Virus record (IMG/VR): IMGVR_UViG_3300024239_000011
Span: 62,001-126,000 of that record
DNA length: 64,000 nucleotides
Reading direction: 5' to 3' (one strand)
In this document: positions 1 through 64,000 of the stretch, piece after piece
How positions within the stretch are numbered: the first letter of the stretch is position 1
How the letters are laid out: every line of letters starts with the position of its first letter
Program-made: the position numbers and the translations under genes
The notes under the pieces: generated by a model
What the model was told of the DNA's origin: nothing
Seen by the model: only the letters and a program-made list of their open reading frames with translations
Database searches by the model: none

Positions 1-2
1 TG

Positions 3-389
3 ATTTGTGCTGAGAATCTGAACATCAAGGGATTGATACGGAACCACAAATTGGCAAAAGCCATCGCGGATGCCAGTTGGGGCGAAATCCTCCGTCAGTT
101 GTCCTATAAGGCAATCTGGCAGGGAAAGCATTTCGTCCAAATCGACCGCTTTGATCCCTCAAGTCAGGTATGTTCGTGTTGTGGTCATCGACAGAAAATG
201 CCGCTGAATCAACGAACCTATCATTGCCCCAACTGCGGTTTGGTCATCAACAGAGACGCTAATGCGTCCCTGAATATCCGCAATTGGGGCTTTACCAATT
301 TGGTAGGGCAAGGAATGCCCGAACCGACCGCTCATGCGGTCAACGCCTGTGGAGATACCTCTGTCGGGATCAAGTCGCTCGCGGCTTGA
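3..389 (+). mobile_element. tnpB: IS200/IS605-family TnpB, C-terminal part (5' end outside window)
   Basis: ICAENLNIKG (RuvC II), CSCCG/CPNCG zinc ribbon, NRDANASLNI (RuvC III); hairpin at about 403-450 resembling an IS right end. Confidence 0.9.
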
Positions 390-531
390 TTAGGTATGTG
401 TCGCTGAAACAGGAATGTCGCTCATCTGGTGTTTACCTGATATGATGCGATAGTTCCGTTGGTCTATGGGATCATGACCAACATGAAAGGGCTTACCCCA
501 ACCGTTGATCTTGGGGAATTTGAAAAAATGA

Positions 532-858
532 TTAGCTTTGGTGGGATTTGATGTCAGGTAGGGTTTCATCTGACCAATTAAGAAAGGTGTACGACCCGTC
601 CGCATATGTATGCTGAACAGAAAGCCCGGTAGCCGTATTTTCACCAAGAATATTTCCACATGGAATAACTGGCAATGGCAGTGTCGGACTATCACTGTCA
701 ATTGCCCACTTCGCTTTGAGGCGGGAACGTTGTTCCCGCATCTCATGATGGGCGGTGGTATCTTTACAATAGTTGAAGTCGGGACGATAGATTTTGTCAC
801 CGGATTGAATAAACAATCCGGTATCATCTTCCTGTATGGTCAGCTTTTTCCGCGCCAT
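532..858 (-). CDS. hypothetical protein
   Basis: 108 aa ORF, no motif recognised. Confidence 0.55.
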   Translation of the reverse strand: MARKKLTIQEDDTGLFIQSGDKIYRPDFNYCKDTTAHHEMREQRSRLKAKWAIDSDSPTLPLPVIPCGNILGENTATGLSVQHTYADGSYTFLNWSDETLPDIKSHQS

Positions 859-907
859 AAATCACCTCATGTGGTACAGAAGTATTTATGGCGCGGAAAA
901 TGAAAGC

Positions 908-1423
908 CTAATCGGCGCTGGTACCCGCCAGAGCCTTTGCCAGCGCCATGACTTGCTGACGCACCTTAGGGTCATTGATTTTGTAATAGGCACGCACCAG
1001 TTCCAGCGTTTCGCGCTTGGTCATGGGGTCGTTGGTCAACGCGGAAATATCCGGATCGGTGGTTGCCCCGACCATCATGGCAGGACTGTGATCTTTCACA
1101 GTTTCGTTCATGTCATCGAAGAAAAAGCTGACGGGGACATCCATGACCCGGCTCAGATCGAACAGACGCGAAGCACCGACACGATTGGCGCCGCGCTCGT
1201 ACTTCTGGACCTGCTGGAAAGTCAGACCGAGAGCTTCGCCCAACTTTTCCTGGCTCATGCCAAGCAAGGTACGGCGCAGACGCACCCGAGCACCCACATG
1301 CACATCAATGGGGTTGGGATTGCCCGAGGGCGTCCGTCCCCGGCTAGAGGTGCGACGCTGGGTTTTCGGCTGGGCGGTGGTAGTCATATCAACGTTCTCC
1401 ATCGAAATTGATAATGTGAACAT
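908..1423 (-). CDS. XRE-family HTH transcriptional regulator, alphaproteobacterial type
   Basis: DVHVGARVRLRRTLLGMSQEKLGEALGLTFQQVQKYERGANRVGASRL. Confidence 0.92.
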   Translation of the reverse strand: MFTLSISMENVDMTTTAQPKTQRRTSSRGRTPSGNPNPIDVHVGARVRLRRTLLGMSQEKLGEALGLTFQQVQKYERGANRVGASRLFDLSRVMDVPVSFFFDDMNETVKDHSPAMMVGATTDPDISALTNDPMTKRETLELVRAYYKINDPKVRQQVMALAKALAGTSAD

Positions 1424-1494
1424 ATACTCTCATATTCAACAACGCAAGCCAGAAGTTGCAAACCTTGGATTTTACCACTTGGAGCAGCGATGGG

Positions 1495-1522
1495 TTGACA
1501 AATATGAATAAAACTGTATAGT
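1495..1522 (+). promoter_or_regulatory. sigma70-type early promoter
   Basis: TTGACA-N16-TATAGT; same AAACTGTATAGTA tail recurs at 17341-17368. Confidence 0.7.
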
Positions 1523-1546
1523 ACATTAGTTTTCGAGGATACGATT

Positions 1547-2185
1547 ATGAGCGCCCGTTTCAAATATCAAACTACACATCATTTTGAGTGGTCGCCCGGT
1601 GTGTCGAACGACGACGAGGTGCTGAAATCCTCTGCTCATTTTGTTGGGAAGCGTGTCATCGCTACCAAAAAGATGGATGGTGAGAACACCAGCATCTATT
1701 GGGACAGTTATATGCACGCCCGCAGCATTGATGGGCATGGTCACGAAAGCCAGGACTGGGTGAAGGGTCAAGTGGTGCCTTATGTGGCGCCGCACCTCCC
1801 CGAAGGCTGGCGCATCTGCGGCGAGAATCTGTATGCGAAGCATTCACTCGCCTACGACAATCTCCCGACCTATTTCATGGTTTTCTCGATCTGGGATGCC
1901 GAGAACCGCGCCCTGTCCTGGGATGACACCAAGGAATGGTGCGAACTGCTGGGGCTTCAGACCGTACCGGTTCTCTATGACGGTATTTGGGACGAAAAAA
2001 TCATCCGACAACTGGCAACCCAACTCGACCTGAACACGGACGAGGGGTATGTTGTGCGGGTAGCGGACTCATTCAGTTTTCAAGATTTTGTGATGTCGCT
2101 CGCTAAGTACGTCCGCAAAGGGCATGTCCAGACGGATCGTCATTGGAAACGTACCTGGGTTCCAAATAAACTCATCAATTCATAG
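1547..2185 (+). CDS. ATP-dependent RNA ligase family protein
   Basis: Nucleotidyltransferase motif I KMDGEN, ICGEN, FMVFSI, EGYVVR, KYVR. Confidence 0.85.
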   Translation: MSARFKYQTTHHFEWSPGVSNDDEVLKSSAHFVGKRVIATKKMDGENTSIYWDSYMHARSIDGHGHESQDWVKGQVVPYVAPHLPEGWRICGENLYAKHSLAYDNLPTYFMVFSIWDAENRALSWDDTKEWCELLGLQTVPVLYDGIWDEKIIRQLATQLDLNTDEGYVVRVADSFSFQDFVMSLAKYVRKGHVQTDRHWKRTWVPNKLINS

Positions 2186-2195
2186 GAGGTATCAA

Positions 2196-2432
2196 ATGAA
2201 TATTGTTCGTGATGCTTCGCAGCCGTTGTTTCCGCTTGAAACAGTTCGGGACGGTAAATTGATTGTTTTTGAAATCGAAGTAATCCACATGAATCCGATG
2301 GGCGGATTTAGTCGTCCCAAAAAATATGATGCGGTAATTGAAGATAACAACGATCCCAAGTGGGTGTTGGACAATCGCCGTATCCTAGGTTCGCTTGATG
2401 TTGTTGTTCGATGGAAGGAAAAAACGATTTAA
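2196..2432 (+). CDS. hypothetical protein
   Basis: AGGAGG RBS then ATG, directly after the ligase. Confidence 0.65.
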   Translation: MNIVRDASQPLFPLETVRDGKLIVFEIEVIHMNPMGGFSRPKKYDAVIEDNNDPKWVLDNRRILGSLDVVVRWKEKTI

Positions 2433-2596
2433 AATCGTAAAATCGCCTCGTTCTCCCTATAAGCGAAACTGATCCTAAAATAATCGCAAGACCCATTCAA
2501 AAAATCGAACAAACCATCCGGGTTCCCGATGAGGCAAGGGGCGCTGAATGACGTTCAGCGCCCCTTTCTTTTTCATATGATGATACTGCTCCGGAG

Positions 2597-3154
2597 TCAT
2601 TTTCCAACAGCCTGACTGAAACGGGGTTCTGCAATTCCAGTTGCAAAAATCCACCGGAACCCATTGTGTGCCCTAATTCCATAGGAGCCGAGTTCAATAT
2701 CATGATAGGTGATGTCGAACCCTTCGGGGGTGGCGATGATTTTTGTCCCATCACCGATTAAGTCGTTGAACCAACCAGCACATTCCGACACCAAGTTCAT
2801 TAATTCAAACGACGAAACCACATCAGTTTGAATAAGTTCCAGTTTCATAAAATACTGTTGATGAAGGGTATCCAATATCGGTTCATTTCGGAAACATGGC
2901 GTCAACGCACAGTACCGACCCGGCGGCAGTTTTCCGACCGTGTGAAGGTAAAGAAACGATTGTTCAGCCGAACCTACCAGATCGCCGTAATCAGTTACAA
3001 ACCCGTTATCGCGCCCATGAAAAGTTGCATGGGTGATCTCCGATGGAACTATCCACGGCACTTCAAGATACATGAAGCCAAGGCGGGTATAATGATCGAG
3101 GGAACGTGTGAGGTTCCCCCAATTAATCACGGGATGTGCGCTGTCCATCGTCAA
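2597..3154 (-). CDS. minimal class II aminoacyl-tRNA synthetase-like catalytic core
   Basis: EVPW, TPCFRNE (motif 2-like), FMKLEL, IELGSYG, GIAEPR (motif 3-like); no anticodon domain. Confidence 0.6.
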   Translation of the reverse strand: MTMDSAHPVINWGNLTRSLDHYTRLGFMYLEVPWIVPSEITHATFHGRDNGFVTDYGDLVGSAEQSFLYLHTVGKLPPGRYCALTPCFRNEPILDTLHQQYFMKLELIQTDVVSSFELMNLVSECAGWFNDLIGDGTKIIATPEGFDITYHDIELGSYGIRAHNGFRWIFATGIAEPRFSQAVGK

Positions 3155-3383
3155 ATGCCCTCTTGGTTACCGACGCCATGGCAGCAAGGTCAGACATGGT
3201 TATGGATGGATGATGCTTTGCCAGATACGCCACAATCGCCCCATAAAGATCGGAAAGCTCTTGTAGCGCCATCAGCGTCACGTCTTGCTCAATCGCATCC
3301 ATGAATTCAGCAGCTTCTTCGATGATCTTCGAAGCCTCGCCGTATTCTCCACGGGCGATTTCCCGCACATGATACCCTGCCAT
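3123..3383 (-). CDS. MazG-like NTP pyrophosphatase
   Basis: KIIEEAAEF...QELSDLYGAI helical acidic motif. Confidence 0.6.
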   Translation of the reverse strand: MAGYHVREIARGEYGEASKIIEEAAEFMDAIEQDVTLMALQELSDLYGAIVAYLAKHHPSITMSDLAAMASVTKRAFDDGQRTSRD

Positions 3384-3495
3384 TCCTTACCTCCGACAAC
3401 ACCGTATCCCAAATACAGATGCTTTCGCACTATTTTTGTTGGCCGTTAAATCTAAATACAAGGATATTCCAAATTGCAAAACAGTCAGGCACCAC

Positions 3496-3741
3496 ATGTC
3501 TAAACTTTATGATCATTTCAGATGTCGGTGGGCAGATATGATGCACAAGCAGAATGTCTGGGTAGACCCCAATACCCTGATGGTGTCCGCAGGCATACCA
3601 TCACATTGCGTGTCACTTGCCGAGCATTACAACGTAATTGCAGCCGAAATTTCAGAACGCGGTGATCTTACCGATGAGTTACTGAACGAGATTACCAAAG
3701 CTGGTACCGCGTTGATTAAAGCATTGCAAGCCAAGGTTTGA
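3496..3741 (+). CDS. hypothetical protein
   Basis: ORF abutting the next gene. Confidence 0.5.
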   Translation: MSKLYDHFRCRWADMMHKQNVWVDPNTLMVSAGIPSHCVSLAEHYNVIAAEISERGDLTDELLNEITKAGTALIKALQAKV

Positions 3742-4751
3742 CGCTATCAAAACTATGGAATATGATTGTGGAGATGGAGGAACCCATGTCCGCACAATTG
3801 TCTTTCCCATTTGAACCTGAGACCCAGCGGGTGCCTGAAATTCCCAATAAGCGTCAAGCGAGTTTGGGATTTCTCGACGCTATCACGGTGGCGCGACAGT
3901 ATTTCCCGGATACCAGTAAGGAAGAACTGGAATTCATCATTCAGAGCGAAACAGGTTGGCCATCGTTCTGGCACATTCCCCGCGATGGGGCAACTCCCGA
4001 GGAATGTTTTCGTACCCAACTACTCAACGCCGTGGCACGGCGACACGTTCGTTATTCCAACATGAAGATCATCGAAGCTGATCCTTATGCGGGCGTCGTT
4101 GATCGCATCGAATTGAAACCGGACGGGTTCGGACGATGCACTATCGAACTACCAGACCACACGGAAATCTACGTGGACCGGGATGGCATCAGCGAAGTTC
4201 GGTTTGCAGATGACGCCAAGATCATTTCGTTTGGCTCCTTAATGTTCGAGCGTGATAACGGGTCGGGTGGTTACCGGTCAGTTGCCCTGCCCAATGGACG
4301 GCAAATCAATATTAATCCCGAAGGCGACTATCAGATTGAGGACTACGCCTACCTAACCGATAAAACCGACCACCCACGAATTACCAAAGTCGATCAGCTT
4401 CGGATCAAGGACGGGCGATCCTGTATCATCGCCCTCCCCGATGGGTCGCAGATTCATGTGGGGAATAACGGCAACTACCAGATCGATGACCGCAACGCCG
4501 AGGTCATTTACCGCGCCAACCGCATCCGGGATTTCAACCGGTTCCTGAATGCCAGCGAGATCATGGAAGAGTTCGTCCGGTATGTTGGGGCACTTGGGGT
4601 AAAACAAGGCGATGTGTTGAACCTGCCAATCAGCTTGTTCATCAATTTCTTGGTGGTGAGAGCGGCAGATGCGGACGGCGAACCAACGCCTGATGTCGCG
4701 ATTGAAAACCATCCGGCATTAACATCAAAATGCCCACAATGTGGACGCTAA
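3738..4751 (+). CDS. hypothetical protein with three internal LP(D/N)xxxIx(V/I) repeats
   Basis: 337 aa; LPDHTEIYV, LPNGRQINI, LPDGSQIHV; hairpin terminator after stop. Confidence 0.75.
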   Translation: MTLSKLWNMIVEMEEPMSAQLSFPFEPETQRVPEIPNKRQASLGFLDAITVARQYFPDTSKEELEFIIQSETGWPSFWHIPRDGATPEECFRTQLLNAVARRHVRYSNMKIIEADPYAGVVDRIELKPDGFGRCTIELPDHTEIYVDRDGISEVRFADDAKIISFGSLMFERDNGSGGYRSVALPNGRQININPEGDYQIEDYAYLTDKTDHPRITKVDQLRIKDGRSCIIALPDGSQIHVGNNGNYQIDDRNAEVIYRANRIRDFNRFLNASEIMEEFVRYVGALGVKQGDVLNLPISLFINFLVVRAADADGEPTPDVAIENHPALTSKCPQCGR

Positions 4752-4937
4752 AATGAGAAAGCCGCCCAATTGGGCGGCTTTCCAGTTAACAATGCTGTCG
4801 TTATTATTCGCAGCTTTGTGGCTGGTCAGTGATTTGACAGGAGGCTCGTAGACCAGCCACATTTTGTCTACGTTTTATTTATACTCTGTTCAATTTAATT
4901 TTCCGAGTTTGCGCACATCCTATACGTGAGATATAGA

Positions 4938-5738
4938 CTAGTCCTTTTGGGCAAGTTTTATGGCTTCTGTCAACATTTCACGGAGATCATTGATGACGGG
5001 GACTTGGTACCGTTCTGCGAGGCGTTTTAGATAACGCATTTTTATCGCAGTTTCAGGGAACCCAAGAACAGCCGTGGGCGCATCCGCATCGCCATGATGA
5101 TAATCACGCATTGCCATACCAAATTCGATATTGGTGGTATAACCGGGCATCGTATCATGTTCACGCGGAATCCAGAACGCACGAACCACGCCAGGAAGAT
5201 CAAACGCTTCCCATTCCCAGTCGATCTGGTTGTCGTAATTATCATGGGCAAGCCAGTCATGGCTTTCCGGGACTAATACATTTCCAGAAAAGCCAAGGTC
5301 GGACAAAATGTGGAGAGCTTCTGGGCGCCAGGACAAAACATTTTTGGCACGTGGTGTCGGACCCAGCAACATTATACATGGATCGGATTTGGCGGTGGTT
5401 AAGTCTTGTAGAGCATAGAACACCCGAATCTTGCTTACGGTGGCAGCCACCATCGTAAACGTGCCGTCATTGTACTTAAACCCTTGTGTCAAACGAGGTT
5501 TGAAAGCACGAGGCACGCCTTGATCCATCACGAACTGGATATTTACAACCTTAGTCAGGTCGAAAAGACGCCACTGTGGCAGCGATCCATTTGAGTCACC
5601 ACCAATCTGATAACCACGCATCAACGCCTTACCGGTTTGACTGGCGCCCACAATGTGAGGTTCCACTTCCCGATACTTACCATCATACTCAAAACTGACG
5701 ACGAACCGTTCAGCAATGGCTTCCGCAATTTCTTTCAT
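4938..5738 (-). CDS. WYL domain fused to nucleoside 2-deoxyribosyltransferase-like domain
   Basis: N-term FEYDGKYREVEPH...WRLFDL; C-term LLGPTPR..SWR...QIDWEW...FWIPR...TTNIEFG. Confidence 0.7.
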   Translation of the reverse strand: MKEIAEAIAERFVVSFEYDGKYREVEPHIVGASQTGKALMRGYQIGGDSNGSLPQWRLFDLTKVVNIQFVMDQGVPRAFKPRLTQGFKYNDGTFTMVAATVSKIRVFYALQDLTTAKSDPCIMLLGPTPRAKNVLSWRPEALHILSDLGFSGNVLVPESHDWLAHDNYDNQIDWEWEAFDLPGVVRAFWIPREHDTMPGYTTNIEFGMAMRDYHHGDADAPTAVLGFPETAIKMRYLKRLAERYQVPVINDLREMLTEAIKLAQKD

Positions 5739-5756
5739 TTTAGTCTTACTCCAAAT

Positions 5757-6209
5757 TTATAAATTACCAGCGCGAATGCGATCCCGAATTGACATCAATC
5801 GTGAACAGAATTCTTTTGTTGTGAGAATTGTTTCTGTGTAAACCGTATGCCCAATGTCATGTGTCAGATTTTCGTCTCCGGTTGCAAGCAACGCTTTACG
5901 AAAATCTTCAACTTTTGCCAATGCTTCATATGCGCGGTCAAGAAGGATTTGATAGTCTACTCCGTCGCGCCGCAATGCTTTGCCTTTCCAGTACAGCATA
6001 CCGGTCTTTTGCCAATCCCGGTTCGACCGTTTTTTAGCTGTCCACCCGGTCAATCTGCATACAAGCCGTTGTTCTTCCTGATCTTTGTAGGGCAGGCTTT
6101 GAAGGAAACCTTCCATACTGGCGCATAAAACTCCATCCACCTCGAAACGATGCGCGGCGAAGTTTGAAAGCTTATTTAACGGGTAGGTACCGGTACTGAG
6201 AATATCCAT
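5757..6209 (-). CDS. NADAR-family protein, T4 gp30.3-like
   Basis: LSNFA..F..DG....SMEGFLQ, LYW.G, FRKALLAT, TILTTKEF; start set at MDILSTG. Confidence 0.75.
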   Translation of the reverse strand: MDILSTGTYPLNKLSNFAAHRFEVDGVLCASMEGFLQSLPYKDQEEQRLVCRLTGWTAKKRSNRDWQKTGMLYWKGKALRRDGVDYQILLDRAYEALAKVEDFRKALLATGDENLTHDIGHTVYTETILTTKEFCSRLMSIRDRIRAGNL

Positions 6210-6335
6210 ATGAATAGAATATTTCCTACTCGCGAAAGTGTCAAAAACATTTTGACCACATATGCGGTTTAGCTTACCATCCCGCAACTCGTGCCATTTT
6301 GGCTGCCAAGATTCGCTTATAAGGATAACCCGTCG

Positions 6336-7661
6336 ATGACCGTCAAATCCCATCACGATGACGATGATGAGCCAACGATGGAAGATATTCTGACAAGCAT
6401 TCGGCGTGTCCTGACCGAAGACGATGACGATGTGTTTCAAGAAAAACCAACCGCACACGATGATATCGACGCGATGTTTTCTGAAAAAATTCCACAATCT
6501 TCGACGGGGTGCCGTGGCAGCGACGACGAAGAAGCTCTCATGCGTGAATGGGCGGCAATGGCAGGGCGCAACGAACCGGATGAACCGGATGAGAATGATA
6601 CCGATGGCATGGCAGCCGAATGGGAAGCCATGCTCGGTGGTTGTGATGGGGATTGCGAACATTGCGATGACAACACCCCCATGGAGTCCACCCGAGTGTT
6701 AAATCAAGACGAAATCGATTCGCTTCTAGGATTCGATGACGACCATGGGCGCGGTGACAATATGTCTGGTATACAGTGTATTCTCAATTCCGCCCTTGTG
6801 TCATACGAACGACTTCCCATGCTGGAAGTGGTATGTGATCGTTTAGTGCGTACATTATCTACATCCTTGCGGAATTTCTTCAACGATAACGTCGAAGTGT
6901 CGCTGGACAACATTCTGTCGCTTCGTTTCGGCGACTATCTGAACTCGATTCCGCTGCCTGCCATGCTGGCGGTATTCAAAGCCGAAGAATGGGACAATCA
7001 CGGTCTATTGACCATCGATTCGTCGCTGATCTACTCAACGGTCGATGTGCTGCTGGGTGGTCGTCGCGGCACGGCGGCTATGCGCATTGAAGGTCGCCCT
7101 TACACCACCATCGAGCGTGCCTTGGTAGAACGCATGGTGCATGTCGTAATGTCGGAAATGTCTACGGCTTTCGATCCGGTGTCACCCGTAACGTTTCGTC
7201 TTGACCGGATGGAAACCAATCCGCGCTTTGCCGCCATCTCACGTCCCAATAATGCGGTAATTGTGGTCAAATTGCGCATTGACATGCAAGATCGGGGCGG
7301 GCGCATGGAATTGCTATTGCCCTATGCTACCCTAGAACCTATCCGCGAATTATTGCTTCAACATTTCATGGGAGAAAAATTTGGTCGCGACTCGATCTGG
7401 GAAACCCACTTAGCCGAAGAACTATGGAAAAGCGAGATTGAAGCTGAGGTCGTGGTTGCGGAAGCTAAATCAACTCTTAACACGATACTCAATTTGAAAG
7501 TTGGGGATACGTTAGACCTTGGTCGTCGCCGCCCACATTATAAAATGGTTTGCTCGAATGTCGTGGTCGGGCACTGCGTCAACAGTAATACCGATGATAA
7601 AGATGACATCATGGGCATGACTGATGTTTCGGTCGTCACCCTCTTCCCGAAAGGTAATTAG
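6336..7661 (+). CDS. fliM: flagellar motor switch protein FliM with PopZ-like N-terminal helix
   Basis: MAAEWEAML, RVLNQDEIDSLLGF, YERLPMLEVVCDRLVR, RFGDYLNSIPLPAML, GGRMELLLPYATLEPIRELL; N-term EPTMEDILTSIRRVLTEDD. Confidence 0.95.
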   Translation: MTVKSHHDDDDEPTMEDILTSIRRVLTEDDDDVFQEKPTAHDDIDAMFSEKIPQSSTGCRGSDDEEALMREWAAMAGRNEPDEPDENDTDGMAAEWEAMLGGCDGDCEHCDDNTPMESTRVLNQDEIDSLLGFDDDHGRGDNMSGIQCILNSALVSYERLPMLEVVCDRLVRTLSTSLRNFFNDNVEVSLDNILSLRFGDYLNSIPLPAMLAVFKAEEWDNHGLLTIDSSLIYSTVDVLLGGRRGTAAMRIEGRPYTTIERALVERMVHVVMSEMSTAFDPVSPVTFRLDRMETNPRFAAISRPNNAVIVVKLRIDMQDRGGRMELLLPYATLEPIRELLLQHFMGEKFGRDSIWETHLAEELWKSEIEAEVVVAEAKSTLNTILNLKVGDTLDLGRRRPHYKMVCSNVVVGHCVNSNTDDKDDIMGMTDVSVVTLFPKGN

Positions 7662-7662
7662 T

Positions 7663-7959
7663 ATGGATGATTTCGATATGGCTGATGTTAAGCCAGCCCC
7701 GGAACGAATCACGGCGAAACATCTGGAAGCTGTTTACGATATTCCAGTAACCGTGCGGGCAGTCCTCGGTAAAGCAACTCTACAAGTGAACCAGCTTCTC
7801 AAGCTTGGACGCGGTGCAGTCATTGAGATTGACCGCAAGGTTGGTGAGGCAGTGGATATTTACGTCAATGACCGGTTAGTCGCTCGTGGTGAAGTGGTCG
7901 TGGTGGAAGATCGCCTGGGCATCACTATGACGGAAATCATCAAGACGGATCGCGATTAA
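7663..7959 (+). CDS. fliN: flagellar motor switch protein FliN
   Basis: LEAVYDIPV.V.AVLG...LLKLGRGAVIEIDRKVGEAVDIYVNDRLVARGEVVVVEDRLGITMTEI. Confidence 0.95.
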   Translation: MDDFDMADVKPAPERITAKHLEAVYDIPVTVRAVLGKATLQVNQLLKLGRGAVIEIDRKVGEAVDIYVNDRLVARGEVVVVEDRLGITMTEIIKTDRD

Positions 7960-8186
7960 TGACAGATGGTATCTATGACGTTTCATTGGAAGCTATGGTG
8001 ATCCTGGGCACCGCCACACTTCCCATTTCGCAACTTCTTAAACTCGGTCGCGGCGCCATCATCGAGCTTGATCGCAAAGTCAATGACCCCGTTGATGTGG
8101 TGATCAACAACAAAACCGTGGCAAAAGCCGAAGTGGTGGTTATTGAACACAATCTGGGTATTACCATCACTGAGATGCTGAAGTAA
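7959..8186 (+). CDS. second, short FliN/SpoA-domain protein
   Basis: VILGTATLPISQLLKLGRGAIIELDRKVNDPVDV; stop/start overlap with fliN. Confidence 0.88.
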   Translation: MTDGIYDVSLEAMVILGTATLPISQLLKLGRGAIIELDRKVNDPVDVVINNKTVAKAEVVVIEHNLGITITEMLK

Positions 8187-8219
8187 AAAAGAAGCCCCAT
8201 TAGTACGGGGCTTCTTTTT
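8187..8219. terminator. bidirectional intrinsic terminator
   Basis: AAAA-GAAGCCCC-loop-GGGGCTTC-TTTTT. Confidence 0.85.
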
Positions 8220-8607
8220 GGCATTTTTCTCGCCATTTTCGAACAGCGGCAACTCCATTATCATGCCACGGTCGATCCCGTAACACGGTCTTGAGCCATT
8301 TGAGAATTTCGTAGATGTAGAGGCGCCGTTCCTTGGATGTCAGGGGACGGCGATCCACCCGCACATCACTGCCGACAAAAATCCGTGGCGTGATCATGTG
8401 GACGACATCTGAGCCGCAATTCGGGTTTGCCGCATCGACGCGCTCCTTGGCCTTTTTGGCATCCCCAAAACACTGATATATGCCGTTTCCGTGTTCAGAA
8501 AACCCGCTGGAAAACCCGAAGCCGTGTGTCCCGCCCGTGTAAAACATCGTTGTCTGTAGGCGGACGACATAATTGACCGTCACATTCGCAACAGCATCGA
8601 AATTCAT
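8200..8607 (-). CDS. hypothetical protein
   Basis: ATGA overlap with upstream gene. Confidence 0.6.
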   Translation of the reverse strand: MNFDAVANVTVNYVVRLQTTMFYTGGTHGFGFSSGFSEHGNGIYQCFGDAKKAKERVDAANPNCGSDVVHMITPRIFVGSDVRVDRRPLTSKERRLYIYEILKWLKTVLRDRPWHDNGVAAVRKWREKCQKEAPY

Positions 8608-9008
8608 CGCGCTGCTCCGGTAATACGCCGTGCCGCTAATTCTGCGGCATGCTGAATACGCATACAAGTGTGTTGATATTTCTGCTCCAACGTGTTCTCA
8701 TCCGCAAATAACCCATGAGTATCTTTCAACACCACATAGCCTTTGGGTATTTCAACCAATACCAGTTCTGGTACCGTTATAAAACTTTCATCACCCTTAA
8801 TTCGATAGCGACAAATTTTTCCAGTGTGAAAATCAGCAGGGGTTAACAGAACACACAAATATTTTCCATCTTTATGTGCATTATACCATTCATGACGTAT
8901 TGCCGCTTCAATCAAATACCAACTATCACGCCACACCATTTTGGTATTGATGACGTGATAGTTGGTGCCAATCGCATTGGTTATTTGTTTGCTGGTAAGA
9001 AAATTCAT
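8604..9008 (-). CDS. hypothetical protein
   Basis: overlapping starts and stops with neighbours. Confidence 0.65.
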   Translation of the reverse strand: MNFLTSKQITNAIGTNYHVINTKMVWRDSWYLIEAAIRHEWYNAHKDGKYLCVLLTPADFHTGKICRYRIKGDESFITVPELVLVEIPKGYVVLKDTHGLFADENTLEQKYQHTCMRIQHAAELAARRITGAAR

Positions 9009-9508
9009 TTTTTTACCTGTGCAGCCAGTGCCTCAACTGCTTGATGCATCCGAATAAGGTCATTCTCCAACTTAGCAAACCCAGGATGAGGGACAAATTG
9101 CGGGGGTGGGGGTAATGTGGGTGGGGCATTGATTGTTATCGGTACTGTCGGGGCGGGCGGTGGTGTATTCGGCTGTACGATCACCGGGGCGCGTTCTACC
9201 GGGGCAATTTTTACCACATCCACCTTCCCAATGGGGACCAGTGGTTGAACTACAATTGTAGTAGTGTTTGGTTTCACGTTGGGGGGTATTGGCACCACTT
9301 TGACCAACGGAACTGTACCGGGGTTTGGCGAAACCACTTGTTGCGGTGATTCTGTTCCAAACACCGAAGAACCGGCAACCAGCGCCACAATGATGGCACT
9401 GATCATAAAGACCATACCACTAAAATTACGCAATTGGTTAGACGCCGACACGCGGAAAACGACGAACGCCATAATTGCCGCGATGGTAATCAGGGTGAGG
9501 ATGCCCAT
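9005..9508 (-). CDS. membrane-anchored proline-rich protein
   Basis: two N-terminal hydrophobic segments, Pro/Val-rich region, short coiled coil. Confidence 0.65.
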   Translation of the reverse strand: MGILTLITIAAIMAFVVFRVSASNQLRNFSGMVFMISAIIVALVAGSSVFGTESPQQVVSPNPGTVPLVKVVPIPPNVKPNTTTIVVQPLVPIGKVDVVKIAPVERAPVIVQPNTPPPAPTVPITINAPPTLPPPPQFVPHPGFAKLENDLIRMHQAVEALAAQVKK

Positions 9509-10665
9509 TAGCGCATCCCCACTGCCTGATATACCTGATTCATTGTCTGCTGAGCAATGGTATCCACCTGCGCAGCACCCGTGGCAAGATGAGCATCGAC
9601 TACTTCCGGATGAGCGATGTATTCCCGCATGCGCTTCCCAATGGGAACAATTACGTCCACCAATGCATCAGTAACCGCAGGCTTTAATTTCCCAAAGCCC
9701 TGACCACCGAATTGGGCACAAGCTTCATCTAACGTCATCCCCCGAAGAACCGCGTAGATTGTCATAAGGTTCTTGGCACCAAGCCGACCTTCCAATCCTA
9801 CTGCCTCACCGGGCAATAGATCGGCATCCGTGGTTGCCCTCTTGATTTTCTTGGCGATTTGGTCGGCAGTGTCCGTCAGGAAAACAACTTCCTCTTCCGT
9901 TTCCATGGTGGACTTGGACATCTTCCGATCCGGATACCGCAGCGACATAATACGGGCACCGGTTTCGCTGATGATATCCTGGGGAACCGGGAAAATATCC
10001 CCGAACTGATGATTGAAAGACCGCACGATCTGGCGTGCAAGCTGAAGGTGCTGCACTTGGTCATCACCCACGGGAACATGGGTCGCCTTGTACAGCAGGA
10101 TGTCAGCAGCCATCAGCACTGGGTACATATACAAACCGGCACCGATGCTTTCGCTCTGAGTGTTCTCGTAAGCGTCAAGAATTTCGATGGCTTCCGCGCG
10201 ACGTTGTTCATCGGTGCGGGTATCGTCAAACCCTTCCTGCTGGTATAGGGTATTGCTGATGGACAGACCCGCTTCGAGAAGTTGTTCTAACTTCTCGTCC
10301 ACCGAAATACCAGCTTTCGCTTTGAACTGAGTCATTCGATTCAACCAGCCCATCCGCGCCTGGGTTGTTAATACCCAGGCAAGCTGGGAATGACCGGCGA
10401 CGCGGCTTTGTTGGAAGATCGAAGACCGCTCGGGATCGACACCGCATGCCAGATAGGCAGCCACCGTGGAACGGATGCTGTTACGCAGCACCGCTGGATT
10501 TTGCGGTACCGTGATGGCGTGAAGGTCTACGACGCAATAGATGCATTCGTGGTGATCTTGCAAGTCCACCCACTGCTTCAGAGCGCCCAGATAGTTGCCA
10601 AGGTGCAGAATTCCGCTCTGTGTCGCCGTGCCGGTAGGCTGAACTCCGGAAAATACCCTACCCAT
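9508..10665 (-). CDS. trpS: tryptophanyl-tRNA synthetase with about 50 aa insertion
   Basis: VFSGVQPTG, HLGNYLG, VDLHAIT, YPVLMAADILLY, VPVGDDQVQHL, KMSKS. Confidence 0.95.
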   Translation of the reverse strand: MGRVFSGVQPTGTATQSGILHLGNYLGALKQWVDLQDHHECIYCVVDLHAITVPQNPAVLRNSIRSTVAAYLACGVDPERSSIFQQSRVAGHSQLAWVLTTQARMGWLNRMTQFKAKAGISVDEKLEQLLEAGLSISNTLYQQEGFDDTRTDEQRRAEAIEILDAYENTQSESIGAGLYMYPVLMAADILLYKATHVPVGDDQVQHLQLARQIVRSFNHQFGDIFPVPQDIISETGARIMSLRYPDRKMSKSTMETEEEVVFLTDTADQIAKKIKRATTDADLLPGEAVGLEGRLGAKNLMTIYAVLRGMTLDEACAQFGGQGFGKLKPAVTDALVDVIVPIGKRMREYIAHPEVVDAHLATGAAQVDTIAQQTMNQVYQAVGMR

Positions 10666-10774
10666 TATCTCTACCCCGATTATGCATAAACTCATCAACA
10701 GGATGGCAGCCAAAACCGACTTTGGCAAGTTCTTTGCGGTATGGATGCCATCCAACGTTGATCGGGTGGAAGTA

Positions 10775-11548
10775 TTATCGTTCCTTCACCACGAACCTAA
10801 CTTGCTCGGAAACCCCAGTGACCTGGGCTTTGGTAACCTTGATCGGTGCGCCCAAGCCGTACTGCTCTAACGACTTGTTAAGCTCGTCTTGAATTACCGG
10901 CGCCAGTTTTTCGGTTTCGGCACGGATGTCATTCAATGGCTTGCCTTGTCCGTAGGTATACAGTCCACGCTTCACGGCATTCTTCATCAATTCGGACAGA
11001 CGAATACCCGCGAGGATGTTGAGGTCGCCGCCCCATTCAATCAAACCGATACGGAACAGATCAGGCACCGCATCCGGGGTGATCTGCACAATGGAGAACG
11101 CCGATAGGTTAACCGTCTGGTTTTCCTGGGTGATGACCTGGGTGTTGACCTCAAAACTAATCGGGGTAGTCACCGTACCCTCATAGACGACCGTCCATGG
11201 CTTCGACCAATGATAACCGGGTTGATAAACGGTACCGGTAGTCACGCCGCCGATTGTCGTTTCAAGACCAATCGAAGCAGGGGTAATGTAGAACAGCGCA
11301 AACGGGATGTTAACCAGTACCCACACACCGAAAATACTTGCAGCGGTGATGCTGGGTTCGCCCACGCTTGAATGAATGAGGTTTCGGTATCGTTCCTCAA
11401 TCCACACGGGGATCGACCCGTCCTTTTCCGTGTTCCGTTCAATCATATCGAGGCGGGCTTGTTTGGCTCTACGCAAGTTGAACAGCGCAACGCCAACACA
11501 AAACAGGATGGCGGCAAAGCCAATCACGGATACAATGGAATAAAACAT
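10775..11548 (-). CDS. SPFH/band-7 domain membrane protein
   Basis: TM segments, IGLETTIGGV...PGYHW..PW, IKVTKAQVTGV. Confidence 0.6.
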   Translation of the reverse strand: MFYSIVSVIGFAAILFCVGVALFNLRRAKQARLDMIERNTEKDGSIPVWIEERYRNLIHSSVGEPSITAASIFGVWVLVNIPFALFYITPASIGLETTIGGVTTGTVYQPGYHWSKPWTVVYEGTVTTPISFEVNTQVITQENQTVNLSAFSIVQITPDAVPDLFRIGLIEWGGDLNILAGIRLSELMKNAVKRGLYTYGQGKPLNDIRAETEKLAPVIQDELNKSLEQYGLGAPIKVTKAQVTGVSEQVRFVVKER

Positions 11549-11853
11549 GGTTCTTCTCCGAAGATGTACAGAAACGGTGAGTGTGAGAAATCTTTAAGAA
11601 ATTCGAGCATCACCCGTTTACTGTAACCAGTTTCTTGATCGAGGTCGGTTGTAATACCCACATCACCAATACACGAAGCCATGGTCACTCGTACCGTCCG
11701 ATTATTGTAGTTTGCATACAATTCAGGGATACGAACGCCCATGGCTTTCGCCTTGATTTGATAATGGGCAGGCCACCGCGCATAACGAAGGAAACGCCGC
11801 AAACAATACGGCGCCTCCATATCGTCAATGTAATCGTCGCAGTGTTTAGCCAT
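11524..11853 (-). CDS. hypothetical protein
   Basis: ORF within the operon. Confidence 0.6.
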   Translation of the reverse strand: MAKHCDDYIDDMEAPYCLRRFLRYARWPAHYQIKAKAMGVRIPELYANYNNRTVRVTMASCIGDVGITTDLDQETGYSKRVMLEFLKDFSHSPFLYIFGEEPCFIPLYP

Positions 11854-11866
11854 CAGTAGCACCGGC

Positions 11867-13072
11867 TCAGCCATTGGCGGCGACACCAACCGGCGTAGTC
11901 GCATTGACCGTCATGATGAACGGAGCATCAGCCGTGATCATCTTGGGGGCTTCGCTCTGCTTCAACGCCTCGATGGTTTCATATGCACCACGCAGCATAC
12001 CGTCCTTCAGACGCTTGTCCTCGGCTTCGTATTCCGCCTGAGTCAGCGCACGGCGCTGCATGCCCGCCTTGATCACGTCCACGGTGCCGGTGATCATGCG
12101 CAGATAAGCGTCGTTTGCCTGCTTGGCAGTCGAAGCCGAAATCAATTCCTGCTCAATGGTCTTTTGTACAGCCACCGCCGAATCCGCAGCCTGATTGGCG
12201 CTCATGACAATTACACTATTGGTGGCTTCCGTGATGGCTTGCAGACCACCGGAAGCCTGATCCAGAGCGGAACGAATGATGCAGGCGAGCATCTTGTCCT
12301 TCCAAATCGGCAGCATCCCAACCACAGCGGTGTTGATTTTGTCCGCCATGTTGTAGCACTGCATTCCCAGGTATCGGTACTCGGCAAGGGTACCAATGGT
12401 CGCCATCCGCAGACCCAGATAGTCGCCCTTCTTGCGATCCAATGCCTGAATCGATTCGTTGATACGAGCAACGTTCTCCATAATGCCCATATCGTTGGCG
12501 CCCTGCGCTTTATCAGACCATTCCTTGAGTTCGGATTGGGCGTCAATCAGCGCAACTTCAATCGCGGCGATCAGGATGCTGTAGGTGTGGTAGTCCTGAA
12601 CCTTCTCCGCATAAGCGAGCTTCAGCAGTTCGATGTACCGCATCAGTTCCGCAGTCTTGGTATCGAGTTCGGTGGCAACCCGCAGGCATGACCCATGTAC
12701 CGTTTCAAACTCGGAACGGAAACTTTCGATGGCAGCTTCGACACCACCCTTCAGGTCCATCCACTTCTTTGCGATCCATCCCATATTGGGATGCGGAAGT
12801 TTGGAAACGTCCACGCCGCGCACCTTGTTGGACATGTCGGTAAGCTTGTCACCGATTTCCTTGATGTCCTTGGTCTTGAATTTGGACAACGGGTCGTCCG
12901 CAACGTTGGAAGGACGACGCAACCGGTCCATACCAATGTTCAGCAAGCTGCGCTGGTCGTGGATGTTGATGTTCTGACGTACTGCCTTAACCTGATCGCG
13001 CACAGCAGGCGTCATATTGTCATATTGGGTCACCGCCAGGGCACGACCATCCACCGTATTAAGCGCACTCAT
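11867..13072 (-). CDS. TelA/KlaA toxic-anion resistance family protein
   Basis: long coiled coil, ADKINTAVVGMLPIWKD, ITEATNSVI; GGAGG RBS 7 nt before MSALNTVD. Confidence 0.85.
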   Translation of the reverse strand: MSALNTVDGRALAVTQYDNMTPAVRDQVKAVRQNINIHDQRSLLNIGMDRLRRPSNVADDPLSKFKTKDIKEIGDKLTDMSNKVRGVDVSKLPHPNMGWIAKKWMDLKGGVEAAIESFRSEFETVHGSCLRVATELDTKTAELMRYIELLKLAYAEKVQDYHTYSILIAAIEVALIDAQSELKEWSDKAQGANDMGIMENVARINESIQALDRKKGDYLGLRMATIGTLAEYRYLGMQCYNMADKINTAVVGMLPIWKDKMLACIIRSALDQASGGLQAITEATNSVIVMSANQAADSAVAVQKTIEQELISASTAKQANDAYLRMITGTVDVIKAGMQRRALTQAEYEAEDKRLKDGMLRGAYETIEALKQSEAPKMITADAPFIMTVNATTPVGVAANG

Positions 13073-13304
13073 TGATTGTCCTCCACCATTGGCCAAATAC
13101 CATGCATTAGCAATTTTCGCTTTCTTCATTGCCTCTTGTTCCAAGATGGCAAGAATTTGGGCTGTTTTACCCGGTTGGTTCTTTGCTTTGAAACGCGCAA
13201 TTCGACGTGTTATGAACAGAGGGCGAAGAATTGCGTCAAAACGCTCGTAACGGATACGAGCGTTTTCCGCCGCCGCCCGCTCCCGTGCTTTTGATGCAAT
13301 TCGA

Positions 13305-13913
13305 TTACTCACCATTAACACCTTTACGATTTGCCATTTCTACAAACACGTTTTGATCCACATATAAACCAATCACATCACCGCGTAAAAGCTGATCACG
13401 CTGAGCCTCGAAAACACCTTTCATGTGTGCCAGGGTTTCTGGAAACATATCCAAGGCACGTTTTGCATCTTTGTCCATGCCTCGATAGTTGGCATTTACC
13501 GCAAGGAAGTTTTCAAGAATTTTAACTGTCTCGGTCAGTGTATATGTGTCGAAATTAGTCTGTAAAATCGAACGCGGGTCTTGCTTAAACGTCTCCATGA
13601 TTTGATCCGCTAACGCAGCAAGATCAAGAACATGACTCCGTTGTATACGAGAAAATCCTTTGTTATCCGCCAATACCCGGATGCGCTCGGCATTTTGCAC
13701 ACCGTTCTTGATTGCCTTGATAATCTCGGCGCGATCTGCCCCTTTGGTCTCGGGAAACTCCAAATCGCTCGGTTTCTCGTGATATACTAGATAGAGAACC
13801 ACCCAGGAAACGAGTCCACCACCAATGCAATACACAAGTGGGAATTCCAAGAGGAACCAAAACCCAAAGGTAAGTGCCAGACAGGCAATTCCGGTACCAA
13901 TGGCAGTGGACAC
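13305..13913 (-). CDS. XpaC-like (5-bromo-4-chloroindolyl phosphate hydrolysis family) membrane protein
   Basis: two N-terminal TM helices, IMETFKQDP, C-terminal helical bundle; canonical position upstream of telA. Confidence 0.7.
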   Translation of the reverse strand: MSTAIGTGIACLALTFGFWFLLEFPLVYCIGGGLVSWVVLYLVYHEKPSDLEFPETKGADRAEIIKAIKNGVQNAERIRVLADNKGFSRIQRSHVLDLAALADQIMETFKQDPRSILQTNFDTYTLTETVKILENFLAVNANYRGMDKDAKRALDMFPETLAHMKGVFEAQRDQLLRGDVIGLYVDQNVFVEMANRKGVNGE

Positions 13914-13952
13914 GTTTTACCTCATAATCCAATTGTTCGAGCAAATTTACGA

Positions 13953-14258
13953 TTAGACATCCGAGTTGTCAATCAACGATTGCTCGCATGTCGCGAAACG
14001 TAGCCGATCCATCAAATTGGAACAATAATCCCGCCCATAGGCAATCGTCACGCTTTCTTCAATGCGAGCCATAATAGTGCGGATATTCCAATTGAATGTA
14101 CGGGCGGTATTATAGAAATCCACCCAATCAACAATTAGATTGTTTTTACGAAAATGGTCGAGAAGTAGGTCCAAAGGTATTCCTTGGGATTCTACAAGCT
14201 TAAAAACTCCACTGATGACTCGACTACCATCAGAAGTAACACCCGAAACGGCGAGCAA
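13953..14258 (-). CDS. small protein resembling an AlaRS helical segment
   Basis: ISGVFKLVESQGIPLDL vs AlaRS-type AFKLYDTYGFPLDL. Confidence 0.4.
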   Translation of the reverse strand: MLAVSGVTSDGSRVISGVFKLVESQGIPLDLLLDHFRKNNLIVDWVDFYNTARTFNWNIRTIMARIEESVTIAYGRDYCSNLMDRLRFATCEQSLIDNSDV

Positions 14259-14290
14259 ACGCTTCCGAAGACGCTTATGCGCACCGTGTT

Positions 14291-14530
14291 TTATGCTTCC
14301 CGCGAGATCATTTCGTTATCCTCCACACTCATAAGTTGATTTACATAAAACTGAAATGGTAATTGAACATCTGAAACTGGAAACTGAACTATGTATGCAT
14401 ATTCATCACTATACTGATGGACGAGAACTTCCGCCCCATACTGCTCAAAAAGCCGGTCAATAACTGAGGGTGGTATTGGTTCATCCACCTCGATACGAAC
14501 CAACAAGTTGACACATTTCATGATACGCAA
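14291..14530 (-). CDS. hypothetical protein
   Basis: 79 aa ORF. Confidence 0.55.
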   Translation of the reverse strand: MRIMKCVNLLVRIEVDEPIPPSVIDRLFEQYGAEVLVHQYSDEYAYIVQFPVSDVQLPFQFYVNQLMSVEDNEMISREA

Positions 14531-14539
14531 TCCGTAGTC

Positions 14540-14947
14540 TTAGAAATGAATTGGTGATGGTTCAAAGTCATATGGACCACCACCTTCATTCTCCATTTCC
14601 CGATACACTGCTTGAAGGGCGAGGTCACCAATACGATAGACCTTCCATTCGCGGACACCGTTACCGCTCAAGTCGTCAGGATCGACTTCATTGCCGTCCC
14701 CGTCAATAATTTTCAGGTTCTCGACTTCAGCATCTTCACCGAGATCAAATGATTCGGGGTTGCCGCTGATACCACGACGAGCCGAGCTACCGAAATTCAC
14801 GTCAGCAGTGACCGTGAACATCTTGCTCTCATCTTCGGAGTTGGCGTCCGGATTAAACCATTCAACCGTGGTTTCGATATGGCTGTCATACCCACCGACA
14901 CTCTCCAACAGGTTGATGATCTTGCGAATCTCGTCCGAATTTGCCAT
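14540..14947 (-). CDS. acidic hypothetical protein, possible virion-internal protein
   Basis: CTAAATA late core upstream; leader EIRKIINLLES. Confidence 0.65.
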   Translation of the reverse strand: MANSDEIRKIINLLESVGGYDSHIETTVEWFNPDANSEDESKMFTVTADVNFGSSARRGISGNPESFDLGEDAEVENLKIIDGDGNEVDPDDLSGNGVREWKVYRIGDLALQAVYREMENEGGGPYDFEPSPIHF

Positions 14948-15013
14948 GGCAGAACCCTCTCTGTATTGCTCTGCCTTATTTAGTCACGGCAGACCGTTAG
15001 TCTGCTTCATTCA

Positions 15014-15520
15014 TCACACCACCTGAAGAAGTCCAGGCGCCGAAACTCCTGAAGATGCTTTAAATTCTTCATAGGCGTCTTCAAAAAGTTCCTGAACCGT
15101 CATTGCAAGCGTAGCGCCGCGCAATGACGGTTTCCATACCAATGCACTACCGGTAACGAGAGCAAGCGGGAAATCAGTCGGAAAAAGCACAACATCATTC
15201 GTAACACGCACCTTGATGTCCGTGAGACAAATCTTAGCCGTGAACTGATCCATTCGCCGGGCATAGTCAATTGCGCTGCTGCACAACCCCACCAATCCAT
15301 CAACTGTGCGGCGATGGTCGTAGCGACTACCACGACCAACATGCTCCCGAAGAAGATTAATAAGATGAGTGCGATTCTCTGAGAGACGTGTAGCAAACAA
15401 TACAACCTGTACAGCACGCACCCGTGGATGCTGTTGTTGCCAAATGCTGTGCGCCCGTGCCGTCTGTTCCAAATAAGATTGGTCGCGGCACACGTCGAGA
15501 TTCACCACATTCCCAGTCAT
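15014..15520 (-). CDS. hypothetical protein
   Basis: 168 aa ORF. Confidence 0.6.
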   Translation of the reverse strand: MTGNVVNLDVCRDQSYLEQTARAHSIWQQQHPRVRAVQVVLFATRLSENRTHLINLLREHVGRGSRYDHRRTVDGLVGLCSSAIDYARRMDQFTAKICLTDIKVRVTNDVVLFPTDFPLALVTGSALVWKPSLRGATLAMTVQELFEDAYEEFKASSGVSAPGLLQVV

Positions 15521-15582
15521 ATTTTGTCCCCTATAAACTACCGGGGATCGTATAACGCAGACGGATTGTGGTCAAGAAGAAG

Positions 15583-15658
15583 TGGCGACCCCAGCAGGGT
15601 TCGAACCTGCGACAAACGGTTTAGAAAACCGTTGCTCTTCCGACTGAGCTATGGGGTC
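15583..15658 (-). tRNA. tRNA-Arg(UCU)
   Basis: full cloverleaf, loop TT-TCT-AA, CCA. Confidence 0.92.
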
Positions 15659-15708
15659 ATTGGTTATTTATAAGCTTTTAGCCGCACATGATCAAGAAGA
15701 AATACACC

Positions 15709-16020
15709 TCACTCAGCGTCGGTTTGATAAAATTGTCTACCGTGTTCGATCATTCGCATTGCTGAATCGCGGTTCCCATCCCGATGCATAGTCAGATGTG
15801 TAATCCCACGTCCATCTATACCATGATCATCAAGGCTGCCCGCGTTTTCCAGTAGGTATTGCACCGGTTTTTCTTCAAACGATGCACCTTCCTTAAGTAG
15901 TTCGATAATACACTGACAGTGTATCAACTGCATCCACGTATGCGAGTAGAGTGCCTTCCAATATTCCGATGAATTTGGAATTAATCCTTCGATTACTTTC
16001 TGAATATTTTCTTCAGCCAT
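15709..16020 (-). CDS. hypothetical protein
   Basis: 103 aa ORF. Confidence 0.55.
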   Translation of the reverse strand: MAEENIQKVIEGLIPNSSEYWKALYSHTWMQLIHCQCIIELLKEGASFEEKPVQYLLENAGSLDDHGIDGRGITHLTMHRDGNRDSAMRMIEHGRQFYQTDAE

Positions 16021-16244
16021 GATAACCTTTCGTGTGTCTCAGAGGTCGTAGTGGTCGCAACCGGAACGACATTTTTCTTAATCCAGAATCTTCCTGACGG
16101 ACCACAATGCCCGTAATAATCATTCCGTTCAAACTCACAAAAACGTTTTGGACCACCATCAACGGGATCGACGGTACGTTTGCATTTTGCATGTGTTCCG
16201 ATGGTGACTACGTGGTCGCAATCGATACAAAACCGATCAGTCAT
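15993..16244 (-). CDS. hypothetical Cys-rich protein
   Basis: CxxC...C...C...CGPSGRFW. Confidence 0.6.
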   Translation of the reverse strand: MTDRFCIDCDHVVTIGTHAKCKRTVDPVDGGPKRFCEFERNDYYGHCGPSGRFWIKKNVVPVATTTTSETHERLSWLKKIFRK

Positions 16245-16335
16245 TTATTTTTACCGTTGAAAATCGCTACAAAAAGCGGTGCCATAGTTGGCACCGCTTT
16301 TTATCGGACGGTAGGATACCCCGTCATATGGTCAA

Positions 16336-16776
16336 TCACGCTACCATATCGCCCAAGTCGCCGCCGTCGTTTGCCGCTGTCGCCTCGCTAACAACCTTGA
16401 GCATGTCAAGAACGGCGCTCTTGACATTTTCCGGTGCGTTATTGAACATGCGAATCATGAAAAGTGCCCGGCGATCCAATTCAGTGGTATCCACCGTGAT
16501 ATCATCTTCGCCGTTAAGCCCGCTAAAGAAATAGCTGATCTGAACGTCAAGGAAATTGGCAATTTCGTTGAGTTTGCTGCACGAAATGCGGTTGGTACCG
16601 CGCTCGTACTTCTGAACCTGTTGAAAAGTCAGATCAAGTGCTTTACCGAGCGCAGTCTGTGAATGACCACGAAGGATACGCAATTCTTTGACCCGGTTCC
16701 CCACATAGACATCAACCGGGTGCGGCATCTCACGGCGGCGAGACTTTCGTTCCTGCGTCATAGCAAACAACTCCAT
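16336..16776 (-). CDS. XRE-family HTH regulator, paralog of 908..1423
   Basis: DVYVGNRVKELR..SQTALGKALDLTFQQVQKYERGTNRIS. Confidence 0.9.
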   Translation of the reverse strand: MELFAMTQERKSRRREMPHPVDVYVGNRVKELRILRGHSQTALGKALDLTFQQVQKYERGTNRISCSKLNEIANFLDVQISYFFSGLNGEDDITVDTTELDRRALFMIRMFNNAPENVKSAVLDMLKVVSEATAANDGGDLGDMVA

Positions 16777-17175
16777 TTGCTTTGTTAAACCCCCAAACGA
16801 ATCTTAGTAAAGCCTGGGAAAATTATCCCACGACCCAATGCATGAATCACTACCACGACCCCGGTAGGTTGCACAAGACCCATTTGCATACATCATATAT
16901 TTCGAGCAACGTGGTATGGGAATAAGATAGCGTTGCTATAAGGAAATGAAAGGTACCCACCGAGTTCGCCAAAGATTCCATAAGGATTACCAAGACTAGC
17001 GTATTTTCGGGACATGATCGACAAGCTAGAAATAGAAAAAGCACCATCCCTGCAATTAAGGATAGCGCCTTTTCACCCGTTAGCATCGCATCACGCAAGT
17101 ACCGGAATATCTCCCGGCGGGCTGCCTGTTAGGTCACAACACATTCTATGTAGTACCAACGTCCCAAGCAGATTT

Positions 17176-17289
17176 TGGAGCGGGAGAAGGGATTCGAACC
17201 CTCGACATCAACCTTGTTAAGCCTACACCGTGACGGACACGCCTTATAGGCTTAGGCAAGGTTGCGCTCTTCCACTGAGCTACACCCGC
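17176..17289 (-). tRNA. tRNA-Gly(GCC) with 39-nt anticodon-loop insertion (17216-17254)
   Basis: removing the insert gives CAACC-TT-GCC-AA-GGTTG; U73-CCA; one acceptor mismatch. Confidence 0.85.
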
Positions 17290-17437
17290 ATGTTTGTATT
17301 TATATATAAACCCAAAAACTTGCACATTTGTCTCTTCTACTTGACACTACAATTAGAAACTGTATAGTAATCAGACCTACGATGGCGTGTGGATGTTCCT
17401 GCGCTATGAAGTGAAACGCATTTTCTAGGGGCGACAC

Positions 17438-17845
17438 ATGGGTAACGCGGTTCATGCGCAATTGGTGTTCGGGATCAATTTTGAGGAAATGCGCCCGTTT
17501 CCCGAAACGTTTGAAGCGTTTGAGGACTTGATCATTGCCGAATCCGGCATTGAAGTTGTTCCCTATGGCGATACCGCGTGGGACGAATTCCGTAATCGCG
17601 TCTATGATCTCGAAAGAGCATATCCGTTGGAGATCATCCGCCACTGTCGTGGAACATATGTCATGTACATCCTCGCCGCTCGCCAACCGCAGTTTTCATC
17701 GTGGCGCGGCGAGACGAAAATCATCGACCCGGCTAAACTGATTGTAGCCCCTGAAGTCGTTGCCGCGATGATGGAATTCTGTAAACGGTACGACCTTCCC
17801 TGGACGGAACCGCAATGGCATCTTTGTCCGTACAGCGAGGAATAG
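17438..17845 (+). CDS. hypothetical protein
   Basis: 135 aa ORF downstream of a sigma70-type promoter (17341-17368). Confidence 0.7.
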   Translation: MGNAVHAQLVFGINFEEMRPFPETFEAFEDLIIAESGIEVVPYGDTAWDEFRNRVYDLERAYPLEIIRHCRGTYVMYILAARQPQFSSWRGETKIIDPAKLIVAPEVVAAMMEFCKRYDLPWTEPQWHLCPYSEE

Positions 17846-18137
17846 AATGTCGGTTGCCACTGCTTATAAAGCGGTTCGTGGGTATCTTGAACTGATCTTG
17901 GGTTAAAATTCACATTCACCGGGCATGATACGTGGTGTCGCATCTACACTAAGAATCGCATTCTGTTCCGTGAACATCGGGAAGGTCTGGCGAACGTATT
18001 GGTTGATGCCGGTTTGCCGTTCTGTTCGAGTCGTTGATGCGACCGGGAATACACTGAGCGAATTCGAATACGGGGAAGACGGCACTCCGTATGGGCAATA
18101 AAAAAACCCCGGTACCTATCGGTACCGGGGTTTTTAT

Positions 18138-18252
18138 TGGTGCTGACGGGGAGAATCGAACTCCCGACCTCCGCTTTGCAAAGCCTATTCCGTAAATTAC
18201 TGCGCCTAATAGGCTTGACCAAAGCGGTGCTATACCACTAAGCCACGTCAGC
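18138..18252 (-). tRNA. tRNA-Thr(GGU) with 40-nt anticodon-loop insertion (18178-18217)
   Basis: removing the insert gives CCGCT-TT-GGT-AA-AGCGG; perfect acceptor GCTGACG/CGTCAGC, A73-CCA. Confidence 0.88.
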
Positions 18253-18254
18253 AT

Positions 18255-18330
18255 TGGAGCGGGTGATCGGATTTGAACCGATGACATCGACCTTGGAAGG
18301 GTCGCGTTCTACCCCCTGAACTACACCCGC
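18255..18330 (-). tRNA. tRNA-Gly(UCC)
   Basis: canonical cloverleaf. Confidence 0.92.
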
Positions 18331-18849
18331 ACCTCATCCTTGTAGCAAGACTATTTAGCACGGTCAATATTCTTTTTGTCCCTTATCCTCCAATCTGATC
18401 GGTGGTAGTGCCTCATCAACCCCGTCAAAAATGACAGAAAGATAGTCTTGCCCAAAATCCCTTACAATTCTGGTGCGCAAACTAACACTCCGTGCGGTTG
18501 CCTCTTCAATTGAACGTTGCTTTTTCAAATATTTTCTATCCATACAATTTCCTTTCGATTACCGGGTTGCTTGACCCGACGTTCAAAACCCCTTATACTA
18601 TCTAAGGTTTGAACAATTATGGTTAAAACAGCATGTTTCACAGCAATCTCGCCATACGCGACCGTACCCGGAAGAGTGCCGCGCCGCGTATCGACCCCAG
18701 CGCGCCGGTTTACCAGTTTAAGGCGGAAGGGTTTATTGGTGGTCGTTTTGTCGTCAAGACCATTTGGGCACGGTCGGACGTGGAAGCGTCTTCCAAAGCG
18801 CGTCGTTCGTTTGATATGTCCAGCGAAATCACGATGTACTCGGTATAAT

Positions 18850-19149
18850 ATGTCCACACCGGAACCCAAAAAGAAAGGGTTGGGGCGTAAGTGGTTCCCA
18901 CCTCGTGAGGATCGTGGGAATTACCGTTTCTTCAAGAAGTGGTCTGAAAAACTTGAAGTTCAAGCTAATATAGCCTTGACTTCTCAACTTTCAGTCTTCG
19001 TCCGCCCCCAGATCAAGACTTGGCTCGCTACTGAAGTTGGGGAAGGGAAATTCGGGTTCGAGGTGGGTGAAACCACCGTGACCTTCGGTTTTAAGACGGA
19101 AATCGACCGAATGAAATTCGAACGGTTTCTTGAAGCGAATTACAAGTGA
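18850..19149 (+). CDS. hypothetical protein
   Basis: ORF from MSTPEP. Confidence 0.6.
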   Translation: MSTPEPKKKGLGRKWFPPREDRGNYRFFKKWSEKLEVQANIALTSQLSVFVRPQIKTWLATEVGEGKFGFEVGETTVTFGFKTEIDRMKFERFLEANYK

Positions 19150-19154
19150 AAGTT

Positions 19155-19248
19155 TGGAGGAAAGGGTCGGACTCGAACCGACATACCCCTGCGTTTGCAG
19201 GCACCTGATTTGCACTCAAGGACCGTCGCCTATTCCGGTCACCTTTCC
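19155..19248 (-). tRNA. tRNA-Cys(GCA) with long class II variable arm
   Basis: GGAAAGG/CCTTTCC, U73, loop GT-GCA-AA, arm CCTGC-AAAC-GCAGG. Confidence 0.8.
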
Positions 19249-19385
19249 ACAACCTTATTTACCTATTGCCACTCAAAGTAAAGTTTGAAATACGGCATGT
19301 CAACATTTGCATGCCGTAAATAAGTGGTTATTTTACCCTCGTAAACCACTATCTAAATAAGCTGGGTGCAACGAGGGGTGTTTCC

Positions 19386-19826
19386 GTGCGTGTTCTTCTA
19401 CTAGAAGAAAAAGTCAATGGACTAGAATTCGTCGTTCAGCATTTGCGAGGCGTCGGCGGAATGTCGTTCATGCTCGCAAAAGATATCAGCGAAATTGAAC
19501 CCTTTGTTTTTAAGCAACACTACGATTTTTGTTTCGTGTGTTTAAATGGTGATTATATACCGAAACTTGATTATATCAAATCGGTACTCCATCCCGAAAC
19601 CATTCTTATTTTGGCACTTGATGACGATGACAGTGTAATTACCGATATTGTTGACGACGTAATTACCGCCTCAACTAAAGGCGAACGTCTATACCGGTTG
19701 GTCGGATTGTCTATAATGCAAAAGAAACATCAGGCGTGCCCCCAAAAATTTGAAATGGTCAAATCTCTTCGGGAAATTAGGCAAATTACCAGTTATCAAA
19801 ACGTCGTGATGGCAGGTAAAGCCTAG
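19386..19826 (+). CDS. degenerate response-regulator receiver-like protein
   Basis: MRVLLLEE...YDFCFVCLN; phospho-acceptor Asp position is Cys. Confidence 0.45.
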   Translation: MRVLLLEEKVNGLEFVVQHLRGVGGMSFMLAKDISEIEPFVFKQHYDFCFVCLNGDYIPKLDYIKSVLHPETILILALDDDDSVITDIVDDVITASTKGERLYRLVGLSIMQKKHQACPQKFEMVKSLREIRQITSYQNVVMAGKA

Positions 19827-19885
19827 GACCACTTGACTACCACTATCCAAGATCGTATATTAGAACCTCCTTTGGAGGTTCCATC

Positions 19886-20134
19886 ATGAATGTGGAAATC
19901 ATTCGCGAAGTTACTCTGCGCTCGGTCGTTATGAACGTTGATCGGAGCGGTGAATTGGTTCTGGCAACCCTGTGTCGGGAATATTCCGCCAAGAACGTTA
20001 CCGTTTCCATGGTCAATAACAAGGTGCGCATCGGTAAAGATGCCTACAGGATGACCGTACAGATCGATGACGCACACGCTGACGAATTTATGACCACGTT
20101 GCTGGCTCAGATCAACACTCGTCGGGCTGCCTAA
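19886..20134 (+). CDS. hypothetical protein
   Basis: GGAGG RBS; TTGACT-N17-TATATT promoter upstream. Confidence 0.7.
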   Translation: MNVEIIREVTLRSVVMNVDRSGELVLATLCREYSAKNVTVSMVNNKVRIGKDAYRMTVQIDDAHADEFMTTLLAQINTRRAA

Positions 20135-20364
20135 TGCCCGAACTCATCATTCGCGAGAAACAAGTACAACCGCGTGGCGCTCATTACCCACTACCCACGG
20201 CGATGATCTCGGTCATGCTGTCTAATGGGAAGAACGAGACACTGCTTCAGAGTTTCCCCGACCGCGAAGGGCTAGTTGGTGCAAATATTGACCAGTTGCG
20301 CATCCAGGCGACCGAATACGCCACAAGGGTGGCTGGCGTTCTTGGATGTAAAATCAGTCAATAG
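20134..20364 (+). CDS. hypothetical protein
   Basis: stop/start overlap with previous gene. Confidence 0.65.
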   Translation: MPELIIREKQVQPRGAHYPLPTAMISVMLSNGKNETLLQSFPDREGLVGANIDQLRIQATEYATRVAGVLGCKISQ

Positions 20365-20613
20365 GCTGCCTGATCCAATCGTCCTCATCATCGCGAAATT
20401 CCCAGACACATCCCGATTCATGTCCATGGTGTGGTCCATTACCGACCGCCATGGTTTGTTGGCTTGCTGGTTTCTGATCAACCATGCTTGTTTGACGGCG
20501 TTGATCAACGCCCTCTGGAAATCCCGCCATAACGGGTAAATTGGCGGGGTGCTAAGCACCCCACCTTTCCGGGCGCTTCATACGCCGCTGTACAAAGTCC
20601 CGATCTGCGTACA

Positions 20614-20874
20614 TCATACCTCACAACGCAAGGGTGCGTAAGCGTACCGGTGATGCAAACAATCCAGATGCTCTAACACGATGGTGCTGACCGCGCCAAG
20701 GTGATCGAATAAACTGGCTGACACCAGCGGACCCCAGTGAATTTCGCCATTATGAAAACGAAGGAATTTCTGCGTGGACAAATCCTTGATCGTGTATACC
20801 ACGTTCGGGTCCACATGCTGGGTGTCTTCGGAGGGTAGTACCACCGAGGCAGTAATCGGAATTTCAGTAGTCAT
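20614..20874 (-). CDS. hypothetical protein
   Basis: overlap with HNH gene. Confidence 0.6.
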   Translation of the reverse strand: MTTEIPITASVVLPSEDTQHVDPNVVYTIKDLSTQKFLRFHNGEIHWGPLVSASLFDHLGAVSTIVLEHLDCLHHRYAYAPLRCEV

Positions 20875-21215
20875 TTCAATCCTTTCAAAAGCCGCTGTGA
20901 ATCGCGGTAAGCTTTATCGTAAGATGAACCAATGATTCGGTAAAGATCATTCGGGTGTAAACCCTCGACCCACCTCTTACCCCCACTGATGTGGAACTGT
21001 TCTGCCTTCATATGGCAGCCATTTTCACCATCACACAAAGAGATACCGTTGCTGGCGACATAGCCGCCATTTGGCATCAAATGGCGATCTGTGATGTGGT
21101 GAGCATCAAGCTTATATTTCGATGCAGGCTTGCTGCAAATGCGGCACTTATTGCCGTCCCGTTTGAACACAGCCTCACGGAATGCGTCGCGCACTAATTG
21201 TTTCTGTTTAGCCAT
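20871..21215 (-). CDS. HNH endonuclease
   Basis: FKRDGNKCRIC...DAHHI...NGISLC...CH. Confidence 0.85.
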   Translation of the reverse strand: MAKQKQLVRDAFREAVFKRDGNKCRICSKPASKYKLDAHHITDRHLMPNGGYVASNGISLCDGENGCHMKAEQFHISGGKRWVEGLHPNDLYRIIGSSYDKAYRDSQRLLKGLK

Positions 21216-21236
21216 GGTCTTTTAGTTGGTCGAGAA

Positions 21237-21319
21237 TGGTGCCGGGTGAGGGACTCGAACCCCCGATGTTTGTATCCCGACTTACGAAGTCGGTGCTGTC
21301 GCCGCTGAGCCAACCCGGC
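21237..21319 (-). tRNA. tRNA-Thr(CGU), 12-nt variable region
   Basis: CCGAC-TT-CGT-AA-GTCGG. Confidence 0.88.
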
Positions 21320-21681
21320 AGACAACCATTCTAATGACCTTGGTGCGGGATTCCCGATTCTCCACCCGCCCCACCCCGCTGAAGGACCATACATCCTTCT
21401 CTTTGTGGCTTGCTACGAGGTCATGCAATTTCTGGATCGTATCTTCTCTACACCACCCAAGGTCATAACGCCTCATTAGGCAAGTCTATTTATCAGTCCC
21501 CGGAGGTCTTAGTCAATCATTATATCGTGCGGACCACGGATACCACGACCACCGACTGGGTGGTTTTCAAATTCTTCCCCGAGAACATCATAAGAACAAT
21601 CGTCACAAACCCAGCCTTCTTTGGCTTCATGCATCCCAGTGATGTCAGGGGACAATTCGATTTTGCACTTGGCACACTGCG

Positions 21682-22125
21682 TCATTTCGATCCGCCCAAC
21701 TTGATTGTGAGAAACTGCCCTAGCGAGACATCGAACCAGTTTGTGTAGTTCCCACAGCTTCCGAGAAGGAACGGGGTCTCGTCTTTAACCACAGCCGGGT
21801 CAATTTGTATCGCATGCAAGTCGGTGATCTCTACAACCGACGACACCCACTCTAATTTACCCCACTCCGGTCCCGCAACGTCGAACTCACTGCCACCATG
21901 ATCGGTGCAATAGAAGTCGTCCACGTCCTCATCGTACAGCCCAATTCCATAAAAGGAATAGCTCCCCTTGGTACACATGTTGGTGTATCGAAACAACCGA
22001 CCGCGCTCCCGGAACAACTGTGCCACATCTTCCTTTGTGTTAGGCATAAGCGTTCCACAGACAGTGCAGCGGTACCCGTTCTCCCGTTTCACCGTGAATG
22101 ATCGACAATCGTGGCACTGAAGCAT
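21682..22125 (-). CDS. hypothetical zinc-ribbon protein
   Basis: CHDC...CTVC. Confidence 0.6.
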   Translation of the reverse strand: MLQCHDCRSFTVKRENGYRCTVCGTLMPNTKEDVAQLFRERGRLFRYTNMCTKGSYSFYGIGLYDEDVDDFYCTDHGGSEFDVAGPEWGKLEWVSSVVEITDLHAIQIDPAVVKDETPFLLGSCGNYTNWFDVSLGQFLTIKLGGSK

Positions 22126-22140
22126 CGTCTACCTGCGTTT

Positions 22141-22207
22141 TGGCGTCCCCGAACCTGCGACCTTCAATTTAGGAGATTGACGCTCTTCCAATCTGAGCTA
22201 CGGGGAC
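22141..22207 (-). pseudogene. tRNA-Arg(CCU) pseudogene with T-arm deletion
   Basis: intact acceptor, D and anticodon arms; T arm reads GCAGGTT then CGGGGAC, about 10 nt missing. Confidence 0.8.
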
Positions 22208-22562
22208 TTGAAAAGTTGAAATTATATATCATGGCATGTGCAGCGGATCAATCTTGCTGTTATGCCTATACCGATAAAAGCGATTAATTCATAAATAGAT
22301 TCGTAGTAACAGGGTGGGTAAATGCTAAAGGTAGTAAGCTACACACCGTTTCCAAAACGAACCCCCGAAAGGGCGGAACTGAAGGTCGTTGTCTCCAACG
22401 AACGTCCTCAGATGTCCCTATCTGATATTGTGGTTTCGTGGTGGCTTTTCCCGCTAATCCTGTTGACCAAAACCTACAGTTTCTCATTCACGTATGTGGA
22501 AAAAGAACGGGCGGCTCGATAAGCCGCCCGTTCCTTTTTGAAGACCGCCGAGAATATTGGTC

Positions 22563-22961
22563 TTAGTTAACCGACAGGGCGCTGTTGGTGTCGTCCACCT
22601 TCACCTCGAACCAGCCGCCCCGGCTGTAGCCTCGCGCCCATCGAGCGCGAGGGGTCCACGCGCCCATATCGAAGGCATCCAGGGACAGCTTGTCACCCTT
22701 GGACAGACCCAGGCTGGCAGCCACGTCTTCCGGCAGACGGAAACGGTTGCGGGTATTGTTCTTCTTGCTCACCAACACGGTAGCGGTAGCCGCCTTCTTC
22801 TCGGCATCGGTCAAAGCGACGCCAGCCGGGACGAACTTGATCAGGGTGTGTTCGCCATGCTTGGTGACGACGATGGTCATGGTGCCGACCGAAGCGACAT
22901 TCGACTTGACGGTGATCTCGGTCTTGGCAGTGACGGGGGCGGTAGCGGAAACGTGGGTCAT
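22563..22961 (-). CDS. hypothetical protein
   Basis: GGAGA RBS, strong codon bias, terminator downstream. Confidence 0.75.
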   Translation of the reverse strand: MTHVSATAPVTAKTEITVKSNVASVGTMTIVVTKHGEHTLIKFVPAGVALTDAEKKAATATVLVSKKNNTRNRFRLPEDVAASLGLSKGDKLSLDAFDMGAWTPRARWARGYSRGGWFEVKVDDTNSALSVN

Positions 22962-23162
22962 GGCGATCTCCTGTCTCTCTTTTGGGCGGTTTCGAACCGC
23001 CGAACCATGAGTAGATACTACCAGGGGTTTGATACCATGTCAACAGGTCGGACAACTTTTTCTTCGATTTTCTTTAGCATACAAGAACAACAAGTAATTC
23101 CATTTTGTGGACGACTTTCATGTGGACATAAATATGGCTTTAACCCGGTCATGAGGTGAAAC

Positions 23163-23516
23163 ATGTTGGCATTTCGTCTAACTGCAATTCACGATAATAA
23201 TATCAGCAGACTACCAGAATACGACGGAATACCAATTTACCAAGCGGAAGACTGGCTCCGACATGCCGATATTTCATCAGACCAGTACACAATTCGTTAT
23301 ATTCATCACGCCGATGACCGGGACGAATATGATCTTGTGTTTGAATCCAGCGACCTCATGCAGCAGTTCATCGCCGCTGTCGTTGCACCAAAGGCGCCGA
23401 TCATGATGGTGAATACCACGTGTCCGTATTGTGGTTATCTGACGCCGGTAGCGTCATCCGCCAAAGCCATTGAGCGGCTAAGTGTTTGTCCAGATTGCAG
23501 GAAAAAGGGGGCTTAA
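23163..23516 (+). CDS. hypothetical protein with C-terminal zinc ribbon
   Basis: CPYC...CPDC. Confidence 0.6.
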   Translation: MLAFRLTAIHDNNISRLPEYDGIPIYQAEDWLRHADISSDQYTIRYIHHADDRDEYDLVFESSDLMQQFIAAVVAPKAPIMMVNTTCPYCGYLTPVASSAKAIERLSVCPDCRKKGA

Positions 23517-23529
23517 GCCCCCTTTCTCT

Positions 23530-25083
23530 TTACCAGTGTGCCAAGATCAGCGGCGTGTCTTGATAAGACTGCCAAATTCGTTCGGTGATATATGGCATCA
23601 TCGGATGTGCCAGACGTAGGCATTGATCGAGGCACCGCATAATCGTTCCCAATGCATCCATGTCGTTCTGATCGTACAAACGATCCTTGGACGCCTCGAT
23701 GTACCAATCGCAGAACTCGTGTTTGAAGAACAATCGGAACGCATCCGCCGCTGCTCGGTAATCAAATGCATCCAGGGCATTTGCCATAGTACGTTTTGTT
23801 TGATCGAGTGATGCGAGGATACGCAGATCATCAGGATGTTGAGACTCGTTCCAGGCAGATGGACGACCCATCCGGTCGAAATGACTGAGACAGAACCGCG
23901 AGGCTTGCCACAGTTTGTTTGCGAACCGTTTTGCAGAATCGAAAATATCGTTCGACAATCGGATATCCTGCCCGGCGGTACCGTTCTCCAAGAACCCGAA
24001 CCGCAAAGCGTCACATCCGAATTTTTCGATGATTAGCAGAGGATCAATGCCGTTTCCCTTCGACTTACACATTTTTTCCCCATTGGCGTCACGAATGATG
24101 CCGTGGAGATAGATGGTGTCAAATGCCATCTGATCGGTCAGGGCAAGCCCCATCATCAACATACGGGCACACCAGAAGAATAGGATGTCCGCTGCCGTCT
24201 CGATCATACTCGCCGGGTAGAAAGTTCGCAGATCGGGCGTGTCGTTTGGCCAGCCCAAAATGGCGAAGGGCCAAATTGCGGACGAGAACCATGTATCAAG
24301 GACATCGTGATCTTGTCGGATGTCATCCCCCAGAATAGCTCTGGCATCCGCCTCTGTACGTGCCGCGCAAAAAGCACCAGAACCGTTGTACCAAATCGGG
24401 ATACGGTGTCCCCACCAAATCTGACGCGAAATACACCACGGCTCGATGTTTTCGAGGAAATGACAGAAGGTTTTCCCTTCATATTCCGGGATAATCTTTA
24501 GTTCACCCGCATGATAACGTGCAAGAAGGTCGGTAGCCAGTTGACTAGTGTCCAACCACCACTGCCCATCCTGACGGTAAATCAATCCTTTTTCGAAACA
24601 CCGGTTGAACGCCTCTAGGGTGGCGGTGGGATGTTCGGGGCTAAGCGTATACCATTCGCGCGACCAATCACAGCTTGCGCCCAGACGGCGAATTTGCTGG
24701 GTGATGCGCCCACCCGTCGTTTTCTGCCATGCATCTGCTTTGGCAAAATACTGGTCACGGGTTGGTTCGGTAATCCCTTCGGCGGCAAGCTCAGCCTTAA
24801 TCTTAGCATCGGTTGCCAAACCCGCATGATCAGTACCGGGCTGCCATAGTGCATTAAAGCCCTGCATGCGCTTGTACCGGATCGTCGTATCCTGAAGGGT
24901 GGTGAAAAGTGCATGCCCCATGTGCAGTTGCCCAGTGATATTGGGCGGCGGCATTGGGATGTTGAAGGCTGGTGCCTCTGGGTTCATGCTTGGCTTAAAA
25001 AAGCCATTATTTTCCCAATGCGCGTAGATGTTCGGTTCTTCGGTTTTATAGTCGAAGTTCCGAGTTAGTTTGTTACGTCCCAC
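23530..25083 (-). CDS. valS: compact valyl-tRNA synthetase lacking CP1 editing domain and C-terminal coiled coil
   Basis: PPPNITGQLHMGHAL, PGTDHAG, WCISRQIWWGHRIP, DVLDTWFSS, DILFFW, KMCKSKGN; only 517 aa; start uncertain. Confidence 0.92.
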   Translation of the reverse strand: MGRNKLTRNFDYKTEEPNIYAHWENNGFFKPSMNPEAPAFNIPMPPPNITGQLHMGHALFTTLQDTTIRYKRMQGFNALWQPGTDHAGLATDAKIKAELAAEGITEPTRDQYFAKADAWQKTTGGRITQQIRRLGASCDWSREWYTLSPEHPTATLEAFNRCFEKGLIYRQDGQWWLDTSQLATDLLARYHAGELKIIPEYEGKTFCHFLENIEPWCISRQIWWGHRIPIWYNGSGAFCAARTEADARAILGDDIRQDHDVLDTWFSSAIWPFAILGWPNDTPDLRTFYPASMIETAADILFFWCARMLMMGLALTDQMAFDTIYLHGIIRDANGEKMCKSKGNGIDPLLIIEKFGCDALRFGFLENGTAGQDIRLSNDIFDSAKRFANKLWQASRFCLSHFDRMGRPSAWNESQHPDDLRILASLDQTKRTMANALDAFDYRAAADAFRLFFKHEFCDWYIEASKDRLYDQNDMDALGTIMRCLDQCLRLAHPMMPYITERIWQSYQDTPLILAHW

Positions 25084-25162
25084 ATGGTCATTTCGTTATC
25101 CTCCATAGTTTGAGTGACCAACCAAAACGATAAACAAATATTTTGGCTATGGCTATTTATTT

Positions 25163-25510
25163 TTGTTAGAATCCGGGGGAAAGCGAGGAATCATGCTTAA
25201 CTTTTTTTTGCGTGTGAATAACCCCTTTAAAAAGGATACCCATTCAAATTTCCACCATCTATGGGGCTGGCACAAATCATTGACCCAATATAGGGAATTC
25301 GAAATCGAAACATATTATAGTCCGATGATCGTTGATGTTGAAATTGTGTTTGAAATGAAGGGACGTGATCACGCTGGTCCCCGAATCACCATTGGTATAC
25401 TTGGATGGACAATTAGCGCATCAATCTATGATAATCGCCATTGGGATTATGATGCCGGATATTGGGAACAGGATGTGGTAGGGGATGACGGTACTGCCCC
25501 GCCTTCGTGA
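25163..25510 (+). CDS. hypothetical protein
   Basis: 115 aa ORF. Confidence 0.6.
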   Translation: MLESGGKRGIMLNFFLRVNNPFKKDTHSNFHHLWGWHKSLTQYREFEIETYYSPMIVDVEIVFEMKGRDHAGPRITIGILGWTISASIYDNRHWDYDAGYWEQDVVGDDGTAPPS

Positions 25511-25540
25511 CCGTTATGAGCGGTCGGCATTACTTTTATG

Positions 25541-25972
25541 CTAATCCCCAACAAAATTCACAACGTCGCTGATAAGGGTGTGTTGGTCAACACGCCCACC
25601 CGCCCTAAATTCATCATAGGTTAGCCACACCACTTCTTTGGTTTCCTTGGTGGGCTTACCCAGACCCTTAGGTTTCTTGATCTCAGCCACAAAGATGTAT
25701 AGGTCGAAATATTCGTCTCGCCCTTCTACCCGATCTTTCTTGGCAAAGCACAAGTTGCGAACGTTGTCTGCCTTAATCCCAAGTTCTTCAGAACCTTCCC
25801 GGATTGCAGCAGCTTCAATGGTTTCACCAAGGTCTTGTTTGCCTTTGGCAATTTGGGGCAATACTCCACCAAAACCCGCTTTTGACGGTACCATAAACAA
25901 CATACGCAAAATACCATTATCAATGTAATAGGGTACTAACCCAGCACGATTTGTCGTTGAAAGTCCCTTCAA
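25541..25972 (-). CDS. Nudix hydrolase
   Basis: KGKQDLGETIEAAAIREGSEELG; GGAGG plus TTG start; CTAAATA late core. Confidence 0.85.
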   Translation of the reverse strand: MKGLSTTNRAGLVPYYIDNGILRMLFMVPSKAGFGGVLPQIAKGKQDLGETIEAAAIREGSEELGIKADNVRNLCFAKKDRVEGRDEYFDLYIFVAEIKKPKGLGKPTKETKEVVWLTYDEFRAGGRVDQHTLISDVVNFVGD

Positions 25973-26066
25973 TTGGTACCTCCCGCCGTTCTTTATATTT
26001 AGACTTAAACGTCCAATGGCAAGCAAATAATACCACCAATTTGCGGTATATTTGCTTGCCATGGCA

Positions 26067-26672
26067 TCATTTCCACTGGGTGCGGCGCTGCTGCTTCCAA
26101 TTCTTCTGCGGGCGCCGCCAGTAATCATCCCAGACAGTCGGCAGGCACGCCTTGCGACGACGACCACGAGCCTTGATTCGATATTCGACCGCATCTTCAT
26201 CGTAGTTCAGGAAATCGTTCTCACGAATCTCCTGGGTCGTTGCCATGTGACGAAGCGACTGGCACTTCCAGTGACGGCGGCAACGGATGCCCTTGACCGG
26301 ACCATTCCGGAAATCCGTCTCCGGATCGTAGTTAAAACGGGACCACTGCGTGCGGTTCGGGCACCCAAGCTGGAAAAACCGTTCCACAATGGTTTCCGGC
26401 GCAATCACCAGCCCCAATTCATCCAGAAGGACAAACTGCCCGCGCGTCCACGACGCCGGTTCCAGGGAGCTACGAATGTACGCCATCCGCGCAACACGGA
26501 CGATCTCACGATGAAACGTGGGTTCGTCCATCAAGGAAGTCTTAACCACCCCATTGTAGGCAATATAAATGAATGGACGACTTGCCCGAGATTTCAGGAA
26601 AGCATCCAAACTTTCATAGACCCACGTTTCCTTGCTGTGGATGTCCTTGAGAGTGACTTCATACTTGTACAT
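26067..26672 (-). CDS. hypothetical protein, paralog of 26887..27471
   Basis: shared C-terminal GPV.G...TTQE.RENDFLNYDEDA.EY.I.ARG...LP..WDD...KNWK.QR.T.W. Confidence 0.8.
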   Translation of the reverse strand: MYKYEVTLKDIHSKETWVYESLDAFLKSRASRPFIYIAYNGVVKTSLMDEPTFHREIVRVARMAYIRSSLEPASWTRGQFVLLDELGLVIAPETIVERFFQLGCPNRTQWSRFNYDPETDFRNGPVKGIRCRRHWKCQSLRHMATTQEIRENDFLNYDEDAVEYRIKARGRRRKACLPTVWDDYWRRPQKNWKQQRRTQWK

Positions 26673-26753
26673 ATTGGTTCTCCTTTAACGCTAATTGCGT
26701 TAACGGAAACCCAAATATTCCTCGCGAATAACGTACATTTTATTCTCCGACGT

Positions 26754-26880
26754 TGATGGACGCTGCCGGATTTGAACCGCGCTCGGCTCCGTCGAGCCTA
26801 TCCCAGTTGGTCAAATACCCGTCCAGGGCGCCCCATAGATGGTGGAGCGCGTGGGGATCGAACCCACTGACCAGCGCCCT
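26754..26880 (-). ncRNA. circularly permuted alanine-type tRNA-like element (tmRNA-TLD-like or YrlA-like)
   Basis: T arm, GCGCTCC-A-CCA, TCTAT, then GGGGCGC pairing with G3-U70; second T arm downstream. Confidence 0.65.
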
Positions 26881-26886
26881 AAGTTG

Positions 26887-27471
26887 TTAACGCCAGCGGG
26901 TTTTCCGCTGACGCTTCCAGTTTTTTTCGTGGTGGCGACGCTGAGCGAAATCGTCCCAGGTGTCGGGTAATTCCTTATAGCGGCTACCACGTGCCCGAAT
27001 ATGGTACTCTCGGGCATCTTCATCGTAGTTCAGGAAATCGTTTTCACGATGCTCCTGGGTGGTGCGGATGCCCTGGCAGAAACGACCATGGCGCTTGTGA
27101 ACGCCGGGCACCGGACCACACCGGAAATTCTTGGCGTAGGTCCAACCCTTCTTGCGCATCCACTCAGTTTCAACAAGTTCGTGGGTCAGGTGCCCATGAT
27201 ACAGGGCGACCCACAGCACGGCTTCCGGCTGAATGATGTGCGCACCGGTCTGATCACACAGGTACCAACCATCACGCTGCTCGGTATAATCCTCGAAGCT
27301 GCTCAAACCGCACTGCGGCTTGTCCAGCATGTCGCGATACACATACCGATACTGGGTCTGGTTAAAAAAATCCTGAAACGAATCGAAACTGGCTTGGTAG
27401 TAGCAGATTTCGTAAACGCCGCGCCACCGGCTCCAATAAATTTGCTTCAGGATGACAGGTCCGTTGTACAT
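26887..27471 (-). CDS. hypothetical protein, paralog of 26067..26672
   Basis: same basic, Trp-rich C-terminal domain. Confidence 0.8.
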   Translation of the reverse strand: MYNGPVILKQIYWSRWRGVYEICYYQASFDSFQDFFNQTQYRYVYRDMLDKPQCGLSSFEDYTEQRDGWYLCDQTGAHIIQPEAVLWVALYHGHLTHELVETEWMRKKGWTYAKNFRCGPVPGVHKRHGRFCQGIRTTQEHRENDFLNYDEDAREYHIRARGSRYKELPDTWDDFAQRRHHEKNWKRQRKTRWR

Positions 27472-27640
27472 GGTTTCCTCCTAGAGACGAAGCGTCCCTA
27501 ATGGAAACCGGCATACTCCCGAATGTTCATGACACGGACTCCCGTGGTTGATGATGTCCTTATAGCGATATTTACTAGCGCCGTCAATATCTGGCGTTGT
27601 AATCACCTAAAAATCATGTATCCTCACGCCGTTATTATGG

Positions 27641-27994
27641 GTGAGTGTCATGGACCTGAAGCACATCACGACAAACCGTTGTCCACATTGCGGCTGCACG
27701 ATTGTAACCGAAGAAACCGTTGAAACCACCAAGGGGGTGAACGGTATCGAGATTCGCGTACACGTGAATGGACAACGGTGGGAAACCAGCAAATTCGCGT
27801 GCGGTCACAAGATCGCCTGGATTCCGAACTTCTCCCGCGAGGAAGTCAAGCAGGAATGCAAGCAGTCCGACGCGGCGAAATTGAAGAAAGCCAAGCGGGC
27901 CAAGGCGACCGAAGAGGCGAAGGCGTTTATCGCTACCCTCGACGTGGACGAAGACTGGAAGAACGATGTTCGTCTACCGGTCGATTGGGACTAA
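27641..27994 (+). CDS. hypothetical zinc-binding protein
   Basis: CPHCGC...FACG; terminator downstream. Confidence 0.7.
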   Translation: MSVMDLKHITTNRCPHCGCTIVTEETVETTKGVNGIEIRVHVNGQRWETSKFACGHKIAWIPNFSREEVKQECKQSDAAKLKKAKRAKATEEAKAFIATLDVDEDWKNDVRLPVDWD

Positions 27995-28042
27995 AAGAAA
28001 AGAAAAGCGGCACCGAAAGGTGCCGCTTTTCTTTGTAATGAG

Positions 28043-28117
28043 TGGTAGTCGGAGAGGGATTTGAACCCCCGGCCACCGCCTTATCAAGACGACGCTCTAC
28101 CGCTGAGCTATCCGACT
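28043..28117 (-). tRNA. tRNA-Ile(GAU)
   Basis: canonical cloverleaf. Confidence 0.9.
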
Positions 28118-28790
28118 ATAGCCTGCCAGGGAATTTCTTCCCCAGCGGCGTTGTTCTCGATACCCTCTTCCCGATTACTCGGTATCCCCTGTCCCAGGTA
28201 GATCGCTTTCGCGACGGGCGCTGGCTATTGGGTTTCCCCTCAACCGACCAGTCCAGCGTAAGGTGCTTCGTTTTGACTCAACTGCGTCCAGTTTCCTAGC
28301 ACAGTCCCTAAGGACATCGCAGCGGAGTGCATCTATTTATACATCCACCCACGATGGGTCAATTTCAACAGTCGGTGCCTTTCCTTAGCTCATCGGGGTC
28401 GGAAATCAAAACTTTCGTTCTGCAAACTGTCGTGTTGAAGGGATGCCAGACTCCCTTCCGCCAACCAACGGGAACTATATCTGACCGTCACCCCGTTTAT
28501 GCTCTTGCGTTTTATCCCGCATCGGTTCTGCGGTAGATGATATTTAGTCCTTACGACTTGGCCTCATCCAGCGGCGCTCGCCCGAACCTGATCCACTTTA
28601 CCGTGAACTTCATCTTTAACGACCGCTAGGCGCCCGAGCGGTCGGGCACCTGTGGTATACGCGGGGTGCCGCCACGATCAAGCCCAGCAGAATACCCGTC
28701 ATCGTCTGGACGGGCACAGAATGACGAACACCAAGCGCGATTGCTTCCGGGTCACCACCACGACAGGGTTTAACAAGAAACCACGTCGTG
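28118..28790 (-). ncRNA. block of up to three candidate structured RNAs, each behind a TAAATA core
   Basis: no credible ORF; many GC stems with GAAA/GTAA loops; TAAATA at 28795, 28541 and 28334. Confidence 0.5.
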
Positions 28791-28804
28791 TGTCTATTTA
28801 TATT

Positions 28805-28881
28805 TGGTGGTCCCGACTGGACTCGAACCAGCGCAAACCTACCTTCGGAGGGTAGTGCTCTTCCAACTGAGCTACGGGACC
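28805..28881 (-). tRNA. tRNA-Arg(CCG)
   Basis: canonical cloverleaf. Confidence 0.92.
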
Positions 28882-28884
28882 AAA

Positions 28885-29229
28885 TCAATGAGGTTCCTCA
28901 CCTTCAGGAACCTCTTCAAGAAAATACGGCAAAACCATATCATCTTCAAGTTTATAAATGAGGCACTTCTTACCATCAGCAGACGTTGCCCACCCAAGCC
29001 GGTCGGGATGGAAATCACCGGTTTGTGTCCTGATATCAGCAACAAGGATTTCGTAAAGATCGCGCGGTAAGACTTCAGCGTGTTCGAACATGGCAATCCT
29101 TTGTATATCGAAAAGCAGACCGTAGCTAAATAAAGGCACCACGTCAATTTTCGATACGGTGAAACAAGGGTAACGGTCGCCAATCACGCGGCGTAAGGCG
29201 TTAATCAATCTCGTAACGCTGTTCTTCAA
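28885..29229 (-). CDS. hypothetical protein
   Basis: 114 aa ORF. Confidence 0.55.
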   Translation of the reverse strand: MKNSVTRLINALRRVIGDRYPCFTVSKIDVVPLFSYGLLFDIQRIAMFEHAEVLPRDLYEILVADIRTQTGDFHPDRLGWATSADGKKCLIYKLEDDMVLPYFLEEVPEGEEPH

Positions 29230-29620
29230 AGAATGACTTCACCGACACGTTCCCATCAACCATGTCCTGAGTAATCTCGTATTCGAAAACACGCCGATCC
29301 TCCCGTGGCTGGTCTTGTTCGATTAAATTTTCTAACCGGAATTCATCGAAATACACGATGGTCACATCGGGACCGAAGAATTTTTTGAACTCGATGGCAA
29401 TTTTTCGCCCTTCTTCGGCGAAACCTTCGCAACCCCAATCGTCGTTGTCCAGCGCGGTTTCAAACCACTGGCGCCAGCGATAATGCCGATCAAAGAGGTC
29501 ATCGGGCAACCCGAGTTCGTCCACGTCCAGCATAACACCATGTTCATCCCACACACCGTCCGACGAATAGTCAGCCATTATTTTGATGTATTTCATCAAA
29601 ACCACAGTTTGCGGAGCCAC
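29201..29620 (-). CDS. hypothetical acidic protein
   Basis: 139 aa ORF. Confidence 0.65.
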   Translation of the reverse strand: MAPQTVVLMKYIKIMADYSSDGVWDEHGVMLDVDELGLPDDLFDRHYRWRQWFETALDNDDWGCEGFAEEGRKIAIEFKKFFGPDVTIVYFDEFRLENLIEQDQPREDRRVFEYEITQDMVDGNVSVKSFFEEQRYEID

Positions 29621-29740
29621 GGCGTGGTCAGCGTCCTCAACGGGCGCCGTGGTCCTTTGGGTGCCGTGTAGGCATCACCGAAGCCGATATCCAAGCGTCC
29701 TTGGTGGTTATTTCGGGAGAGGGCATCACGACTAGGAAAT

Positions 29741-29814
29741 TGGAGCGGGTGAAGGGGATCGAACCCTCGTCCTCAGAATGGGAATCTGATGCACTACCAC
29801 TGTGCTACACCCGC
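29741..29814 (-). tRNA. tRNA-Gly(CCC)
   Basis: canonical cloverleaf, U73. Confidence 0.92.
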
Positions 29815-30240
29815 ATTGAGCATCCAACCCTTACAATGCTCAGCCACCATTTCGAGTGGATTTTTCGTACTACACAGAATTGCTTCCGTGGTTCCAAGGC
29901 ATAGTCCAACTTGCGTCCTCTGATCGGTCTGCCTATTAGAGTACCCGATCTTCCAACTCATCAGGGCGTTCTTTCCAGAGCGACCAAAAGTCTGTCTGTA
30001 CTCAAACCTGAGGACGTGCCCCGGTGGCTTTTTCGACGGACGATACACCGGAGAGCCACCCCAATGTACCGGGAACCACGGTGGTTTGCTCCCTCCCGCA
30101 TGCGGCTAACATGCACAGGAACCTTGACCATCCCGTACCTCTTTACCTGATCCGGGGAAACCCTGTCCACCTTACAGGTGGCATTTCCCATTCCTTAGCA
30201 GCAACAGGGTTTTTCTGCTGTCGGATCAAATTACCCATCC
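29815..30240 (-). ncRNA. candidate structured RNA of about 420 nt
   Basis: GATAAATA core at 30241; stems such as GGTGGCT/AGCCACC; no credible ORF. Confidence 0.4.
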
Positions 30241-30323
30241 TATTTATCTCAACCATAATCAAATGTCAATTTTCCCTGACGCCCGGCATAAATATATAAA
30301 ATCAAAACAGGAGTCAACAAACA

Positions 30324-31610
30324 ATGGGCATTAAAGTGTATAATACTACTTTAGGTGGGATTAATTTTAAAACACCAACCACGTTGAGTGACCCATACTT
30401 ACAAAATGTTGTCCTTCATATTGATAGTAGTTTGCCTCAATTATCAGACAAAACAGGAAAAATATTTACTAAATATGGCACTGCTTCATCTGGAAATTCG
30501 GGGTTTAATGCTGCCTATTTTGATGCAAATACTTATTGGGAAATAGACTCCATTTACGATTGGGGTCTTTCAGATTTCACGTTTGAATACGAAATATATC
30601 ACAATGCCACACCTACCACTGGTGGTATTTTCGGCTATCGTGCATCATCAACCGATAATTTTTCAGTATATTATGGTTGGCCAACCACAGGCTATCATAT
30701 GATATTAAATGATGTTGAATTAATAGGAACAACAGCGGTTCCGCCGGTTGGGCAATTTCAACATTATGCATGGTGCCGTAAGGGTAATACGTTAACTCTA
30801 TATATCGATGGTGTGCTTATAACCACAAAATCATTTACAGGCTCATTAACAAAAAACTTACCAAAAATGTTTTTAGGTTGGATCAATTTTGGAAGCGCAT
30901 TTAATGGTATGATAAGAAATTTCACATTCACCAAATCATGCCGTTACCTTTCTAATTTCACGCCATCAAATTTGGATAGAAATCAACTCAACGACCCGTT
31001 ATGGAATTCGGTGGTATTTCATATACCCGCTTCTGGATCAAATGGGTCATTGCTTAAAAATACAAAAACTAATAATACATTAGTACGACATGGCACCTCT
31101 GCTATTATCAATAGCATTTTTACCAAAAATACAGTGTATGCAAATGGTGGTTACTACAGTACCCCAGGATCAATTGATTTTCAATTTGGACGTGATGATT
31201 TCACTATTGAAATGTGGGGGTATGATTTAACTCGCTCAGCAGAAGCACCGTGGATCAGTACCGGATGGGTCAATACCAATTCATGGGTAATTCATCCACA
31301 GCATTCCAGTCATAATTTTTCATTTTGGTCACAAGCATACGGAACAACCAATCCAATCGTTAAAGGACCAGCATTGCCACTACGCGAATGGGTTCATGTT
31401 GCCATATCAAGACAAGCAGGAACTACCCGGTTGTTCAATAATGGAACACTTGTTGCAACAAGTACGGTCAATTATAATATAACCAACCCAACCCTATTAC
31501 CATTCGAAATCGGGCACGAAAGTCCATTAACAAGAACCGTCAATGGATGGTATGCTGATATTCGAATTACCAAAGGCGTATCAAGATATAATCAATCATT
31601 TACCGTTTGA
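30324..31610 (+). CDS. virion protein with two LamG/concanavalin-like domains
   Basis: duplicated DP...VV.HI...DFT.E...W.H.A..R.G....LY.DG...F.G.I...R.TKG..RY..NFT; late promoter, AT-rich. Confidence 0.85.
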   Translation: MGIKVYNTTLGGINFKTPTTLSDPYLQNVVLHIDSSLPQLSDKTGKIFTKYGTASSGNSGFNAAYFDANTYWEIDSIYDWGLSDFTFEYEIYHNATPTTGGIFGYRASSTDNFSVYYGWPTTGYHMILNDVELIGTTAVPPVGQFQHYAWCRKGNTLTLYIDGVLITTKSFTGSLTKNLPKMFLGWINFGSAFNGMIRNFTFTKSCRYLSNFTPSNLDRNQLNDPLWNSVVFHIPASGSNGSLLKNTKTNNTLVRHGTSAIINSIFTKNTVYANGGYYSTPGSIDFQFGRDDFTIEMWGYDLTRSAEAPWISTGWVNTNSWVIHPQHSSHNFSFWSQAYGTTNPIVKGPALPLREWVHVAISRQAGTTRLFNNGTLVATSTVNYNITNPTLLPFEIGHESPLTRTVNGWYADIRITKGVSRYNQSFTV

Positions 31611-31620
31611 TAAAGGAAAA

Positions 31621-32399
31621 GGCTGGTAGGTCAACGACCTACCAGCCTTTAAACTTGGTGGAGCCTGCCCGAAACGAATTTTCGACGTTGATAAATACAT
31701 CGTGAACCAAAACAACAAGGCTCCACGATGGAAATTGAACTCAAAGAGAAACTTTCTAAACGACCACAAAATCAGAATTTTGGCGCCCGTGCAGGACGTG
31801 ATTATGGCTTGAAGGTTGCTGCTGAACATCGGGCTGCTTATGCCCTGTCTCCGAAACATTGTACCGAATGCGACTCGGAACTCCCGTATGAACAACGCGA
31901 CTGCAAATTTTGCTCTCGGTCATGTGCCGCCTCGCACAACAACAAAGAACGCAATCGACCAAAACGCGAAGCCATCTGTCTTCATTGTGGGAAAACTTTC
32001 TCGGCTAACCGAAAAAGCCATGGAAAGTTTTGCTCTCTTAAATGCCAAGGACAACACAAATGGGAAAATGAAACAAAACCACGTATTCAAGAAGGAAAAG
32101 TACGTGAACGAAAAACGCTCAAGAAATTCCTCATTGAACGGGACGGACATCAATGTTCGTGCTGTGGAAACACTGAGTGGCTGGGCAAACCCATTCCCAT
32201 TGAAGTAGATCACATCGACGGCAACCCAGCTAATGACATGCCTGACAATTTGCGTCTACTCTGCCCAAATTGTCATAGTATGACAGAAACCTACAAAGGT
32301 AAGAATATTGGGTCCGGTAGGGGTGCGAGAGGAATATCGCGATCCTAAAAACAATGGCTGGTAGGTCGATGACCTACCAGCCACTAAACTTGGTGGAGC
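31621..32399. repeat. 44-bp imperfect direct repeat (31621-31664 and 32356-32399) flanking an HNH gene
   Basis: GGCTGGTAGGTC-nnn-GACCTACCAGCC-nnn-AAACTTGGTGGAGC (hairpin plus tRNA-Ala 3' end). Confidence 0.9.
31728..32348 (+). CDS. HNH homing endonuclease with zinc fingers
   Basis: EVDHIDGNPANDMPDNLRLLCPNCHS. Confidence 0.92.
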   Translation: MEIELKEKLSKRPQNQNFGARAGRDYGLKVAAEHRAAYALSPKHCTECDSELPYEQRDCKFCSRSCAASHNNKERNRPKREAICLHCGKTFSANRKSHGKFCSLKCQGQHKWENETKPRIQEGKVRERKTLKKFLIERDGHQCSCCGNTEWLGKPIPIEVDHIDGNPANDMPDNLRLLCPNCHSMTETYKGKNIGSGRGARGISRS

Positions 32400-32467
32400 A
32401 GAGGGGGATCGAACCCCTGACCTGAAGCTTGCAAAGCTACCGCTCGTCCCAACTGAGCTACTGCCCC
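32391..32467 (-). tRNA. tRNA-Ala(UGC)
   Basis: G3-U70, canonical. Confidence 0.92.
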
Positions 32468-32536
32468 ATAAATGACAACTCGCGTCGCCATGACCAAACT
32501 ATTTATACGAACCGCTCGGGCGGCGCAATAAGAAAA

Positions 32537-33217
32537 TTAAAAAATCTCGATTCCTATTTCCCCCAGGAATTTCGTCAACGGGCGGGATGGTACAAACAAT
32601 TTTTCTCGTTTGGCCAGCAGAACTTTGCCCATGCCTTCCTGGGTACGTTTATTCACAATTTTTCGATGTTGAAATACTTGTAAAACTTCGGTCGCATCAA
32701 ACCCCATCATGGTTACTGCGATGGTGTCATGTTTAATACGAAAAACGTGTTTTTCGTCAACATGATGTTTCACTTCATCGATAACCATTCGCATCACAAG
32801 CTCCCCAATATCATACCCGAAAGCTTTAGTAAAATGGTTCATGTTGAATATAGTTAACATGCATATAGGGGTATCATTTCGCTGAAGCGACAAGAAATCA
32901 ATGAATACCTGTCGATCTTCATCAACATCAAGTGAAATCTTTTTGAAAGCATCAAAGTCTGCACGCAGGTTACCAACATCAGCCGTAACCTCTTCAACGT
33001 CACGCACCACCCCATTAAGGTCAGAACGGGTTCGAATGGTTGCATCTAGAAGAATTTCAGCAGCTTCACGTAATACATCAATATTTTGAGCATTTTGAAT
33101 ATGGTCGGCGTAGGTGGACAACGTTGCATCAAAAACTGTTGCCCGATGCTTCATCCGCCCGAGAATTTCTTCGATTTTCGAAAGGTTCTGTTCAAACCTG
33201 CCGTTATGGGACATCAA
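32537..33217 (-). CDS. degenerate GGDEF protein (coiled coil plus dead diguanylate cyclase)
   Basis: FNMNHFTKAFGYDIGELVMR, FRIKHDTIAV in place of RYGGEEF, RKIVNKRTQEGMGKV. Confidence 0.65.
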   Translation of the reverse strand: MMSHNGRFEQNLSKIEEILGRMKHRATVFDATLSTYADHIQNAQNIDVLREAAEILLDATIRTRSDLNGVVRDVEEVTADVGNLRADFDAFKKISLDVDEDRQVFIDFLSLQRNDTPICMLTIFNMNHFTKAFGYDIGELVMRMVIDEVKHHVDEKHVFRIKHDTIAVTMMGFDATEVLQVFQHRKIVNKRTQEGMGKVLLAKREKLFVPSRPLTKFLGEIGIEIF

Positions 33218-33407
33218 TGCTCACCAAAAATAATTGTTCGTAACCTACTTAGCCGATTTTTGATATCAGGGAACGTAGGATATAACCCACCTATTGCAAG
33301 TATAAACATATTATGGTATCTAGATAGTCGAAGAAAAAGAAGGCATAACTAAAAAAAGAGGCGCAATAATAGGGCGCCCCTTTTCACAACCAATAAAGGC
33401 GGTTTCA

Positions 33408-34109
33408 ATGTACACCCTCCCCACCACAAAATTTCTCGTTACTATTGTTTTTTCGCTGACCTTCTATGGTATTTGTAATTTAATCGCGTCACCCGTGCCA
33501 TTTACCCTTGGTACTTTTTGGTATCTACCAGAAACATGGGAACCGTTCTGGTGGGCTATTGCACCGATGCTGGTGTGGGGATGTGCGATAAACATCATCT
33601 TTACTGCCGCACACAAAGGTGACCACCCTGGTGAAATTTTGGTTGCGGGAACCCTTGTCAGTCTTCATGCCGGAATTCTTGAGGAACTGGTTTACAGATG
33701 GGCTGCATTTTATGCCGCTATCATCAGCGTCAAGATCGGTGATTTTCTGCTTGGCGGGTTTATGTTCCCCCATGGGTTGACGTGGGTTTTCCACAATTAC
33801 GTGGTTGGACATATCGTCAATTTCACCACATTTGGTTTATTGAACGACTTTATCTTCCATCCAACGACCTGGGCGATTGGTGCGGGAATGATCGCGGTTA
33901 ATGCCACTTTCCGCGATGGTCACAAATACCAGGGTTTCTGGGGTTTTTGGAATAGCTGGTTCTGCGGTATGTACCTGTTCTACGTGATGTTCACGTATGG
34001 ACTTCCAGCAGCAATTATCACGCACTTTTTGTACGACTTCATCATCTTCGCAACCATTGCCGCAAAGGTAGCGGTTTTACCGAATTCGATGAAACGGGTC
34101 AGACTATAA
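33408..34109 (+). CDS. CPBP (Abi/CAAX) intramembrane metalloprotease
   Basis: GILEELVYRW, FRDGH, ITHFLYD; multi-TM. Confidence 0.85.
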   Translation: MYTLPTTKFLVTIVFSLTFYGICNLIASPVPFTLGTFWYLPETWEPFWWAIAPMLVWGCAINIIFTAAHKGDHPGEILVAGTLVSLHAGILEELVYRWAAFYAAIISVKIGDFLLGGFMFPHGLTWVFHNYVVGHIVNFTTFGLLNDFIFHPTTWAIGAGMIAVNATFRDGHKYQGFWGFWNSWFCGMYLFYVMFTYGLPAAIITHFLYDFIIFATIAAKVAVLPNSMKRVRL

Positions 34110-34112
34110 TTT

Positions 34113-34187
34113 TGGTGCCGGATAGAGGAATCGAACCTCTGACATCCACGTTACGAGGGTGGCGTCCTTCCACTGAACGAATCCGGC
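34113..34187 (-). tRNA. tRNA-Thr(CGU)
   Basis: cloverleaf, loop CT-CGT-AA. Confidence 0.88.
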
Positions 34188-34421
34188 ATTAAGAAAGAAA
34201 TTGTGCATTGCAATAAATAGGTAATAATAATATTCCAACTATCCTATGTGGAGCATTGCAATGATCGGACAATTTGATCACGAACAAGAACGTCTTGACC
34301 GAATCACAGAAGCCCTTGACGAAGAGTGCCACTGCCAGGATCATCATGAAACTTCATGCCATCCATGTGTGATCAAAAAGGCGGCAAACGTCAAGCAATC
34401 CGAAAATGGTTGATGGTAGAT

Positions 34422-34505
34422 TGGCGATCCTGAGAGGATTCGAACCCCCCTTTTCAGCATCCGACTACGGTTAAGCGGGTAGAAGCCGCCCCCGGCTACA
34501 GGATC
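34422..34505 (-). tRNA. rearranged tRNA-Arg(UCU)-like gene
   Basis: perfect acceptor and T arms; anticodon arm 8 nt after acceptor; GGAT-GC-TGAAAA after it. Confidence 0.7.
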
Positions 34506-34655
34506 AAATTTCTATACTTCCACTCCGTTATTTGGTATGGTCGAAGCCTTGGCGGCTACCGCCAAGGACATCTACTCCCAGTTGACCGGGTTTGAAGACC
34601 CCGCAGCTATTTCCGCTTTCTTCGACGGACAGCGCGTCGGTCCTGCCAACTAAAT

Positions 34656-34730
34656 TGGCGCGGGTACGGAGGATCGAACTCCGACTCCTTGGTTGGGAAC
34701 CAAGTAGACACCCCAGTATCTTATACCCGC
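34656..34730 (-). tRNA. tRNA-Gly(CCC) variant, G73
   Basis: CTTGG-TT-CCC-AA-CCAAG. Confidence 0.8.
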
Positions 34731-34773
34731 AAATACAAAATGGGTGGGCAATGCCCACCCATTTGTTGTACTA

Positions 34774-34850
34774 TGGAGGATCGGGTGGGACTCTCACCCA
34801 CTAGGACAAGGTTTGCAATCTTGTGCCTCGGATACTTTGGCTTCCGATCC
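34774..34850 (-). tRNA. tRNA-Cys(GCA)
   Basis: U73; T loop TGAGAGT. Confidence 0.85.
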
Positions 34851-34856
34851 ATAACT

Positions 34857-34940
34857 TGGTGCGGCTGAAGGGAATCGAACCCCCATTTTCAACATCCTTT
34901 ACCGTTCCACCGATTCGAAGTCGGGGCGGGTTACAACCGC
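34857..34940 (-). tRNA. rearranged tRNA-Arg(UCG)-like gene
   Basis: same 84-nt segment layout as 34422..34505. Confidence 0.7.
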
Positions 34941-34944
34941 AGGA

Positions 34945-35018
34945 TGGTACCCAGTACGTGAATCGAACACGTTCGCATGCTATGTGAAAGCAAGCAGGCT
35001 TCCAAGCCGTCACCGGGT
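34945..35018 (-). tRNA. tRNA-Val(CAC), divergent
   Basis: loop TT-CAC-AT, intact acceptor and T arms. Confidence 0.75.
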
Positions 35019-35019
35019 A

Positions 35020-35094
35020 TGGTGCCGAATGTGGGGATTGAACCCACCACAACTGCTGTGTAAGAGCGGTCGTCACCCCAGTGATCTATTCGGC
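35020..35094 (-). tRNA. tRNA-Val(UAC)
   Basis: loop CT-TAC-AC. Confidence 0.8.
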
Positions 35095-35111
35095 GTGATT
35101 TGGTGGAGCGA

Positions 35112-35738
35112 TTACGGTCTTAATCCGCGTGTCCGTCTACCATTTCCGCGATTGCGGTATCCAAATGTAGGTGTTTGGCTATGACAATTTGGACAAAGCA
35201 AACGAAGATTGTCAGGTTTATTATTCGACGGGTCGCCGTCAATGTGATCAAGTTGAAAAACTAACGTTTCGTTATTCCATCCCATGATCCCACATTTACT
35301 ACATTGCTCACCATCACGTTCGGCAACGTAGCGTTTTAGTGTCGGGGACGTAGTAACCTCACCGCGCCGAATTCGTTCGTTCGTCTTTATTTTACGCAAA
35401 TGTTCGGCGCGACACGACGAGGAACAAAATTTGCGGCGGCGAGACTGGGTAGTTGAAGTAATCTTAAATTTCTCATTACAATGGTGACAAACACAATGTG
35501 TTTCAGGCTCAAGTTTGAGTTTTAAAGTTTCCAAGCGTGTAGTTGCAGTTGCTCTAGCCGAGCAAGACGACGAACAATATTTGTTGGCTCTCCGCTCATA
35601 TGGAATAACGGTGTTACAGCACTCACAAACTTTTGGATTTTCGTAATACTTGTTCCGATTTTGCTCAGCAATTCCTATCGCATATTTTGCCCCGATTACT
35701 CCGAAATTTTTATTTTGTGGTCGTTGCGACATACTCAT
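35112..35738 (-). CDS. HNH homing endonuclease, paralog of 31728..32348
   Basis: QLDHIDGDPSNNKPDNLRLLCPNCHSQT. Confidence 0.92.
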   Translation of the reverse strand: MSMSQRPQNKNFGVIGAKYAIGIAEQNRNKYYENPKVCECCNTVIPYERRANKYCSSSCSARATATTRLETLKLKLEPETHCVCHHCNEKFKITSTTQSRRRKFCSSSCRAEHLRKIKTNERIRRGEVTTSPTLKRYVAERDGEQCSKCGIMGWNNETLVFQLDHIDGDPSNNKPDNLRLLCPNCHSQTPTFGYRNRGNGRRTRGLRP

Positions 35739-36004
35739 ATGCAGTCCCTCAAAATCATTGATGTGACAATTTTATTTATCACGTAACGATTTTGAGTTCC
35801 GCCTACCACAGTGCGCGTACTCAGCGCATGTCGTGAATTTGGAAACAATGGAGCCAGCAACACCGGGCACCAACCACACATACATTCCGATGTTCACAGA
35901 CGCCAGCAAAGCGCAACTGATGCGTAAACTGCTGCTCAAGGCAAATCCCGATGGGAAATTTGCGGTCGCTACTGTTCGTGGCATGAAGCTGCACTTTGAG
36001 TAAA

Positions 36005-36079
36005 TGGCGCGGGTACGGAGAATCGAACTCCGACTCCTTGAGTGGCGCTCAAGTAGACACCCCAGTATCTTATACCCGC
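36005..36079 (-). tRNA. tRNA-Gly(GCC) variant (C33, G73)
   Basis: CTTGA-GC-GCC-AC-TCAAG; identical copy at 40691. Confidence 0.75.
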
Positions 36080-36157
36080 ATAGAAACGTGCGAGCCTACT
36101 GCGGTGAAGTGGCGGCTGAAGCCCACTCAACGATATAATCGTTGCCGCTTTCCTCAT

Positions 36158-36235
36158 TGGCGTTCCCGGAGGGAGTCGAACCCCCAACCTTCGGATTCGT
36201 AATCCGATGCTGCTATCCAGTTGAGCTACGAGAAC
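36158..36235 (-). tRNA. tRNA-Arg(ACG)
   Basis: canonical. Confidence 0.92.
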
Positions 36236-36242
36236 ATTGTTT

Positions 36243-36331
36243 TGGCACGGGTGTGAGGAATTGAACCCCTTCGGCATCCACCTGAATTTTTGTGCCACTG
36301 GGTTTGGAATCCAGCTTCAGGAAACACCCGC
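36243..36331 (-). tRNA. rearranged tRNA-Trp(CCA)-like gene
   Basis: loop TT-CCA-AA, G73; CCTGAA before the anticodon arm pairs with TTCAGG after it, then GGAT-GC. Confidence 0.65.
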
Positions 36332-36335
36332 GTAA

Positions 36336-36411
36336 TGGCAGGGGATGAGGGAATCGAACCCCCTCTGCAAGGTTTTGGAAACCCGCCGACTTCCAGTTAT
36401 CTTAATCCCCT
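36336..36411 (-). tRNA. tRNA-Trp(CCA)
   Basis: canonical, G73. Confidence 0.9.
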
Positions 36412-36412
36412 A

Positions 36413-36487
36413 TGGTGGAGTAAACGCGAATCGAACGCGCCGCAACCGCATTGCGAATGCAGTTCGCCCCCTTGGTCATGCTACCCC
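36413..36487 (-). tRNA. tRNA-Ala(CGC)
   Basis: G3-U70, loop TT-CGC-AA. Confidence 0.88.
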
Positions 36488-36548
36488 AATGTGATTAATT
36501 GTGGTTGATCCACTAGAGTGATATTATCCTCATCCGAAAGGGGAGGAC

Positions 36549-36830
36549 ATGCGCACTCTTGTTCTCATTTTCATGCTATTCTTGGTCGCATGCCGGGATG
36601 ATTCCAGACGTGCCAACCTTGTCTGTACCTTTGAGTCAGACACCTTCCATTGGAAAATCGATACCGAGAAAGCCGAAGTCAGCGGCGACCGAATCGAAAC
36701 AACGGAAGTAAAAATAAGCAATCTGTCTTACGTGTTCACCTCGGGTACCGTCAACATCGTCATCCGGCGCACAGATTGGCAAGCCTGGATTCACGGGAAC
36801 GGACAATCAATCCAAGGAAAATGTAAGTAG
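36549..36830 (+). CDS. putative small lipoprotein
   Basis: GGAGG RBS; lipobox LVAC. Confidence 0.7.
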   Translation: MRTLVLIFMLFLVACRDDSRRANLVCTFESDTFHWKIDTEKAEVSGDRIETTEVKISNLSYVFTSGTVNIVIRRTDWQAWIHGNGQSIQGKCK

Positions 36831-36833
36831 AAA

Positions 36834-36909
36834 TGGCTCCCGACCCAGGTACCGCCCCTGGCAGCCATCGCTTAACAGGCGAGTCCGTTCGCTTGCTCGG
36901 TCGTCGGGA
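36834..36909 (-). tRNA. tRNA-Asn(GUU), non-canonical T loop
   Basis: loop CT-GTT-AA; T loop GGCGGTA. Confidence 0.8.
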
Positions 36910-36916
36910 ATAAATG

Positions 36917-37008
36917 TGGCTCCCACTTGAGGTTTCGAACCTCACCCCGCATCGCTGCGAGACTTCCGGTTAACAGCCGGATACCTTCACCAAGCCGGTC
37001 CAGTGGGA
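36917..37008 (-). tRNA. tRNA-Asn(GUU) with long variable arm
   Basis: TCCGG-CT-GTT-AA-CCGGA; arm CTCGCA-GCGA-TGCGGG. Confidence 0.85.
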
Positions 37009-37574
37009 ATGAATTCATTCTGAAGTTTCTGCCATCGCTTACGGACGGCGGCTTCAGAAACACCTAACATATCTCCAATTTGCATAAATGTTTTTGTCTT
37101 ACGCAATTCGATAAGATCAACCGTTTCCCAGCGAACTTTTCCATGCAGCGAACCGGCGCATTTCCACGAACAAGTCAAATTGGTTGTTGGTTTTGATTGC
37201 CCGCAAACAGGGCATTCATCGGTGGGAACACTGGTACGGTGGGTTTTGTACTCTGCAAATTGTTCATTAAATGATGGTGCTGTGCTAGGAACCTCAATCA
37301 ACCCATCGTGTATCTCAGCATGGCAACGATTGCATACCAAAACACACTTCCGTAATTCTTCAACAATAGCCGACCACGATTGCGGGTTCGCACGAATTGC
37401 ACCAAAATGAAATTCTTTTTGTGACGGATCACGGTGGTGGAAATCAAACGCCCGCAACGAGCGACTGTAACCACAAACACAACATTCTCCACCAAAGGCA
37501 TCAACCATTCTTTGCTTAGTACGTTCGCGCCAGCGCCGAACTGCTTCACTTCCTCTTGACATCCAACACCTCAT
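36987..37574 (-). CDS. HNH endonuclease; 3' end overlaps tRNA-Asn 5' end
   Basis: CCVCG...FDFHHRDP...ELRKCVLVCNRCHAEIH. Confidence 0.88.
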   Translation of the reverse strand: MRCWMSRGSEAVRRWRERTKQRMVDAFGGECCVCGYSRSLRAFDFHHRDPSQKEFHFGAIRANPQSWSAIVEELRKCVLVCNRCHAEIHDGLIEVPSTAPSFNEQFAEYKTHRTSVPTDECPVCGQSKPTTNLTCSWKCAGSLHGKVRWETVDLIELRKTKTFMQIGDMLGVSEAAVRKRWQKLQNEFIPTGPAW

Positions 37575-37622
37575 AGTCGAACCGGACTATGAGTATTTAG
37601 CAAACCTTGTTAATTATGGATA

Positions 37623-37712
37623 TGGAGGACACGGTGGGAATTGAACCCACGAGGGGCTTTCGCCCGTGCGATTAAAAGTCGCATGTTCTCAACCAACAAG
37701 AACGTCGTGTCC
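37623..37712 (-). tRNA. tRNA-Lys(UUU) with class II arm, U73
   Basis: TGCGA-CT-TTT-AA-TCGCA; arm GGGC-GAAA-GCCC. Confidence 0.82.
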
Positions 37713-37720
37713 ATAAGAGT

Positions 37721-37806
37721 TGGAGGACCGGTGGGGAATCGAACCCCTTATCGCACGGTTTAAAAGACCGCTGCCCCCACCAGGGTGGCTGTAACGTTCC
37801 CGGTCC
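37721..37806 (-). tRNA. tRNA-Lys(UUU) with about 10-nt insert before the D arm, U73
   Basis: GCGGT-CT-TTT-AA-ACCGT. Confidence 0.78.
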
Positions 37807-37871
37807 AATCGTTTTCGATCAAGTTCCGGTTTTCGTTTTCGAAGCATAGCTTCACCTTTCACTTAGGATTT

Positions 37872-37956
37872 TGGAGCGGGTAGGGGGAATCGAACCCCTT
37901 TCCAGTTAAGGGCTTGCTTGGAAGGCAAGTGAGCAATCCATTGCTCGACTACCCGC
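37872..37956 (-). tRNA. tRNA-Gly(UCC) variant, long D stem and variable region
   Basis: CTTGC-CT-TCC-AA-GCAAG. Confidence 0.82.
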
Positions 37957-37968
37957 ATATTGTGATGT

Positions 37969-38056
37969 TGGAGACGCGAGTGGGAGTCGAACCCACCTGA
38001 CCTTTCGGTACAAACGGTTTTGCAGACCGCCGACTAAACCGCTCATCCATCGCGCC
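37969..38056 (-). tRNA. tRNA-Cys(GCA) with class II arm
   Basis: GCGGT-CT-GCA-AA-ACCGT; arm ACC-GAAA-GGT; U73. Confidence 0.85.
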
Positions 38057-38065
38057 CGTTTAAAT

Positions 38066-38151
38066 TGGTTGCTGGATGCACCCTCTCACATCCCGGTCGA
38101 GCGTCCACGACCTTTCAGATCAAGTAACGACACCGCTTATCGGGGTCCAGC
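38066..38151 (-). pseudogene. degenerate tRNA-like sequence (Phe-like loop)
   Basis: GCTGGA/TCCAGC-AACCA, weak CT-GAA-AG hairpin, no clear T loop. Confidence 0.35.
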
Positions 38152-38248
38152 ACTCCCGACTCACCGTTGCATGCCGATAACCCCATGTCGTCGGGGTCGT
38201 CAGCAGGGGCTTCGGTGAGGGTAGGCGATAGGTGAACATCGCCTATCT

Positions 38249-38323
38249 TGGTAGTCGGAGAGAATTTCGAAATCTCGCCCTCACGCTTATCAAGCGTGCG
38301 CTCTGCCTCTGAGCTACCCGACT
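38249..38323 (-). tRNA. tRNA-Ile(GAU)
   Basis: canonical. Confidence 0.9.
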
Positions 38324-38330
38324 ATAAAAT

Positions 38331-38404
38331 TGGTAGTCCCTGGCGGAATCGAACCACCATCAAACGCTTATCGGGCGCTCGCACTACCGTTGTGCTAAGG
38401 GACT
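38331..38404 (-). tRNA. tRNA-Ile(GAU), C33
   Basis: loop CC-GAT-AA. Confidence 0.85.
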
Positions 38405-38413
38405 AAAAGGATA

Positions 38414-38660
38414 CGGTCGCAACAGGTAGGAATCGAACCTTTCCAGACCAAGGATTATCAACACCGATTTCTGTTGATAACGAAGGGGATCGAACCCTTC
38501 ATCTACCGGCATGCCTTTACAGGGTGGTACCCGACCAGGGCTGTTACTTACCTTGACACCTCCGACATTGCTCCCTCCCCGACATCCGGAGTAGGAGAGT
38601 TCACGCCGTTTTCGGTGCTTCGGTCAACGGTTGACCCCGGCATCAATCTCCACTATCCTA
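38414..38660 (-). ncRNA. candidate RNA with T arm, closed acceptor-like stem and second T arm
   Basis: GAAGGG-TTCGATC-CCCTTC, TTATCAACA/TGTTGATAA, CCTTGG, AGG-TTCGATT-CCT. Confidence 0.45.
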
Positions 38661-38667
38661 CTCGCGG

Positions 38668-38786
38668 TCTGCTGTAGGATCAGTTGGTAGAGAGAACCAC
38701 CCCTCGTGAGGCGTAAGCCTCCCGGTGAAGGACCGTAATGCCGGGGATAATGGTTGGCCGTGGGTTCGAGTCCCACCAGCAGACCA
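38668..38786 (+). tRNA. opposite-strand tRNA-like gene with 51-nt anticodon loop
   Basis: TCTGCTG/CAGCAGA, AGTTGGTA D loop, AACCA/TGGTT stem, GTGGG-TTCGAGT-CCCAC. Confidence 0.6.
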
Positions 38787-38802
38787 CTTTAGATGTTAAC
38801 AT

Positions 38803-38877
38803 TGGTGGGTCTGGGTGGGATCGAACCACCTCTCTTCGGCGTGTCATACCGACGCTTTCCCAATAAGCTACAGACCC
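38803..38877 (-). tRNA. tRNA-Val(GAC)
   Basis: canonical. Confidence 0.9.
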
Positions 38878-38887
38878 AATGAAGAAA

Positions 38888-38971
38888 TGGAGAACCGTGG
38901 AGGAATCGAACCTCTTAGCCACCGGGTAAGAGCCGGTTGCGGACCCCAGTCATCGTCTTGGCGCACGGTTC
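38888..38971 (-). tRNA. tRNA-Lys(CUU) with insert before the D arm, U73
   Basis: ACCGG-CT-CTT-AC-CCGGT. Confidence 0.78.
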
Positions 38972-38978
38972 ATTGATT

Positions 38979-39053
38979 TGGTGGAGCGTATCGGAATCTC
39001 ACCGATCAGGCTAGAATCTTGCAAGGATTCTCCGGGTACATAGCCCACGCCCC
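38979..39053 (-). tRNA. non-canonical tRNA-Ala(UGC)
   Basis: G3-U70, no D-loop GG, T loop TGAGATT. Confidence 0.78.
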
Positions 39054-39059
39054 ATGTGG

Positions 39060-39135
39060 TGGTAGGTCTTCCGCGAATCGAACGCGGTCAATAACACCAT
39101 GTCACGGTGTTGCCTTCCCATCTGGCTCAAGACCT
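39060..39135 (-). tRNA. tRNA-Val(GAC)
   Basis: loop GT-GAC-AT. Confidence 0.87.
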
Positions 39136-39674
39136 ATTGAACGTTTGGTAGTTGGTGTCGTGAGCCAATCACCAAAAACACCAGCCACCCTAATTTCACG
39201 TATCTTATCGACTAACAAAAACCACGCTTCATATGGCATGTCGCGGCGTAATAAATTGCACCTAATACAACAAGCAACCACATTATCCATTGTGTGACCA
39301 ATGCTATTATTCTTTCGGTCAACTGTCATGGTTATTGTCGTCTCACCACAATACGAACAACCATTTGCAATCAATTCATCAACGAACTTAATAGAAAGGT
39401 CGTTTTCCAATCCTCGTTTGCGGTCAGACTTGCGCGAATCTTCAACAATGTATTTTGCACGATTGATACCGTGTTGACGTTCAAATTTTATTTTTGCTTG
39501 TTTCTTCTCTTCACGCCGTTTTCGGGAATCTAAGGTTTCGTATGTTCTGGCACGTGATTGATCACATTTCCGGCAATACACCTTCGGGTATCTTCTTCCT
39601 TTTACGGTTCGCATACCAAATGAAGTGATCGGCAATACTTCTCCGCAACTCGAACATATTTTAGTCTCACACAT
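39102..39674 (-). CDS. HNH-type endonuclease; 3' end overlaps tRNA-Val
   Basis: CSYCG...TVDRKNNSIGHTMDNVVACCIRCN; N-terminal zinc finger. Confidence 0.85.
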   Translation of the reverse strand: MCETKICSSCGEVLPITSFGMRTVKGRRYPKVYCRKCDQSRARTYETLDSRKRREEKKQAKIKFERQHGINRAKYIVEDSRKSDRKRGLENDLSIKFVDELIANGCSYCGETTITMTVDRKNNSIGHTMDNVVACCIRCNLLRRDMPYEAWFLLVDKIREIRVAGVFGDWLTTPTTKRSIGLEPDGKATP

Positions 39675-39734
39675 TTTTAACCTCTTTTGGTACTCGGGGA
39701 TTATGTATTTATCACCGAGTACCAAAAGATAGTT

Positions 39735-39816
39735 TGGAGCCGGGTGCGGGGTTCGCGCCCGCCCAGTCTAAGCCCGCTCTCGCGGTCGAACGCAAAGACT
39801 GCCTCTCGGCACCGGC
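39735..39816 (-). pseudogene. degenerate tRNA-like gene with enlarged anticodon loop
   Basis: GCCGG/CCGGC-T-CCA, GCGGG/CCCGC T stem, AGTCT/AGACT enclosing 26 nt. Confidence 0.4.
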
Positions 39817-39953
39817 ATAAAAAATTGATAAATGATGACTAGCCCCAACTCATCGCCGCCATCAACGAACCACCATAACAGCAGTCCTTGCCTAACTTGG
39901 TCTACCCCAATAAAACCTAGTTTTATAGCATAGATGCTATGCTAAATACTTGC

Positions 39954-40727
39954 ATGGAACCAAACATTATAAATGAAATACGGTCGAAGCGACGTGATGG
40001 ATATAGTCTTCAGTGGCTATCTCGTGAATATAATGTCGCAGTTGGCACCATACGATACCATACTAAGGGCATCCTTGTTAATAAAACCCCACATACATTG
40101 ATACAAGAGAAGCCAATCATCGTACCAATACCATCCGAGGATTGGGCATATTTTTGGGGATTTTATACTGGGGATGGTTGTTTAACGCAAATGACAAGAA
40201 GTTATTCAATAAGTATTTCCTGTGACATCAAGTATGAATATTTGATTGCGAATTATAGTGCTATTCTTTCTGATTTATTCAGACGCGAAGCAAAAATTTA
40301 CAAAACCAAACGGAATTGTGCAATCGTTCGTATTCACGGGGTTGACCTACCCAACATTCTTCAGCTACCACCGGGGGCGAAAACTGAAGAGTATAAAGTC
40401 CCAGAGTGGATATTTTCAGATAGAAAATACGCAGTTCAATTTCTAAAAGGTCTTATAGAAACTGACGGAAGTTGTTACCGACGAGATATAACACAATATG
40501 GTGTCATGTTCACTCAAAAAAACAAAACGATATTCGACTATTACAGCACCGCAATGTCTCTTTGTGATTACTCATTTACCAAGAGTAAAGGTAATGCTTA
40601 CCAAGCACAGACATCAACCAAAAACGGTGCAAAGGAAATGATTGATGAATTAAGGCTTCATCAAAAGATGCGAACATATTCAAGAAAAAATGGCGCGGGT
40701 ACGGAGAATCGAACTCCGACTCCTTGA
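39954..40727 (+). CDS. LAGLIDADG homing endonuclease with N-terminal HTH
   Basis: AYFWGFYTGDG and FLKGLIETDG; CTAAATA at 39942. Confidence 0.88.
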   Translation: MEPNIINEIRSKRRDGYSLQWLSREYNVAVGTIRYHTKGILVNKTPHTLIQEKPIIVPIPSEDWAYFWGFYTGDGCLTQMTRSYSISISCDIKYEYLIANYSAILSDLFRREAKIYKTKRNCAIVRIHGVDLPNILQLPPGAKTEEYKVPEWIFSDRKYAVQFLKGLIETDGSCYRRDITQYGVMFTQKNKTIFDYYSTAMSLCDYSFTKSKGNAYQAQTSTKNGAKEMIDELRLHQKMRTYSRKNGAGTENRTPTP

Positions 40728-40765
40728 GTGGCGCTCAAGTAGACACCCCAGTATCTTATACCCGC
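40691..40765 (-). tRNA. tRNA-Gly(GCC) variant, exact duplicate of 36005..36079
   Basis: 75/75 identical by eye. Confidence 0.75.
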
Positions 40766-40783
40766 ATTGTGTTGGTGTAGAAA

Positions 40784-40858
40784 TGGTGGAGCATATCGGA
40801 ATCAAACCGATCAGGCTATCATACTGCCAGCATGATCCGGGTACTCAGCCCATGCCCC
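40784..40858 (-). tRNA. non-canonical tRNA-Ala(GGC)
   Basis: G3-U70; same scaffold as 38979 and 42089. Confidence 0.78.
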
Positions 40859-40863
40859 ATTAT

Positions 40864-40939
40864 TGGTGCCACCACCCGGATTCGAACCGGGAACCTTCAC
40901 TTTACCAAAGTGCTGCTCTACCATTGGAGCTATAGCGGC
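40864..40939 (-). tRNA. tRNA-Thr(GGU), uninterrupted
   Basis: canonical. Confidence 0.92.
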
Positions 40940-40949
40940 TTGAATTTTT

Positions 40950-41534
40950 TTAATGTATACGCAGCCCGCGTGATTTTCTCCCATTCCCCCTGTTTTTTCC
41001 TTTGGACGTGGGCATCAGAGAATGGCAATTCGGGCAAAGTAAGCGAATATTTTCAGGTTTATTATTCGAAGCATCTCCATTGACATGATCTAGTTCAAGG
41101 CTCAATGGTTGACCGTGCCAATCGGAAATGCCGCATTTTTCACAACAATTACCTCGAATTTTTCTAAGGTAATTTTTCAGAGTTTTCCTTTCTGAAACTA
41201 ATCCATTTTCTATTTTTGGTAATGTTTCTTGAGTGAACTGGTAATCTCGCTGGCATTTATGAGAACAATATGTCCTTATTGCACGATTTTCACCCGTAAT
41301 TTCATTTCCGCAATTAAGACAAAAGCATTTCTGAAAATTTTCAGCAGCGTAAAATAGACCAGAGCACCGTTGACAGCAGAACCTATTCTTTCGCATATCA
41401 TACGGTAATGGCTGTTTGCAGTATTCACAACACGATGGACTTATCTCATAAGTCCGTATTTTTTCTTGTTTTATGAGTTTAGCTTTCTCTGCCCATGCTT
41501 TTCCGCCGAGTTTCCCTGCTTCTGATTTGTTCAT
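40950..41534 (-). CDS. HNH homing endonuclease, third paralog
   Basis: ELDHVNGDASNNKPENIRLLCPNCHS. Confidence 0.92.
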   Translation of the reverse strand: MNKSEAGKLGGKAWAEKAKLIKQEKIRTYEISPSCCEYCKQPLPYDMRKNRFCCQRCSGLFYAAENFQKCFCLNCGNEITGENRAIRTYCSHKCQRDYQFTQETLPKIENGLVSERKTLKNYLRKIRGNCCEKCGISDWHGQPLSLELDHVNGDASNNKPENIRLLCPNCHSLMPTSKGKNRGNGRKSRGLRIH

Positions 41535-41622
41535 TATGTCCTCTACGTATAGTATCCTACGACACTATTTATTTCGGAGAATATAGTGGATATAAACCAG
41601 TCAAGGGCTGGGAGAATATATT

Positions 41623-41711
41623 TGGAGAACCGGGTGGGAATCGAACCCACGACGGGCTTTCGCCAGCAGTTTAAGAGACTGTTCCTACCAACCAACAGTA
41701 GGCTCCGGTTC
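41623..41711 (-). tRNA. tRNA-Lys(CUU) with class II arm, U73
   Basis: ACAGT-CT-CTT-AA-ACTGC; arm GGC-GAAA-GCC. Confidence 0.82.
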
Positions 41712-41722
41712 ATTAAGAGAAT

Positions 41723-41792
41723 TGGTGGCGAAGGTTGGTAACGCTCCAACCTGACCGGCTTATGAGACCAGTGTCCTCCTTGAGGCATCGCC
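41723..41792 (-). tRNA. CAU-anticodon tRNA (Met or Ile2) with miniature D arm
   Basis: 70 nt; loop CT-CAT-AA; T loop AGCGTTA. Confidence 0.65.
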
Positions 41793-41899
41793 ATGGTATT
41801 CAATGCGCGTTGGATGATCTGTCAGTCCGTTCGAGCGAACATCTGTATGATAGGCACCTTGCCCGAAGATCATCACGTCATACCTACAACATCGCAATT

Positions 41900-41975
41900 T
41901 GGTTGCGGGGGTGGGATTTGCACACCACGACCTCTTGGGTATGAACCAAGTAAGCTACTGCTGCTCTACCCCGCA
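41900..41975 (-). tRNA. initiator-like tRNA-fMet(CAU)
   Basis: TGCGGGGTAGAGCAG body, loop TT-CAT-AC. Confidence 0.82.
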
Positions 41976-42007
41976 ATATTACATTGGTCAATCCGCCGTC
42001 CCAAAAA

Positions 42008-42083
42008 TGGAACTCCGTAGTGGAATCGAACCACCGCAGTCAGGTTTCGTAGACCCGAAGCCGTAAATACCAACGGACGGAGT
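42008..42083 (-). tRNA. tRNA-Arg(ACG), divergent, U73
   Basis: loop CT-ACG-AA. Confidence 0.8.
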
Positions 42084-42088
42084 ATGTT

Positions 42089-42163
42089 TGGTGGAGAATA
42101 TCGGAATCAAACCGATCAGGCTATCTGCGTGCAAGGCAAATCCGGGTACTCAGCCCATTCCCC
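42089..42163 (-). tRNA. non-canonical tRNA-Ala(UGC)
   Basis: G3-U70; same scaffold as 38979 and 40784. Confidence 0.78.
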
Positions 42164-42171
42164 GTTGTATT

Positions 42172-42245
42172 TGGTAGTCCCTGATGGAATCGAACCATCG
42201 TCTAACGCTCATCAGGCGCTTGCTCTACCATTGAGCTAAGGGACT
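42172..42245 (-). tRNA. tRNA-Ile(GAU)
   Basis: loop CT-GAT-GA. Confidence 0.88.
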
Positions 42246-42287
42246 AGAAATGGTTGTCGCTACCAGCCGAAGCGAGCGACGGTTAAA

Positions 42288-42363
42288 TGGTTGCGGGGGT
42301 GGGATTTGCACACCACGACCTCTTGGGTATGAACCAAGCAAGCTACTGCTGCTCTACCCCGCA
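42288..42363 (-). tRNA. initiator-like tRNA-fMet(CAU), near duplicate of 41900
   Basis: one difference seen. Confidence 0.82.
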
Positions 42364-42368
42364 ATAAT

Positions 42369-42444
42369 TGGTGCCAGGGGTCGGGATCGAACCGACATCT
42401 GCGGTTTTTCAAACCGCCGCATGGACCACCACTGCCACCCTGGC
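42369..42444 (-). tRNA. tRNA-Phe(GAA)
   Basis: canonical. Confidence 0.9.
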
Positions 42445-42468
42445 ATGGATTACTTGGTGATCTTGTAT

Positions 42469-42544
42469 TGGTGCCGCCCCACGGTTCTGACCCGTGTTCT
42501 CCGGGGTTTCAATCCGGTGCAATGACCACATCTGCTAGAGCGGC
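42469..42544 (-). tRNA. tRNA-Phe(GAA), variant T loop
   Basis: loop TT-GAA-AC; T loop GTCAGAA. Confidence 0.82.
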
Positions 42545-42551
42545 TTGAAGT

Positions 42552-42628
42552 TGGTTGCGGATGTCGGTGCTGCCCCGACTCTTCACAGCTTATGAGGCTG
42601 GCGACTTATCTTCCTTGTCCTATCCGCA
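42552..42628 (-). tRNA. tRNA-Met(CAU), variant T loop
   Basis: loop CT-CAT-AA; T loop GGCAGCA. Confidence 0.78.
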
Positions 42629-42633
42629 TTAAT

Positions 42634-42709
42634 TGGCACCAAGGGTCGGTATCGAACCGACATGTCTGGTTTTTCAGACCAGTGCATGAACCATCACTGC
42701 CACCTTGGT
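42634..42709 (-). tRNA. tRNA-Phe(GAA), G73
   Basis: loop CT-GAA-AA. Confidence 0.87.
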
Positions 42710-42748
42710 ATAAATACTACTAACTAAGCTTAATTTCAGGTAATCGTC

Positions 42749-43282
42749 ATGTTCATCCAAAACAAATACACCGCCGCGTATTTTCGCATCATTGAGAAAG
42801 CCAGATCAGAAGCACGAAGCAAATGTGACGGCTATTTTGAACGCCATCACATCACACCGCGATCTTTTGGTGGGACAAACAAGAAAGACAATCTTGTACT
42901 TCTGAAACCACGAGAGCATTTCGTATGCCATCTTCTCTTAACTAAGATGGTTTGTGCCAATTCACCGGAATGGCACAAAATGCTTCATAGCTTTATGCTT
43001 ATGAAAGGTCAAAACAAATTCCAAGACCGTTACATCAATAACCGTCTATACGATAAACTCAAAGAGGCGTATGCCGAATATCGACGCTCCGTTACCATTG
43101 GAGTTCCGCATACCGCAGAACATCGGGCGAAGATCGCACAAGCAATGACGGGACGCACGATGTCAGAAGAAGCCAAGAAAGCGATTTCCGAAAAAGCTGC
43201 CAAGCGCCCACGCAAACCGTTTAGCGACGAATATCGCGCAAAGATGTCTGCGATAATGAAAGAACGTCGGAAAACGGGTTGA
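42749..43282 (+). CDS. HNH plus NUMOD3-like homing endonuclease
   Basis: ERHHITPRSFGG.N..DNLV.L.PREHFVCH; HTAEHRAKIA, MSEEAKKAIS repeats; TATAAATA at 42709. Confidence 0.88.
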   Translation: MFIQNKYTAAYFRIIEKARSEARSKCDGYFERHHITPRSFGGTNKKDNLVLLKPREHFVCHLLLTKMVCANSPEWHKMLHSFMLMKGQNKFQDRYINNRLYDKLKEAYAEYRRSVTIGVPHTAEHRAKIAQAMTGRTMSEEAKKAISEKAAKRPRKPFSDEYRAKMSAIMKERRKTG

Positions 43283-43284
43283 AT

Positions 43285-43360
43285 TGGCTGGGGTGGTAGG
43301 GATCGAACCTACGACATTCGGTTTAACAGACCGACGCTACTACCGCTGAGCTACACCCCA
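43285..43360 (-). tRNA. tRNA-Asn(GUU)
   Basis: canonical. Confidence 0.92.
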
Positions 43361-43417
43361 ATATTTCGTAAAATGATTAACCCGGTGAAAGTTCAAAACC
43401 TCCCACCGGAATAGATT

Positions 43418-43500
43418 TGGCGCCGGATGAGGGACTCGAACCCCCGGTGTTGGTATGCCGCGTTACAAAGGCGGTGCTGTCGCCACTGAGCCAATCCGGC
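43418..43500 (-). tRNA. tRNA-Thr(UGU), 12-nt variable region, G73
   Basis: paralog of 21237; loop TT-TGT-AA. Confidence 0.85.
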
Positions 43501-43601
43501 TTGACTTTTAAAAGGAAAAATGCTAAATAAGAAGCTTGAGCCACCAGGGGATCACTCCCTTCCACAGTTATGATCCCCACAGTGGTGTACATAGGCAGGC
43601 G

Positions 43602-44423
43602 TTATTGATGCGCCACTACCTTCGAAATCGCTTCTTTGATTATACTCAAATCACCGTAAGCGATTTTTACCTTAGTTCTAATGTACTCCATTTTCTCGTG
43701 ATCCTGTTGCATGACCAGATGGTTCTTCGGATCAAGATATAAGTCAAAATCTGGCAAATAAAAATCTGGAAAATATAGATGTTTAATAGCTCGGTTGTCA
43801 TGCCATTCTATGGGTTTCGGGCGTATCCATTTGATTCCCATGGTATCAAGCAATGATGCAATTTCCAGTTCCCACGTACTCTGCAATTTTATTACTTTGT
43901 TTTGGTAGCGATTGAAATAACAAATGACCTTCGCCCCTAATGTTGGCTTGCTATTATTTCTCAATGCGACGATACAAGCCATTCCCCCACATGTCTTTCG
44001 TTGTTTTAATGCATCCTTGCCACAAATAGGACAGTGTTTAGCAGGGGTTTGTTGCTTTGAACACCCGATAGCATCCAATGCAGCATGCCACGACCCGAAA
44101 ACACTCACGTAATGACAATAATGCGGATATTTCAACCCGTCAAACATAGTGCTGGTTGGTATTGTCCCGGTTTCATCTGCATATCGTCGTAATTCTGATA
44201 GCAAAACATCATTGGAATGTTTTGTTCCTTTATTATTACCAAACTTAACAATAGGCAGACCAGCTTCGGTCAATGCACTATTCCAATTTCCGAACACATT
44301 CTTATAAGTGTTGGAACCAAATAGATAACCCTCAGGCTTGGGGCGAAAATCCCTTTCACGGGGCACCCTTCCAAATTCCTTGTAAAAACGTTGCAACTCT
44401 GCTAACATGATCTCTCTAGACAT
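43602..44423 (-). CDS. homing-endonuclease-associated repeats plus PD-(D/E)XK nuclease domain
   Basis: two EL.R.....G..P...F...Y..VFG.W..AL repeats; QSTWE...YFPDFYLPDFDLYLDPK. Confidence 0.8.
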   Translation of the reverse strand: MSREIMLAELQRFYKEFGRVPRERDFRPKPEGYLFGSNTYKNVFGNWNSALTEAGLPIVKFGNNKGTKHSNDVLLSELRRYADETGTIPTSTMFDGLKYPHYCHYVSVFGSWHAALDAIGCSKQQTPAKHCPICGKDALKQRKTCGGMACIVALRNNSKPTLGAKVICYFNRYQNKVIKLQSTWELEIASLLDTMGIKWIRPKPIEWHDNRAIKHLYFPDFYLPDFDLYLDPKNHLVMQQDHEKMEYIRTKVKIAYGDLSIIKEAISKVVAHQ

Positions 44424-45227
44424 ATGAAACCTCGTTTTGGCGCGTTCCTAATAGTATTTAGCAGACACCACAAGAAACGCGCCAAAACAGCGCAAAATGT
44501 TATTGATGCACCACATTTTGCTGGGTGCTCAAACATATCAGCACTGGAAACCAGAGGGTGGGCTACCACCATCGCTGTGAGTTACGCGCCTACGCACGCT
44601 CTCACTCCCTACCAGATACCTAGCTTTCCCCTCTCGGGTACCGGCTTTACAAAACAAAAAGCCCCGCTCCACTTTGCCTTTTTTGGCTTCGCGGAGCGGG
44701 GCTTTGTTTTAGCCCTTTTTGGAGTAGTTGGATCAGATTTCTTTGATCCTTCCTTCTCCGTTCGCTCCATCAGCCGTTCCGCGCTTATTTGCAACGGTGG
44801 CGACAGTAAACCAACGACCACGACCGCGACCGCACACGGCGGCGGCGATAATCGTCGCTTTCCGCATATTGGTGGTGGTCATGGTGGCGAACATTGAAGG
44901 CAAACTCCTAAATCTCGTTGAGCGAGGACATGTGTCCGTCGCGTTGATGGGGTCAATCTAATGGCTTTGATCACCCCCGTCAACATTTATTTAGCACGGA
45001 ACGCATTTTTTGTGTCCAAAATACATAACCAATTGAAAAATAAGTATTTTTGATAGCTATCTTCTGTGGTTTAAACCGATACTTCAAAATTTTTTGAGGT
45101 CTTTTACCCAGAAAATGATGCTGACCCTCCATAATGAAAGTTCGGCATACCCATCGTCTGTAAGATAACCCCTCAGAAGTAGTCCGCCAAGGTGACTAAA
45201 TATTCGATCAACCATAGGGGGTTCACT

Positions 45228-46049
45228 ATGTCATATGTTCCACGGGAGGCAGTTGCTTCCGATGTTGAAAAATACGCCGACCAAACAGGTGTGCTGCGCA
45301 TTTCTACGTTGTCGGATAATGATGCTGACACGTTTATTAAACTCGAAACTACAACGGATGACGATTTCATCCGCGTGTCTACGGCGGGTACGGAACGGCT
45401 TGTATTGGACAATACCGGTACACTGACCATTAAGACGGCAACGGTATCCGCCACTGATGCGACCACCGTCAACTTAGCAACCAGCGCATCCAATACAACG
45501 GTCAACATTGGTACTGGTGCTGGTTCTAATACAATTACATTGGGTGGTAGTGCGAGCGTGATTGTACTCGGGTCAACCCCAACGGCATCGAGCCATGCGG
45601 CCAACCGTGGTTATGTCGATTCCCAGATCAGTGGATTATCCAGCACCTATCTTGGACTCGCGGGTGGTACCCTTACCGGCGCCCTTACCTTACATGCCGA
45701 TCCATCTTCAAACCTTCATGCCGCAACGAAGCAGTATGTGGACAGTTATGTAGGAACGAACAAGGTGGTAGTGACTAGTGGTTCCAGTTCAACCGTTGCC
45801 ACTAATACCGACATTCTCATCATCAATAAAGGTACTGGTGGTGCCCATACAGTTGTATTACCAGCCGGGGCATCATTCACGCGCAAAACCCTTATTATCA
45901 AAGACGGTAAAGGGGACGCGGGTACCAATCCCATAACCATTGATGCGAATGAAAATGAGACAATTGATGGGTCTGCTACCAAAATTATCGATGCAAATTA
46001 CATGGCGCTTACCCTTACGTGGAATGGCACCGAATGGAACATTGTTTGA
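45228..46049 (+). CDS. tail-fibre-like structural protein
   Basis: HAANRGYVD, LAGGTLTGAL, HAATKQYVD, ETIDG. Confidence 0.75.
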   Translation: MSYVPREAVASDVEKYADQTGVLRISTLSDNDADTFIKLETTTDDDFIRVSTAGTERLVLDNTGTLTIKTATVSATDATTVNLATSASNTTVNIGTGAGSNTITLGGSASVIVLGSTPTASSHAANRGYVDSQISGLSSTYLGLAGGTLTGALTLHADPSSNLHAATKQYVDSYVGTNKVVVTSGSSSTVATNTDILIINKGTGGAHTVVLPAGASFTRKTLIIKDGKGDAGTNPITIDANENETIDGSATKIIDANYMALTLTWNGTEWNIV

Positions 46050-46061
46050 TAAGGGGCTACA

Positions 46062-46592
46062 ATGACATATCTTTCAACAGATAATATAGTCGATAAGGCA
46101 TATCGCCCTTTCATCGCCCTAAGTCTTCAAACGGATTTGGCGATGAATAGATCAACCCCCACCGAAATTACCTGGGATCGTGCAGACTATGTGTGTGACG
46201 TATACACATTCACCCTTGGGCAATCCGGGATCACAATCAACGTGGACGGATGGTATCATCTGACAGCGGAAATCAGCCTAAAACTGCTGAACAATTCCGC
46301 AACCACATCTGTCATTGCCATTTTCCAAAACAACACCCAGGTGGGAAACAGCCTATCCTTTGGTTACCACACCAACAAATCCAACGGAACCAGCACCCTT
46401 ACCGTAGAAGGGACCGTACAAGCATTAGCTAATGATGTTCTGGATGTTCGCGGCTGGAATTACGCGGGTTCTGGCAATCTCTCGACCGTTGCGTCCGGGT
46501 GCCGTATGCGCATCGAACAAATGTTGGATAGTCCGTACAAATCCAACTACCTGTGGCGTGTCACCAATTTAAAAAGCGGCAAAGGGGTCTGA
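46062..46592 (+). CDS. C1q-like beta-sandwich fibre-associated protein
   Basis: ITINVDGWYHLTAEI...QALANDVLDV. Confidence 0.6.
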   Translation: MTYLSTDNIVDKAYRPFIALSLQTDLAMNRSTPTEITWDRADYVCDVYTFTLGQSGITINVDGWYHLTAEISLKLLNNSATTSVIAIFQNNTQVGNSLSFGYHTNKSNGTSTLTVEGTVQALANDVLDVRGWNYAGSGNLSTVASGCRMRIEQMLDSPYKSNYLWRVTNLKSGKGV

Positions 46593-46593
46593 T

Positions 46594-47253
46594 ATGCCGA
46601 AACCAACATATACGCCAGTCCCCACAAACCAATTCGTTCATGCTGACTGGAATAACCAACGAATTATCATTGGTCCAATCTCTCTTCCTGCAAATATGAC
46701 CGTTGCCGGGAAATCATGGAAGTTGAAAGACAAGAACGTTGCCGAACTGGCTCAGATGCAATGGTATCCATTCGTCTACACGAACAGTCCGCCGATCATT
46801 CCATATGAGGTTTACACTAATATCGACCTGAAATGGCGAAACGGGCAAGTGGAGGCGACTTTCGTCAAACAGCAAATTCCACTCGAAACGGCCAAAGGCT
46901 ATCGACGTGATGAAGTCAATTCACGGCGTGAAGAATTGCTGAAGGCTGGCATCGTTTTCCAGGGAAATACGTTCGATACCGATGATCGTTCCATCCAAAA
47001 CATCATGGGCGTGAATACCCGTATTGCGCTGGGAATGGTATTGCCTGCGGGGTTCACATGGCGTAGCGCCAACAACCTTGATGTGCCCATGGATAACGTC
47101 AAGATTCTCGCGTTGGGCGCCTCAATGGCGCATTGGACTGACGCGATCTACAATGCGTCATGGACGCATAAACGTGCCATCGACGCACTGACCACGGTCG
47201 ATGCGGTGATCAACTACGACACCGATACTGGGTGGGTATCAAACGTGTACTAA
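46594..47253 (+). CDS. DUF4376-like tail fibre assembly protein
   Basis: FQGNTFDTD..S..NI.G...FTWRSANNLDVPM. Confidence 0.75.
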   Translation: MPKPTYTPVPTNQFVHADWNNQRIIIGPISLPANMTVAGKSWKLKDKNVAELAQMQWYPFVYTNSPPIIPYEVYTNIDLKWRNGQVEATFVKQQIPLETAKGYRRDEVNSRREELLKAGIVFQGNTFDTDDRSIQNIMGVNTRIALGMVLPAGFTWRSANNLDVPMDNVKILALGASMAHWTDAIYNASWTHKRAIDALTTVDAVINYDTDTGWVSNVY

Positions 47254-47256
47254 AAG

Positions 47257-47289
47257 CAAAACCCCCTGGTTGTTAGCCAGGGGGTTTTG
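47257..47289. terminator. bidirectional terminator
   Basis: AAAACCCCCTGG-loop-CCAGGGGGTTTT. Confidence 0.85.
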
Positions 47290-48316
47290 GTTTAGATTTC
47301 CACGGCGTGAGATTACCGCCATGAAGGATGGGTCTTTGGAACCGTACCGCGTAGCTTGCGACCAGCGTTAATTCCTAACATCCATGGGCTTTTGACCCAT
47401 ATCCCACCAGAGCCGCTTTTTTTAGCGAGTAGCTTATCTCGCGTCGTTGGTGATTACTCGGTGTCTCTTCCACAGAGATAGGTCAGCTAAACCCACCAAT
47501 GCAGCGCCCACACCAAACTGCTTCGCTTTGCGGGCTAGGCAGCACCTCCTTCCTTACGGGGAGGCGTTAGGCTCCTTCTCATCACCAACCGGGACAGGCT
47601 TTTGCGTTTTTGCATATCAAAGCCATGATTGATGCCGGATTCTCACCCGGCGGGCACCCTATCAGTGACGTGCTGTCCCAGTCCCTCCATGAGTTTTTGA
47701 CCCACAGAATTATAGACACGCCACGTACTTTTCTGCTTGCAAGCATACTCAGCGGTTTTTCAAGTTCCAGTCCCCACGGGCATTACGCTTAGGGTCCAGC
47801 AACTTTCAAACTGTCTTTCGCCCTTGGCTGCGAACCTCGGACTACGGCAGTAATGTACCATATTACCAGTCTCGGCACCACCCGTTAGCTGGAACATCCT
47901 CATTGGGTTGGTAGCCCTCCGAAGATGTTGTCTATGACACAAAACGTCCACAGACTATCCCTTAGTCTTCCACTTGGACTGGTTTTGCCATGGAGGGGTT
48001 CGTCACCCTCTTCCCTGATCGCCCTTTCTGTTCTCACCTCTCGGCGGAACTCGGATTGAACAGAGTTCGTTCCCATGCCGTCGTCAGTTTTATTCACCGC
48101 CTGCTCTCGCAACCGATGACCACCCTCTCGGGTGAGACTGGGACTTGCTTAGATGAACCGTATTGCTACGGCGGGGTTATCGTAGGGATTTCCGCCTTTA
48201 CACGAGTTGCCTCGTGCTATTCTTATGGACGCCAAGCCGCCCAATCTATCGATTAACAAATTCAAAGAGCAAGCTGAGTTAATCTACCCAGCTAAACCAG
48301 CCTTTCGACCGGCGAG
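47290..48316 (-). ncRNA. giant structured RNA of about 1,030 nt, GOLLD-like
   Basis: promoter and terminator bracket an ORF-free region dense in GNRA/UUCG hairpins; 3' end GGCGGTAATCTCACGCC. Confidence 0.65.
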
Positions 48317-48322
48317 GCACGG

Positions 48323-48351
48323 TTTATACCGTTCCTCTTTTTCTTCGTCAA
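48323..48351 (-). promoter_or_regulatory. sigma70-type promoter of the giant RNA
   Basis: TTGACG-N17-TATAAA. Confidence 0.75.
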
Positions 48352-48548
48352 CAACTATTTTCGTTCGTCGCGATTTTTATTTCGCTTCGTCCCGAGCGTT
48401 CGTTGTCGCCGTCGAAGTGAGGTGTTTATATCTTTCCTCATGGGAACCGTCAACACCTTTTTCCATAATAATGCGATTTTTATCCGGTCGTATTGACCGT
48501 TTGGTTTTACAACGCTACAATGTATTGAAACTATACAAGGTTTATATC

Positions 48549-48791
48549 ATGACCACACATTGTCATTATCAGCAAGTCGTTGTTGACCCTGGCGGCAATC
48601 CGCGCACGGTTCTCGCCCTCGACAGCTTCGCGATGGATGAAATTCGGCGTGGGCTGGAACTGGTCGCCCGTGAGAAAACGGGAGGCACCACCGATGCCAA
48701 GCGAAACACCCTGCTGGGCGAGTTCAACATCGCCATGGGTCAATCGGAAACCGAACTTCGTCGGTTGCCCCGGAATTCGGACGAGGAATAA
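48549..48791 (+). CDS. hypothetical protein
   Basis: GC3-rich ORF followed by a terminator. Confidence 0.6.
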   Translation: MTTHCHYQQVVVDPGGNPRTVLALDSFAMDEIRRGLELVAREKTGGTTDAKRNTLLGEFNIAMGQSETELRRLPRNSDEE

Positions 48792-48838
48792 AAAAGGGCG
48801 CCGAAAGGCGCCCTTTTCTTTTACCGGGGAATGGTCGC

Positions 48839-49297
48839 TTACGCGGTGACCATTTCCTTGGCGATCCGGCTGGCGGTCGCGTTGTCGAACTGACCAGCAT
48901 ACTGGGAATTCAACGCACCCATGATCTTGCCCATGGACTTCTGTTCCTTGGGAAGGTTCTGCTCGCTGATGATCTGGGTGACCAGTTCACGAATCTTGTC
49001 CTCGGACATCTGCGGGGGTAGGAAGGTTTCGAGGATAACCGCTTCAGCTTCACAGACAGCCGCTTCGTCGGCACGACCAAGGTTCGCATAGCCAGCGCCA
49101 GTCTCACGCTTCTGACCGACGTTCTTCTTGATCGTGGCGATCACATCCAGATCAGTCGGCTCCTTGCGCTCCTTACCGGAAGTCATGGCAGTATTCACAT
49201 CCGAAATGACCTGACGGATCAACCCCAGCTTCACGGAGTCTTTGGCGCGCATAGCATCCTTCATAGATGCCTTCAAAGTCTCCATCAATGCGCTCAT
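48839..49297 (-). CDS. yqeY: GatB/YqeY domain protein
   Basis: MKDAMRAKD..KL...IKKNV.QKRE...EA.ILE.FLP.QMSE...MGKIMG. Confidence 0.9.
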   Translation of the reverse strand: MSALMETLKASMKDAMRAKDSVKLGLIRQVISDVNTAMTSGKERKEPTDLDVIATIKKNVGQKRETGAGYANLGRADEAAVCEAEAVILETFLPPQMSEDKIRELVTQIISEQNLPKEQKSMGKIMGALNSQYAGQFDNATASRIAKEMVTA

Positions 49298-49440
49298 GAC
49301 ACTATACTCCCTTCCAAATGTGCGCGGACAATACACGCCGTGATCGCATTTGGCAAGAAAATATTGTGTAACTGATTGGGTCATCTTTACGAAAAGAAAA
49401 GGGGGCGCAAGTGCGCCCCCTTTATGAAGGTCAACCAACC

Positions 49441-51117
49441 CTATTCCTCATTATCGTCCGACATGTCTCCGTCCACATCATCAACGAATTCATCGGTGAG
49501 TAGGGAAGAAGCACCAGTAACGCTGCTGATATCCATACCAATTTGCTTGGCAAGGGCATCAACTGCCGGGCTTTGCAGGCGGAAATTCAAAAGACCATCG
49601 ATCACCTGATTGGCGACGCTACCACCGGTAGCCGTAGGCTTACCATCAGTGCCGGTCATCACGCCACCGACACCGCCCAAACCGGACAACATGTGGACGC
49701 GCACGCCTTCGATGTTCTCAAGCGGCTTAACCATCTGTTCGAGAATGCTGGGCATCTGCTCGATAGCGGTCAGGCGGACGCGGTTGGACAGAACCTTGAT
49801 GTCCAGAGTATTTTCGGCTTCGTTCAAAGCACGACGACCAGCAGCTTCAACTTCAAAGTCCTTCGCTTTGGCTTCCGCTTTGATCTGAATGGTTTCGGCT
49901 TCGGCTTCCGCCTCGATAATCAATGCAGCAGCGCGATCTTCTGCCGCAGCCTTTTCAGCAGCGGCAGCGACCTTGATACCCACGGCATCCTGTTCGGCTA
50001 CCTTGGTCGCTTCGATCACGGCGATGTTCTTGTTACGCTCGGCAATCGCAGTTTCCTTGGCGGTAACCACCGCTTCTTCTGCGGCGACCGCAGAAGCTCG
50101 TGCCTTGGCAGCATCCGCTTGTGCCTTCGAGTTCTCTTCAGACTTCTTGGCGATGGCGATCTTCTGATCCTGCTGGGCGAGTTCAATTGCCTTGGCGGCG
50201 TCGATCTCGTTTTCCTTCACCTTCTGGTTCTTGGCAATACGGGCTGCCTCAGTTGCCTGCTCAGCCGTAATACGGGCAATTTCAGCGGCACGGTTCTGCT
50301 CGGCTTCCTGCTCAGCAATCACACGCTGCTGTTCCGCACGACGGGTGGCAACTTCCCGTTCTTGTGCCATCTGCGCATACTCTTGTTCACGAGAAATTTC
50401 CAAGCTGCGCTGATTGGCTTTGAGGTTTTCTTCCTCAATCGCAACACGGGTTTTCGCCTGGATTTCGTTGCGCTGCCGATTTTTTTCTTCGGTAATGGAA
50501 GTCAGCTTTGCCAAACCCTCAGCGTCAAACGCATTGTTCGGATTGAAAAATTCCGCAGGAGTCTGGTCAAGACCGGTCAATGAAACCGACTCAAGTTCCA
50601 GACCATTCTTGGCAAGGTCTTCGGCAACCGTAGTCTGCACCCGCTGGACAAAAGTCACGCGGTTCTCATGGAGTTCCTGCATTTCCATCTGGGCAGCGAC
50701 CGAACGCAGGGCGTCCACAAACTTACCTTCGACCAACGCCGACAATTCACGCGGCTCCATGGTACGGCGACCAAGGGTTTGAGCGGCAGTCGCAATACCG
50801 TCACTATCAGGCTTCACCCGGACATAGAATTCCGCCATCACATCAACGCGCAGGCGATCCTTGGTAATCAAAGCTTCCTGGCGTTTACGCTCGACCTGAA
50901 GTCGAAGAGTTTGCATGTTCACGTCAATGACTTCGTGAAACATCGGGATCACAACGGCGCCGCCGTCCTTGACCACTTTCTGACCACCAGCACCGGTACG
51001 GACAAATGCCCGTTCCTTAGTCGCACGGCGATAAAGCTTCATCAGCACCAGACCGAAGCCAATAAACCCAACAAACAACACACCAACAACCGTGGCAATA
51101 AAACCCCAGTTCTCCAT
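49441..51117 (-). CDS. flotillin-like YqiK-family protein
   Basis: N-terminal TM, AFVRTGAGG.KVV.DGG, ITKDRLRVDV, GLELESVSLT, long Ala/Glu coiled coil. Confidence 0.9.
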   Translation of the reverse strand: MENWGFIATVVGVLFVGFIGFGLVLMKLYRRATKERAFVRTGAGGQKVVKDGGAVVIPMFHEVIDVNMQTLRLQVERKRQEALITKDRLRVDVMAEFYVRVKPDSDGIATAAQTLGRRTMEPRELSALVEGKFVDALRSVAAQMEMQELHENRVTFVQRVQTTVAEDLAKNGLELESVSLTGLDQTPAEFFNPNNAFDAEGLAKLTSITEEKNRQRNEIQAKTRVAIEEENLKANQRSLEISREQEYAQMAQEREVATRRAEQQRVIAEQEAEQNRAAEIARITAEQATEAARIAKNQKVKENEIDAAKAIELAQQDQKIAIAKKSEENSKAQADAAKARASAVAAEEAVVTAKETAIAERNKNIAVIEATKVAEQDAVGIKVAAAAEKAAAEDRAAALIIEAEAEAETIQIKAEAKAKDFEVEAAGRRALNEAENTLDIKVLSNRVRLTAIEQMPSILEQMVKPLENIEGVRVHMLSGLGGVGGVMTGTDGKPTATGGSVANQVIDGLLNFRLQSPAVDALAKQIGMDISSVTGASSLLTDEFVDDVDGDMSDDNEE

Positions 51118-51134
51118 AGAACTAACTCCTAAGA

Positions 51135-51761
51135 TTAGTATTTTTGAGCACGAAAGTGGTTTTCACCCAGACACTTAGTCAGGAGTATGCGTGACCCCTG
51201 CTCAATTTCGCCGTCATTGGGTTCCACTCGCAGATAGTGAACTTGACCATACTGATCTGTACATTTGGCTTCCGCCGGAAACCCCGGACGTGCAGTTCCA
51301 ATGGTAATCCAAGCTTCTCCACCAACGAAATCACGGATGGTCACTGCACTGGTGATTTCTTTTGGAAAGATTCGCGCGGTAATCACGCAGATAATCTTCG
51401 CCGGGACAACTGCAACCGGAACCACCAACAACCCGGCGATCCACACCGGAACCATTCCCCCGAAAATACCAGCGGCGATCCACTGAACAGTCCAACCGAT
51501 CAACCCGTAGCACATCATGAACGCCATCAGAATGATAAGGAACGGAACCTTACCGAAGTACATCCACCCAAGGAAATGAGTCAACACCCCAGCATCAACG
51601 TGAATATCAACATCCACATCAGCATCGGTATCCATCCCCGCAAATTCACCAACAGAGTGATCCACCGATAACCCGAATGCTTGGAGTACGGTGATCGCAA
51701 ACATAAGTCCAATTGCAACCGTAAACGGCACAACCGAATCATTGGTAAAGAATTCAAACAT
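51135..51761 (-). CDS. YqiJ-like membrane protein (NfeD-like OB fold)
   Basis: FTVAIGLMF, WMYFGKVPFL, G.A...IG.A..G.PAEA...DQYGQ.HY; precedes flotillin. Confidence 0.85.
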   Translation of the reverse strand: MFEFFTNDSVVPFTVAIGLMFAITVLQAFGLSVDHSVGEFAGMDTDADVDVDIHVDAGVLTHFLGWMYFGKVPFLIILMAFMMCYGLIGWTVQWIAAGIFGGMVPVWIAGLLVVPVAVVPAKIICVITARIFPKEITSAVTIRDFVGGEAWITIGTARPGFPAEAKCTDQYGQVHYLRVEPNDGEIEQGSRILLTKCLGENHFRAQKY

Positions 51762-51847
51762 GGCAAGTCCTTGGCCGGTGGTTTGTATCTTCTTATCCCA
51801 TAATCAACGGGCAGTCAAAGAAGAAAGAGAGGGGAATGTCCCCTCCC

Positions 51848-52273
51848 TTACCCCAACATACGCAGGATAAACGGAACGCTTGGGTCACGAACTTCAATGA
51901 TTGCGTTCCACGGCACGAATACCGAAGTTGCAACCCCACTGAAGTAAATTACCACCGTGAACCCTTCATCAGAAATTTCCAGATCATGGAACTGGTTCTG
52001 AAGCACGATGACAGTTTCCCCACGCAAATGAAGGGGGAACCCCGATACCCCGAAAATCGTGGTATCGAGGGTGATGTAGAAATGGTGTCCGTGATCATCA
52101 ACATTAGGATCATCACGGAAATTGGATAAGACCTCACGAATCATCCGAATGTTTGCAAGATGGTGTTCTCGCCGGAAGATACCGTCGTAATCAAATGCAG
52201 TGGGACTGTTCCCGGTCGCCGCTGATTTGTCTACCTGGGATTTTTTACCAGGGAAATGAATTACGTTTGTCAT
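51848..52273 (-). CDS. sspB: alphaproteobacterial-type SspB ClpXP adaptor, core domain only
   Basis: HHFYIT.DT...GV...IVLQNQF.DL....F.V...FSG.....VPW.AI....DPSV.F.L. Confidence 0.85.
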   Translation of the reverse strand: MTNVIHFPGKKSQVDKSAATGNSPTAFDYDGIFRREHHLANIRMIREVLSNFRDDPNVDDHGHHFYITLDTTIFGVSGFPLHLRGETVIVLQNQFHDLEISDEGFTVVIYFSGVATSVFVPWNAIIEVRDPSVPFILRMLG

Positions 52274-53439
52274 CAGTCAATCAACTGGATTGTTTTCGAG
52301 GATGGCTTGGGCTTGATCTTGGTAGGTTCCAAATCTTTTTCGGAGGGGTCTACCACACGGGTCACCAGGGCACGCTTGAGACGGACGACGCCACCTTCTT
52401 CAAGGATGATGTCGTTAACACATCCCGGCTTCAATTCAATTACTACAGCCTTGTCGCGATAGGTGCAATAATCAAACGCCTGTTTAATCGTCTGCTTGGC
52501 GTAGATGTATGGGTCACCAGACTGCACGTATTCACCAACTACATACTTAAATGTTGGTTTGTACATCGAGACTAGCTCATCGCCATTACGATAGACCTTC
52601 TTGAAGAACACACGATCCTTAAAGATTTCACCAACATCAACCATCTTACCATTTACTGGGCGGCAAGGAACCGGCTCATAGTCATCGCTATCCGTATAGA
52701 CCCGTGCATAGAACTTTCCGTTCAGTTGATAATACTCGATCTCACGTTTACCAACTGCGAGAATGACTTCTTCTGCGCTCCCTACAGGGGATTTAGTCGG
52801 AAAAGTCAGACGGTCGTTCATTGCAGCAAACATGTTCTCTATTGAGAACGGGGTATCTTCAGGTACCCGCACCGCCTCGCCGTAAATACCGCCAATCTGA
52901 TCAACCAGTTCATCCCATGAATTGATTGGTTTCAGCGCACAAGCCGCCAGGATTTTGAAGTTCTCAAACTTACCAATGGTGTATCCACGTTCCTTGTACT
53001 TGTTTACACGCCATGCGGACGCATACGGGAACCGTGTCTTCGGGTTAAAACGAAGAACTCGCTGACAGCAATCTTCCAAAAAATCGTCGTGGAGAACGAA
53101 TTTCTTGGTATCAACGTCATATGCCCCCATGCACACCGTAAAGTCGAAACATTCAAAAATTTTCTCAGCAGTTTCGAACGTATCAAAATGCATGATTTGG
53201 ATCGGGATATCATCGCCCTGCACAAATGTCACGGCACGTTCCGAAACATCGGCACAAAAGTACCCGCTCTCGAACATCAAATGTACTAAATCCTCAAACG
53301 CCGCTTCCGTTTTCGGATATACATCGATGTCGTTGATTGGTTTGTTCGTATATATGGAGGTAATTGAGCCACCCGCAATAAAGCAATCTTTGGCTTCCTT
53401 GGGGAGATACCCGGCTATCATCGTTGCCTTTGTCATCAC
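52273..53439 (-). CDS. nucleotidyltransferase-like protein (poly(A) polymerase/CCA head type)
   Basis: IAGGSI...INDIDVY, FDFTVCM, RVNKYKERGY. Confidence 0.7.
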   Translation of the reverse strand: MMTKATMIAGYLPKEAKDCFIAGGSITSIYTNKPINDIDVYPKTEAAFEDLVHLMFESGYFCADVSERAVTFVQGDDIPIQIMHFDTFETAEKIFECFDFTVCMGAYDVDTKKFVLHDDFLEDCCQRVLRFNPKTRFPYASAWRVNKYKERGYTIGKFENFKILAACALKPINSWDELVDQIGGIYGEAVRVPEDTPFSIENMFAAMNDRLTFPTKSPVGSAEEVILAVGKREIEYYQLNGKFYARVYTDSDDYEPVPCRPVNGKMVDVGEIFKDRVFFKKVYRNGDELVSMYKPTFKYVVGEYVQSGDPYIYAKQTIKQAFDYCTYRDKAVVIELKPGCVNDIILEEGGVVRLKRALVTRVVDPSEKDLEPTKIKPKPSSKTIQLID

Positions 53440-53549
53440 ACGACCTATGTTTTGTACGGTTGAGTGATTCTTAGGTTATCCAATGCATAACGGTCAAAAT
53501 TTCTTTTACATAGAAAACAAGGCATAAATACTATCTGAAAGGATTTCAG

Positions 53550-53876
53550 ATGAACAAATACGAGAGGTTGAAGCAAGACCTCGACACAAATGGCACCGGT
53601 ACCATGAAATGTTTCGGATCATCCATGCTTCCAATTCTTACCAATGGAACTACAAACACTTACGTTCGGGAAAATGAGTACAAAATTGGTGATATTGTAT
53701 TCTGTAAAGTTAATGGAAGATATATAGACGCCCACAAGATAACAAAAAAAGCCGCTGATGGGAGATACATGATTGCGAACAATAACGGTCATGAAAATGG
53801 ATGGACCAGAACCATTTATGGCAGAGTAATCAAAGCGGTCGATAATCACGGAAACGTGAAAGAATTCACCCGGTAG
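53550..53876 (+). CDS. peptidase S24/S26-like protein
   Basis: GSSMLP..GDIV...HKI...NGWT. Confidence 0.65.
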   Translation: MNKYERLKQDLDTNGTGTMKCFGSSMLPILTNGTTNTYVRENEYKIGDIVFCKVNGRYIDAHKITKKAADGRYMIANNNGHENGWTRTIYGRVIKAVDNHGNVKEFTR

Positions 53877-53975
53877 GCGCCCTACGGCGCCTTTTTCATT
53901 TTATACGCACTCGAAAAGTTTTAATGAGATCGGGTATCCACTCCGCATTCTCAAAATCATCAAAATCCCGAGAAA

Positions 53976-54536
53976 ATGTTGATCATGCTACTAGTGACGT
54001 GGCGCGATGATGACGCGGTGGAGCGTCAGGCAAAAACTCTATTACATCCACGTGGATGGTTTGTCGCAGAGACGTATACACCAGACGAGGATGAGGATGA
54101 TGGAACCACGCTATTCCGCATTGAACCGTTCGTCGGACAACGAACAACTGAAATCCCGGACAAGCTTTATCACGCCACCCCTGCACAAAATGTCCCGCGC
54201 ATTCTCAAGCAAGGGCTGATCCCACAACGGGGAAAGCACACCGGAATGTTCGCGGCTACACCAAACCGAATCTATATCGCCAAATCACTTGCCTACGCCG
54301 TTGATATCAAGAATATGCTTCAGAAGCACGATGGCTACAGACAAGACTACGCGATCATCGAGATCGATACGACGAAACTCCGGAAGGGGACGAAATTCTA
54401 TATCGACCCGCAATACCATTCTGGCGTCTACACGACCACGCCTGTTCCACCCGCCGCGTTGCGCGTACTCGGCAATGAGGAAGTGGAACAGTGTCCGGAA
54501 CCGGATTTCGACTACGAACTAGCGATGAATGTCTAA
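53976..54536 (+). CDS. ART-fold protein, Tpt1/KptA-like
   Basis: LYHATP..NVPRILKQGLIP, IYIA, IIEID. Confidence 0.6.
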   Translation: MLIMLLVTWRDDDAVERQAKTLLHPRGWFVAETYTPDEDEDDGTTLFRIEPFVGQRTTEIPDKLYHATPAQNVPRILKQGLIPQRGKHTGMFAATPNRIYIAKSLAYAVDIKNMLQKHDGYRQDYAIIEIDTTKLRKGTKFYIDPQYHSGVYTTTPVPPAALRVLGNEEVEQCPEPDFDYELAMNV

Positions 54537-54636
54537 CAACCGAGCGATATAGCGTTCTGCGATTTGATCATGAAAAAGCCCCTTAATGGTCCAAACCTGC
54601 ATTAGTATTTAGCAAGTTCTCCCATTAAGGGGCTAT

Positions 54637-54930
54637 TGGATCGGGGAGAGGGATTCGAACCCCCATAAAGTGGACCCTTACCACTTCGACTTTCGCCGCC
54701 CTCTTTCGAGGTTTGTGGTCTGGACTTTATCTTCACCATAGCTTGCGCCGTAGGTGCTGCCCGTCAAGTCTCTACACCTTCCGCTCTCGCGGCTTGGCTC
54801 GGGATTGGCATTTTACAGCGTTCCCCGAATTTGAGCAGTTCTACATCAAAGGTTTCCCTTTAAGCATCCGGTTTTCCTCTGTGTGGGAGGAAGGTAAAAA
54901 CCACTGGTCCTACCGTTAGACGATCCCCGA
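54637..54930 (-). tRNA. tRNA-Gln(UUG) interrupted by a group I intron
   Basis: exons 54897-54930 and 54637-54676 join to a 74-nt cloverleaf with loop TT-TTG-GT. Confidence 0.8.
54677..54896 (-). ncRNA. group I self-splicing intron, about 220 nt, no ORF
   Basis: P AAATTCGGGGAA, Q AATCCCGAG, R AGAGACTTGACGG, S AAGATAAAGTCC; P7 GACTT/AAGTC; P9.0 ACCAC/GTGGT; terminal G. Confidence 0.9.
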
Positions 54931-54980
54931 ATAGCGGTGGGAGGTATTTAGCAAAACCCCAACCCCACCGCAATAACTTT

Positions 54981-55574
54981 TTACCATCGTGTCGGTAACT
55001 GAGCTTCACCCGCAATCAAGGACGGCTCATAGATAATATCCTTCGGGTCATGATCTTTGTACCCAAACCCACGATACTTTTTCAACCGATCAGCCTTGAC
55101 ATCACCACCCGGCTTGGATGGACGCAACGTCATAGTCTTATTGTCCCAGAAGAAGTTATCGGTACATATCACTACGCGATTAAACACGTCAAGCGCACCT
55201 TGACACACCGTCATATCAAACGACTCAAAAATACTCATGGGCGAATCGAAAGTACGTTCGACCAACTGTATACTAACATAGTGATCTTCTCCGATCAGAA
55301 TGCTTTCATAGCTAGTGGCGTTGGTACTATTGTAGGCAACTTCCTCACCACCCGCATATTCAGACAAATAATCATTGAATTTTGCATGATCGTTGCTCGA
55401 CCGTGTGTAGCAGTCCACATCACCATCTAGAAGATTACGACCAGTTAGAAGCCGAGAAACAAATCCCCCGGCAATCATAACCTCGACCCCACTATCACTG
55501 ATGAACTTGAAAAGTTCTTTAAATGGATAATCATGGGGGTATTTCTGGGTTAGACTGAACAACGGTATGATCAT
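54981..55574 (-). CDS. second nucleotidyltransferase-like protein
   Basis: IAGGFV...DGDVDCY, FDMTVCQ, RLKKYRGFGY. Confidence 0.7.
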   Translation of the reverse strand: MIIPLFSLTQKYPHDYPFKELFKFISDSGVEVMIAGGFVSRLLTGRNLLDGDVDCYTRSSNDHAKFNDYLSEYAGGEEVAYNSTNATSYESILIGEDHYVSIQLVERTFDSPMSIFESFDMTVCQGALDVFNRVVICTDNFFWDNKTMTLRPSKPGGDVKADRLKKYRGFGYKDHDPKDIIYEPSLIAGEAQLPTRW

Positions 55575-55715
55575 GCTATACCCGCGATCATTATATGGTT
55601 GAAGGGTTGGCCGTGGTTATAACCCAACCACGACTGAGATGCATCAAGAAATTATAACCAATTGACTTATCCAACACATGGTTGTATAATCTCTAACCGG
55701 TTTGGAGGTTGGTCT

Positions 55716-56030
55716 ATGCGTCTTATTAATCCCGATATTCGCAAATATGGCACTTTGATCTACAATAGCGACGGCAAAACCGCAGGATTCGGAAACCCGT
55801 ACCAGATCACCGTGGACGTGATTGAAGACGCCCACGACTATGTGGTGGTTAAATTTCGTCCGTCAAAGAAAGTGTTGGGTGCCCATCGTATTGGGTTGGA
55901 ACCCACTTACGAACCCGGTTTTTTCGTCAAGTTCCAGATAATCAAGATCGTAGCGCACTGCCGCGTTGAGGTACGAGAAATCGAACGTTGGACTGGTCGG
56001 CGGTCGAAAAAAGACGGTAAGTATATCTGA
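55716..56030 (+). CDS. hypothetical protein
   Basis: GGAGG RBS. Confidence 0.65.
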   Translation: MRLINPDIRKYGTLIYNSDGKTAGFGNPYQITVDVIEDAHDYVVVKFRPSKKVLGAHRIGLEPTYEPGFFVKFQIIKIVAHCRVEVREIERWTGRRSKKDGKYI

Positions 56031-56345
56031 TTACCGAATCTTCAGGTAAAGATTCTCACCGTCTCGGTGCTGATCCAACTGCTGCTTGGTGGGTTCGTAG
56101 AAATCCATCAGCGCAGGAACAGTCAGTCCGAGGTCGTAGGCGTACCGAAGAAGCTGTCGAATCTGCTCCTGGCTGAACATGCCTTCATTGGCAAAATGAT
56201 CGGTCATCAATTCAACATGAAATGCAGCTTCTTCATTGCCGCGTAGCTTTGCCATGTCGAACACGTTGCGTATGAGATCAAGCAACGGCTCAATCATTTC
56301 ATCACGAATTTTCATTAGCTTACCTTCTGTGGAATCGTAGTTCAT
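56031..56345 (-). CDS. hypothetical protein
   Basis: 104 aa ORF. Confidence 0.65.
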   Translation of the reverse strand: MNYDSTEGKLMKIRDEMIEPLLDLIRNVFDMAKLRGNEEAAFHVELMTDHFANEGMFSQEQIRQLLRYAYDLGLTVPALMDFYEPTKQQLDQHRDGENLYLKIR

Positions 56346-56952
56346 CTACCTCGATATCAATGTCGTACTTTGCCCACAGCAAGGTCAAGAAATCAGTGGC
56401 TTCTTGCTCACTAAATTCCGACGAAAAAGCAGTCATGTTCAATGCGCGGAATTGCACGCAGCGTCGCAGGTCTTCTTTGATTTGAATGATGTGGGGATGG
56501 TTCTTATATACTTCGCCAATCCGTTGGCGGATGGCATTCAACTTGATGAATTTTGTTCGTTCTGGTGGTAGAACAACCTTATCGGCTTTCTTCCCATTAC
56601 AGTTGGCACACATGGGTTGCCCATTCGCCAATGTGTCGTTCCCGCCTTTTGATTTCGGAACGATGTGATCCAACGTCATCAGATCACGACCACCGTTCCG
56701 CATCCCATACAGGTTCATAATCGAAAGAGTACAGTCCTTGGGCGTATCCAACCATATTTCAACGAAATGATGTCCTTCCAGCCCGCAAGAAACGCATTTG
56801 GTGCCTTTCTCAACAAACAACTGAAGGGTACGAGATATCCGCAGACGATTACCACTGGGTAGCCAAATGCTGCGTTTGCCATCGGCACGTGCCTGGGTCA
56901 GCAACGGCATAATCTCAGCAATAGGATAACTCGCTAAGGGCTGTTCGGACAT
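56320..56952 (-). CDS. HNH endonuclease
   Basis: MTLDHIVPKSKGG.D.L.N...MC..CN..KAD. Confidence 0.88.
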   Translation of the reverse strand: MSEQPLASYPIAEIMPLLTQARADGKRSIWLPSGNRLRISRTLQLFVEKGTKCVSCGLEGHHFVEIWLDTPKDCTLSIMNLYGMRNGGRDLMTLDHIVPKSKGGNDTLANGQPMCANCNGKKADKVVLPPERTKFIKLNAIRQRIGEVYKNHPHIIQIKEDLRRCVQFRALNMTAFSSEFSEQEATDFLTLLWAKYDIDIEVDELRFHRR

Positions 56953-56966
56953 ATTATTTCCGACAA

Positions 56967-57200
56967 CTACTTCTTACTATAAATGATGTGAACTTCTCGG
57001 CTCCCATCAGGGCGAATAGCGGTACAACGAATTTCACCGCGATCCGGCTCGTGTCCGACAGTCGCCTTATAGTGGTCAAGATACTCGATTGCTGCGATCT
57101 CACATTGCGCCATGGTATCCATGGTTTCGCTGATCCCACTTTCAAACCCCCGATGACCCGTCCAATACATCATCGTACCCAGGAGCAAAATCTTAACCAT
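56967..57200 (-). CDS. hypothetical protein
   Basis: 77 aa ORF. Confidence 0.5.
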   Translation of the reverse strand: MVKILLLGTMMYWTGHRGFESGISETMDTMAQCEIAAIEYLDHYKATVGHEPDRGEIRCTAIRPDGSREVHIIYSKK

Positions 57201-57391
57201 TGGTTAATCCTATGCCTTCTCAAGATCGCCTTCACTTGGGCGTGCGCAGACCCACATATTACCGCCCATACAGCGGTAATGCGTCCAACCAGACCGGGAT
57301 AAAATGGTAGAGGAACAGGATATGACGACCTTCTTTTACCAGAATCCGAATCCGAATCGGTCTAGATTTCATGATTTGATCCAATGGAAAT

Positions 57392-57481
57392 TGGCGGAAC
57401 GGGAGGGATTCGAACCCCCGGAACCCTTACGAGTTCGCAAGTTTAGCAAACTTGAGCCTTAAGCCTCTCGGCCACCGTTCC
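57392..57481 (-). tRNA. tRNA-Ser(GCU)
   Basis: canonical class II. Confidence 0.93.
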
Positions 57482-57580
57482 TTGACACCTATTTATGCTG
57501 TTTAGATATTATGGTCAATAAACATTTGTCCATGGTCAACAACCCGGCTACACTTTCCCAATCTTTCAGGAGTCCCAACC

Positions 57581-57796
57581 ATGACGTGTACTTGTAGCAC
57601 CCGAATCATTGAATTCCACGGCAAAACCGATGACCGTAGTGAAACGCATATTCTTGCGCCCGCCAGGGGAAAATCCCATTATGGAAATGTCCTGTATGGT
57701 ATCGGAATTGGCGGTGGCGATTACGTTCACTTCAAATACTGCGCGGACTGTGGTCGCATCCAGGGCAAATTCCCACTCTCGGACGAGATAATTTAA
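57581..57796 (+). CDS. hypothetical zinc-binding protein
   Basis: C.C...GIGGGDYV.FKYC.DCG.IQG.FP. Confidence 0.7.
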   Translation: MTCTCSTRIIEFHGKTDDRSETHILAPARGKSHYGNVLYGIGIGGGDYVHFKYCADCGRIQGKFPLSDEII

Positions 57797-57811
57797 CGAA
57801 GCGTTTGAAAA

Positions 57812-58117
57812 ATGACCGACTTCACCACAACCATCTACACAGACATCCATGGAACGGTACTGGAAGCTGGGCAACGGGTACGGCATGCCGACGATGATGG
57901 CTATTTTTATTACGGGCGTCTAGCAGTAACCGAGTTCGAATTAGATGGTGACCAGCACAAAATGCTGGAATTCTACTATGACGAAATGCCGCGTAATTCA
58001 GATGAACTTGAAAGTATCCCAGTTTCATGTATGCTTGACACTATTGAAGTCTTAACGGCAGCAATAAAAACCCGTCCAGACATTGACACGGCAACCTCCG
58101 ACCCTTATACTACCTAA
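57812..58117 (+). CDS. hypothetical protein
   Basis: 101 aa ORF. Confidence 0.6.
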   Translation: MTDFTTTIYTDIHGTVLEAGQRVRHADDDGYFYYGRLAVTEFELDGDQHKMLEFYYDEMPRNSDELESIPVSCMLDTIEVLTAAIKTRPDIDTATSDPYTT

Positions 58118-58134
58118 GATTTTCGGAGGTTATC

Positions 58135-58563
58135 ATGTCTGAAATTCGCGCATCACTCCACTGGCAAGAACAAAAAGGGCGCGGAACTAATATGTCTCTG
58201 TTTGGCGACCTTGTGGTGGTCGAGGAATGGTTTCATCGCGTTCGCGATACTTATTATAAAGCCTGGATCGAAAAGGCGATGTTTCCGCAGTACGTTACCG
58301 CGATAACTTGCGGATATCTACGGGAAGTCTATGGGTTGGAAGCCAACCTGCGATATCATCGTCGCAAGGGGATGGAAACCGAAAAATCAGGTGAAATCCT
58401 CAAAAACGGCGATGTAATCGCCATCGCCCGTCGTATCTCACATCCTGAATTCATTCGACCTTTTTGGGAAGTTGATTATCAAGGACACACTTTCCAATCC
58501 GGTTGCCTGGAAGGGCTACTGCTGGAAATCGCGGATTTCGAAGGTAACCACAATGAGTGTTGA
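58135..58563 (+). CDS. hypothetical protein
   Basis: GGAGG RBS. Confidence 0.65.
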   Translation: MSEIRASLHWQEQKGRGTNMSLFGDLVVVEEWFHRVRDTYYKAWIEKAMFPQYVTAITCGYLREVYGLEANLRYHRRKGMETEKSGEILKNGDVIAIARRISHPEFIRPFWEVDYQGHTFQSGCLEGLLLEIADFEGNHNEC

Positions 58564-59050
58564 ACCTCGCCCTGTCCTATTTCTCGCATTCAATCAGAAG
58601 CATGCGCACACCGTCGCGCATGCTTGGGGTGTTGATCCACGCATGTTCCGGTATGTGCGCAACGAACGTGATCTCATGGGCATCCCCCGTGGAACCCCAC
58701 TGGTTACCTACTTTCCGCCGGGTTTCTTCCCATCGCGGGTACAATCGGATGCCCTTGTGGTTGCTCATGCTCGTGGTTTAACCATCGAAGAATTCGAAGA
58801 CCTATACACGCCCGAGAAAACCGCCACCCAGGCGTTCGCCAATGTTCTGTTTAATGACGGGGTGGGGGTTGGTCCCGATCCGGTCATTGACCGCATCCAG
58901 CGTCGAGTGGACGAGGCAGAAGCCCGAATCCTAGCGTCGGTTGGACTTCAGGCGCCGGAAATTGATCTCGATGCCCGCCGCACCGAAGCGTGGAAGGAAC
59001 ATTTCCGCACGGTGATTAAGCAGCACTATGCGGAAAGAAACGCCCGATGA
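58553..59050 (+). CDS. hypothetical protein
   Basis: overlapping operon arrangement. Confidence 0.6.
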   Translation: MSVEPRPVLFLAFNQKHAHTVAHAWGVDPRMFRYVRNERDLMGIPRGTPLVTYFPPGFFPSRVQSDALVVAHARGLTIEEFEDLYTPEKTATQAFANVLFNDGVGVGPDPVIDRIQRRVDEAEARILASVGLQAPEIDLDARRTEAWKEHFRTVIKQHYAERNAR

Positions 59051-59538
59051 TTGTCACCCTCACCCTCGATATGCTTCCAGCTACGTGCAATATCAATGTT
59101 GCGATTGGTTGGATCAGCGATACCGAGTATGTGACTTTGGTAGGTTCGCCTACTAAAGTACGTGAACAGTGTGAACGTGATGGGGTGAAACGGGTCGATA
59201 TCTCCGATATTCAGTGGAATGTGATCGGAAATTCCAGCGCGAAAACACATTTGGACGCAATTATATTGGACTATCTGCAATACGAAGAAATGTATTCTCA
59301 CCACGGCGATATTTCGCCGTTTAATCCTGAACAAGTGATGACTGCGGTCGGTGAAAAAGCCATTCGTACCGGAATCGAAGCTGCTCGAAATGGCAACCCC
59401 GAGCAAGGATTGCACGACATGTTATTCGAGTTTCAATCTTATATCGGACAGACTGACTGCAATTTAGCAGGCGTTTTCGTTTCCGGAAACGTCAAAAAGC
59501 AAATTATGGAAATACTATCAGAAATAGCTTCAGTCTAA
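59047..59538 (+). CDS. hypothetical protein
   Basis: ATGA overlap. Confidence 0.6.
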   Translation: MIVTLTLDMLPATCNINVAIGWISDTEYVTLVGSPTKVREQCERDGVKRVDISDIQWNVIGNSSAKTHLDAIILDYLQYEEMYSHHGDISPFNPEQVMTAVGEKAIRTGIEAARNGNPEQGLHDMLFEFQSYIGQTDCNLAGVFVSGNVKKQIMEILSEIASV

Positions 59539-59865
59539 TTGAGCCAGACGAACGGTGAACCATACTCCGGTAAACCCGGAAATAAAATATTCACCATCCT
59601 TGTTAATAGCTTGCCAAATCAATGATACAACATCATTGACCGTTGATCCCGGTGGCACTTCAAAAGCCTGATCAATACCAGGGTTTTCGGCAGCATCCTT
59701 TACATAATCTATTAATTTTCCAGTCCACTCCAATGTACCATCTTCATCGGTACTATCATGCGAACGAACTTCAACTAATGTATCACCGATACTTTCTTTT
59801 AGTTGAATTTTGTTAATATTTTCAAGTGTTTCGATTAATTTACGAATTTGTTCAATTTGTGACAT
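59530..59865 (-). CDS. acidic hypothetical protein, possible virion-internal protein
   Basis: CTAAATA upstream; leader QIRKLIETLEN. Confidence 0.7.
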   Translation of the reverse strand: MSQIEQIRKLIETLENINKIQLKESIGDTLVEVRSHDSTDEDGTLEWTGKLIDYVKDAAENPGIDQAFEVPPGSTVNDVVSLIWQAINKDGEYFISGFTGVWFTVRLAQLD

Positions 59866-60424
59866 GGCAAACCCTGTTAATAATTAACAAATTGTATTTA
59901 GTTGATTTTGTATTTGACCTAGATTGGAGGTACACCTTCCCCCTTTCGGAGGAAAAGGTGTTTTGACCTGAGTTGTCGTATCGTCAAACGAGGGATATCC
60001 GCAGGCGGACTGGCTATATTCCTGCGTACCTCTTACCTTCCACGGCGCAATGCCGTCCAGTCGGGACAGTGGGTTAACCTTGACGATGATACCCCACCGT
60101 TGCTTGTTGTGGTTTGTCACAGAGCAAGCATCCATTCACCAAGATCGGCTGTACCATAGCCGAAACAGGGCTTACCACCAGCATCACTGGCGTATCCTCT
60201 TTTTGTGTGGGCAGGAACCGCAGTAGCGATTTTCCCATCGGGTGGAAGAAGCACCCTCATACCCCCGGTCAGGCGTCCCGGTCTTAGGCGTTTATGTTTT
60301 GTTCTTCGTGAGACGAAAATACACTCCACTACTTATACGAGTCAATTTTTTACGCCTATACCGGGGCTGGTTTGTGTCGCCCTATGGGCAAAAGAAAACC
60401 GGCGCTTGAGCGCCGGTTTGAAAG

Positions 60425-61300
60425 TTAATTAAGGGAAGCCACCTGGGTTTGTTTGGACTTCCGATCAAATTTTTTGAAGTCGTATTGTTTGATATGACCC
60501 TTGATTTTTGAAACGTATTTGTGTCCTAGGGTCGAATACGACATTATTCCGGTGAGCAATTCACTACTATCCAGTGGTTGCTCGTTCTTACGCATATCCC
60601 ACCGCGTTTGGCGAAATTTATTGTAAGCCGGATGTGTGTTCAGATTCCGCATATACGAACGGATTGATGCACGTGGGTTGTTGAAACAGGGATGGCTCCC
60701 ACCATCTGATGCGGACACCGCGCAAGTGCTGGTGCCTTTCTGTCCAAAGAACCCATTGGTCTTCTGAGCCACACGGGATGTTCCCCATCCGCTTTCTTCA
60801 ACCGCTTGTGCCAGCGCCATTGAGACCGGAACGACATCGACGCGCTTTACAAGTTCGCCAATGTCTCGGGGGTCGGAAACCTTGTATTCTGCCATTTTGG
60901 TTTGCAACCATTCCTTCTCACTTACAGTGAGACGGGGTTTGGAAGCAAGCCTGAGAATGGTACGTCGGTCATGCAAGATTTCATCCTGTACTGCCCCGAT
61001 CATAGGTACCATCATCTTGACAAATTCCGACTTTAATTCTTCACCCTCCATTTGGGTGAGTTCGATTGGGTAATTGGGCGCGTATTTGCTACGCTGCACG
61101 GGCTGCTCAGCAGTTTGAACAACCGGCGTCGGCGCATGGGGGGCGGGGGTTCGATCCTTGTACAGACCGTATGACCCAGCCGCTAAAGTCGCGGCGACGG
61201 CACTAGCAGCGACAGCACTACGGAACCCCGTCATGCTTTCTGCCATATCTACCTGCTGTGTTAGTTCATCATCTATAATCTCGATAAGCCTCATTGTCAT
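60425..61300 (-). CDS. Bax-like glucosaminidase (GH73-type) peptidoglycan hydrolase
   Basis: VDVVPVSMALAQAVEESGWGTSR..N.FFGQ...YMRNLNTHPAY..FR..R. Confidence 0.88.
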   Translation of the reverse strand: MTMRLIEIIDDELTQQVDMAESMTGFRSAVAASAVAATLAAGSYGLYKDRTPAPHAPTPVVQTAEQPVQRSKYAPNYPIELTQMEGEELKSEFVKMMVPMIGAVQDEILHDRRTILRLASKPRLTVSEKEWLQTKMAEYKVSDPRDIGELVKRVDVVPVSMALAQAVEESGWGTSRVAQKTNGFFGQKGTSTCAVSASDGGSHPCFNNPRASIRSYMRNLNTHPAYNKFRQTRWDMRKNEQPLDSSELLTGIMSYSTLGHKYVSKIKGHIKQYDFKKFDRKSKQTQVASLN

Positions 61301-61493
61301 AACCGATTATCTATCGTTTGTCTACTATTTATGTCGTTTCTATACGAGAAAATCCTACCTTAACCTCGCCAATAGGGTCATTACCTATAATAAGATACAA
61401 TATATTGTATGCCTCGGTGGGATTTGTGCAGTGCAAAAGATAAAACGAATCTTTAAAAGCAAAATGCCGCCCTAAAAAGGCGGCATTAATTAT

Positions 61494-61585
61494 TGGCGGA
61501 CAGGGAGGGATTCGAACCCCCGATACGCTATTAACGTATACACACTTTCCAGGCGTGCGGATTAAACCAACTCTCCCACCTGTCC
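61494..61585 (-). tRNA. tRNA-Ser(GGA)
   Basis: canonical class II. Confidence 0.93.
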
Positions 61586-61617
61586 AATATATTCTATTTA
61601 TCATCGCAGTCAAAATA

Positions 61618-62595
61618 CTACGTTTGAAGTGATGCTGCTTTCACTTTTTGAGTATAGGTTATTACACAATGGTCGGTGATCCCGTCTAGTAATCCCAGCG
61701 AGCCATTGTTTACCGCTCCAAATTTGTGCAAAACCCATTGACCTCGCATAATCACATCATCCACCCAACGATGCCACCAGCGAGCGTTGTGAATTAATTC
61801 GCCCACATGAGAAATGTAGATCATATGCCCGGTATGACGGAAAAAGATTGGTGGTGGTAACTGAGGTACGATGTCGTCGTTATGAACAAAGCGAAAGTGC
61901 GGAATAAGGTACTTCACACGCTTGGCAAATTTGCTATCTCCGACTCTCGGGCTACCGAACGTATAGAGTCCGTGACCACCAAAGCGACTTGCCGCAATGG
62001 TCGCTAATGCACCACCAAGAGAATGCCCGCACCACCATATAGATCGACCGTGTTTATTTGCTTGGATACAGCGTTCCATTTCTGGCCAAATCAAATCCAG
62101 TGCATGTTGGAAACCGTTATGAACTTTTCCGCCGTTCTCGGAGTCTGTAAATAGAAAATCCATATCAGTTTTGATGTCTTTGAACTCATTCAATTCGGTG
62201 CCACGAAATGCTATTACAATTATATGGGTACCGATGGCAATGAATGCCTGGGTACCTTCACAATCATAAAAATGAACATCCACAAACCCAGCATTAATAA
62301 GTTGGGCAGCAACACGCTCATTGTCTCGCAAATATACCAACCGGGAGCATTCTACCAGCCATGTTGCGTTGATAGGACTATAAAGCAATGTGTCATAATC
62401 AAATGGATGGGTTTGATGATAATCGAACCAGCCATATTTACCCGGAGGATCAATAATATCTAACTTGGAATAGGAAATCACCCCCATAGCACACACCTCG
62501 CAATTCTCTTGCGAATATTTATGCAGCTTTGGGTAGTTCAGATGTGACGATACAGTGAACTTTGGGATGACCAATTTCTTCGTCATTACGTCCAC
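61618..62595 (-). CDS. class 3 lipase
   Basis: IAFRGTE, VHNGF, GHSLGGALA, FGSPRVG, HNDDIVP. Confidence 0.92.
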   Translation of the reverse strand: MDVMTKKLVIPKFTVSSHLNYPKLHKYSQENCEVCAMGVISYSKLDIIDPPGKYGWFDYHQTHPFDYDTLLYSPINATWLVECSRLVYLRDNERVAAQLINAGFVDVHFYDCEGTQAFIAIGTHIIVIAFRGTELNEFKDIKTDMDFLFTDSENGGKVHNGFQHALDLIWPEMERCIQANKHGRSIWWCGHSLGGALATIAASRFGGHGLYTFGSPRVGDSKFAKRVKYLIPHFRFVHNDDIVPQLPPPIFFRHTGHMIYISHVGELIHNARWWHRWVDDVIMRGQWVLHKFGAVNNGSLGLLDGITDHCVITYTQKVKAASLQT

Positions 62596-63076
62596 GGAGA
62601 ATTCTTCTTGATAGAACTTGTTCTAAAATAGTTGCTAGATGTAGAGCGGTATTTCCTGAAATCCTTTCTGCATCGATGACGAAACCAGTAGGATTTGAGT
62701 ACAACACCAAATCTGCGGCATTATTTTCATCAAGAGTGCGTTTGATAACCCGAGAAAGTTCAGAAATCACATTAAAACGATACGAACCACACTCCGGTAT
62801 GTCGGTATGTATTGTGATAACAATTGCATTTACCGCGTCACGTGAGACTATCGACCGAAGTAATTTTAGTTCAGCAGAAATCAATGCTATCTCTGTTTGG
62901 ATAGCGGTAATTTGCTTCCGCATTGCCCTGGTTTCTTTAATTACGGAATACAGTAATTTGAATAGTTGGACGAGCATAATCGACCCCAGCACAGTATTCC
63001 TATGCAGGTATTTACATCTAACCATTGGCGGCAAAACATATAATTTTACGAAAATTGTGGGGAAAATTCCCCACAA
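62519..63076 (-). CDS. hypothetical protein, possibly another remnant GGDEF fold
   Basis: coiled coil then RRILRGRNDEEIG tail; weak. Confidence 0.45.
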   Translation of the reverse strand: MWGIFPTIFVKLYVLPPMVRCKYLHRNTVLGSIMLVQLFKLLYSVIKETRAMRKQITAIQTEIALISAELKLLRSIVSRDAVNAIVITIHTDIPECGSYRFNVISELSRVIKRTLDENNAADLVLYSNPTGFVIDAERISGNTALHLATILEQVLSRRILRGRNDEEIGHPKVHCIVTSELPKAA

Positions 63077-63078
63077 TT

Positions 63079-63999
63079 TTAGGAATAGAGATCGCTATTG
63101 AGGTACTGATCCAATGTATACGCCGTCACAACACTGATGGCGGCGGCGGCGGGTACTGCCACAAAGACCCCAACAAATCCGAACAGTGTAGCGCCTGCCA
63201 ACACCGCGAAGATCACCATAACCGGGTGAATCCCAATGCTTTCCCCAATCAGTTTTGGGACGAGTACACCACTTTCAACGACATGAACCACCGCAAACAC
63301 CGCACCAACAATGGCAAGATGGTACACGTCGTGGAATTGAAGGAACGCGAGGATTAATGCAACCGATACGCCCCCAATCATGGCGACATACGGAATGAAT
63401 GCGAAAATACCGGTCAGCATCCCGACAATCAGCCCGAAATCAAGACCGACTAACCACAACCCAACACCATAACCGACCGCAAGGCACGCACAAACCATAC
63501 CCTGACCACGGAAGTATGCAGATAGCTTTCCATCAATTTTGGTGGTGATGTGATCAAATGCGGGTTTCACCGACCGAGGGAGATGGAGATGAACCCATTC
63601 GATCAGTTTTGGCCAATCCTTGACCATGTAATAGGCGACGATTGGGGTTAACGCCAAAAGGGCGAAGAGATGAATTGCCCCAAGGCTTCCTGTGATCATA
63701 TGGGATGCAATCGCCCCGGCTTTCTCAAATGCCGCGCTTCCATGTGCCGCTAACGTTTCCTTGAGTTGGGCGATTTGATCATCACTCATATATTGTTTTA
63801 AGTACGGCATGAGTTCGCTCGTGCGTGTATTGAGCGCCATTTTCATGTCAGGGATGCGCTGAATAAGGTTGGTGATTTGATGCCAGATCAGCGGACCCAC
63901 ACCAAGTCCAATCATTCCAATAAGCAGGAAGAAAGAACCGACTACGCCACCGGCAGCAACAGATCGCGATACCCCGCGTCGATCCAGTTTTTCAACGAG
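63079..63999 (-). CDS. AI-2E family membrane transporter (5' end outside window)
   Basis: LSAYFRGQ, FIPYV, ESGVLVPKLIG..IGIHPV..I..VL.G..LFG..G..VAVP. Confidence 0.92.
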   Translation of the reverse strand, partial: LVEKLDRRGVSRSVAAGGVVGSFFLLIGMIGLGVGPLIWHQITNLIQRIPDMKMALNTRTSELMPYLKQYMSDDQIAQLKETLAAHGSAAFEKAGAIASHMITGSLGAIHLFALLALTPIVAYYMVKDWPKLIEWVHLHLPRSVKPAFDHITTKIDGKLSAYFRGQGMVCACLAVGYGVGLWLVGLDFGLIVGMLTGIFAFIPYVAMIGGVSVALILAFLQFHDVYHLAIVGAVFAVVHVVESGVLVPKLIGESIGIHPVMVIFAVLAGATLFGFVGVFVAVPAAAAISVVTAYTLDQYLNSDLYS

Positions 64000-64000
64000 G

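What the first reader, a model, noticed from the sequence alone, without database searches (positions are those of the whole stretch)
6336..8219. Phage fliM-fliN-fliN operon with a PopZ-like helix fused to FliM
Seen: a self-contained three-gene unit (RBS, overlapping stops/starts, own terminator) among phage-type genes, with no other flagellar genes. FliM begins EPTMEDILTSIRRVLTEDD (6369-6425), closely matching the Caulobacter PopZ N-terminus as I recall it (EPTMEEILASIRRIISEDD). The second half of the FliM C-terminal SpoA domain looks degenerate. Known: this PopZ helix binds polar clients such as ParA/ParB and ChpT; FliM/FliN form the C-ring. Inference: the phage may alter or poison the host C-ring and link it to polar hub clients, e.g. 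to stop motility or exclude flagellotropic competitors.
Basis: partly seen in the sequence, partly recalled or inferred. Interest (0 to 1): 0.9.

Follow-up and report, generated by a model that had tools for sequence, protein, structure and literature searches.

The report
Phage flagellar switch genes with PopZ helix
A very large phage carries its own copies of three bacterial flagellar motor-switch genes (fliM, fliN, fliN), and has added to FliM the short docking helix of the cell-pole organiser PopZ, so the phage probably interferes with how its host controls swimming and pole signalling.

Summary
Window 6336-8219 (+) holds a compact fliM-fliN-fliN cassette with a Shine-Dalgarno site and a strong terminator. 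It sits among minus-strand phage genes: T4 gp30.3-like, HNH endonucleases, 37 tRNAs.

FliM scores above the NCBIfam cut-off. Residues 12-30 match the N-terminal client-binding helix of PopZ, and PopZ is the only PDB hit.

The FliM core is about 77-86% identical to Magnetospirillum-type (Rhodospirillales) FliM. It has phage-like GC (50% against 63%) and dN/dS of about 0.05, so it is a kept, adapted gene and not a chimera.

None of 160 related cellular or metagenomic fliM loci has the helix or an adjacent fliN. The FliM C-terminal FliN-type domain diverges more than in any cellular homologue. FliN1 is orthodox; FliN2 is a divergent minimal copy.

A new point: other proteins on phage- or plasmid-like contigs string the same helix together with FliM N-terminal peptides but lack the FliM body.

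Most likely this is a phage-adapted switch module that enters or competes with the host C-ring and adds a docking site for PopZ clients. The outcome (stop, keep or rewire motility) is untested.

It is a new variant of known parts. Interest is high.

The parts
6252..6280 (+). Weak sigma-70-like promoter candidate (TTGACC-17-TACCAT) in the 125-nt gap before fliM
   Evidence: 9 of 12 matches. Shuffled sequence gives similar counts, so this is a candidate only.
6322..6326 (+). Shine-Dalgarno AAGGA, 10 nt before the fliM ATG
   Evidence: Sequence read.
6336..7661 (+). fliM, 441 aa, flagellar motor switch protein with a phage-specific N-terminal extension
   Evidence: Gene callers of two assemblies also give 441 aa.
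6369..6479 (+). PopZ-type N-terminal module: client-binding helix (residues 12-30, nt 6369-6425) plus an acidic tail (to residue 48)
   Evidence: PopZ_fam profile 1-37, E = 8e-7. PDB 6XRY PopZ, E = 3.4e-4. AlphaFold helix at residues 15-26, the most confident stretch of the model.
6525..6641 (+). Two short 'EW(A/E)AM' helices (residues 64-77 and 92-102) shared with Rhodospirillales FliM N-terminal extensions; function unknown
   Evidence: Invariant in alignments A1 and A5. Predicted helices at 62-75 and 92-100.
6687..6740 (+). FliM N-terminal CheY-P-binding peptide (residues 118-135, contains LNQDEIDSLL)
   Evidence: 94% identical to the cellular consensus, with no change at 13 cell-invariant columns. 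The CheY-binding role is established knowledge of FliM.
6786..7355 (+). FliM middle domain (residues 151-340) with the GGxG motif (LLGGRRG)
   Evidence: Pfam PF02154 positions 5-192 of 192. Residues 136-340 are 84% identical to the cellular consensus. dN 0.083, dS about 1.6.
7416..7658 (+). FliM C-terminal FliN-type (SpoA) domain. The first half is recognisable. The second half (residues 401-441, nt 7536-7658) is remodelled, with the conserved GRMGRKG stretch lost.
   Evidence: dN 0.6-0.7 for residues 361-395.
7663..7959 (+). fliN1, 98 aa, orthodox FliN
   Evidence: TIGR02480 101.9 bits. 78% median and up to 89% identity to Rhodospirillales FliN.
7959..8186 (+). fliN2, 75 aa, a bare SpoA domain and divergent paralogue; start overlaps the fliN1 stop (TAATG)
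   Evidence: TIGR02480 87.4 bits. 53% identical to FliN1 and at most 53.5% to any of 120 FliN homologues.
8186..8219 (+). Intrinsic terminator hairpin (13 pairs, 6 G-C) followed by a T-run. It lies between the cassette and the converging minus-strand genes.

Best explanation
This is a host-derived but phage-adapted flagellar switch cassette, built like a moron: its own start signals and terminator, and opposite in orientation to its neighbours.

**Shown**
- The phage encodes a FliM whose CheY-P-binding peptide and middle (FliG-binding) domain are kept almost host-identical by purifying selection.
- It also encodes one host-like FliN and one divergent minimal FliN.
- The FliM domain that normally pairs with FliN has been remodelled.
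- A copy of the PopZ client-binding helix has been added to the FliM N-terminus.

**Inferred**
- In an infected Magnetospirillum-like (Rhodospirillales) cell, the three products form a FliM-FliN1-FliN2 sub-complex.
- That sub-complex exchanges into, or competes with, the host C-ring at the flagellated pole.
- The added helix gives this subunit a second docking site beside the CheY-P site. It could bind proteins that normally dock on PopZ: CpdR-type receiver proteins, ChpT, RcdA, ParA and ParB.
- The phage thereby re-wires or uncouples control of the motor and polar signalling.
- Whether the net effect is to stop, lock or maintain swimming cannot be told from sequence.
For: **Family identity.**

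**Origin**
- 77-78% identity overall to Magnetospirillum-type FliM, 86% in the core against M. gryphiswaldense, and up to 83% to the best genome locus.

**The gene is kept and adapted**
- GC 50% and GC3 53%, against 63% and 84% for the M. gryphiswaldense gene.
- dN/dS about 0.05 over residues 118-360.
- No change at any cell-invariant column of the CheY peptide, and 15 mostly conservative changes at 151 invariant columns of the middle domain.

**Features specific to the phage copy**
- Only 1 of 160 fliM loci (80 metagenomic, 80 GTDB species) has the helix or an adjacent fliN, and that locus is the phage itself.
- In M. gryphiswaldense, fliM lies in a fliL-fliM-DUF6468 cluster without fliN.

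**The helix is the PopZ module**
-.
- PopZ E7-E23 binds CpdR, RcdA and ChpT (PMC11519897).
- S22P abolishes ParA binding and E12K/R19E abolishes ParB binding (PMC10711552). The phage has D17, R24 and T27 at these positions.

**Remodelled base**
- Identity of the C-terminal domain to the cellular consensus is 0.41 and 0.14 for its two halves. The lowest cellular values are 0.49 and 0.20.
- FliN2 is 53% identical to everything it was compared with.

**Phage setting**
- The contig is an IMG/VR UViG of 543 kb.
- The window matches 78 PHROG families, including gp30.3, RNA ligase, HNH endonucleases and tail-like proteins, and carries 37 tRNAs.
- A second assembly is 100% identical over 17.7 kb across the cassette.
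Against: - No experiment and no complex prediction supports co-assembly with the host ring.
- The AlphaFold model of FliM was poor (mean pLDDT 40). The fold of the remodelled C-terminal domain is therefore unknown, and it might no longer bind any FliN.
- The cassette is a singleton. No related phage carrying it was found, so conservation within phages cannot be shown.
- Proteins with the same helix plus FliM N-terminal peptides but no FliM body (P0123, P0124, P0125) suggest that ring assembly may not be needed for the function.
- The helix's partners are known only for Caulobacter PopZ.
- The host is inferred only from sequence similarity.
- FliMs more distant than the 160 nearest loci were not surveyed for the helix.
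Confidence: 0.45

Rival explanations
1. **Soluble multivalent decoy.** The working part is the disordered N-terminal chain of four short helices: the PopZ helix, two EW-AM helices and the CheY-P peptide. The FliM body and the FliNs only provide a stable, oligomeric carrier. The protein soaks up CheY-P and PopZ clients in the cytoplasm and does not enter the ring.
For: - A phmmer search of residues 1-58 against 1.84 billion proteins found ten helix-array proteins.
- P0124 is collinear with phage FliM residues 15-81 at 49% identity. It repeats the 18-residue CheY peptide exactly but has no FliM middle domain.
- P0125 has two helices plus the EEALMREWAAM motif.
- P0123 has three helices plus LNEDEINSLLGFE, and sits on a phage-like contig.
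- P0127 lies next to CysRS and TyrRS genes on a 28% GC contig.
- The remodelled FliM C-terminus may weaken ring assembly.
Against: - The FliM middle domain is under strong purifying selection (dN/dS about 0.05) and keeps the GGxG motif. That is hard to explain if it were only a carrier.
- An orthodox FliN1 is also kept.
- The origin of P0124 is unknown: it comes from a 2-kb contig.
Confidence: 0.25
2. **Simple maintenance gene (auxiliary gene).** The phage replaces labile, exchanging switch subunits so that the infected cell keeps swimming and steering, for example by magneto-aerotaxis, after host gene expression is shut off. The helix only helps delivery to the pole.
For: - The core and FliN1 are near host-identical.
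- The window carries many other host-like maintenance genes: tRNAs, tRNA synthetases, TelA, flotillin and SspB.
- FliM and FliN exchange in working motors (established knowledge).
Against: - A pure replacement part would not need an added PopZ helix, a remodelled FliN-binding domain or a second divergent FliN.
- The terminal branch of phage FliM is about 27 times the median (1.14 against 0.042).
- The PopZ helix binds clients. It is not known to bind PopZ itself, so it is not an obvious pole-targeting tag.
Confidence: 0.15
3. **Motor poison for superinfection exclusion.** The altered FliM/FliN base jams rotation or flagellar export, so that flagellum-dependent phages cannot infect the already infected cell.
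For: - The remodelled C-terminal domain and the divergent FliN2 could make a faulty ring base.
- Phages are known to block surface organelles used as receptors, for example pilus inhibitors (own knowledge).
Against: - No sequence evidence bears on the outcome.
- The scheme does not explain the PopZ helix.
- A lytic huge phage gains little from exclusion late in infection. Neither the timing of expression nor the lifestyle is known.
Confidence: 0.1
4. **Inert passenger or assembly artefact.** A piece of host DNA was joined in by misassembly, or is a decaying recent capture.
For: - The cassette is a singleton.
- The only GenBank 'phage' with fliM (PhiMa05/MaAM05) has been questioned as a phage (PMC13623518).
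Against: - GC and GC3 match the phage and not the donor clade.
- Two assemblies agree base for base across both junctions.
- The reading frames are intact, the genes are tightly coupled, and dN/dS is about 0.05.
- The flanking genes are phage-type.
Confidence: 0.03

Closest known systems
Cellular FliM of Magnetospirillum and other Rhodospirillales (for example M. gryphiswaldense, P0013)
   Same: - CheY-P peptide, the two EW-AM helices, the middle domain and the linker are shared.
- 86% identity in the core.
   Different: - The phage protein has 50 extra N-terminal residues including the PopZ helix.
- Its C-terminal FliN-type domain is remodelled and lacks the GRMGRKG stretch.
- GC is 50% against 63%.
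- It is encoded next to two fliN genes, not between fliL and DUF6468.
PopZ N-terminal client-binding helix (Caulobacter PopZ residues 7-23, PDB 6XRY; NCBIfam NF052660)
   Same: - 14 of 19 residues are identical.
- The helix has the same position near the N-terminus and the same acidic flanks.
- The positions aligned to E12, R19 and S22 are conserved in kind.
   Different: - There is no PopZ linker or C-terminal self-assembly domain.
- The whole-protein score is 30 bits against a cut-off of 125.
- This is therefore a borrowed module and not a PopZ.
[quoted passage not shown]
   Same: It is the only record among 50,697 GenBank phage records with a FliM match.
   Different: - Only 22% identical.
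- It forms part of a larger cellular-type cluster.
- The record's status as a phage is disputed (PMC13623518).
- The paper does not mention a PopZ helix.
Helix-array proteins on mobile elements (P0122-P0125, P0127) and the viral zinc-finger-plus-helix protein at L009:5674-6126
   Same: - They carry the same PopZ-type helix (PopZ_fam E from 5e-5 to 5e-26).
- Some carry the same FliM N-terminal peptides.
   Different: - They have no FliM middle or C-terminal domain.
- The helix is present in 2-3 copies in most of them.
- The L009 protein instead pairs the helix with a ZitP-type zinc finger.
Short-motif mimicry by viruses of eukaryotes, and phage inhibitors of pili (own knowledge)
   Same: The logic is the same: a virus copies a host docking peptide, or targets a motility organelle.
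   Different: Here the copied peptide is grafted onto a complete, host-derived structural subunit of the flagellar motor.

Membership tests
FliM (TIGR01397 / PF02154) | Whole-protein score above the curated cut-off | tested here: met
   TIGR01397 scores 275.9 bits against a cut-off of 219.6. PF02154 E = 8.7e-66.
FliM (TIGR01397 / PF02154) | N-terminal CheY-P-binding peptide (EIDAL-type) | tested here: met
   Residues 118-135 contain LNQDEIDSLL and are identical to cellular relatives at all 13 invariant columns.
FliM (TIGR01397 / PF02154) | Middle domain with the GGxG motif | tested here: met
   Pfam positions 5-192 of 192. LLGGRRG is invariant in the alignment.
FliM (TIGR01397 / PF02154) | Complete C-terminal FliN-type (SpoA) domain | tested here: inconclusive
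   PF01052 covers positions 1-55 of 73, E = 1.9e-7. The second half does not align to FliN or to cellular FliM. The structure model is too poor to judge.
FliM (TIGR01397 / PF02154) | Assembly into the C-ring with FliG and FliN | not testable with these tools
   This needs an experiment or a multimer prediction.
FliN (TIGR02480) | SpoA domain scoring above the curated cut-off | tested here: met
   FliN1 scores 101.9 bits and FliN2 87.4 bits against a cut-off of 84.05.
FliN (TIGR02480) | Close kinship to host-clade FliN | tested here: met
   Met for FliN1 (median 78%, up to 89% identity). Not met for FliN2 (at most 53.5%).
PopZ (NF052660) | N-terminal client-binding helix | tested here: met
   Profile positions 1-37, E = 8e-7. 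PDB 6XRY E = 3.4e-4.
PopZ (NF052660) | C-terminal self-assembly domain and whole-protein score above the cut-off | tested here: not met
   30.4 bits against a cut-off of 125, with no match beyond profile position 37. The protein is not a PopZ.
Phage moron / auxiliary gene cassette | Autonomous unit with its own terminator, embedded among phage genes, with host-derived content adapted to the phage | tested here: met
   - Terminator.
- Opposite orientation to its neighbours.
- GC adapted to the phage.
- The promoter is only a weak consensus match.

The most novel reading that the evidence does not exclude
Mobile elements of Alphaproteobacteria (huge phages, smaller phages, conjugative plasmids) use copies of the PopZ client-binding helix as a portable docking peptide to tap into the host's polar hub and receiver-protein network.
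- The helix occurs alone, in tandem arrays, combined with FliM N-terminal peptides, or, as here, grafted onto a whole motor subunit.
- Cellular TIR and caspase proteins that carry arrays of the same helix could be decoys that sense such attackers.
- This would be short-motif mimicry in bacterial viruses, aimed at cell polarity.
Probability: 0.3. Interest if true: 0.85.

Novelty: new variant of a known kind. Interest (0 to 1): 0.78.

Why it matters
**Why it is unusual**
- Phages are known to use flagella as receptors. A phage that carries structural genes of the motor's switch complex has not been credibly described.
- The one GenBank case is disputed. Four literature searches found no report of this kind.

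**What it would show if the cassette works as proposed**
- A virus can insert its own subunit into a bacterial rotary motor.
- That subunit would carry an extra docking site taken from the polar organiser PopZ.

**What it would offer**
- A natural tool to study how C-ring composition and PopZ-client docking control motility and polarity.
- A test of whether the PopZ helix is a general, transferable address tag.
- A flag on two conserved but uncharacterised 'EW-AM' helices in the N-terminal extension of Rhodospirillales FliM.

Tried and rejected
- **Frameshift as the cause of the odd FliM C-terminus.** Rejected: the other two frames are full of stops and do not encode the missing motif.
- **Chimera with host DNA.** Rejected on composition and on agreement between two assemblies.
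- **Related phages carrying the cassette.** Three scans of IMG/VR with FliM queries (the single protein, the full alignment, the core alignment) and one scan of JGI metagenomes returned only the same contig plus cellular genes.
- **Other proteins sharing the N-terminal 58 residues.** The word-based search found only the protein itself. It has low sensitivity for a 19-residue helix.
- **Strict back-translated helix pattern in IMG/VR.** It hit three contigs: this one, L009's contig, and L174. L174 turned out to be a cellular popZ locus next to a TolC-like gene.
- **AlphaFold of FliM with a 60-sequence alignment.** Mean pLDDT was 40, so no fold search was run and the model was used only for helix positions.
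- **Profile comparison of FliM_C with FliN.** Only the first half aligned.
- **Synteny between the window and the contigs that carry helix-array proteins.** Nothing matched beyond the motifs themselves.
- **Placing phage FliM in a tree of 80 genome FliMs.** Its position was unresolved because the branch is very long. The host can therefore be narrowed only to Rhodospirillales of the Magnetospirillum type.
Full report
**1. What is in the sequence**

The plus strand of window 6336-8219 holds three tightly packed genes.
- fliM is at 6336-7661 (441 aa). It matches Pfam FliM (E = 8.7e-66) and passes the NCBIfam equivalog model TIGR01397 (275.9 bits, cut-off 219.6).
- fliN1 is at 7663-7959 (98 aa) and fliN2 at 7959-8186 (75 aa). 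Both pass TIGR02480.

An AAGGA box lies 10 nt before the fliM start. fliN1 starts 1 nt after the fliM stop, and fliN2 overlaps the fliN1 stop as TAATG. A 13-pair hairpin followed by a T-run at 8186-8219 is the only terminator-like site in the region. All neighbouring genes run on the other strand. Only one of the two gene junctions truly overlaps.

**2. The PopZ-type helix**

Residues 12-48 of FliM match positions 1-37 of the NCBIfam PopZ family profile (E = 8e-7). A search of residues 1-58 against all PDB sequences returns Caulobacter PopZ (6XRY) as the only meaningful hit (E = 3.4e-4). 14 of the 19 helix residues are identical.

In PopZ this stretch is the client-binding site.
- Residues E7-E23 shift on binding the receiver protein CpdR. 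The same site binds RcdA and ChpT (PMC11519897).
- S22P abolishes ParA binding, and E12K/R19E abolishes ParB binding (PMC10711552).
- The phage helix has D, R and T at these three aligned positions.

The rest of PopZ is absent: there is no linker and no self-assembly domain. The whole-protein score is 30 bits against a cut-off of 125. This is a borrowed module, not a PopZ.

**3. Where the genes came from**

The best database relatives are FliMs of Magnetospirillum and other Rhodospirillales, at 77-78% identity over the shared 76% of the protein. Identity reaches 86% in the core.

Cellular proteins begin at about residue 50 of the phage protein. The first 50 residues, including the helix, are extra. 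Downstream, phage and cell share three features:
- two short helices with an 'EW(A/E)AM' core;
- the CheY-P-binding peptide;
- the middle domain with its GGxG motif.

FliN1 is 78% (median) to 89% identical to Rhodospirillales FliN. FliN2 is 53% identical to FliN1 and at most 53.5% identical to any of 120 homologues. It consists of the bare SpoA domain.

**4. Not a chimera and not decaying**

- Phage fliM has 50% GC and 53% GC3, like the window as a whole (48%). The M. gryphiswaldense gene has 63% and 84%.
- Over residues 118-360, dN is 0.083 and dS about 1.6, a ratio of about 0.05.
- No cell-invariant column of the CheY peptide is changed. 15 of 151 invariant columns in the middle domain carry mostly conservative changes.
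- A second assembly (ENA, 869,618 bp) is 100% identical to the window over 17.7 kb spanning both junctions.

**5. What is special to the phage copy**

I extracted fliM from 160 loci: 80 JGI metagenome contigs and 80 GTDB species genomes. Only the phage locus has the helix anywhere in the FliM reading frame. Only the phage locus has a fliN-like gene within the 3-6 kb of flanking DNA held for each locus. In M. gryphiswaldense, fliM sits between fliL and a DUF6468 gene, with no fliN nearby.

In a tree, phage FliM has a terminal branch of 1.14, against a median of 0.042. Its position is unresolved.

The excess change is concentrated in the C-terminal FliN-type domain.
- Identity to the cellular consensus is 0.41 and 0.14 for the two halves. 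The lowest cellular values are 0.49 and 0.20.
- dN is 0.6-0.7 over residues 361-395.
- The conserved GRMGRKG stretch is gone.
- No frameshift explains this.
- Pfam and hhalign recognise only the first half.

**6. Is it a phage?**

- The contig is an IMG/VR viral genome of 543 kb.
- The window holds 37 tRNA genes.
- It also holds tRNA synthetase genes, TelA and flotillin.
- A T4 gp30.3-like gene lies directly upstream of fliM (E = 1.1e-47).
- RNA ligase and many HNH homing endonucleases are present.
- The window matches 78 PHROG families, among them tail and baseplate-like families.
- No capsid or terminase gene lies in the window, and I could not read the rest of the genome.

The only GenBank 'phage' with a FliM match is PhiMa05/MaAM05, at 22% identity. 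A published comment argues that this record is not a phage (PMC13623518). Four literature searches found no report of phage fliM/fliN or of phage PopZ mimicry.

**7. A lead beyond the finding**

A full phmmer search of residues 1-58 against 1.84 billion proteins gave ten hits. All carry the helix, nine of them in two or more copies, and the nine that were scanned all hit the PopZ profile.

Three of them also carry FliM N-terminal peptides but no FliM body.
- P0124 is collinear with phage residues 15-81 at 49% identity, from the helix through the spacer to the EEALMREWAAMAG motif. It repeats the 18-residue CheY peptide exactly. The helix-plus-FliM-N-terminus fusion therefore exists in at least two genes.
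- P0125 has two helices and the EW-AM motif. It lies on a 58.7 kb contig with topoisomerase, an FtsH-like gene and a shufflon-type gene.
- P0123 has three helices plus LNEDEINSLLGFE, on a phage-like contig.

Other contexts:
- P0127 lies beside CysRS, TyrRS and an intein on a 28% GC contig.
- P0122 lies in a type IV secretion / ParM context.
- A 17.7 kb IMG/VR contig encodes a protein with a ZitP-type zinc finger and one helix. It has the same Cys and Trp spacing as the PopZ-binding finger of ZitP (PMC5182065).
- P0121 (TIR domain) and P0126 (caspase) are probably cellular effectors with helix arrays.

The strict helix pattern is rare in IMG/VR: three contigs, one of which is a cellular popZ locus.

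**8. How it most likely works**

What is shown is the anatomy and the pattern of selection. Everything below is inferred.

The conserved middle domain and CheY-P peptide imply that the protein still has to fit FliG, neighbouring FliM subunits and CheY-P. In other words, it acts at or on the host switch. The remodelled FliN-binding domain, together with a second divergent FliN, suggests a phage-specific base for this subunit.

The added helix supplies a second docking site of a kind known to bind a CheY-like receiver (CpdR), ChpT, RcdA, ParA and ParB. The poor AlphaFold model (pLDDT 40) still places four short helices in an otherwise unstructured N-terminus, at residues 15-26, 62-75, 92-100 and 124-130. 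This fits a chain of docking peptides.

My best reading (0.45) is a phage subunit that enters or competes with the host C-ring and re-wires motor and polar signalling. The rivals are:
- a soluble decoy that soaks up CheY-P and PopZ clients (0.25), favoured by the body-less relatives;
- simple replacement of motor parts to keep the infected cell swimming (0.15);
- a motor poison for excluding flagellum-dependent phages (0.10);
- an inert passenger or artefact (0.03).

**9. Limits**

- The cassette is a singleton.
- The host is inferred from similarity only.
- FliMs more distant than the nearest 160 loci were not surveyed for the helix.
- No complex prediction or experiment was possible.
- Partners of the helix are known only for Caulobacter PopZ.

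**10. Verdict**

The parts belong to known families (FliM, FliN, the PopZ helix). Three things are new: their combination, their presence on a huge phage, and the remodelled FliM/FliN base. I class it as a new variant of a known kind, with high interest.

Noticed in passing
window 15583-61585, minus strand: 37 tRNA genes, all on the minus strand and interspersed with small ORFs and HNH homing endonucleases. Several are unusually long (83-94 nt, for example Cys 19155-19248 and Asn 36917-37008). One has a four-base anticodon 'ctta' (34422-34505), which could be a frameshift-suppressor-like tRNA or a miscall.
   Followed up: no
window 51851-52273 (-): An SspB-like ClpXP adaptor gene (Pfam SspB, E = 1.4e-17). 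There is a thematic link: the PopZ helix binds the ClpXP adaptors CpdR and RcdA in Caulobacter.
   Followed up: partly
window 9508-10755 (-), 23530-25083 (-): A tryptophanyl-tRNA synthetase gene whose Pfam match is split into two stretches. Also a 516-aa class I (Ile/Leu/Val/Met-type) synthetase that matches only part of the catalytic-domain profile.
   Followed up: no
window 10775-13321 (-), 49441-51761 (-): A set of membrane-stress-type genes: Band 7, TelA, and flotillin paired with a YqiJ/NfeD-like gene.
   Followed up: no
window 33-389 (+); L004:1719-4054: IS605/TnpB (Cas12f-like TNB domain) and IS1595 transposase genes lie just upstream of the window start in the same phage.
   Followed up: no
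P0121, P0126 (no loci fetched): A TIR-domain protein and an EACC1-type caspase each carry C-terminal arrays of 2-4 PopZ-type helices. They may be defence effectors that are tethered to PopZ clients or that act as decoys for them.
   Followed up: partly
L009:5674-6126 (+), IMGVR_UViG_3300002231_000922: A small viral protein joins a ZitP-type MJ0042 zinc finger (Cys 6, 9, 28 and 31, Trp 35) to one PopZ-type helix. The finger class binds PopZ (PMC5182065), so the protein might bind itself head to tail or bridge PopZ.
   Followed up: partly
window 6525-6641; alignments A1 and A5: FliMs of Rhodospirillales share an N-terminal extension with two conserved helices, (D/E)EEALMxEWAAMAG and MAAEWEAMLG, placed before the CheY peptide. 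I found no described function. The first motif recurs in the body-less proteins P0124 and P0125.
   Followed up: partly
whole contig: ENA ERZ27245855 k141_178484 against IMGVR_UViG_3300024239_000011: The same phage region lies on an 869,618-bp contig in one assembly and a 543,035-bp contig in another. A 2025 preprint gives 841 kb as the largest huge-phage genome (abstract of 10.1101/2025.02.27.640493). The true genome size is worth checking.
   Followed up: no
L174 (IMGVR_UViG_3300050512_000279): This 'viral' contig is a 60% GC cellular popZ locus next to a TolC-like efflux gene. It is probably misclassified, or is flanking DNA of a prophage.
   Followed up: partly
P0023, P0028, P0036, P0055, L093, L117: Magnetospirillum-type FliMs are labelled as Solirubrobacterales, Actinomycetota, Bacteroidota, Patescibacteria or Marinimicrobia in public MAGs. 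These contigs are most likely mis-binned.
   Followed up: no

What the first reader, a model, noticed from the sequence alone, without database searches (positions are those of the whole stretch)
17176..18252. Two different tRNAs carry the same 39-40 nt anticodon-loop insertion
Seen: tRNA-Gly(GCC) and tRNA-Thr(GGU) are interrupted just 3' of the anticodon by TAAGCCTATAAGGCGTGTCCGTCACGGTGTAGGCTTAAC and CAAGCCTATTAGGCGCAGTAATTTACGGAATAGGCTTTGC. Both share an AAGCCTA/TAGGCTT stem, AGGCG and ACGG in the loop, and a terminal C facing G34. Precise removal restores 7-nt loops. They are too short for group I/II introns and I see no bulge-helix-bulge. Inference: a family of protein-spliced mini-introns, or a tiny mobile insert, in phage tRNAs; an RNA ligase and a Tpt1-like gene lie in the same window.
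Basis: partly seen in the sequence, partly recalled or inferred. Interest (0 to 1): 0.88.

Follow-up and report, generated by a model that had tools for sequence, protein, structure and literature searches.

The report
Hairpin mini-introns in phage tRNA genes
Two tRNA genes of a 543-kb uncultivated bacteriophage are each split just after the anticodon by a related 39-40-base hairpin. Similar hairpins sit at the same spot in tRNA-Gly genes of two other phage lineages, which points to an undescribed, probably protein-removed, kind of tRNA intron in bacterial viruses.

Summary
tRNA-Gly(GCC) (17176-17289, minus) and tRNA-Thr(GGU) (18138-18252, minus) each carry a 39/40-nt insert between nucleotides 36 and 37. 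Removing it restores canonical 75-nt tRNAs. The motif occurs only at these two sites in the window (0 expected by chance) and is identical in four independent assemblies.

New here: tRNA-Gly(GCC) genes in two other uncultivated phage lineages carry 44-nt and 24-nt hairpins at the same site. In all four inserts, intron base +i pairs with base -(i+2) over 9-10 bp, with compensatory changes. The inferred junctions therefore face each other across a helix with a 2-nt 3' stagger.

There is no bulge-helix-bulge, no group I/II core and no Rfam ribozyme match. The inserts are absent from cultured phages and from 185,579 reference genomes.

Best reading: a small family of structured, protein-dependent tRNA intervening sequences. 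My specific proposal is excision by an RNase III-class enzyme followed by sealing by an RNA ligase; a ligase with intact motifs lies at 1547-2185. Splicing itself is not shown, because no transcript data were available. The "Tpt1-like" gene is only weakly supported.

The parts
17176..17289 (-). Interrupted tRNA-Gly(GCC) gene with encoded CCA. 5' exon 17255-17289, insert 17216-17254, 3' exon 17176-17215.
   Evidence: Exons are 88% identical to the uninterrupted Atu_ph07 tRNA-Gly.
17216..17254 (-). 39-nt insert between nt 36 and 37. P1 helix: +1..+10 (17245-17254) pairs with -3..-12 (17218-17227). Inner loop AGG / G, then a small P2 hairpin.
   Evidence: Fold (z = -4.3 for the arm); pairing register; pair counts.
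18138..18252 (-). Interrupted tRNA-Thr(GGU) gene with encoded CCA. 5' exon 18218-18252, insert 18178-18217, 3' exon 18138-18177.
   Evidence: G1-C72, C2-G71 and no G3:U70, so Thr rather than Ala. The 3' half is 92% identical to phage tRNA-Thr genes.
18178..18217 (-). 40-nt insert between nt 36 and 37. Same P1 (7 bp identical to the Gly copy, 2 more bp compensated), same AGG/G inner loop and CG:CG start of P2, different P2 apex.
18255..18330 (-). Uninterrupted tRNA-Gly(UCC), 2 nt upstream of the interrupted tRNA-Thr. Probably the same transcript.
18100..18137 (.). G+C-rich 10-bp hairpin flanked by A and T runs, directly after the CCA of tRNA-Thr. Looks like a two-way intrinsic terminator.
   Evidence: Read directly from the sequence. 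The terminator portion of the Rfam Thr_leader model aligns here. The simple terminator scan did not list it.
17297..17304 (-). TATAAATA (T4 late-promoter consensus), 7 nt upstream of base 1 of the interrupted tRNA-Gly.
   Evidence: 7 copies in the window against 1.5 expected. Another copy lies 6 nt upstream of tRNA-Arg at 15658. Promoter function is inferred.
1547..2185 (+). ATP-dependent RNA ligase, nucleotidyltransferase domain only (212 aa). Candidate sealing enzyme.
   Evidence: PF09414, 3.5e-32. phrog_24030 'RNA ligase' matches only its residues 133-340; phrog_34045 matches full length. KMDG, EGYVVR and KYVRK motifs are visible in the translation.
53976..54536 (+). Weak Tpt1/KptA-like (ADP-ribosyltransferase-fold) ORF. 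Its link to the tRNA inserts is unproven.
   Evidence: PF01885 22.3 bits, below the cut-off of 26. PDB Tpt1 E = 0.017 over 27 residues. phrog_5470 E = 5e-4.

Best explanation
The two inserts belong to a small family of structured intervening sequences ('hairpin mini-introns') that cannot splice themselves and sit between nucleotides 36 and 37 of bacteriophage tRNAs. In the precursor, the anticodon stem continues through U32:A38 and U33:A37 and, past a one-base bulge or small internal loop, into a 9-10 bp intron helix. The two exon-intron junctions then lie opposite each other on one roughly 20-bp irregular helix, offset so that the excised hairpin would carry a 2-nt 3' overhang. I propose three steps. 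A double-strand-specific endonuclease of the RNase III class (host or phage) cuts both strands, leaving 3'-OH and 5'-phosphate ends. The two tRNA halves stay together through the cloverleaf. An ATP-dependent RNA ligase, most simply the phage enzyme at 1547-2185, then seals nt 36 to nt 37 and restores the 7-nt anticodon loop. Shown: the inserts, their exact position, the family, helix covariation, the constant junction register, intact exons, and a ligase with catalytic motifs. Inferred: transcription, excision, the identity of the nuclease, ligation, and transfer of the insert from one tRNA to the other within this phage. My rough probabilities: the hairpin is a selected RNA element, about 0.85; it is removed to give a working tRNA by some protein pathway, about 0.6-0.65; that pathway is RNase III plus ligase, about 0.25-0.3 overall.
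For: Precise removal restores canonical tRNA-Gly(GCC) and tRNA-Thr(GGU). Exons keep perfect cloverleafs and encoded CCA. A T4-late-type TATAAATA lies 7 nt upstream of the Gly gene, and a terminator hairpin lies directly after the Thr gene. The genes are identical in four assemblies. Same-site inserts occur in orthologous tRNA-Gly(GCC) genes (exons 83-93% identical) of two other uncultivated phage lineages: L113:4117-4160, identical in L134 (44 nt), and L131:6152-6175, identical in L132 (24 nt). In these genes the anticodon stems have also changed by compensated substitutions while carrying the insert. In all four inserts, base +i pairs with base -(i+2): 10, 9, 9 and 8 of 10 positions pair at offset 2, against 1-8 at other offsets. 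On the three-sequence alignment, 100% of 48 cells pair, 8 pairs (5 of the 9 in P1) change on both sides, 0 of 500 shuffles reach this, and slid registers pair only 31-56%. Below the junctions the helix continues: 35:-1 and 36:-2 pair in Thr and L113, G34:-1 pairs in Gly and L131, and U33:A37 and U32:A38 pair in all. That gives about 9-10 bp on each side of the inferred cuts. From established enzymology, RNase III cuts leave 2-nt 3' overhangs with 3'-OH and 5'-P ends, which are exactly the ends that ATP-dependent RNA ligases join without end healing. A ligase with KxDG, EGxxxR and KxxxK motifs is encoded 15 kb away.
Against: No transcript or spliced-junction data were available. No RNase III, EndA, RtcB or Pnkp appears among Pfam hits of genes in the window and about 17 kb beyond the start end and about 10 kb beyond the far end; the rest of the 543-kb genome was not seen. 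The upper helix is only 9-10 bp, with a mismatch, bulge or small loop right at the inferred cuts, which is short and irregular for a canonical bacterial RNase III double cut. The family is tiny (three lineages, four distinct inserts), so covariation rests on few sequences. Similarity between this phage's inserts and the other two lineages is weak outside the shared site, register and helix length. The ligase lacks the accessory domain of characterised relatives and could simply be a repair enzyme. An uninterrupted tRNA-Thr(GGU) exists at 40864-40939, so the interrupted Thr copy could be dispensable.
Confidence: 0.5

Rival explanations
1. The insert is a true protein-spliced intron, but it is cut by a metal-independent, cyclising endonuclease (an unrecognised phage enzyme, or a relative of anticodon nucleases or EndA). 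The resulting 2',3'-cyclic phosphate and 5'-OH ends are either healed (kinase/phosphoesterase), sealed by the ligase and cleared of a junction 2'-phosphate by the Tpt1-like protein, or joined directly by a host RtcB.
For: The evidence for a functional, removable insert is the same. An RNA ligase is present, as is a weak Tpt1/ADP-ribosyltransferase-like ORF. The AGG/G inner loop and the CG:CG base of P2, conserved between the two copies in this phage, look like a protein recognition site. Every protein-catalysed tRNA splicing pathway characterised so far (archaeal and eukaryal endonucleases) uses cyclising cleavage (established knowledge).
Against: No healing enzyme, EndA or RtcB was seen in the window or its immediate flanks. 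The Tpt1 match is below the family cut-off and partial. There is no bulge-helix-bulge. This model gives no reason for the constant 2-nt stagger.
Confidence: 0.2
2. The insert is never removed. The interrupted molecules act as tRNA-like RNAs with an extended anticodon arm, for example as decoys or sponges for host anticodon nucleases or other tRNA-binding defence proteins, or as an inert stored form.
For: Selection on the hairpin and the exons only requires that the whole RNA be functional, not that it be spliced. The phage carries more than 37 other tRNAs, including an intact Thr(GGU). From the literature, phage tRNAs are known to counter tRNA-targeting defences through anticodon-loop changes (PMC10264068, listed).
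Against: The insert sits exactly where clean removal gives a canonical loop in four of four cases, and the flanking loop bases (U32, U33, the anticodon, A37, A38) stay canonical. That is unexpected if decoding is never needed. No other tRNA-Gly(GCC) gene is in this window.
Confidence: 0.12
3. The insert is a DNA-level element: a small palindromic insertion that disrupts the target of a homing endonuclease or moves as a miniature mobile element. The interrupted genes would then be inactivated tRNA pseudogenes.
For: The tRNA arrays of all three lineages are packed with free-standing HNH, GIY-YIG and LAGLIDADG genes. In L113 and L131 such genes directly flank the interrupted tRNA-Gly. The helix arms resemble terminal inverted repeats. 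IS1595 and IS605-type elements lie about 1-3 kb upstream of the window start.
Against: There are only two copies in 543 kb, both at the same nucleotide of an anticodon loop, and none in intergenic DNA. There is no target-site duplication. In this phage no endonuclease gene adjoins either interrupted gene. Pseudogenes would not keep perfect cloverleafs with compensated stem changes across lineages that are 83-93% identical. An immunity role at the DNA level does not exclude RNA-level removal.
Confidence: 0.1
4. The insert, alone or with the tRNA body, is a very small self-cleaving or self-splicing RNA.
For: None specific. Small ribozymes can be about 40-50 nt.
Against: A permissive Rfam search matched no ribozyme family. 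The 24-nt family member is a plain 7-bp hairpin with a tetraloop. Apart from the helix, almost nothing is conserved across lineages.
Confidence: 0.03

Closest known systems
Archaeal and eukaryal tRNA introns (bulge-helix-bulge; EndA/TSEN endonuclease; RtcB or Trl1 plus Tpt1 ligation)
   Same: Short (tens of nt), non-catalytic, located in the anticodon loop just 3' of the anticodon, base-paired with the loop, and presumably removed by proteins and re-ligated. The apparent spread of one intron to the same position of another tRNA also has an archaeal precedent.
   Different: Position 36/37 rather than 37/38. There are no two 3-nt bulges separated by 4 bp; both junctions lie at the same end of one continuous helix. 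The carrier is a bacteriophage, and bacteria have no known splicing endonuclease.
RNase III-excised intervening sequences of bacterial 23S rRNA (Salmonella, Leptospira, alpha-proteobacteria)
   Same: An extended hairpin replaces a loop of a stable RNA. The inferred cuts lie across the base of the hairpin with RNase III geometry, in a bacterial setting.
   Different: rRNA fragments are not re-joined. Here the anticodon loop must be sealed for the tRNA to decode. These inserts are much shorter (24-44 nt against roughly 90-150 nt). RNase III dependence is only inferred here.
Group I introns in bacterial tRNA anticodon loops (cyanobacterial tRNA-Leu and tRNA-fMet, proteobacterial tRNA-Arg and tRNA-Ile)
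   Same: They interrupt the anticodon loop of bacterial-type tRNAs, and the exons form the normal cloverleaf.
   Different: Those are ribozymes of 200-300 nt; these are 24-44-nt hairpins with no catalytic core. A 2014 review states that all phage introns known then were in protein-coding genes despite the many phage tRNA genes (PMC3984707).
Phage T4 tRNA restriction-repair (PrrC cut, Pnkp healing, Rnl1 sealing)
   Same: A phage-encoded RNA ligase re-joins a break in a tRNA anticodon loop. This shows that the sealing step proposed here is ordinary phage biochemistry.
   Different: That pathway repairs damage to an intact host tRNA. No sequence is removed and no intron is involved.
Collaborative homing of intron plus free-standing homing endonuclease (T-even phage and cyanophage examples)
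   Same: The interrupted genes sit among free-standing HNH and GIY-YIG genes, and an insert at a conserved site could give immunity to cleavage and spread by recombination.
   Different: The known cases involve self-splicing group I introns in protein genes. No endonuclease specificity is known here, and in this phage no endonuclease gene is adjacent.

Membership tests
Bulge-helix-bulge (archaeal/eukaryal) tRNA intron | Both splice sites lie in 3-nt bulges separated by a 4-bp helix | tested here: not met
   Folds and the register table. The intron helix starts 0-1 nt after the 5' junction and ends 2-3 nt before the 3' junction, so there is no room for a 4-bp central helix plus bulges.
Bulge-helix-bulge (archaeal/eukaryal) tRNA intron | Canonical position between nt 37 and 38 | tested here: not met
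   Alignment to the uninterrupted Atu_ph07 gene and ARAGORN on the joined exons place the insert at 36/37. A 37/38 junction would put a pyrimidine at position 37 in three of the four inserts.
Bulge-helix-bulge (archaeal/eukaryal) tRNA intron | An EndA/Sen-type splicing endonuclease is available in the system | tested here: inconclusive
   No PF01974-type hit among genes of the window and about 10-17 kb beyond each end. About 450 kb of the genome and the host were not examined. The phage looks bacterial: FliM/FliN, T4 gp19, gp30.3 and gp9/10, an OmpA-like gene in the L131 relative, and closest tRNA matches in Agrobacterium and Caulobacter phages.
Group I / group II self-splicing intron | Catalytic core of about 200 nt or more (P3-P9, or domains I-VI) | tested here: not met
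   The inserts are 24-44 nt. Rfam finds a group I intron elsewhere in the window (54697-54900) but nothing at these sites, even at E up to 10.
Small self-cleaving ribozymes (hammerhead, twister, pistol, hatchet, HDV-like) | Match to the family covariance model or conserved core | tested here: not met
   The permissive Rfam search of 17100-18400 gave no ribozyme family.
RNase III-processed intervening hairpin | Junctions opposite each other on a helix with a 2-nt 3' stagger, and about one helical turn on each side | tested here: met
   Offset 2 is the best register in all four inserts. There are 9-10 bp above the junctions and 9-10 irregular bp below. The junctions are inferred from restoring the tRNA, not mapped on RNA.
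RNase III-processed intervening hairpin | Cleavage depends on RNase III and leaves 3'-OH and 5'-P ends | not testable with these tools
   Needs an enzyme assay or an rnc mutant.
REP / MITE-like palindromic mobile element | Many dispersed copies, mostly intergenic | tested here: not met
   Two copies in the 543-kb contig, both in anticodon loops. The only match in 185,579 reference genomes is a chance hit inside a dehydrogenase gene.
ATP-dependent RNA ligase (PF09414), ORF 1547-2185 | Nucleotidyltransferase motifs I (KxDG), IV and V | tested here: met
   PF09414 at 112 bits. KMDG, EGYVVR and KYVRK are seen in the translation.
ATP-dependent RNA ligase (PF09414), ORF 1547-2185 | Accessory OB or C-terminal domain, as in characterised Rnl2 and DraRnl enzymes | tested here: not met
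   The protein is 212 aa. It matches only residues 133-340 of phrog_24030, and no PDB sequence matched at E <= 0.01.
Tpt1/KptA RNA 2'-phosphotransferase, ORF 53976-54536 | Score above the family threshold over both lobes | tested here: not met
   PF01885 22.3 bits, below 26, covering profile positions 94-167 only. NCBIfam about 19 bits against a cut-off of about 235. PDB Tpt1 E = 0.017 over 27 residues.

The most novel reading that the evidence does not exclude
Bacteriophages have a protein-only tRNA splicing pathway unrelated to the archaeal/eukaryal one. A hairpin intron at position 36/37 is excised by an RNase III-class double-strand cut, and the anticodon loop is re-sealed by a phage RNA ligase. 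The intron can move between tRNA genes. This would be the first non-ribozyme intron class in the bacterial world and would give phage RNA ligases a physiological substrate beyond damage repair.
Probability: 0.28. Interest if true: 0.92.

Novelty: new variant of a known kind. Interest (0 to 1): 0.8.

Why it matters
Introns in bacterial and phage genes are thought to be self-splicing ribozymes. Protein-spliced tRNA introns are regarded as a hallmark of archaea and eukaryotes. A 2014 review noted that no phage intron had been found in a tRNA gene (PMC3984707), and seven full-text literature searches here found no report of short phage tRNA introns.

If these hairpins are removed, some enzyme pair in a bacterial system performs tRNA splicing. 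That makes three things directly testable:
- a new role for RNase III or an unknown nuclease;
- a natural substrate for the RNA ligases common in large phages;
- a way for phages to keep a tRNA inert, or invisible to host anticodon nucleases, until it is processed.

The precursor is small and can be made in vitro, so the question can be settled with ordinary laboratory strains and commercial enzymes.

Tried and rejected
- **Default gene finders.** Default ARAGORN and the Rfam gathering search missed the Thr gene. Intron-mode ARAGORN found both genes but with wrong anticodons.
- **Exact insert motif.** Scans of viral, metagenome and reference-genome collections returned only the source contig, plus one chance hit inside a dehydrogenase gene.
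- **Neighbouring ORF 17438-17845.** Searching relatives returned only the same phage.
- **Cultured phages.** blastn of the interrupted genes of all three lineages against 50,697 records gave only uninterrupted tRNAs.
- **Wasted scans.** Two loose scans were swamped: by chance hits in coding DNA, and by the TTGGT of ordinary D-loops. Filtering gave no new member.
- **Related tRNA arrays.** 79 phage tRNA-array loci (766 tRNAs), fetched through a distinctive 83-nt tRNA-Thr, held no further member.
- **Covariance model.** A model built from three family members re-found only its own training sequences in 1.8 Mb and did not recover the 24-nt L131 insert.
- **A general rule for all short viral tRNA inserts.** The generic D-arm/T-arm scan gave more than 100 interrupted tRNA-like genes. 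They are heterogeneous, many being eukaryote-style Tyr and Ile introns of giant viruses, and they do not share the 2-nt register. I therefore restrict the claim to the Gly/Thr family.
- **Readings considered and dropped.** Bulge-helix-bulge; small ribozymes; REP or IS200/IS605-type hairpin elements; target-site duplication (the AAG at the start of the intron helix and of the 3' exon is explained by A37, A38, G39); and a codon-like GGY triplet in the Gly introns pairing with the anticodon (absent from the Thr copy, so probably coincidence).
- **Walking the genome.** Looking about 10-17 kb beyond each end of the window for RNase III, Pnkp, RtcB or EndA found none.
- **Literature.** Searches found no prior description.
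Full report
**Observation**

On the minus strand, 17176-17289 and 18138-18252 are two tRNA genes. Each is interrupted directly after the anticodon.
- The inserts are 39 nt (17216-17254) and 40 nt (18178-18217).
- Rfam recognises the Gly gene as tRNA (53.3 bits) with a 43-nt local insertion in the anticodon loop.
- ARAGORN sees both genes only in intron mode and then misplaces the intron.
- Joining the flanks gives clean 75-nt cloverleafs with encoded CCA, called tRNA-Gly(gcc) and tRNA-Thr(ggt).
- The acceptor stem of the second gene (G1-C72, C2-G71, no G3:U70) and its similarity to phage tRNA-Thr genes support Thr rather than ARAGORN's Ala.
- The shared arms AAGCCTA/TAGGCTT with a 10-35-nt spacer occur at these two places only; no match occurred in 100 shuffles.
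- The same phage is present in three other assemblies from other samples, with both genes 100% identical. The inserts are therefore real and stable.

**Context**

The window is bases 62001-126000 of a 543,035-bp IMG/VR contig, IMGVR_UViG_3300024239_000011, which is the same as Ga0247724_1000001.
- It is a huge tailed bacteriophage. It carries T4-like gp19, gp30.3 and gp9/10 domains, many free-standing HNH, GIY-YIG and LAGLIDADG genes, aminoacyl-tRNA synthetases, FliM/FliN and TelA, and about 40 tRNA genes, all on one strand.
- Its nearest cultured matches are tRNA genes and a short HTH-gene segment in Agrobacterium, Caulobacter and Sinorhizobium phages.
- Agrobacterium phage Atu_ph07 has an uninterrupted tRNA-Gly(GCC) 88% identical to the exons, with loop TTGCCAA. 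This fixes the insertion between nt 36 and 37. For Gly alone a C makes 35/36 formally possible; the other family members remove that ambiguity.
- A T4-late-type TATAAATA lies 7 nt upstream of the Gly gene. The motif is enriched in the window, with 7 copies against 1.5 expected.
- The Thr gene follows tRNA-Gly(UCC) by 2 nt and is followed at once by a strong terminator-like hairpin.
- Both genes therefore look like expressed genes, but transcription is inferred.

**Anatomy**

Each precursor folds with the normal cloverleaf.
- The anticodon stem is extended by U32:A38 and U33:A37.
- Next comes a bulge or small internal loop containing part of the anticodon.
- Then comes a 9-10 bp helix (P1) formed by the two ends of the insert.
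- Inside P1, the two copies in this phage share an AGG/G internal loop and a CG:CG start of a second small hairpin whose apex differs completely.
- That mosaic (identical helix and inner loop, unrelated apex) argues for constraint rather than a very recent duplication.

**Relatives**

The exact motif is found nowhere else in IMG/VR, in the JGI metagenome contigs or in 185,579 reference genomes; the single genome hit is a chance match inside a dehydrogenase gene. Cultured phages have only uninterrupted versions.

Searching through the tRNA exons instead found two more uncultivated phage lineages whose tRNA-Gly(GCC) is interrupted at the same nucleotide:
- L113:4082-4198, identical in L134, with a 44-nt insert. 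Its 87-kb contig shares with the window an unusual 83-nt tRNA-Thr and a protein 48% identical.
- L131:6112-6210, identical in L132, with a 24-nt insert that is just a 7-bp hairpin with a tetraloop. Its contigs are 107 and 78 kb.

Exons are 83-93% identical between lineages, and their anticodon stems differ by compensated changes.

Counting from the junctions, intron base +i pairs with base -(i+2) in all four inserts: 10, 9, 9 and 8 of 10 positions. Other registers pair 1-8 positions. Compensatory changes occur at +2/-4, +4/-6, +5/-7, +6/-8, +7/-9 and +10/-12.

On the three sequences that MAFFT aligns cleanly:
- all 48 cells pair;
- 8 pairs (5 of the 9 in P1) change on both sides;
- no shuffle out of 500 reaches this;
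- slid registers pair only 31-56%.

The family is rare. There was no further member among 766 tRNAs of 79 related phage tRNA arrays, in 1.8 Mb searched with a covariance model, or in further pattern scans.

**What it is not**

- *Bulge-helix-bulge intron.* The helix begins 0-1 nt after the 5' junction and ends 2-3 nt before the 3' junction, so both junctions lie at the same end of one helix. They do not sit in two bulges separated by 4 bp. The position is also 36/37, not 37/38.
- *Group I or II intron, or a known small ribozyme.* The inserts are 24-44 nt, and Rfam gives nothing even at E = 10, although it does find a group I intron elsewhere in the window.
- *REP/MITE-type repeat.* There are two copies per 543 kb, both in anticodon loops, with no target duplication.

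**Mechanism proposed**

The register means that the excised hairpin would carry a 2-nt 3' overhang. The two inferred cuts also lie near the middle of a roughly 20-bp irregular helix, with 9-10 bp above and 9-10 bp below, counting the extended anticodon stem. This is the product geometry of RNase III-class enzymes, which leave 3'-OH and 5'-phosphate ends (established enzymology). Those ends need no healing before an ATP-dependent RNA ligase joins them.

Such a ligase is encoded at 1547-2185. It matches PF09414 at 3.5e-32 and shows KMDG, EGYVVR and KYVRK motifs. It consists of the nucleotidyltransferase domain only and resembles the C-terminal half of DraRnl-type phage ligases.

I therefore propose an RNase III-type excision by the host or a phage enzyme, followed by sealing of nt 36 to nt 37. 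This is an inference from geometry and gene content. No nuclease candidate was found in the window or about 10-17 kb beyond each end. P1 is short for a canonical RNase III double cut, and there is a mismatch or bulge at the site.

**Rivals**

- *Cyclising endonuclease.* Cleavage by such an enzyme, followed by healing and sealing, or by RtcB, would use the weak Tpt1-like ORF at 53976-54536. That match is below threshold and partial.
- *Not removed.* The RNA may act as a decoy or an inert tRNA-like molecule. Conservation alone cannot exclude this, but the canonical loop bases retained on both sides of every insert argue for eventual decoding.
- *DNA-level element.* Immunity to homing endonucleases fits the endonuclease genes flanking the interrupted genes in L113 and L131. 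It does not fit this phage, and it does not remove the need for RNA-level excision if the tRNA is used.
- *Self-splicing.* This is very unlikely.

**Novelty**

- A 2014 review states that all phage introns known then were in protein-coding genes, despite the many phage tRNA genes (PMC3984707).
- Seven full-text searches found no description of short tRNA introns in phages or bacteria.
- A generic scan shows that short extra segments in tRNA-like genes are common in IMG/VR. Many belong to giant viruses of eukaryotes or to unrelated groups, so they cannot be pooled with this family.

**Verdict**

The family and its structural conservation are shown. Splicing and its enzymes are inferred. The finding ranks high because it is cheap to test and, if true, adds a new kind of intron to the bacterial world.

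Noticed in passing
window 19155-19248, 37969-38056, 36917-37008, 37623-37712, 41623-41711, 37872-37956, 21237-21319, 43418-43500 (all minus): tRNAs of normally short-variable-arm identity (Cys, Asn, Lys, Gly-UCC, Thr) carry long structured variable arms (83-94 nt genes). Rfam scores one Cys(GCA) gene as tRNA-Sec (50.6 bits). The 83-nt Thr type recurs in 83 IMG/VR loci.
   Followed up: partly
window 34422-34505 (minus): A tRNA-like gene that ARAGORN reads with a four-base anticodon (ctta), i.e. an 8-nt loop. It is a possible frameshift-type or aberrant tRNA.
   Followed up: no
window 41903-41975 and 42291-42363 (minus): Two nearly identical tRNA-like genes (Rfam 49 bits, CAU anticodon, unusual T-loop GTGCAAATC, ending in CAA rather than CCA). 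ARAGORN missed both.
   Followed up: no
window 52273-55574 (minus), with 54697-54900: An Rfam group I intron lies between two ORFs that both hit the Gad2 family (PF26128). This is probably one gene split by an intron of about 1.5 kb. The weak Tpt1/ADP-ribosyltransferase-like ORF 53976-54536 lies inside that gap on the opposite strand.
   Followed up: partly
window 6291-7661 and the two following small ORFs; 11867-13321; 49441-51117; 9508-10755; 23530-25083; 2597-3154: The phage encodes FliM and FliN flagellar-switch homologues, TelA, a flotillin/SPFH protein, a TrpRS/TyrRS-like and a class I aminoacyl-tRNA synthetase, and a fragment resembling the PheRS alpha subunit.
   Followed up: no
window 15665-15672, 17297-17304, 28334-28341, 28795-28802, 32500-32507, 4876-4883 (minus); 42709-42716 (plus): The T4 late-promoter consensus TATAAATA is enriched (7 copies against 1.5 expected). 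It sits 6-7 nt upstream of two tRNA genes, which suggests T4-like late transcription of part of the tRNA array.
   Followed up: partly
L127:6508-8843 (about 1-3 kb upstream of the window start): An IS1595-family transposase gene and an IS605 OrfB/TnpB (Cas12f-like) gene sit inside the phage genome next to the RNA ligase region.
   Followed up: no
L004, L127-L129, L453, L454 (ENA ERZ27245855 k141_178484): One assembly carries this phage on an 869,618-bp contig, against 543,035 bp in IMG. This could be a larger genome, a concatemer or a chimeric assembly.
   Followed up: no
IMG/VR loci L026, L033, L034, L054, L064, L071, L097, L100, L109, L114; and L010, L060, L074, L096, L103, L104: Two recurrent groups of tRNA-like genes have normal D and T arms but an unusual middle. 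One has a hairpin followed by TACAGCAAC. The other contains CTCATGGTGAAGGACC-N-AAATGCC. Several are on phage contigs of 200-370 kb.
   Followed up: no
L133:9964-10100 and 11918-12086 (same genes in L130): A 251-kb phage contig with a dense tRNA array has tRNA-like genes carrying 60-nt and 94-nt inserts of a different kind. Other loci (L012, L072, L075, L092, GVMAG contigs) show eukaryote-style introns in tRNA-Tyr(GUA) and tRNA-Ile(UAU), typical of giant viruses.
   Followed up: partly

Follow-up and report, generated by a model that had tools for sequence, protein, structure and literature searches.

Class-II-style variable arms on phage tRNAs with class I anticodons

A long-arm form of tRNA-Lys is a widespread phage tRNA type, and a conserved viral gene pair with the anticodons UUU and CUU forms the core of a set of unusual tRNA genes found in a huge phage. 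The extra hairpin arm is normally limited to serine, leucine and tyrosine tRNAs. Judged from their sequences, the Lys, Asn, Cys and Gln genes are real phage tRNA genes in which a class I anticodon is combined with an acquired class-II-style variable arm. In structure the set is mixed, with the Thr and Gly genes having an enlarged variable loop only. We put about even credence in a reading in which these are cognate decoding tRNAs whose added arm possibly helps them to escape tRNA-cutting defences.

Irregular tRNA genes in the window

The window (the whole stretch of DNA analysed, 64 kb) comes from a 543-kb virus record that is complete and contains at least 66 tRNA genes. A preliminary description had reported long variable arms on two Cys, one Asn and two Lys tRNA genes, and extended variable regions on two Thr genes and one Gly gene, and both observations held. 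All of the odd genes reported there were recovered by ARAGORN, on the minus strand and at exactly the same coordinates. Every long-arm or extended-variable-region gene listed below encodes its CCA; genes are referred to by their first coordinate.

19155-19248, minus strand: tRNA-Cys GCA, 94 nt, variable region 21 nt with a 5-bp stem (ARAGORN)
21237-21319, minus strand: tRNA-Thr CGU, 83 nt, variable region 12 nt, stem-less (ARAGORN)
34422-34505, minus strand: irregular tRNA-like gene with an 8-nt anticodon loop (CUUA) (ARAGORN)
36917-37008, minus strand: tRNA-Asn GUU, 92 nt, variable region 20 nt with a 6-bp stem and GCGA loop (ARAGORN)
37623-37712, minus strand: tRNA-Lys UUU, 90 nt, variable region 16 nt with a 4-bp stem and GAAA loop (ARAGORN)
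37722-37806, minus strand: irregular tRNA-like gene with a UUU anticodon loop (read from the sequence; no ARAGORN call)
37872-37956, minus strand: tRNA-Gly UCC, 85 nt, variable region 13 nt with no real stem (ARAGORN)
37969-38056, minus strand: tRNA-Cys GCA, 88 nt, variable region 16 nt with a 3-bp stem and GAAA loop (ARAGORN)
41623-41711, minus strand: tRNA-Lys CUU, 89 nt, variable region 14 nt with a 3-bp stem and GAAA loop (ARAGORN)
43418-43500, minus strand: tRNA-Thr UGU, 83 nt, variable region 12 nt, stem-less, G73 (ARAGORN)

Two further long-arm tRNA-Gln genes lie in the same genome outside the window. Other irregular tRNA genes are abundant in this genome, including ones with hairpin inserts in the anticodon loop, short tRNA-Leu genes and odd D arms.

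Structure of the genes

When folded with ViennaRNA without a tRNA prior, 19155, 36917, 37623 and 41623 adopt five arms (acceptor, D, anticodon, variable hairpin and T) as the minimum-energy fold, with z-scores ranging from -1.9 to -4.7. The Lys gene 37623 (z = -4.72; 44.4 bits with the Rfam tRNA model) is a 7/5 cloverleaf with U73-CCA, a D stem extended to 7 bp and a 3-nt 3' spacer behind the variable arm, and among the best-supported strain variants listed there are no differences inside the gene. Its paralogue 41623 (z = -2.18; 35.3 bits) also has U73-CCA, and the spacer is 4 nt. In this subclade, U73 replaces the usual tRNA-Lys discriminator A73 in most of the long-arm Lys genes. The Asn gene 36917 (37.4 bits) ends in G73-CCA and has a 1-nt spacer after the 6-bp arm, a Ser-type geometry; in a strain variant the loop is changed from GCGA to GGGA, GNRA in both cases. 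The Cys gene 37969 scores 50.6 bits with the Rfam tRNA-Sec model (threshold 47) and 43.7 bits with the tRNA model, and is a 7/5 structure with U73-CCA, a 6-bp anticodon stem and an acceptor stem typical of tRNA-Cys.

The two Thr genes (53.0 bits for 21237 and 48.6 bits for 43418 with the tRNA model) are 91 % identical when the variable region is left out, and in both the 12-nt variable loop is unpaired; that of 21237 is A/C-rich and a similar 11-nt loop is found in the related huge phage G007. The Gly gene 37872 (Sec model 45.8 bits, tRNA model 40.9 bits) is more readily interpreted as an 8/4 tRNA of the Sec/allo-like kind. Its minimum-energy fold is 8/4 (z = -3.75), with an 8-bp acceptor stem, 4-bp T stem, 6-bp D stem, tetraloop and U73-CCA; 49:65 is mismatched and pairing is possible at 8:65.

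The weakest call among the long-arm set is 19155 (ARAGORN score 113; z = -2.03), which has no match to the Rfam tRNA model, the Sec model (32.2 bits) being its sole Rfam match. It has U73-CCA, as had been stated, C11:G24, a 5-nt spacer after the 5-bp variable stem, and an acceptor stem that starts with GGA and is one pair away from that of the phage's own tRNA-Ser(GCU). Several long-arm genes start with G1:C72, G2:C71 and A3:U70, as in tRNA-Ser. Gene 34422 scores 26.3 bits, below the Rfam threshold, and folds no better than shuffled sequence in ViennaRNA; it ends in G73-CCA, and its 15-nt variable region contains a weak stem of 3 bp. Gene 37722 (Sec model 35.8 bits) has the acceptor GGACCGG and U73-CCA; its acceptor stem is followed by about 10 extra nt, the D stem is 6 bp long and the variable region is short.

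Variable regions of 88 unique long-arm tRNA-Lys genes fold better than shuffled sequence (Wilcoxon p = 2.7e-9), and 32 of them contain a GNRA hairpin where 2.0 would be expected; hence, the long arm is not due to chance. Together with the GNRA loop kept in the Asn strain variant, these results indicate that the hairpin is under selection. However, about a third of the long-arm family have an unpaired 11-12-nt loop and no hairpin, and a defined hairpin is therefore not essential.

Distribution in phages

A pattern scan detected 98 long-arm tRNA-Lys genes (77 unique) across 78 viral loci. Carriers among cultured phages are phiCbK and its relatives, Brevundimonas jumbo phages, RcXuper and BUDD, and the homologues in phiCbK-like, Brevundimonas, Rhodobacter and Xanthomonas phages are mostly annotated as plain tRNA-Lys; no description of the type was found in the literature searched. 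Occurrences in prokaryote genomes are exclusively within arrays of 8-31 tRNA genes, and a lone chromosomal copy was never seen among them. In each of five related huge phages (G005, G006, G007, G009 and G010), tRNA-Lys(UUU) and tRNA-Lys(CUU) both occur in a normal and in a long-arm version, and six genomes retain the two long-arm anticodons together. No tRNA-Lys gene other than the long-arm ones was detected in the 543-kb phage or in the phiCbK tRNA array. This wide conservation, the mixed make-up of the set and the 8/4 form of the Gly gene go beyond the preliminary description.

It is most implausible that the set consists of prediction artefacts or dead genes, as three independent methods concur for most genes, orthologues are conserved in many phages and no decay was seen in strain contigs. 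The failure of 19155 to match the Rfam tRNA model, the presence of the locus in DNA sequencing runs only and the poor quality of 34422 and 37722 as tRNAs could be taken to favour it. It is largely refuted for the Lys, Asn, Gly and Thr genes and Cys 37969; 34422 and 37722 lie outside that verdict.

Identity of the tRNA bodies

Isotype profile tests were run on sequences stripped of the variable region and with a masked anticodon. The bodies of Gln, Gly, Asn and Cys 37969 have their own isotype as top or tied (Gly is top for 37872 and Cys best for 37969), and the two Thr genes have theirs in the first profile run and are ambiguous in the second. The 88 long-arm Lys genes include 50 classed as Lys, 11 as Tyr and 2 as Ser. 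In the tree, the long-arm Asn genes (36917 and those of G005 and G009) form a clade nested among normal Asn genes, Cys 37969 pairs with a normal tRNA-Cys, and the long-arm Lys genes form their own clade near Lys and Tyr, its placement beside Tyr being weakly supported. The Ser-like body claimed for 19155 was borne out in part: Ser is the top score in two profile tests and the acceptor stem is close to that of tRNA-Ser(GCU), but the tree places this gene inside the long-arm Lys clade.

Most arms consist of 0-1 nt, a 3-5-bp stem, a tetraloop (mostly GNRA or UUCG) and a 3-5-nt spacer, which matches the tRNA-Tyr of the same phages, and part of the D arm also resembles that tRNA-Tyr. The phages' own tRNA-Ser arms have a 1-nt-spacer geometry unlike most long arms here, the exception being Asn 36917. 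The Tyr-type form also differs from the arm geometry that SerRS is known to require. A73, which LeuRS and TyrRS need, is found only in the Gln genes and Thr CGU, both with cognate bodies; this gives no general support to the Leu bodies that had been proposed.

Decoding and the possible role of the arm

LysRS, AsnRS, CysRS, GlnRS, GlyRS and ThrRS recognize their tRNAs mainly via the anticodon together with the discriminator or acceptor stem. These elements are retained here, namely GUU and G73 in Asn, GCA and U73 in both Cys genes, G1:C72, C2:G71, G3:C70, U73 and C35C36 in Gly, and G1:C72 and C2:G71 in Thr, which argues for cognate charging. The long-arm tRNAs would then read their usual codons and host synthetases would supply the usual amino acids. 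The phage encodes AspRS, MetRS, IleRS, ValRS and TrpRS, plus fragments; no LysRS, AsnRS, CysRS, SerRS, GlyRS or ThrRS gene was found in its genome, and the sole match to the GlnRS/GluRS family is a short GluRS/GluQRS-like fragment. Class II synthetases, LysRS and AsnRS among them, approach the tRNA from the variable-loop side, and the arm could therefore hinder these two. The U73 of most long-arm Lys genes and the tRNA-Ser-like acceptor start of several genes also count against cognate charging. Non-Ser identities can be conferred on tagged long-arm tRNAs, and SerRS no longer charges them when the arm has one bulge (PMC7590224), and CysRS charges long-arm tRNAs having U73 and GCA or UCA (PMC5389517).

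One of the two readings offered in the preliminary description was that of anticodon-swapped Ser or Leu bodies and mistranslation. In such missense decoding, SerRS (or TyrRS/LeuRS) would charge these tRNAs via the long arm whatever the anticodon, and Lys, Asn and Cys codons would receive serine or some other amino acid in infected cells. There are precedents, in that nev-tRNAs with Gly or Ile anticodons receive leucine (PMC3333845) and long-arm allo-tRNAs with G73 or U73, features taken in that work as the SerRS signature, insert serine at many E. coli codons (PMC5389517). Within the set, the arm geometry of Asn 36917 and its G73 make charging of this tRNA by SerRS possible, and 19155, with its GGA acceptor start, C11:G24, 5-bp arm and profile score, points the same way. 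However, as a general account missense decoding is unsupported and we consider it improbable. The arms are mostly of 3-4 bp with a 3-5-nt spacer, unlike tRNA-Ser, many family members are stem-less, the bodies are cognate or belong to a separate Lys clade, and A73 is absent from every Ser-like or Tyr-like body. Moreover, AAR accounts for 5.2 % of codons in long ORFs of the phage, including those for the catalytic KMSKS lysines, both Lys anticodons are kept together, and in the 543-kb phage and the phiCbK array only long-arm tRNA-Lys genes were detected.

The arm might be a tolerated relic, neutral for translation and without special function, having a single origin from a class II tRNA (perhaps tRNA-Tyr) by anticodon shift, or stemming from small insertions in a tRNA array that evolves fast. 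The Tyr-like arm and D-arm features, the weakly supported position of the Lys clade beside Tyr and the wide variation in arm length and sequence are consistent with this, and the many irregular tRNA genes in the genome suggest relaxed constraint. We nevertheless regard it as unlikely, as five genomes retain the long-arm pair next to a normal one, the pair is also kept in phage groups and hosts that are far apart, stable tetraloop hairpins are over-represented and a strain variant keeps the loop class. Alternatively, these RNAs may have a role outside translation, being unused by the ribosome and acting as a nuclease decoy or sponge, or as a substrate or regulator of some other enzyme. The normal Lys pair kept in the five relatives and the RNA repair enzymes encoded by the phage (RtcB and two genes of the RNA-ligase family) would suit such a role, and some published irregular tRNAs are charged yet unused in translation (PMC5389517). 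We hold this improbable, because the long-arm genes of the 543-kb phage encode CCA and have intact T loops, D loops with GG and regular 7-nt anticodon loops that keep U33 and A37, because both Lys anticodons are conserved, and because this phage and the phiCbK array would be left with no other detected tRNA-Lys.

Cognate decoding by tRNAs with an added arm, the other proposal of the preliminary description, fits all of the data; the nuclease escape attached to it as a purpose is one that we infer. Reshaping of the tRNA next to the 3' strand of the anticodon stem may be the most likely selective value of the arm, and a phage tRNA reshaped in this way would evade the defence nucleases that cut tRNAs and that repeatedly target tRNA-Lys. 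The arm could alternatively serve as a mark separating the phage's own tRNAs from those of the host. No particular nuclease is linked to the arm, and an escape role is possible.

Comparison with known tRNAs

Bacterial class II tRNAs, especially tRNA-Tyr, share the 7/5 cloverleaf with a variable-region hairpin. The phage genes differ in carrying anticodons for Lys, Asn, Cys and Gln, in having U73 or G73 where bacterial tRNA-Tyr and tRNA-Leu have A73, and in their bodies, which group with the cognate class I isotypes or make up a separate clade. The allo-tRNAs and (8/4) phage tRNA-Ser and tRNA-His, known from soil metagenomes and phage tRNA clusters, also combine a long arm, G73 or U73 and non-Ser anticodons (PMC5389517). 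Gly 37872 resembles them in its 8/4 branch and long D stem with a tetraloop, and (8/4) tRNA-Ser genes are present in the 543-kb phage and two relatives, but Lys, Asn, Cys and Thr have the conventional 7/5 structure, and their arms are shorter. The published set was found with the tRNA-Sec model and includes a Lys anticodon only once (PMC5389517).

Nematode nev-tRNAs also combine a class II shape with anticodons for class I amino acids, but these come from tRNA-Leu and receive leucine (PMC3333845), whereas the genes here do not have Leu-like bodies and A73 is absent from the Lys, Asn and Cys genes. The selC* tRNA-Cys resembles Cys 37969 in its U73, GCA anticodon, long arm and lengthened anticodon stem, and tRNAs of such a shape can be charged by CysRS. 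The genomes that carry selC* have selenocysteine machinery, and the selC* genes detailed (from certain delta-proteobacteria) are 8/4, while Cys 37969 is 7/5 (PMC5389517). The T5 tRNA-Lys active against PARIS is likewise a phage-encoded second tRNA-Lys that is structurally unlike that of the host (PMC11464382). Nuclease-resistant phage tRNAs carry point changes in the anticodon stem-loop (PMC11464382, PMC10264068), whereas a whole arm is added here and any resistance would be hypothetical. Finally, engineered tRNAs with tagged variable arms, though synthetic and built on a 9/3 allo-tRNA chassis unlike the natural phage genes, show that a tRNA can have a hairpin in its variable arm and still work in bacterial translation and have a non-Ser identity (PMC7590224).

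Genomic setting of the tRNA genes

The window covers bases 62,001–126,000 of a single virus record (543,035 bp, 48.7 % GC, 100 % complete according to CheckV), which is that of a huge phage. ARAGORN predicts 66 tRNA genes genome-wide, 37 of them in the window, nearly all on the minus strand and inside approximately 100 kb, and several further tRNA genes missed by ARAGORN were recovered by Rfam. Homing-endonuclease genes of the HNH and LAGLIDADG types are interspersed among them. The other genes in the window include those for TrpRS, a short ValRS, a T4 gp30.3-like protein, TelA and flotillin proteins, and a FliM-like flagellar switch protein (6291–7661, +). Rfam also gave a group I intron match at 54697–54900 (−), scoring 52.1 bits against a threshold of 50.

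When sequencing runs were searched for the locus, the only matches were four DNA runs, all belonging to a single study of subsurface and soil, and the contigs from these runs include strain variants that differ in the presence or absence of homing-endonuclease genes. Two stretches (window 39064–39735 and 39901–40761), containing the ORF at 39102–39725 and the LAGLIDADG gene at 39939–40727, are missing from strain contigs of this study. Hence, the homing-endonuclease genes interspersed in the tRNA array are a variable element, present in some strains and absent from others.

Structure of the individual tRNA genes

The tRNAs for Lys, Asn, Cys and Gln are conventionally assigned to class I, with a variable loop of 4–5 nt. 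ARAGORN placed every gene listed in the preliminary description at the coordinates given there. They are almost certainly real but are structurally mixed, as set out below, where each gene is named by its start in the window and the spacer is the distance in nucleotides from the arm to the T stem.

Irregular tRNA genes in the window
19155 (−), tRNA-Cys(GCA): variable region 21 nt, stem 5 bp
36917 (−), tRNA-Asn(GUU): variable region 20 nt, stem 6 bp, GCGA loop, spacer 1 nt, G73
37623 (−), tRNA-Lys(UUU): variable region 16 nt, stem 4 bp, GAAA loop
37969 (−), tRNA-Cys(GCA): variable region 16 nt, stem 3 bp, GAAA loop
41623 (−), tRNA-Lys(CUU): variable region 14 nt, stem 3 bp, GAAA loop
21237 (−), tRNA-Thr(CGU): variable loop 12 nt, A/C-rich, unpaired
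43418 (−), tRNA-Thr(UGU): variable loop 12 nt, A/C-rich, unpaired
37872 (−), tRNA-Gly(UCC): variable region 13 nt, no real stem

The long stem-loops described earlier for Cys, Asn and Lys are thus real variable-region hairpins, and the first five genes conform to the structural definition of class II (a variable region of >10 nt with a stem-loop), though none has an anticodon for Ser, Leu, Tyr or Sec, the anticodons being GCA, GUU, UUU and CUU. The extended variable regions noted for Thr and Gly were also confirmed, but are long and unpaired and so fall outside this definition. Folding by energy with no tRNA prior produced a five-armed cloverleaf for 19155, 36917, 37623 and 41623. A D stem of 7 bp with a 5-nt loop can form in Lys 37623 and 41623; the D arms of long-arm tRNA-Lys from relatives are ordinary. 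Gly 37872 folds better with 8 bp in the acceptor stem and 4 bp in the T stem (8/4), a D stem of 6 bp and a tetraloop, and for this reason its score on the Rfam tRNA-Sec model is near the threshold. The weakest call is 19155, which did not match the Rfam tRNA model and scored 32.2 bits on the Sec model.

Two alternative readings of these genes were rejected. The intron mode of ARAGORN turns the arms into introns and yields different anticodons, which was judged spurious, given loops of just 4 nt in the arms and conservation of the standard parse from phage to phage. Matches to the Rfam tRNA-Sec model raised the question of whether 37969, 37872, 37722 (an irregular tRNA-like gene with a UUU anticodon) and 19155 are selenocysteine tRNAs, but they have the anticodons GCA, UCC or UUU and the discriminator U73.

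Further irregular genes were seen in and around the array. The tRNA-Gly(GCC) and tRNA-Thr(GGU) genes at window 17179–17289 (−) and 18141–18252 (−) carry a homologous hairpin insert of approximately 40 nt, located immediately after the anticodon on its 3′ side, with ends in common (AAGCCTAT.AGGCG ... TAGGCTT) and only two copies genome-wide; it is far too short for a group I intron. In three tRNA-Ala genes (window 38979–39053, 40784–40858 and 42089–42163, all −), the D arm is short and atypical and the T loop is unusual, and two near-identical genes in which the anticodon is CAU and the T loop is odd (window 41903–41975 and 42291–42363, −) were found by Rfam and not by ARAGORN. At window 22144–22207 (−), a tRNA-like gene whose anticodon is CCU is missing the 3′ half of its T arm. 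Five tRNA-Leu genes of 77–78 nt that have Leu anticodons and A73 lack the long arm and, with a variable loop of 5–6 nt, are class-I-shaped:

Short tRNA-Leu genes outside the window (genome coordinates)
153953–154029
155226–155303
160625–160701
161572–161648
161938–162014

Such short tRNA-Leu genes are common in other viral tRNA arrays, with at least 33 among the loci found by the pattern scan described below. A 392-kb relative (G001) includes a 91-nt amber-suppressor tRNA (CUA) with a variable arm of 6 bp (locus L034, 15532–15622).

Conservation and distribution of the long arm

Relatives were sought in IMG/VR using two proteins from the tRNA region, that of ORF 39102–39725 and the short ValRS, and ten related records, several of 390–580 kb, were recovered. 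In the 399 tRNA genes of these and the present genome, variable regions of at least 10 nt, outside Ser, Leu and Tyr, were clustered in a small number of isotypes, namely Lys (13/28), Gln (4/18), Asn (3/15), Cys (3/9), Thr (3/18), Gly (2/24) and Met (2/20); none was found in this set for Ala, Arg, Asp, Glu, His, Phe, Pro or Val. Two long-arm tRNA-Gln genes lie elsewhere in the present genome, outside the window. Five of the relatives each have four tRNA-Lys genes, UUU and CUU each in a normal and a long-arm version; the only tRNA-Lys genes detected in the present phage are the long-arm pair. The arm stems vary in sequence among orthologues, with pairing kept and GNRA or UUCG caps.

A wider scan of viral sequences, using a pattern that combined a Lys anticodon loop with the T arm of the family at the long-arm spacing and hence preselected Lys anticodons, matched at least 118 stretches. 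ARAGORN confirmed at least 98 long-arm tRNA-Lys genes (at least 77 unique, in at least 78 loci), an undercount as the pattern rests on a single T-arm sequence. The variable regions of these genes fold better than shuffled sequences (p = 2.7e-9), and 32 of 88 have a GNRA hairpin where 2.0 were expected. The same pattern gave 68 matches across 185,579 prokaryote species genomes. About 45 of these are ordinary tRNA-Leu(UAA). Approximately 17 are long-arm tRNA-Lys, all within arrays of 8–31 tRNA genes, and no lone chromosomal long-arm tRNA-Lys was found by the pattern in these genomes.

The T-arm motif lacks specificity and was dropped as a marker of the family. A rule tying the long arm to hosts with a class I LysRS was also considered and dropped. 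Four of the five MAGs with chromosomal arrays have only a class I LysRS, but this correlation is confounded by ancestry, as all four are Alphaproteobacteria. Arrays are also found in an Acidobacteriota MAG with a class II LysRS, and long-arm tRNA-Lys is found in phage BUDD, whose host, Xanthomonas, uses a class II LysRS.

BLAST searches identified homologues in cultured phages, namely 23 records of Caulobacter phages (including phiCbK, Rogue, Karma, Magneto and Swift) and six of Brevundimonas jumbo phages. In phiCbK, Lys(CUU) and Lys(UUU) are 87 and 91 nt long, are the sole tRNA-Lys genes of the array and adjoin Leu and Ser genes. Rhodobacter phage RcXuper has an annotated tRNA-Lys of 88 nt, and Xanthomonas phage BUDD has a 90-nt tRNA-Lys and an 86-nt long-arm tRNA-Asn. 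The copies in cultured phages are mostly annotated as tRNA-Lys, those in BUDD being unannotated. Though the tRNA genes of phiCbK were counted when its genome was reported, the arm was not mentioned (PMC3556154), and full-text literature searches found no paper on long arms of class I phage tRNAs. There can be very little doubt that the long-arm tRNA-Lys form a conserved family, and class-II-shaped tRNA-Lys is a widespread phage gene type that was already present in cultured model phages.

Relationships of the tRNA bodies and arms

It had been proposed that these genes are Ser or Leu bodies with swapped anticodons. The bodies (the tRNAs minus their variable regions) were scored against isotype profiles with the anticodon masked (leave-one-out accuracy 73–78 %) and placed in a tree built from a masked alignment; both rest on about 70 nt and are weak, and the tree, with only 64 alignment columns kept, is poorly resolved. 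The proposal finds no support as a general account, as only two of 88 long-arm Lys bodies classify as Ser (50 classify as Lys, 11 as Tyr and 10 as Arg) and the bodies do not classify as Leu. The Gln, Gly, Asn and Cys 37969 bodies score best, or tied for best, as their own isotype, and the two Thr bodies were best as Thr in one run and ambiguous in the second. In the tree, a clade of all three long-arm Asn genes (support 88) is nested within normal Asn, and the partner of Cys 37969 is a normal tRNA-Cys. Another clade (support 94) unites 19155 with nine of the 13 long-arm Lys genes; it lies apart from the clade of normal Lys (support 91) and weakly adjoins Tyr. Derivation of the Lys family from tRNA-Tyr is only weakly supported by the tree and was not adopted.

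The Ser-like body reported for 19155 was recovered in part. This gene scored best as Ser in both profile runs and has all four of the Ser pairs G1:C72, G2:C71, A3:U70 and C11:G24, but it nests in the long-arm Lys clade. Although its acceptor stem is suggestive of an origin from tRNA-Ser(GCU), this was rejected on its position in the tree. Hence, 19155 looks like a member of the long-arm Lys family with a changed anticodon and, because U73 was already present in the Lys family, switching to GCA would have supplied both major CysRS identity elements at once. The GGA acceptor start, corresponding to the first three Ser pairs, is found in Lys 37623 and many other members of the Lys family and is absent from Asn 36917, Cys 37969 and Lys 41623.

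The arms themselves are mostly of another type. In the phages' own tRNAs, the arm is separated from the T stem by mostly 1 nt in Ser and by 1–2 nt in Leu, and Tyr has a short CCGAAAGG-type hairpin followed by 3–4 nt. The arms of long-arm Lys, Cys 37969, Gln, Trp, Met and Gly follow the Tyr pattern (0–1 nt, a stem of 3–5 bp, a tetraloop, then 3–5 nt). Only Asn 36917 (6 bp, 1 nt) has an arm of the Ser type, with 5–7 bp and a spacer of about 1 nt; long-arm Lys, Cys 37969 and Gln, with stems of 3–4 bp and spacers of 3–5 nt, do not. Recognition by SerRS depends on the orientation of the arm and is abolished by a single bulged base in it (PMC7590224). U73 was at first treated as a barrier to SerRS, but this argument was abandoned in view of reports that serine is accepted by allo-tRNAs bearing U73 (PMC5389517).

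Charging and decoding

The phage encodes AspRS, MetRS, IleRS, TrpRS and a ValRS that lacks the editing domain, together with GlyRS-, HisRS- and GluRS-like fragments. No genes for LysRS, AsnRS, CysRS or SerRS were found in the phage genome, and any charging of the long-arm tRNAs must be by host enzymes. The sole match to the GlnRS/GluRS family in the phage is a short GluRS/GluQRS-like fragment. The ValRS (window 23530–25083, −; 517 aa) is missing the CP1 editing domain (about 175–350 of the valS profile) and is conserved over its full length, with about 50 % identity, in nine huge-phage contigs. A stand-alone YqeY-like protein is encoded at window 48839–49438 (−), the YqeY domain being known from some GlnRS enzymes as a tRNA-binding appendage.

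The cognate identity elements established in E. coli are kept, namely GUU and G73 in Asn, GCA and U73 in both Cys genes, the full acceptor set with U73 and C35C36 in Gly, G1:C72, C2:G71 and G35U36 in Thr, and U35 and U36 in Lys. The Lys genes of the subclade have U73 in place of A73; the discriminator is A in 48 and U in 38 genes of the long-arm Lys family, and U73 is found on eight of 45 normal phage tRNA-Lys. We consider it probable that the long-arm tRNAs are charged with their cognate amino acids, and the favoured mechanism would be ordinary cognate decoding by tRNAs bearing an added arm. The alternative of missense charging, above all of Asn 36917 and 19155, is possible and has precedent in the nev-tRNAs (PMC3333845) and the allo-tRNAs (PMC5389517). 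However, in 160 long ORFs of the phage, 5.2 % of all codons are AAA or AAG, and these codons encode the KMSKS lysines of its own synthetases; a decoder that inserted serine at AAR codons would therefore be costly.

Possible roles of the arm

Escape from tRNA-cutting defences is our best guess among the purposes considered, though a tentative one. tRNA-Lys is a recurrent nuclease target, e.g. of PARIS (PMC11464382), evasion of anticodon nucleases has been proposed for phage tRNAs (PMC10264068), and the tRNA-Lys genes here are phage-encoded isoacceptors of such a targeted tRNA. The phage also carries RNA repair genes, which bear on this guess:

RNA repair genes
window 1547–2185 (+): RNA-ligase-family (PF09414) gene
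genome 14487–16685 (−) and 30245–30754 (+): the second RNA-ligase-family gene and the RtcB gene

The RtcB match is split inside a single 803-aa frame, which may reflect an inserted element, for example an intein. At window 53976–54536 (+) there is a weak match to the Tpt1/KptA RNA 2′-phosphotransferase family that falls below the threshold.

Retention of the long-arm pair beside a normal pair in five relatives is as expected of a backup set. A more specific version, which we regard as rather unlikely, is that the arm is a self-mark hiding the phage tRNA-Lys (and sporadically Asn, Cys, Gln, Ile and Met) from tRNA-cutting nucleases, such that the arm-tagged set would translate while the host copies are destroyed; the nucleases could be host defences (such as PARIS or PrrC-type enzymes) or an enzyme with which the phage clears the tRNAs of its host. 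The arm could also be a neutral relic of a Tyr-like ancestor, but its retention across distant phages and the enrichment of tetraloops argue for selection. A role as a decoy is possible where the normal pair coexists and less likely in phages with no tRNA-Lys genes other than the long-arm pair.

If charged with lysine, these tRNAs would indicate that LysRS tolerates a whole extra arm, with host LysRS of class I and of class II both implicated, and would point to a new, shape-based protection of phage tRNAs. If charged with serine, they would represent programmed mistranslation during infection. The arms could also be natural templates for orthogonal tRNA design.

Comparison with known systems

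The 8/4 or 9/3 branch of the allo-tRNAs is not seen in the Lys, Asn, Cys and Thr genes, all of which are 7/5, and an 8/4 branch is possible only in Gly 37872 and some tRNA-Ser genes of the phages. As to the long D stem and tetraloop of the allo-tRNAs, the picture is mixed, with 6 bp and a 4-nt loop in Gly 37872, a possible 7 bp and a 5-nt loop in Lys 37623 and 41623, and ordinary D arms in the long-arm tRNA-Lys of relatives. The tRNA-Ser genes with 8/4 are at genome 158026–158116, outside the window, and in two relatives (G007 and G010, loci L066 and L069), and 8/4 tRNA-Ser has already been reported for phages (PMC5389517). The nev-tRNAs, which are derived from tRNA-Leu and have A73, differ from the long-arm genes, which have U73 or G73 and bodies that do not classify as Leu. 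The selC* tRNA-Cys combine U73 and a GCA or UCA anticodon with a Sec-like shape and occur alongside selA, selB and selD; relative to them the position of Cys 37969 is ambiguous, as it has U73, GCA, a 6-bp anticodon stem and a score of 50.6 bits on the Sec model, but a 7/5 branch.
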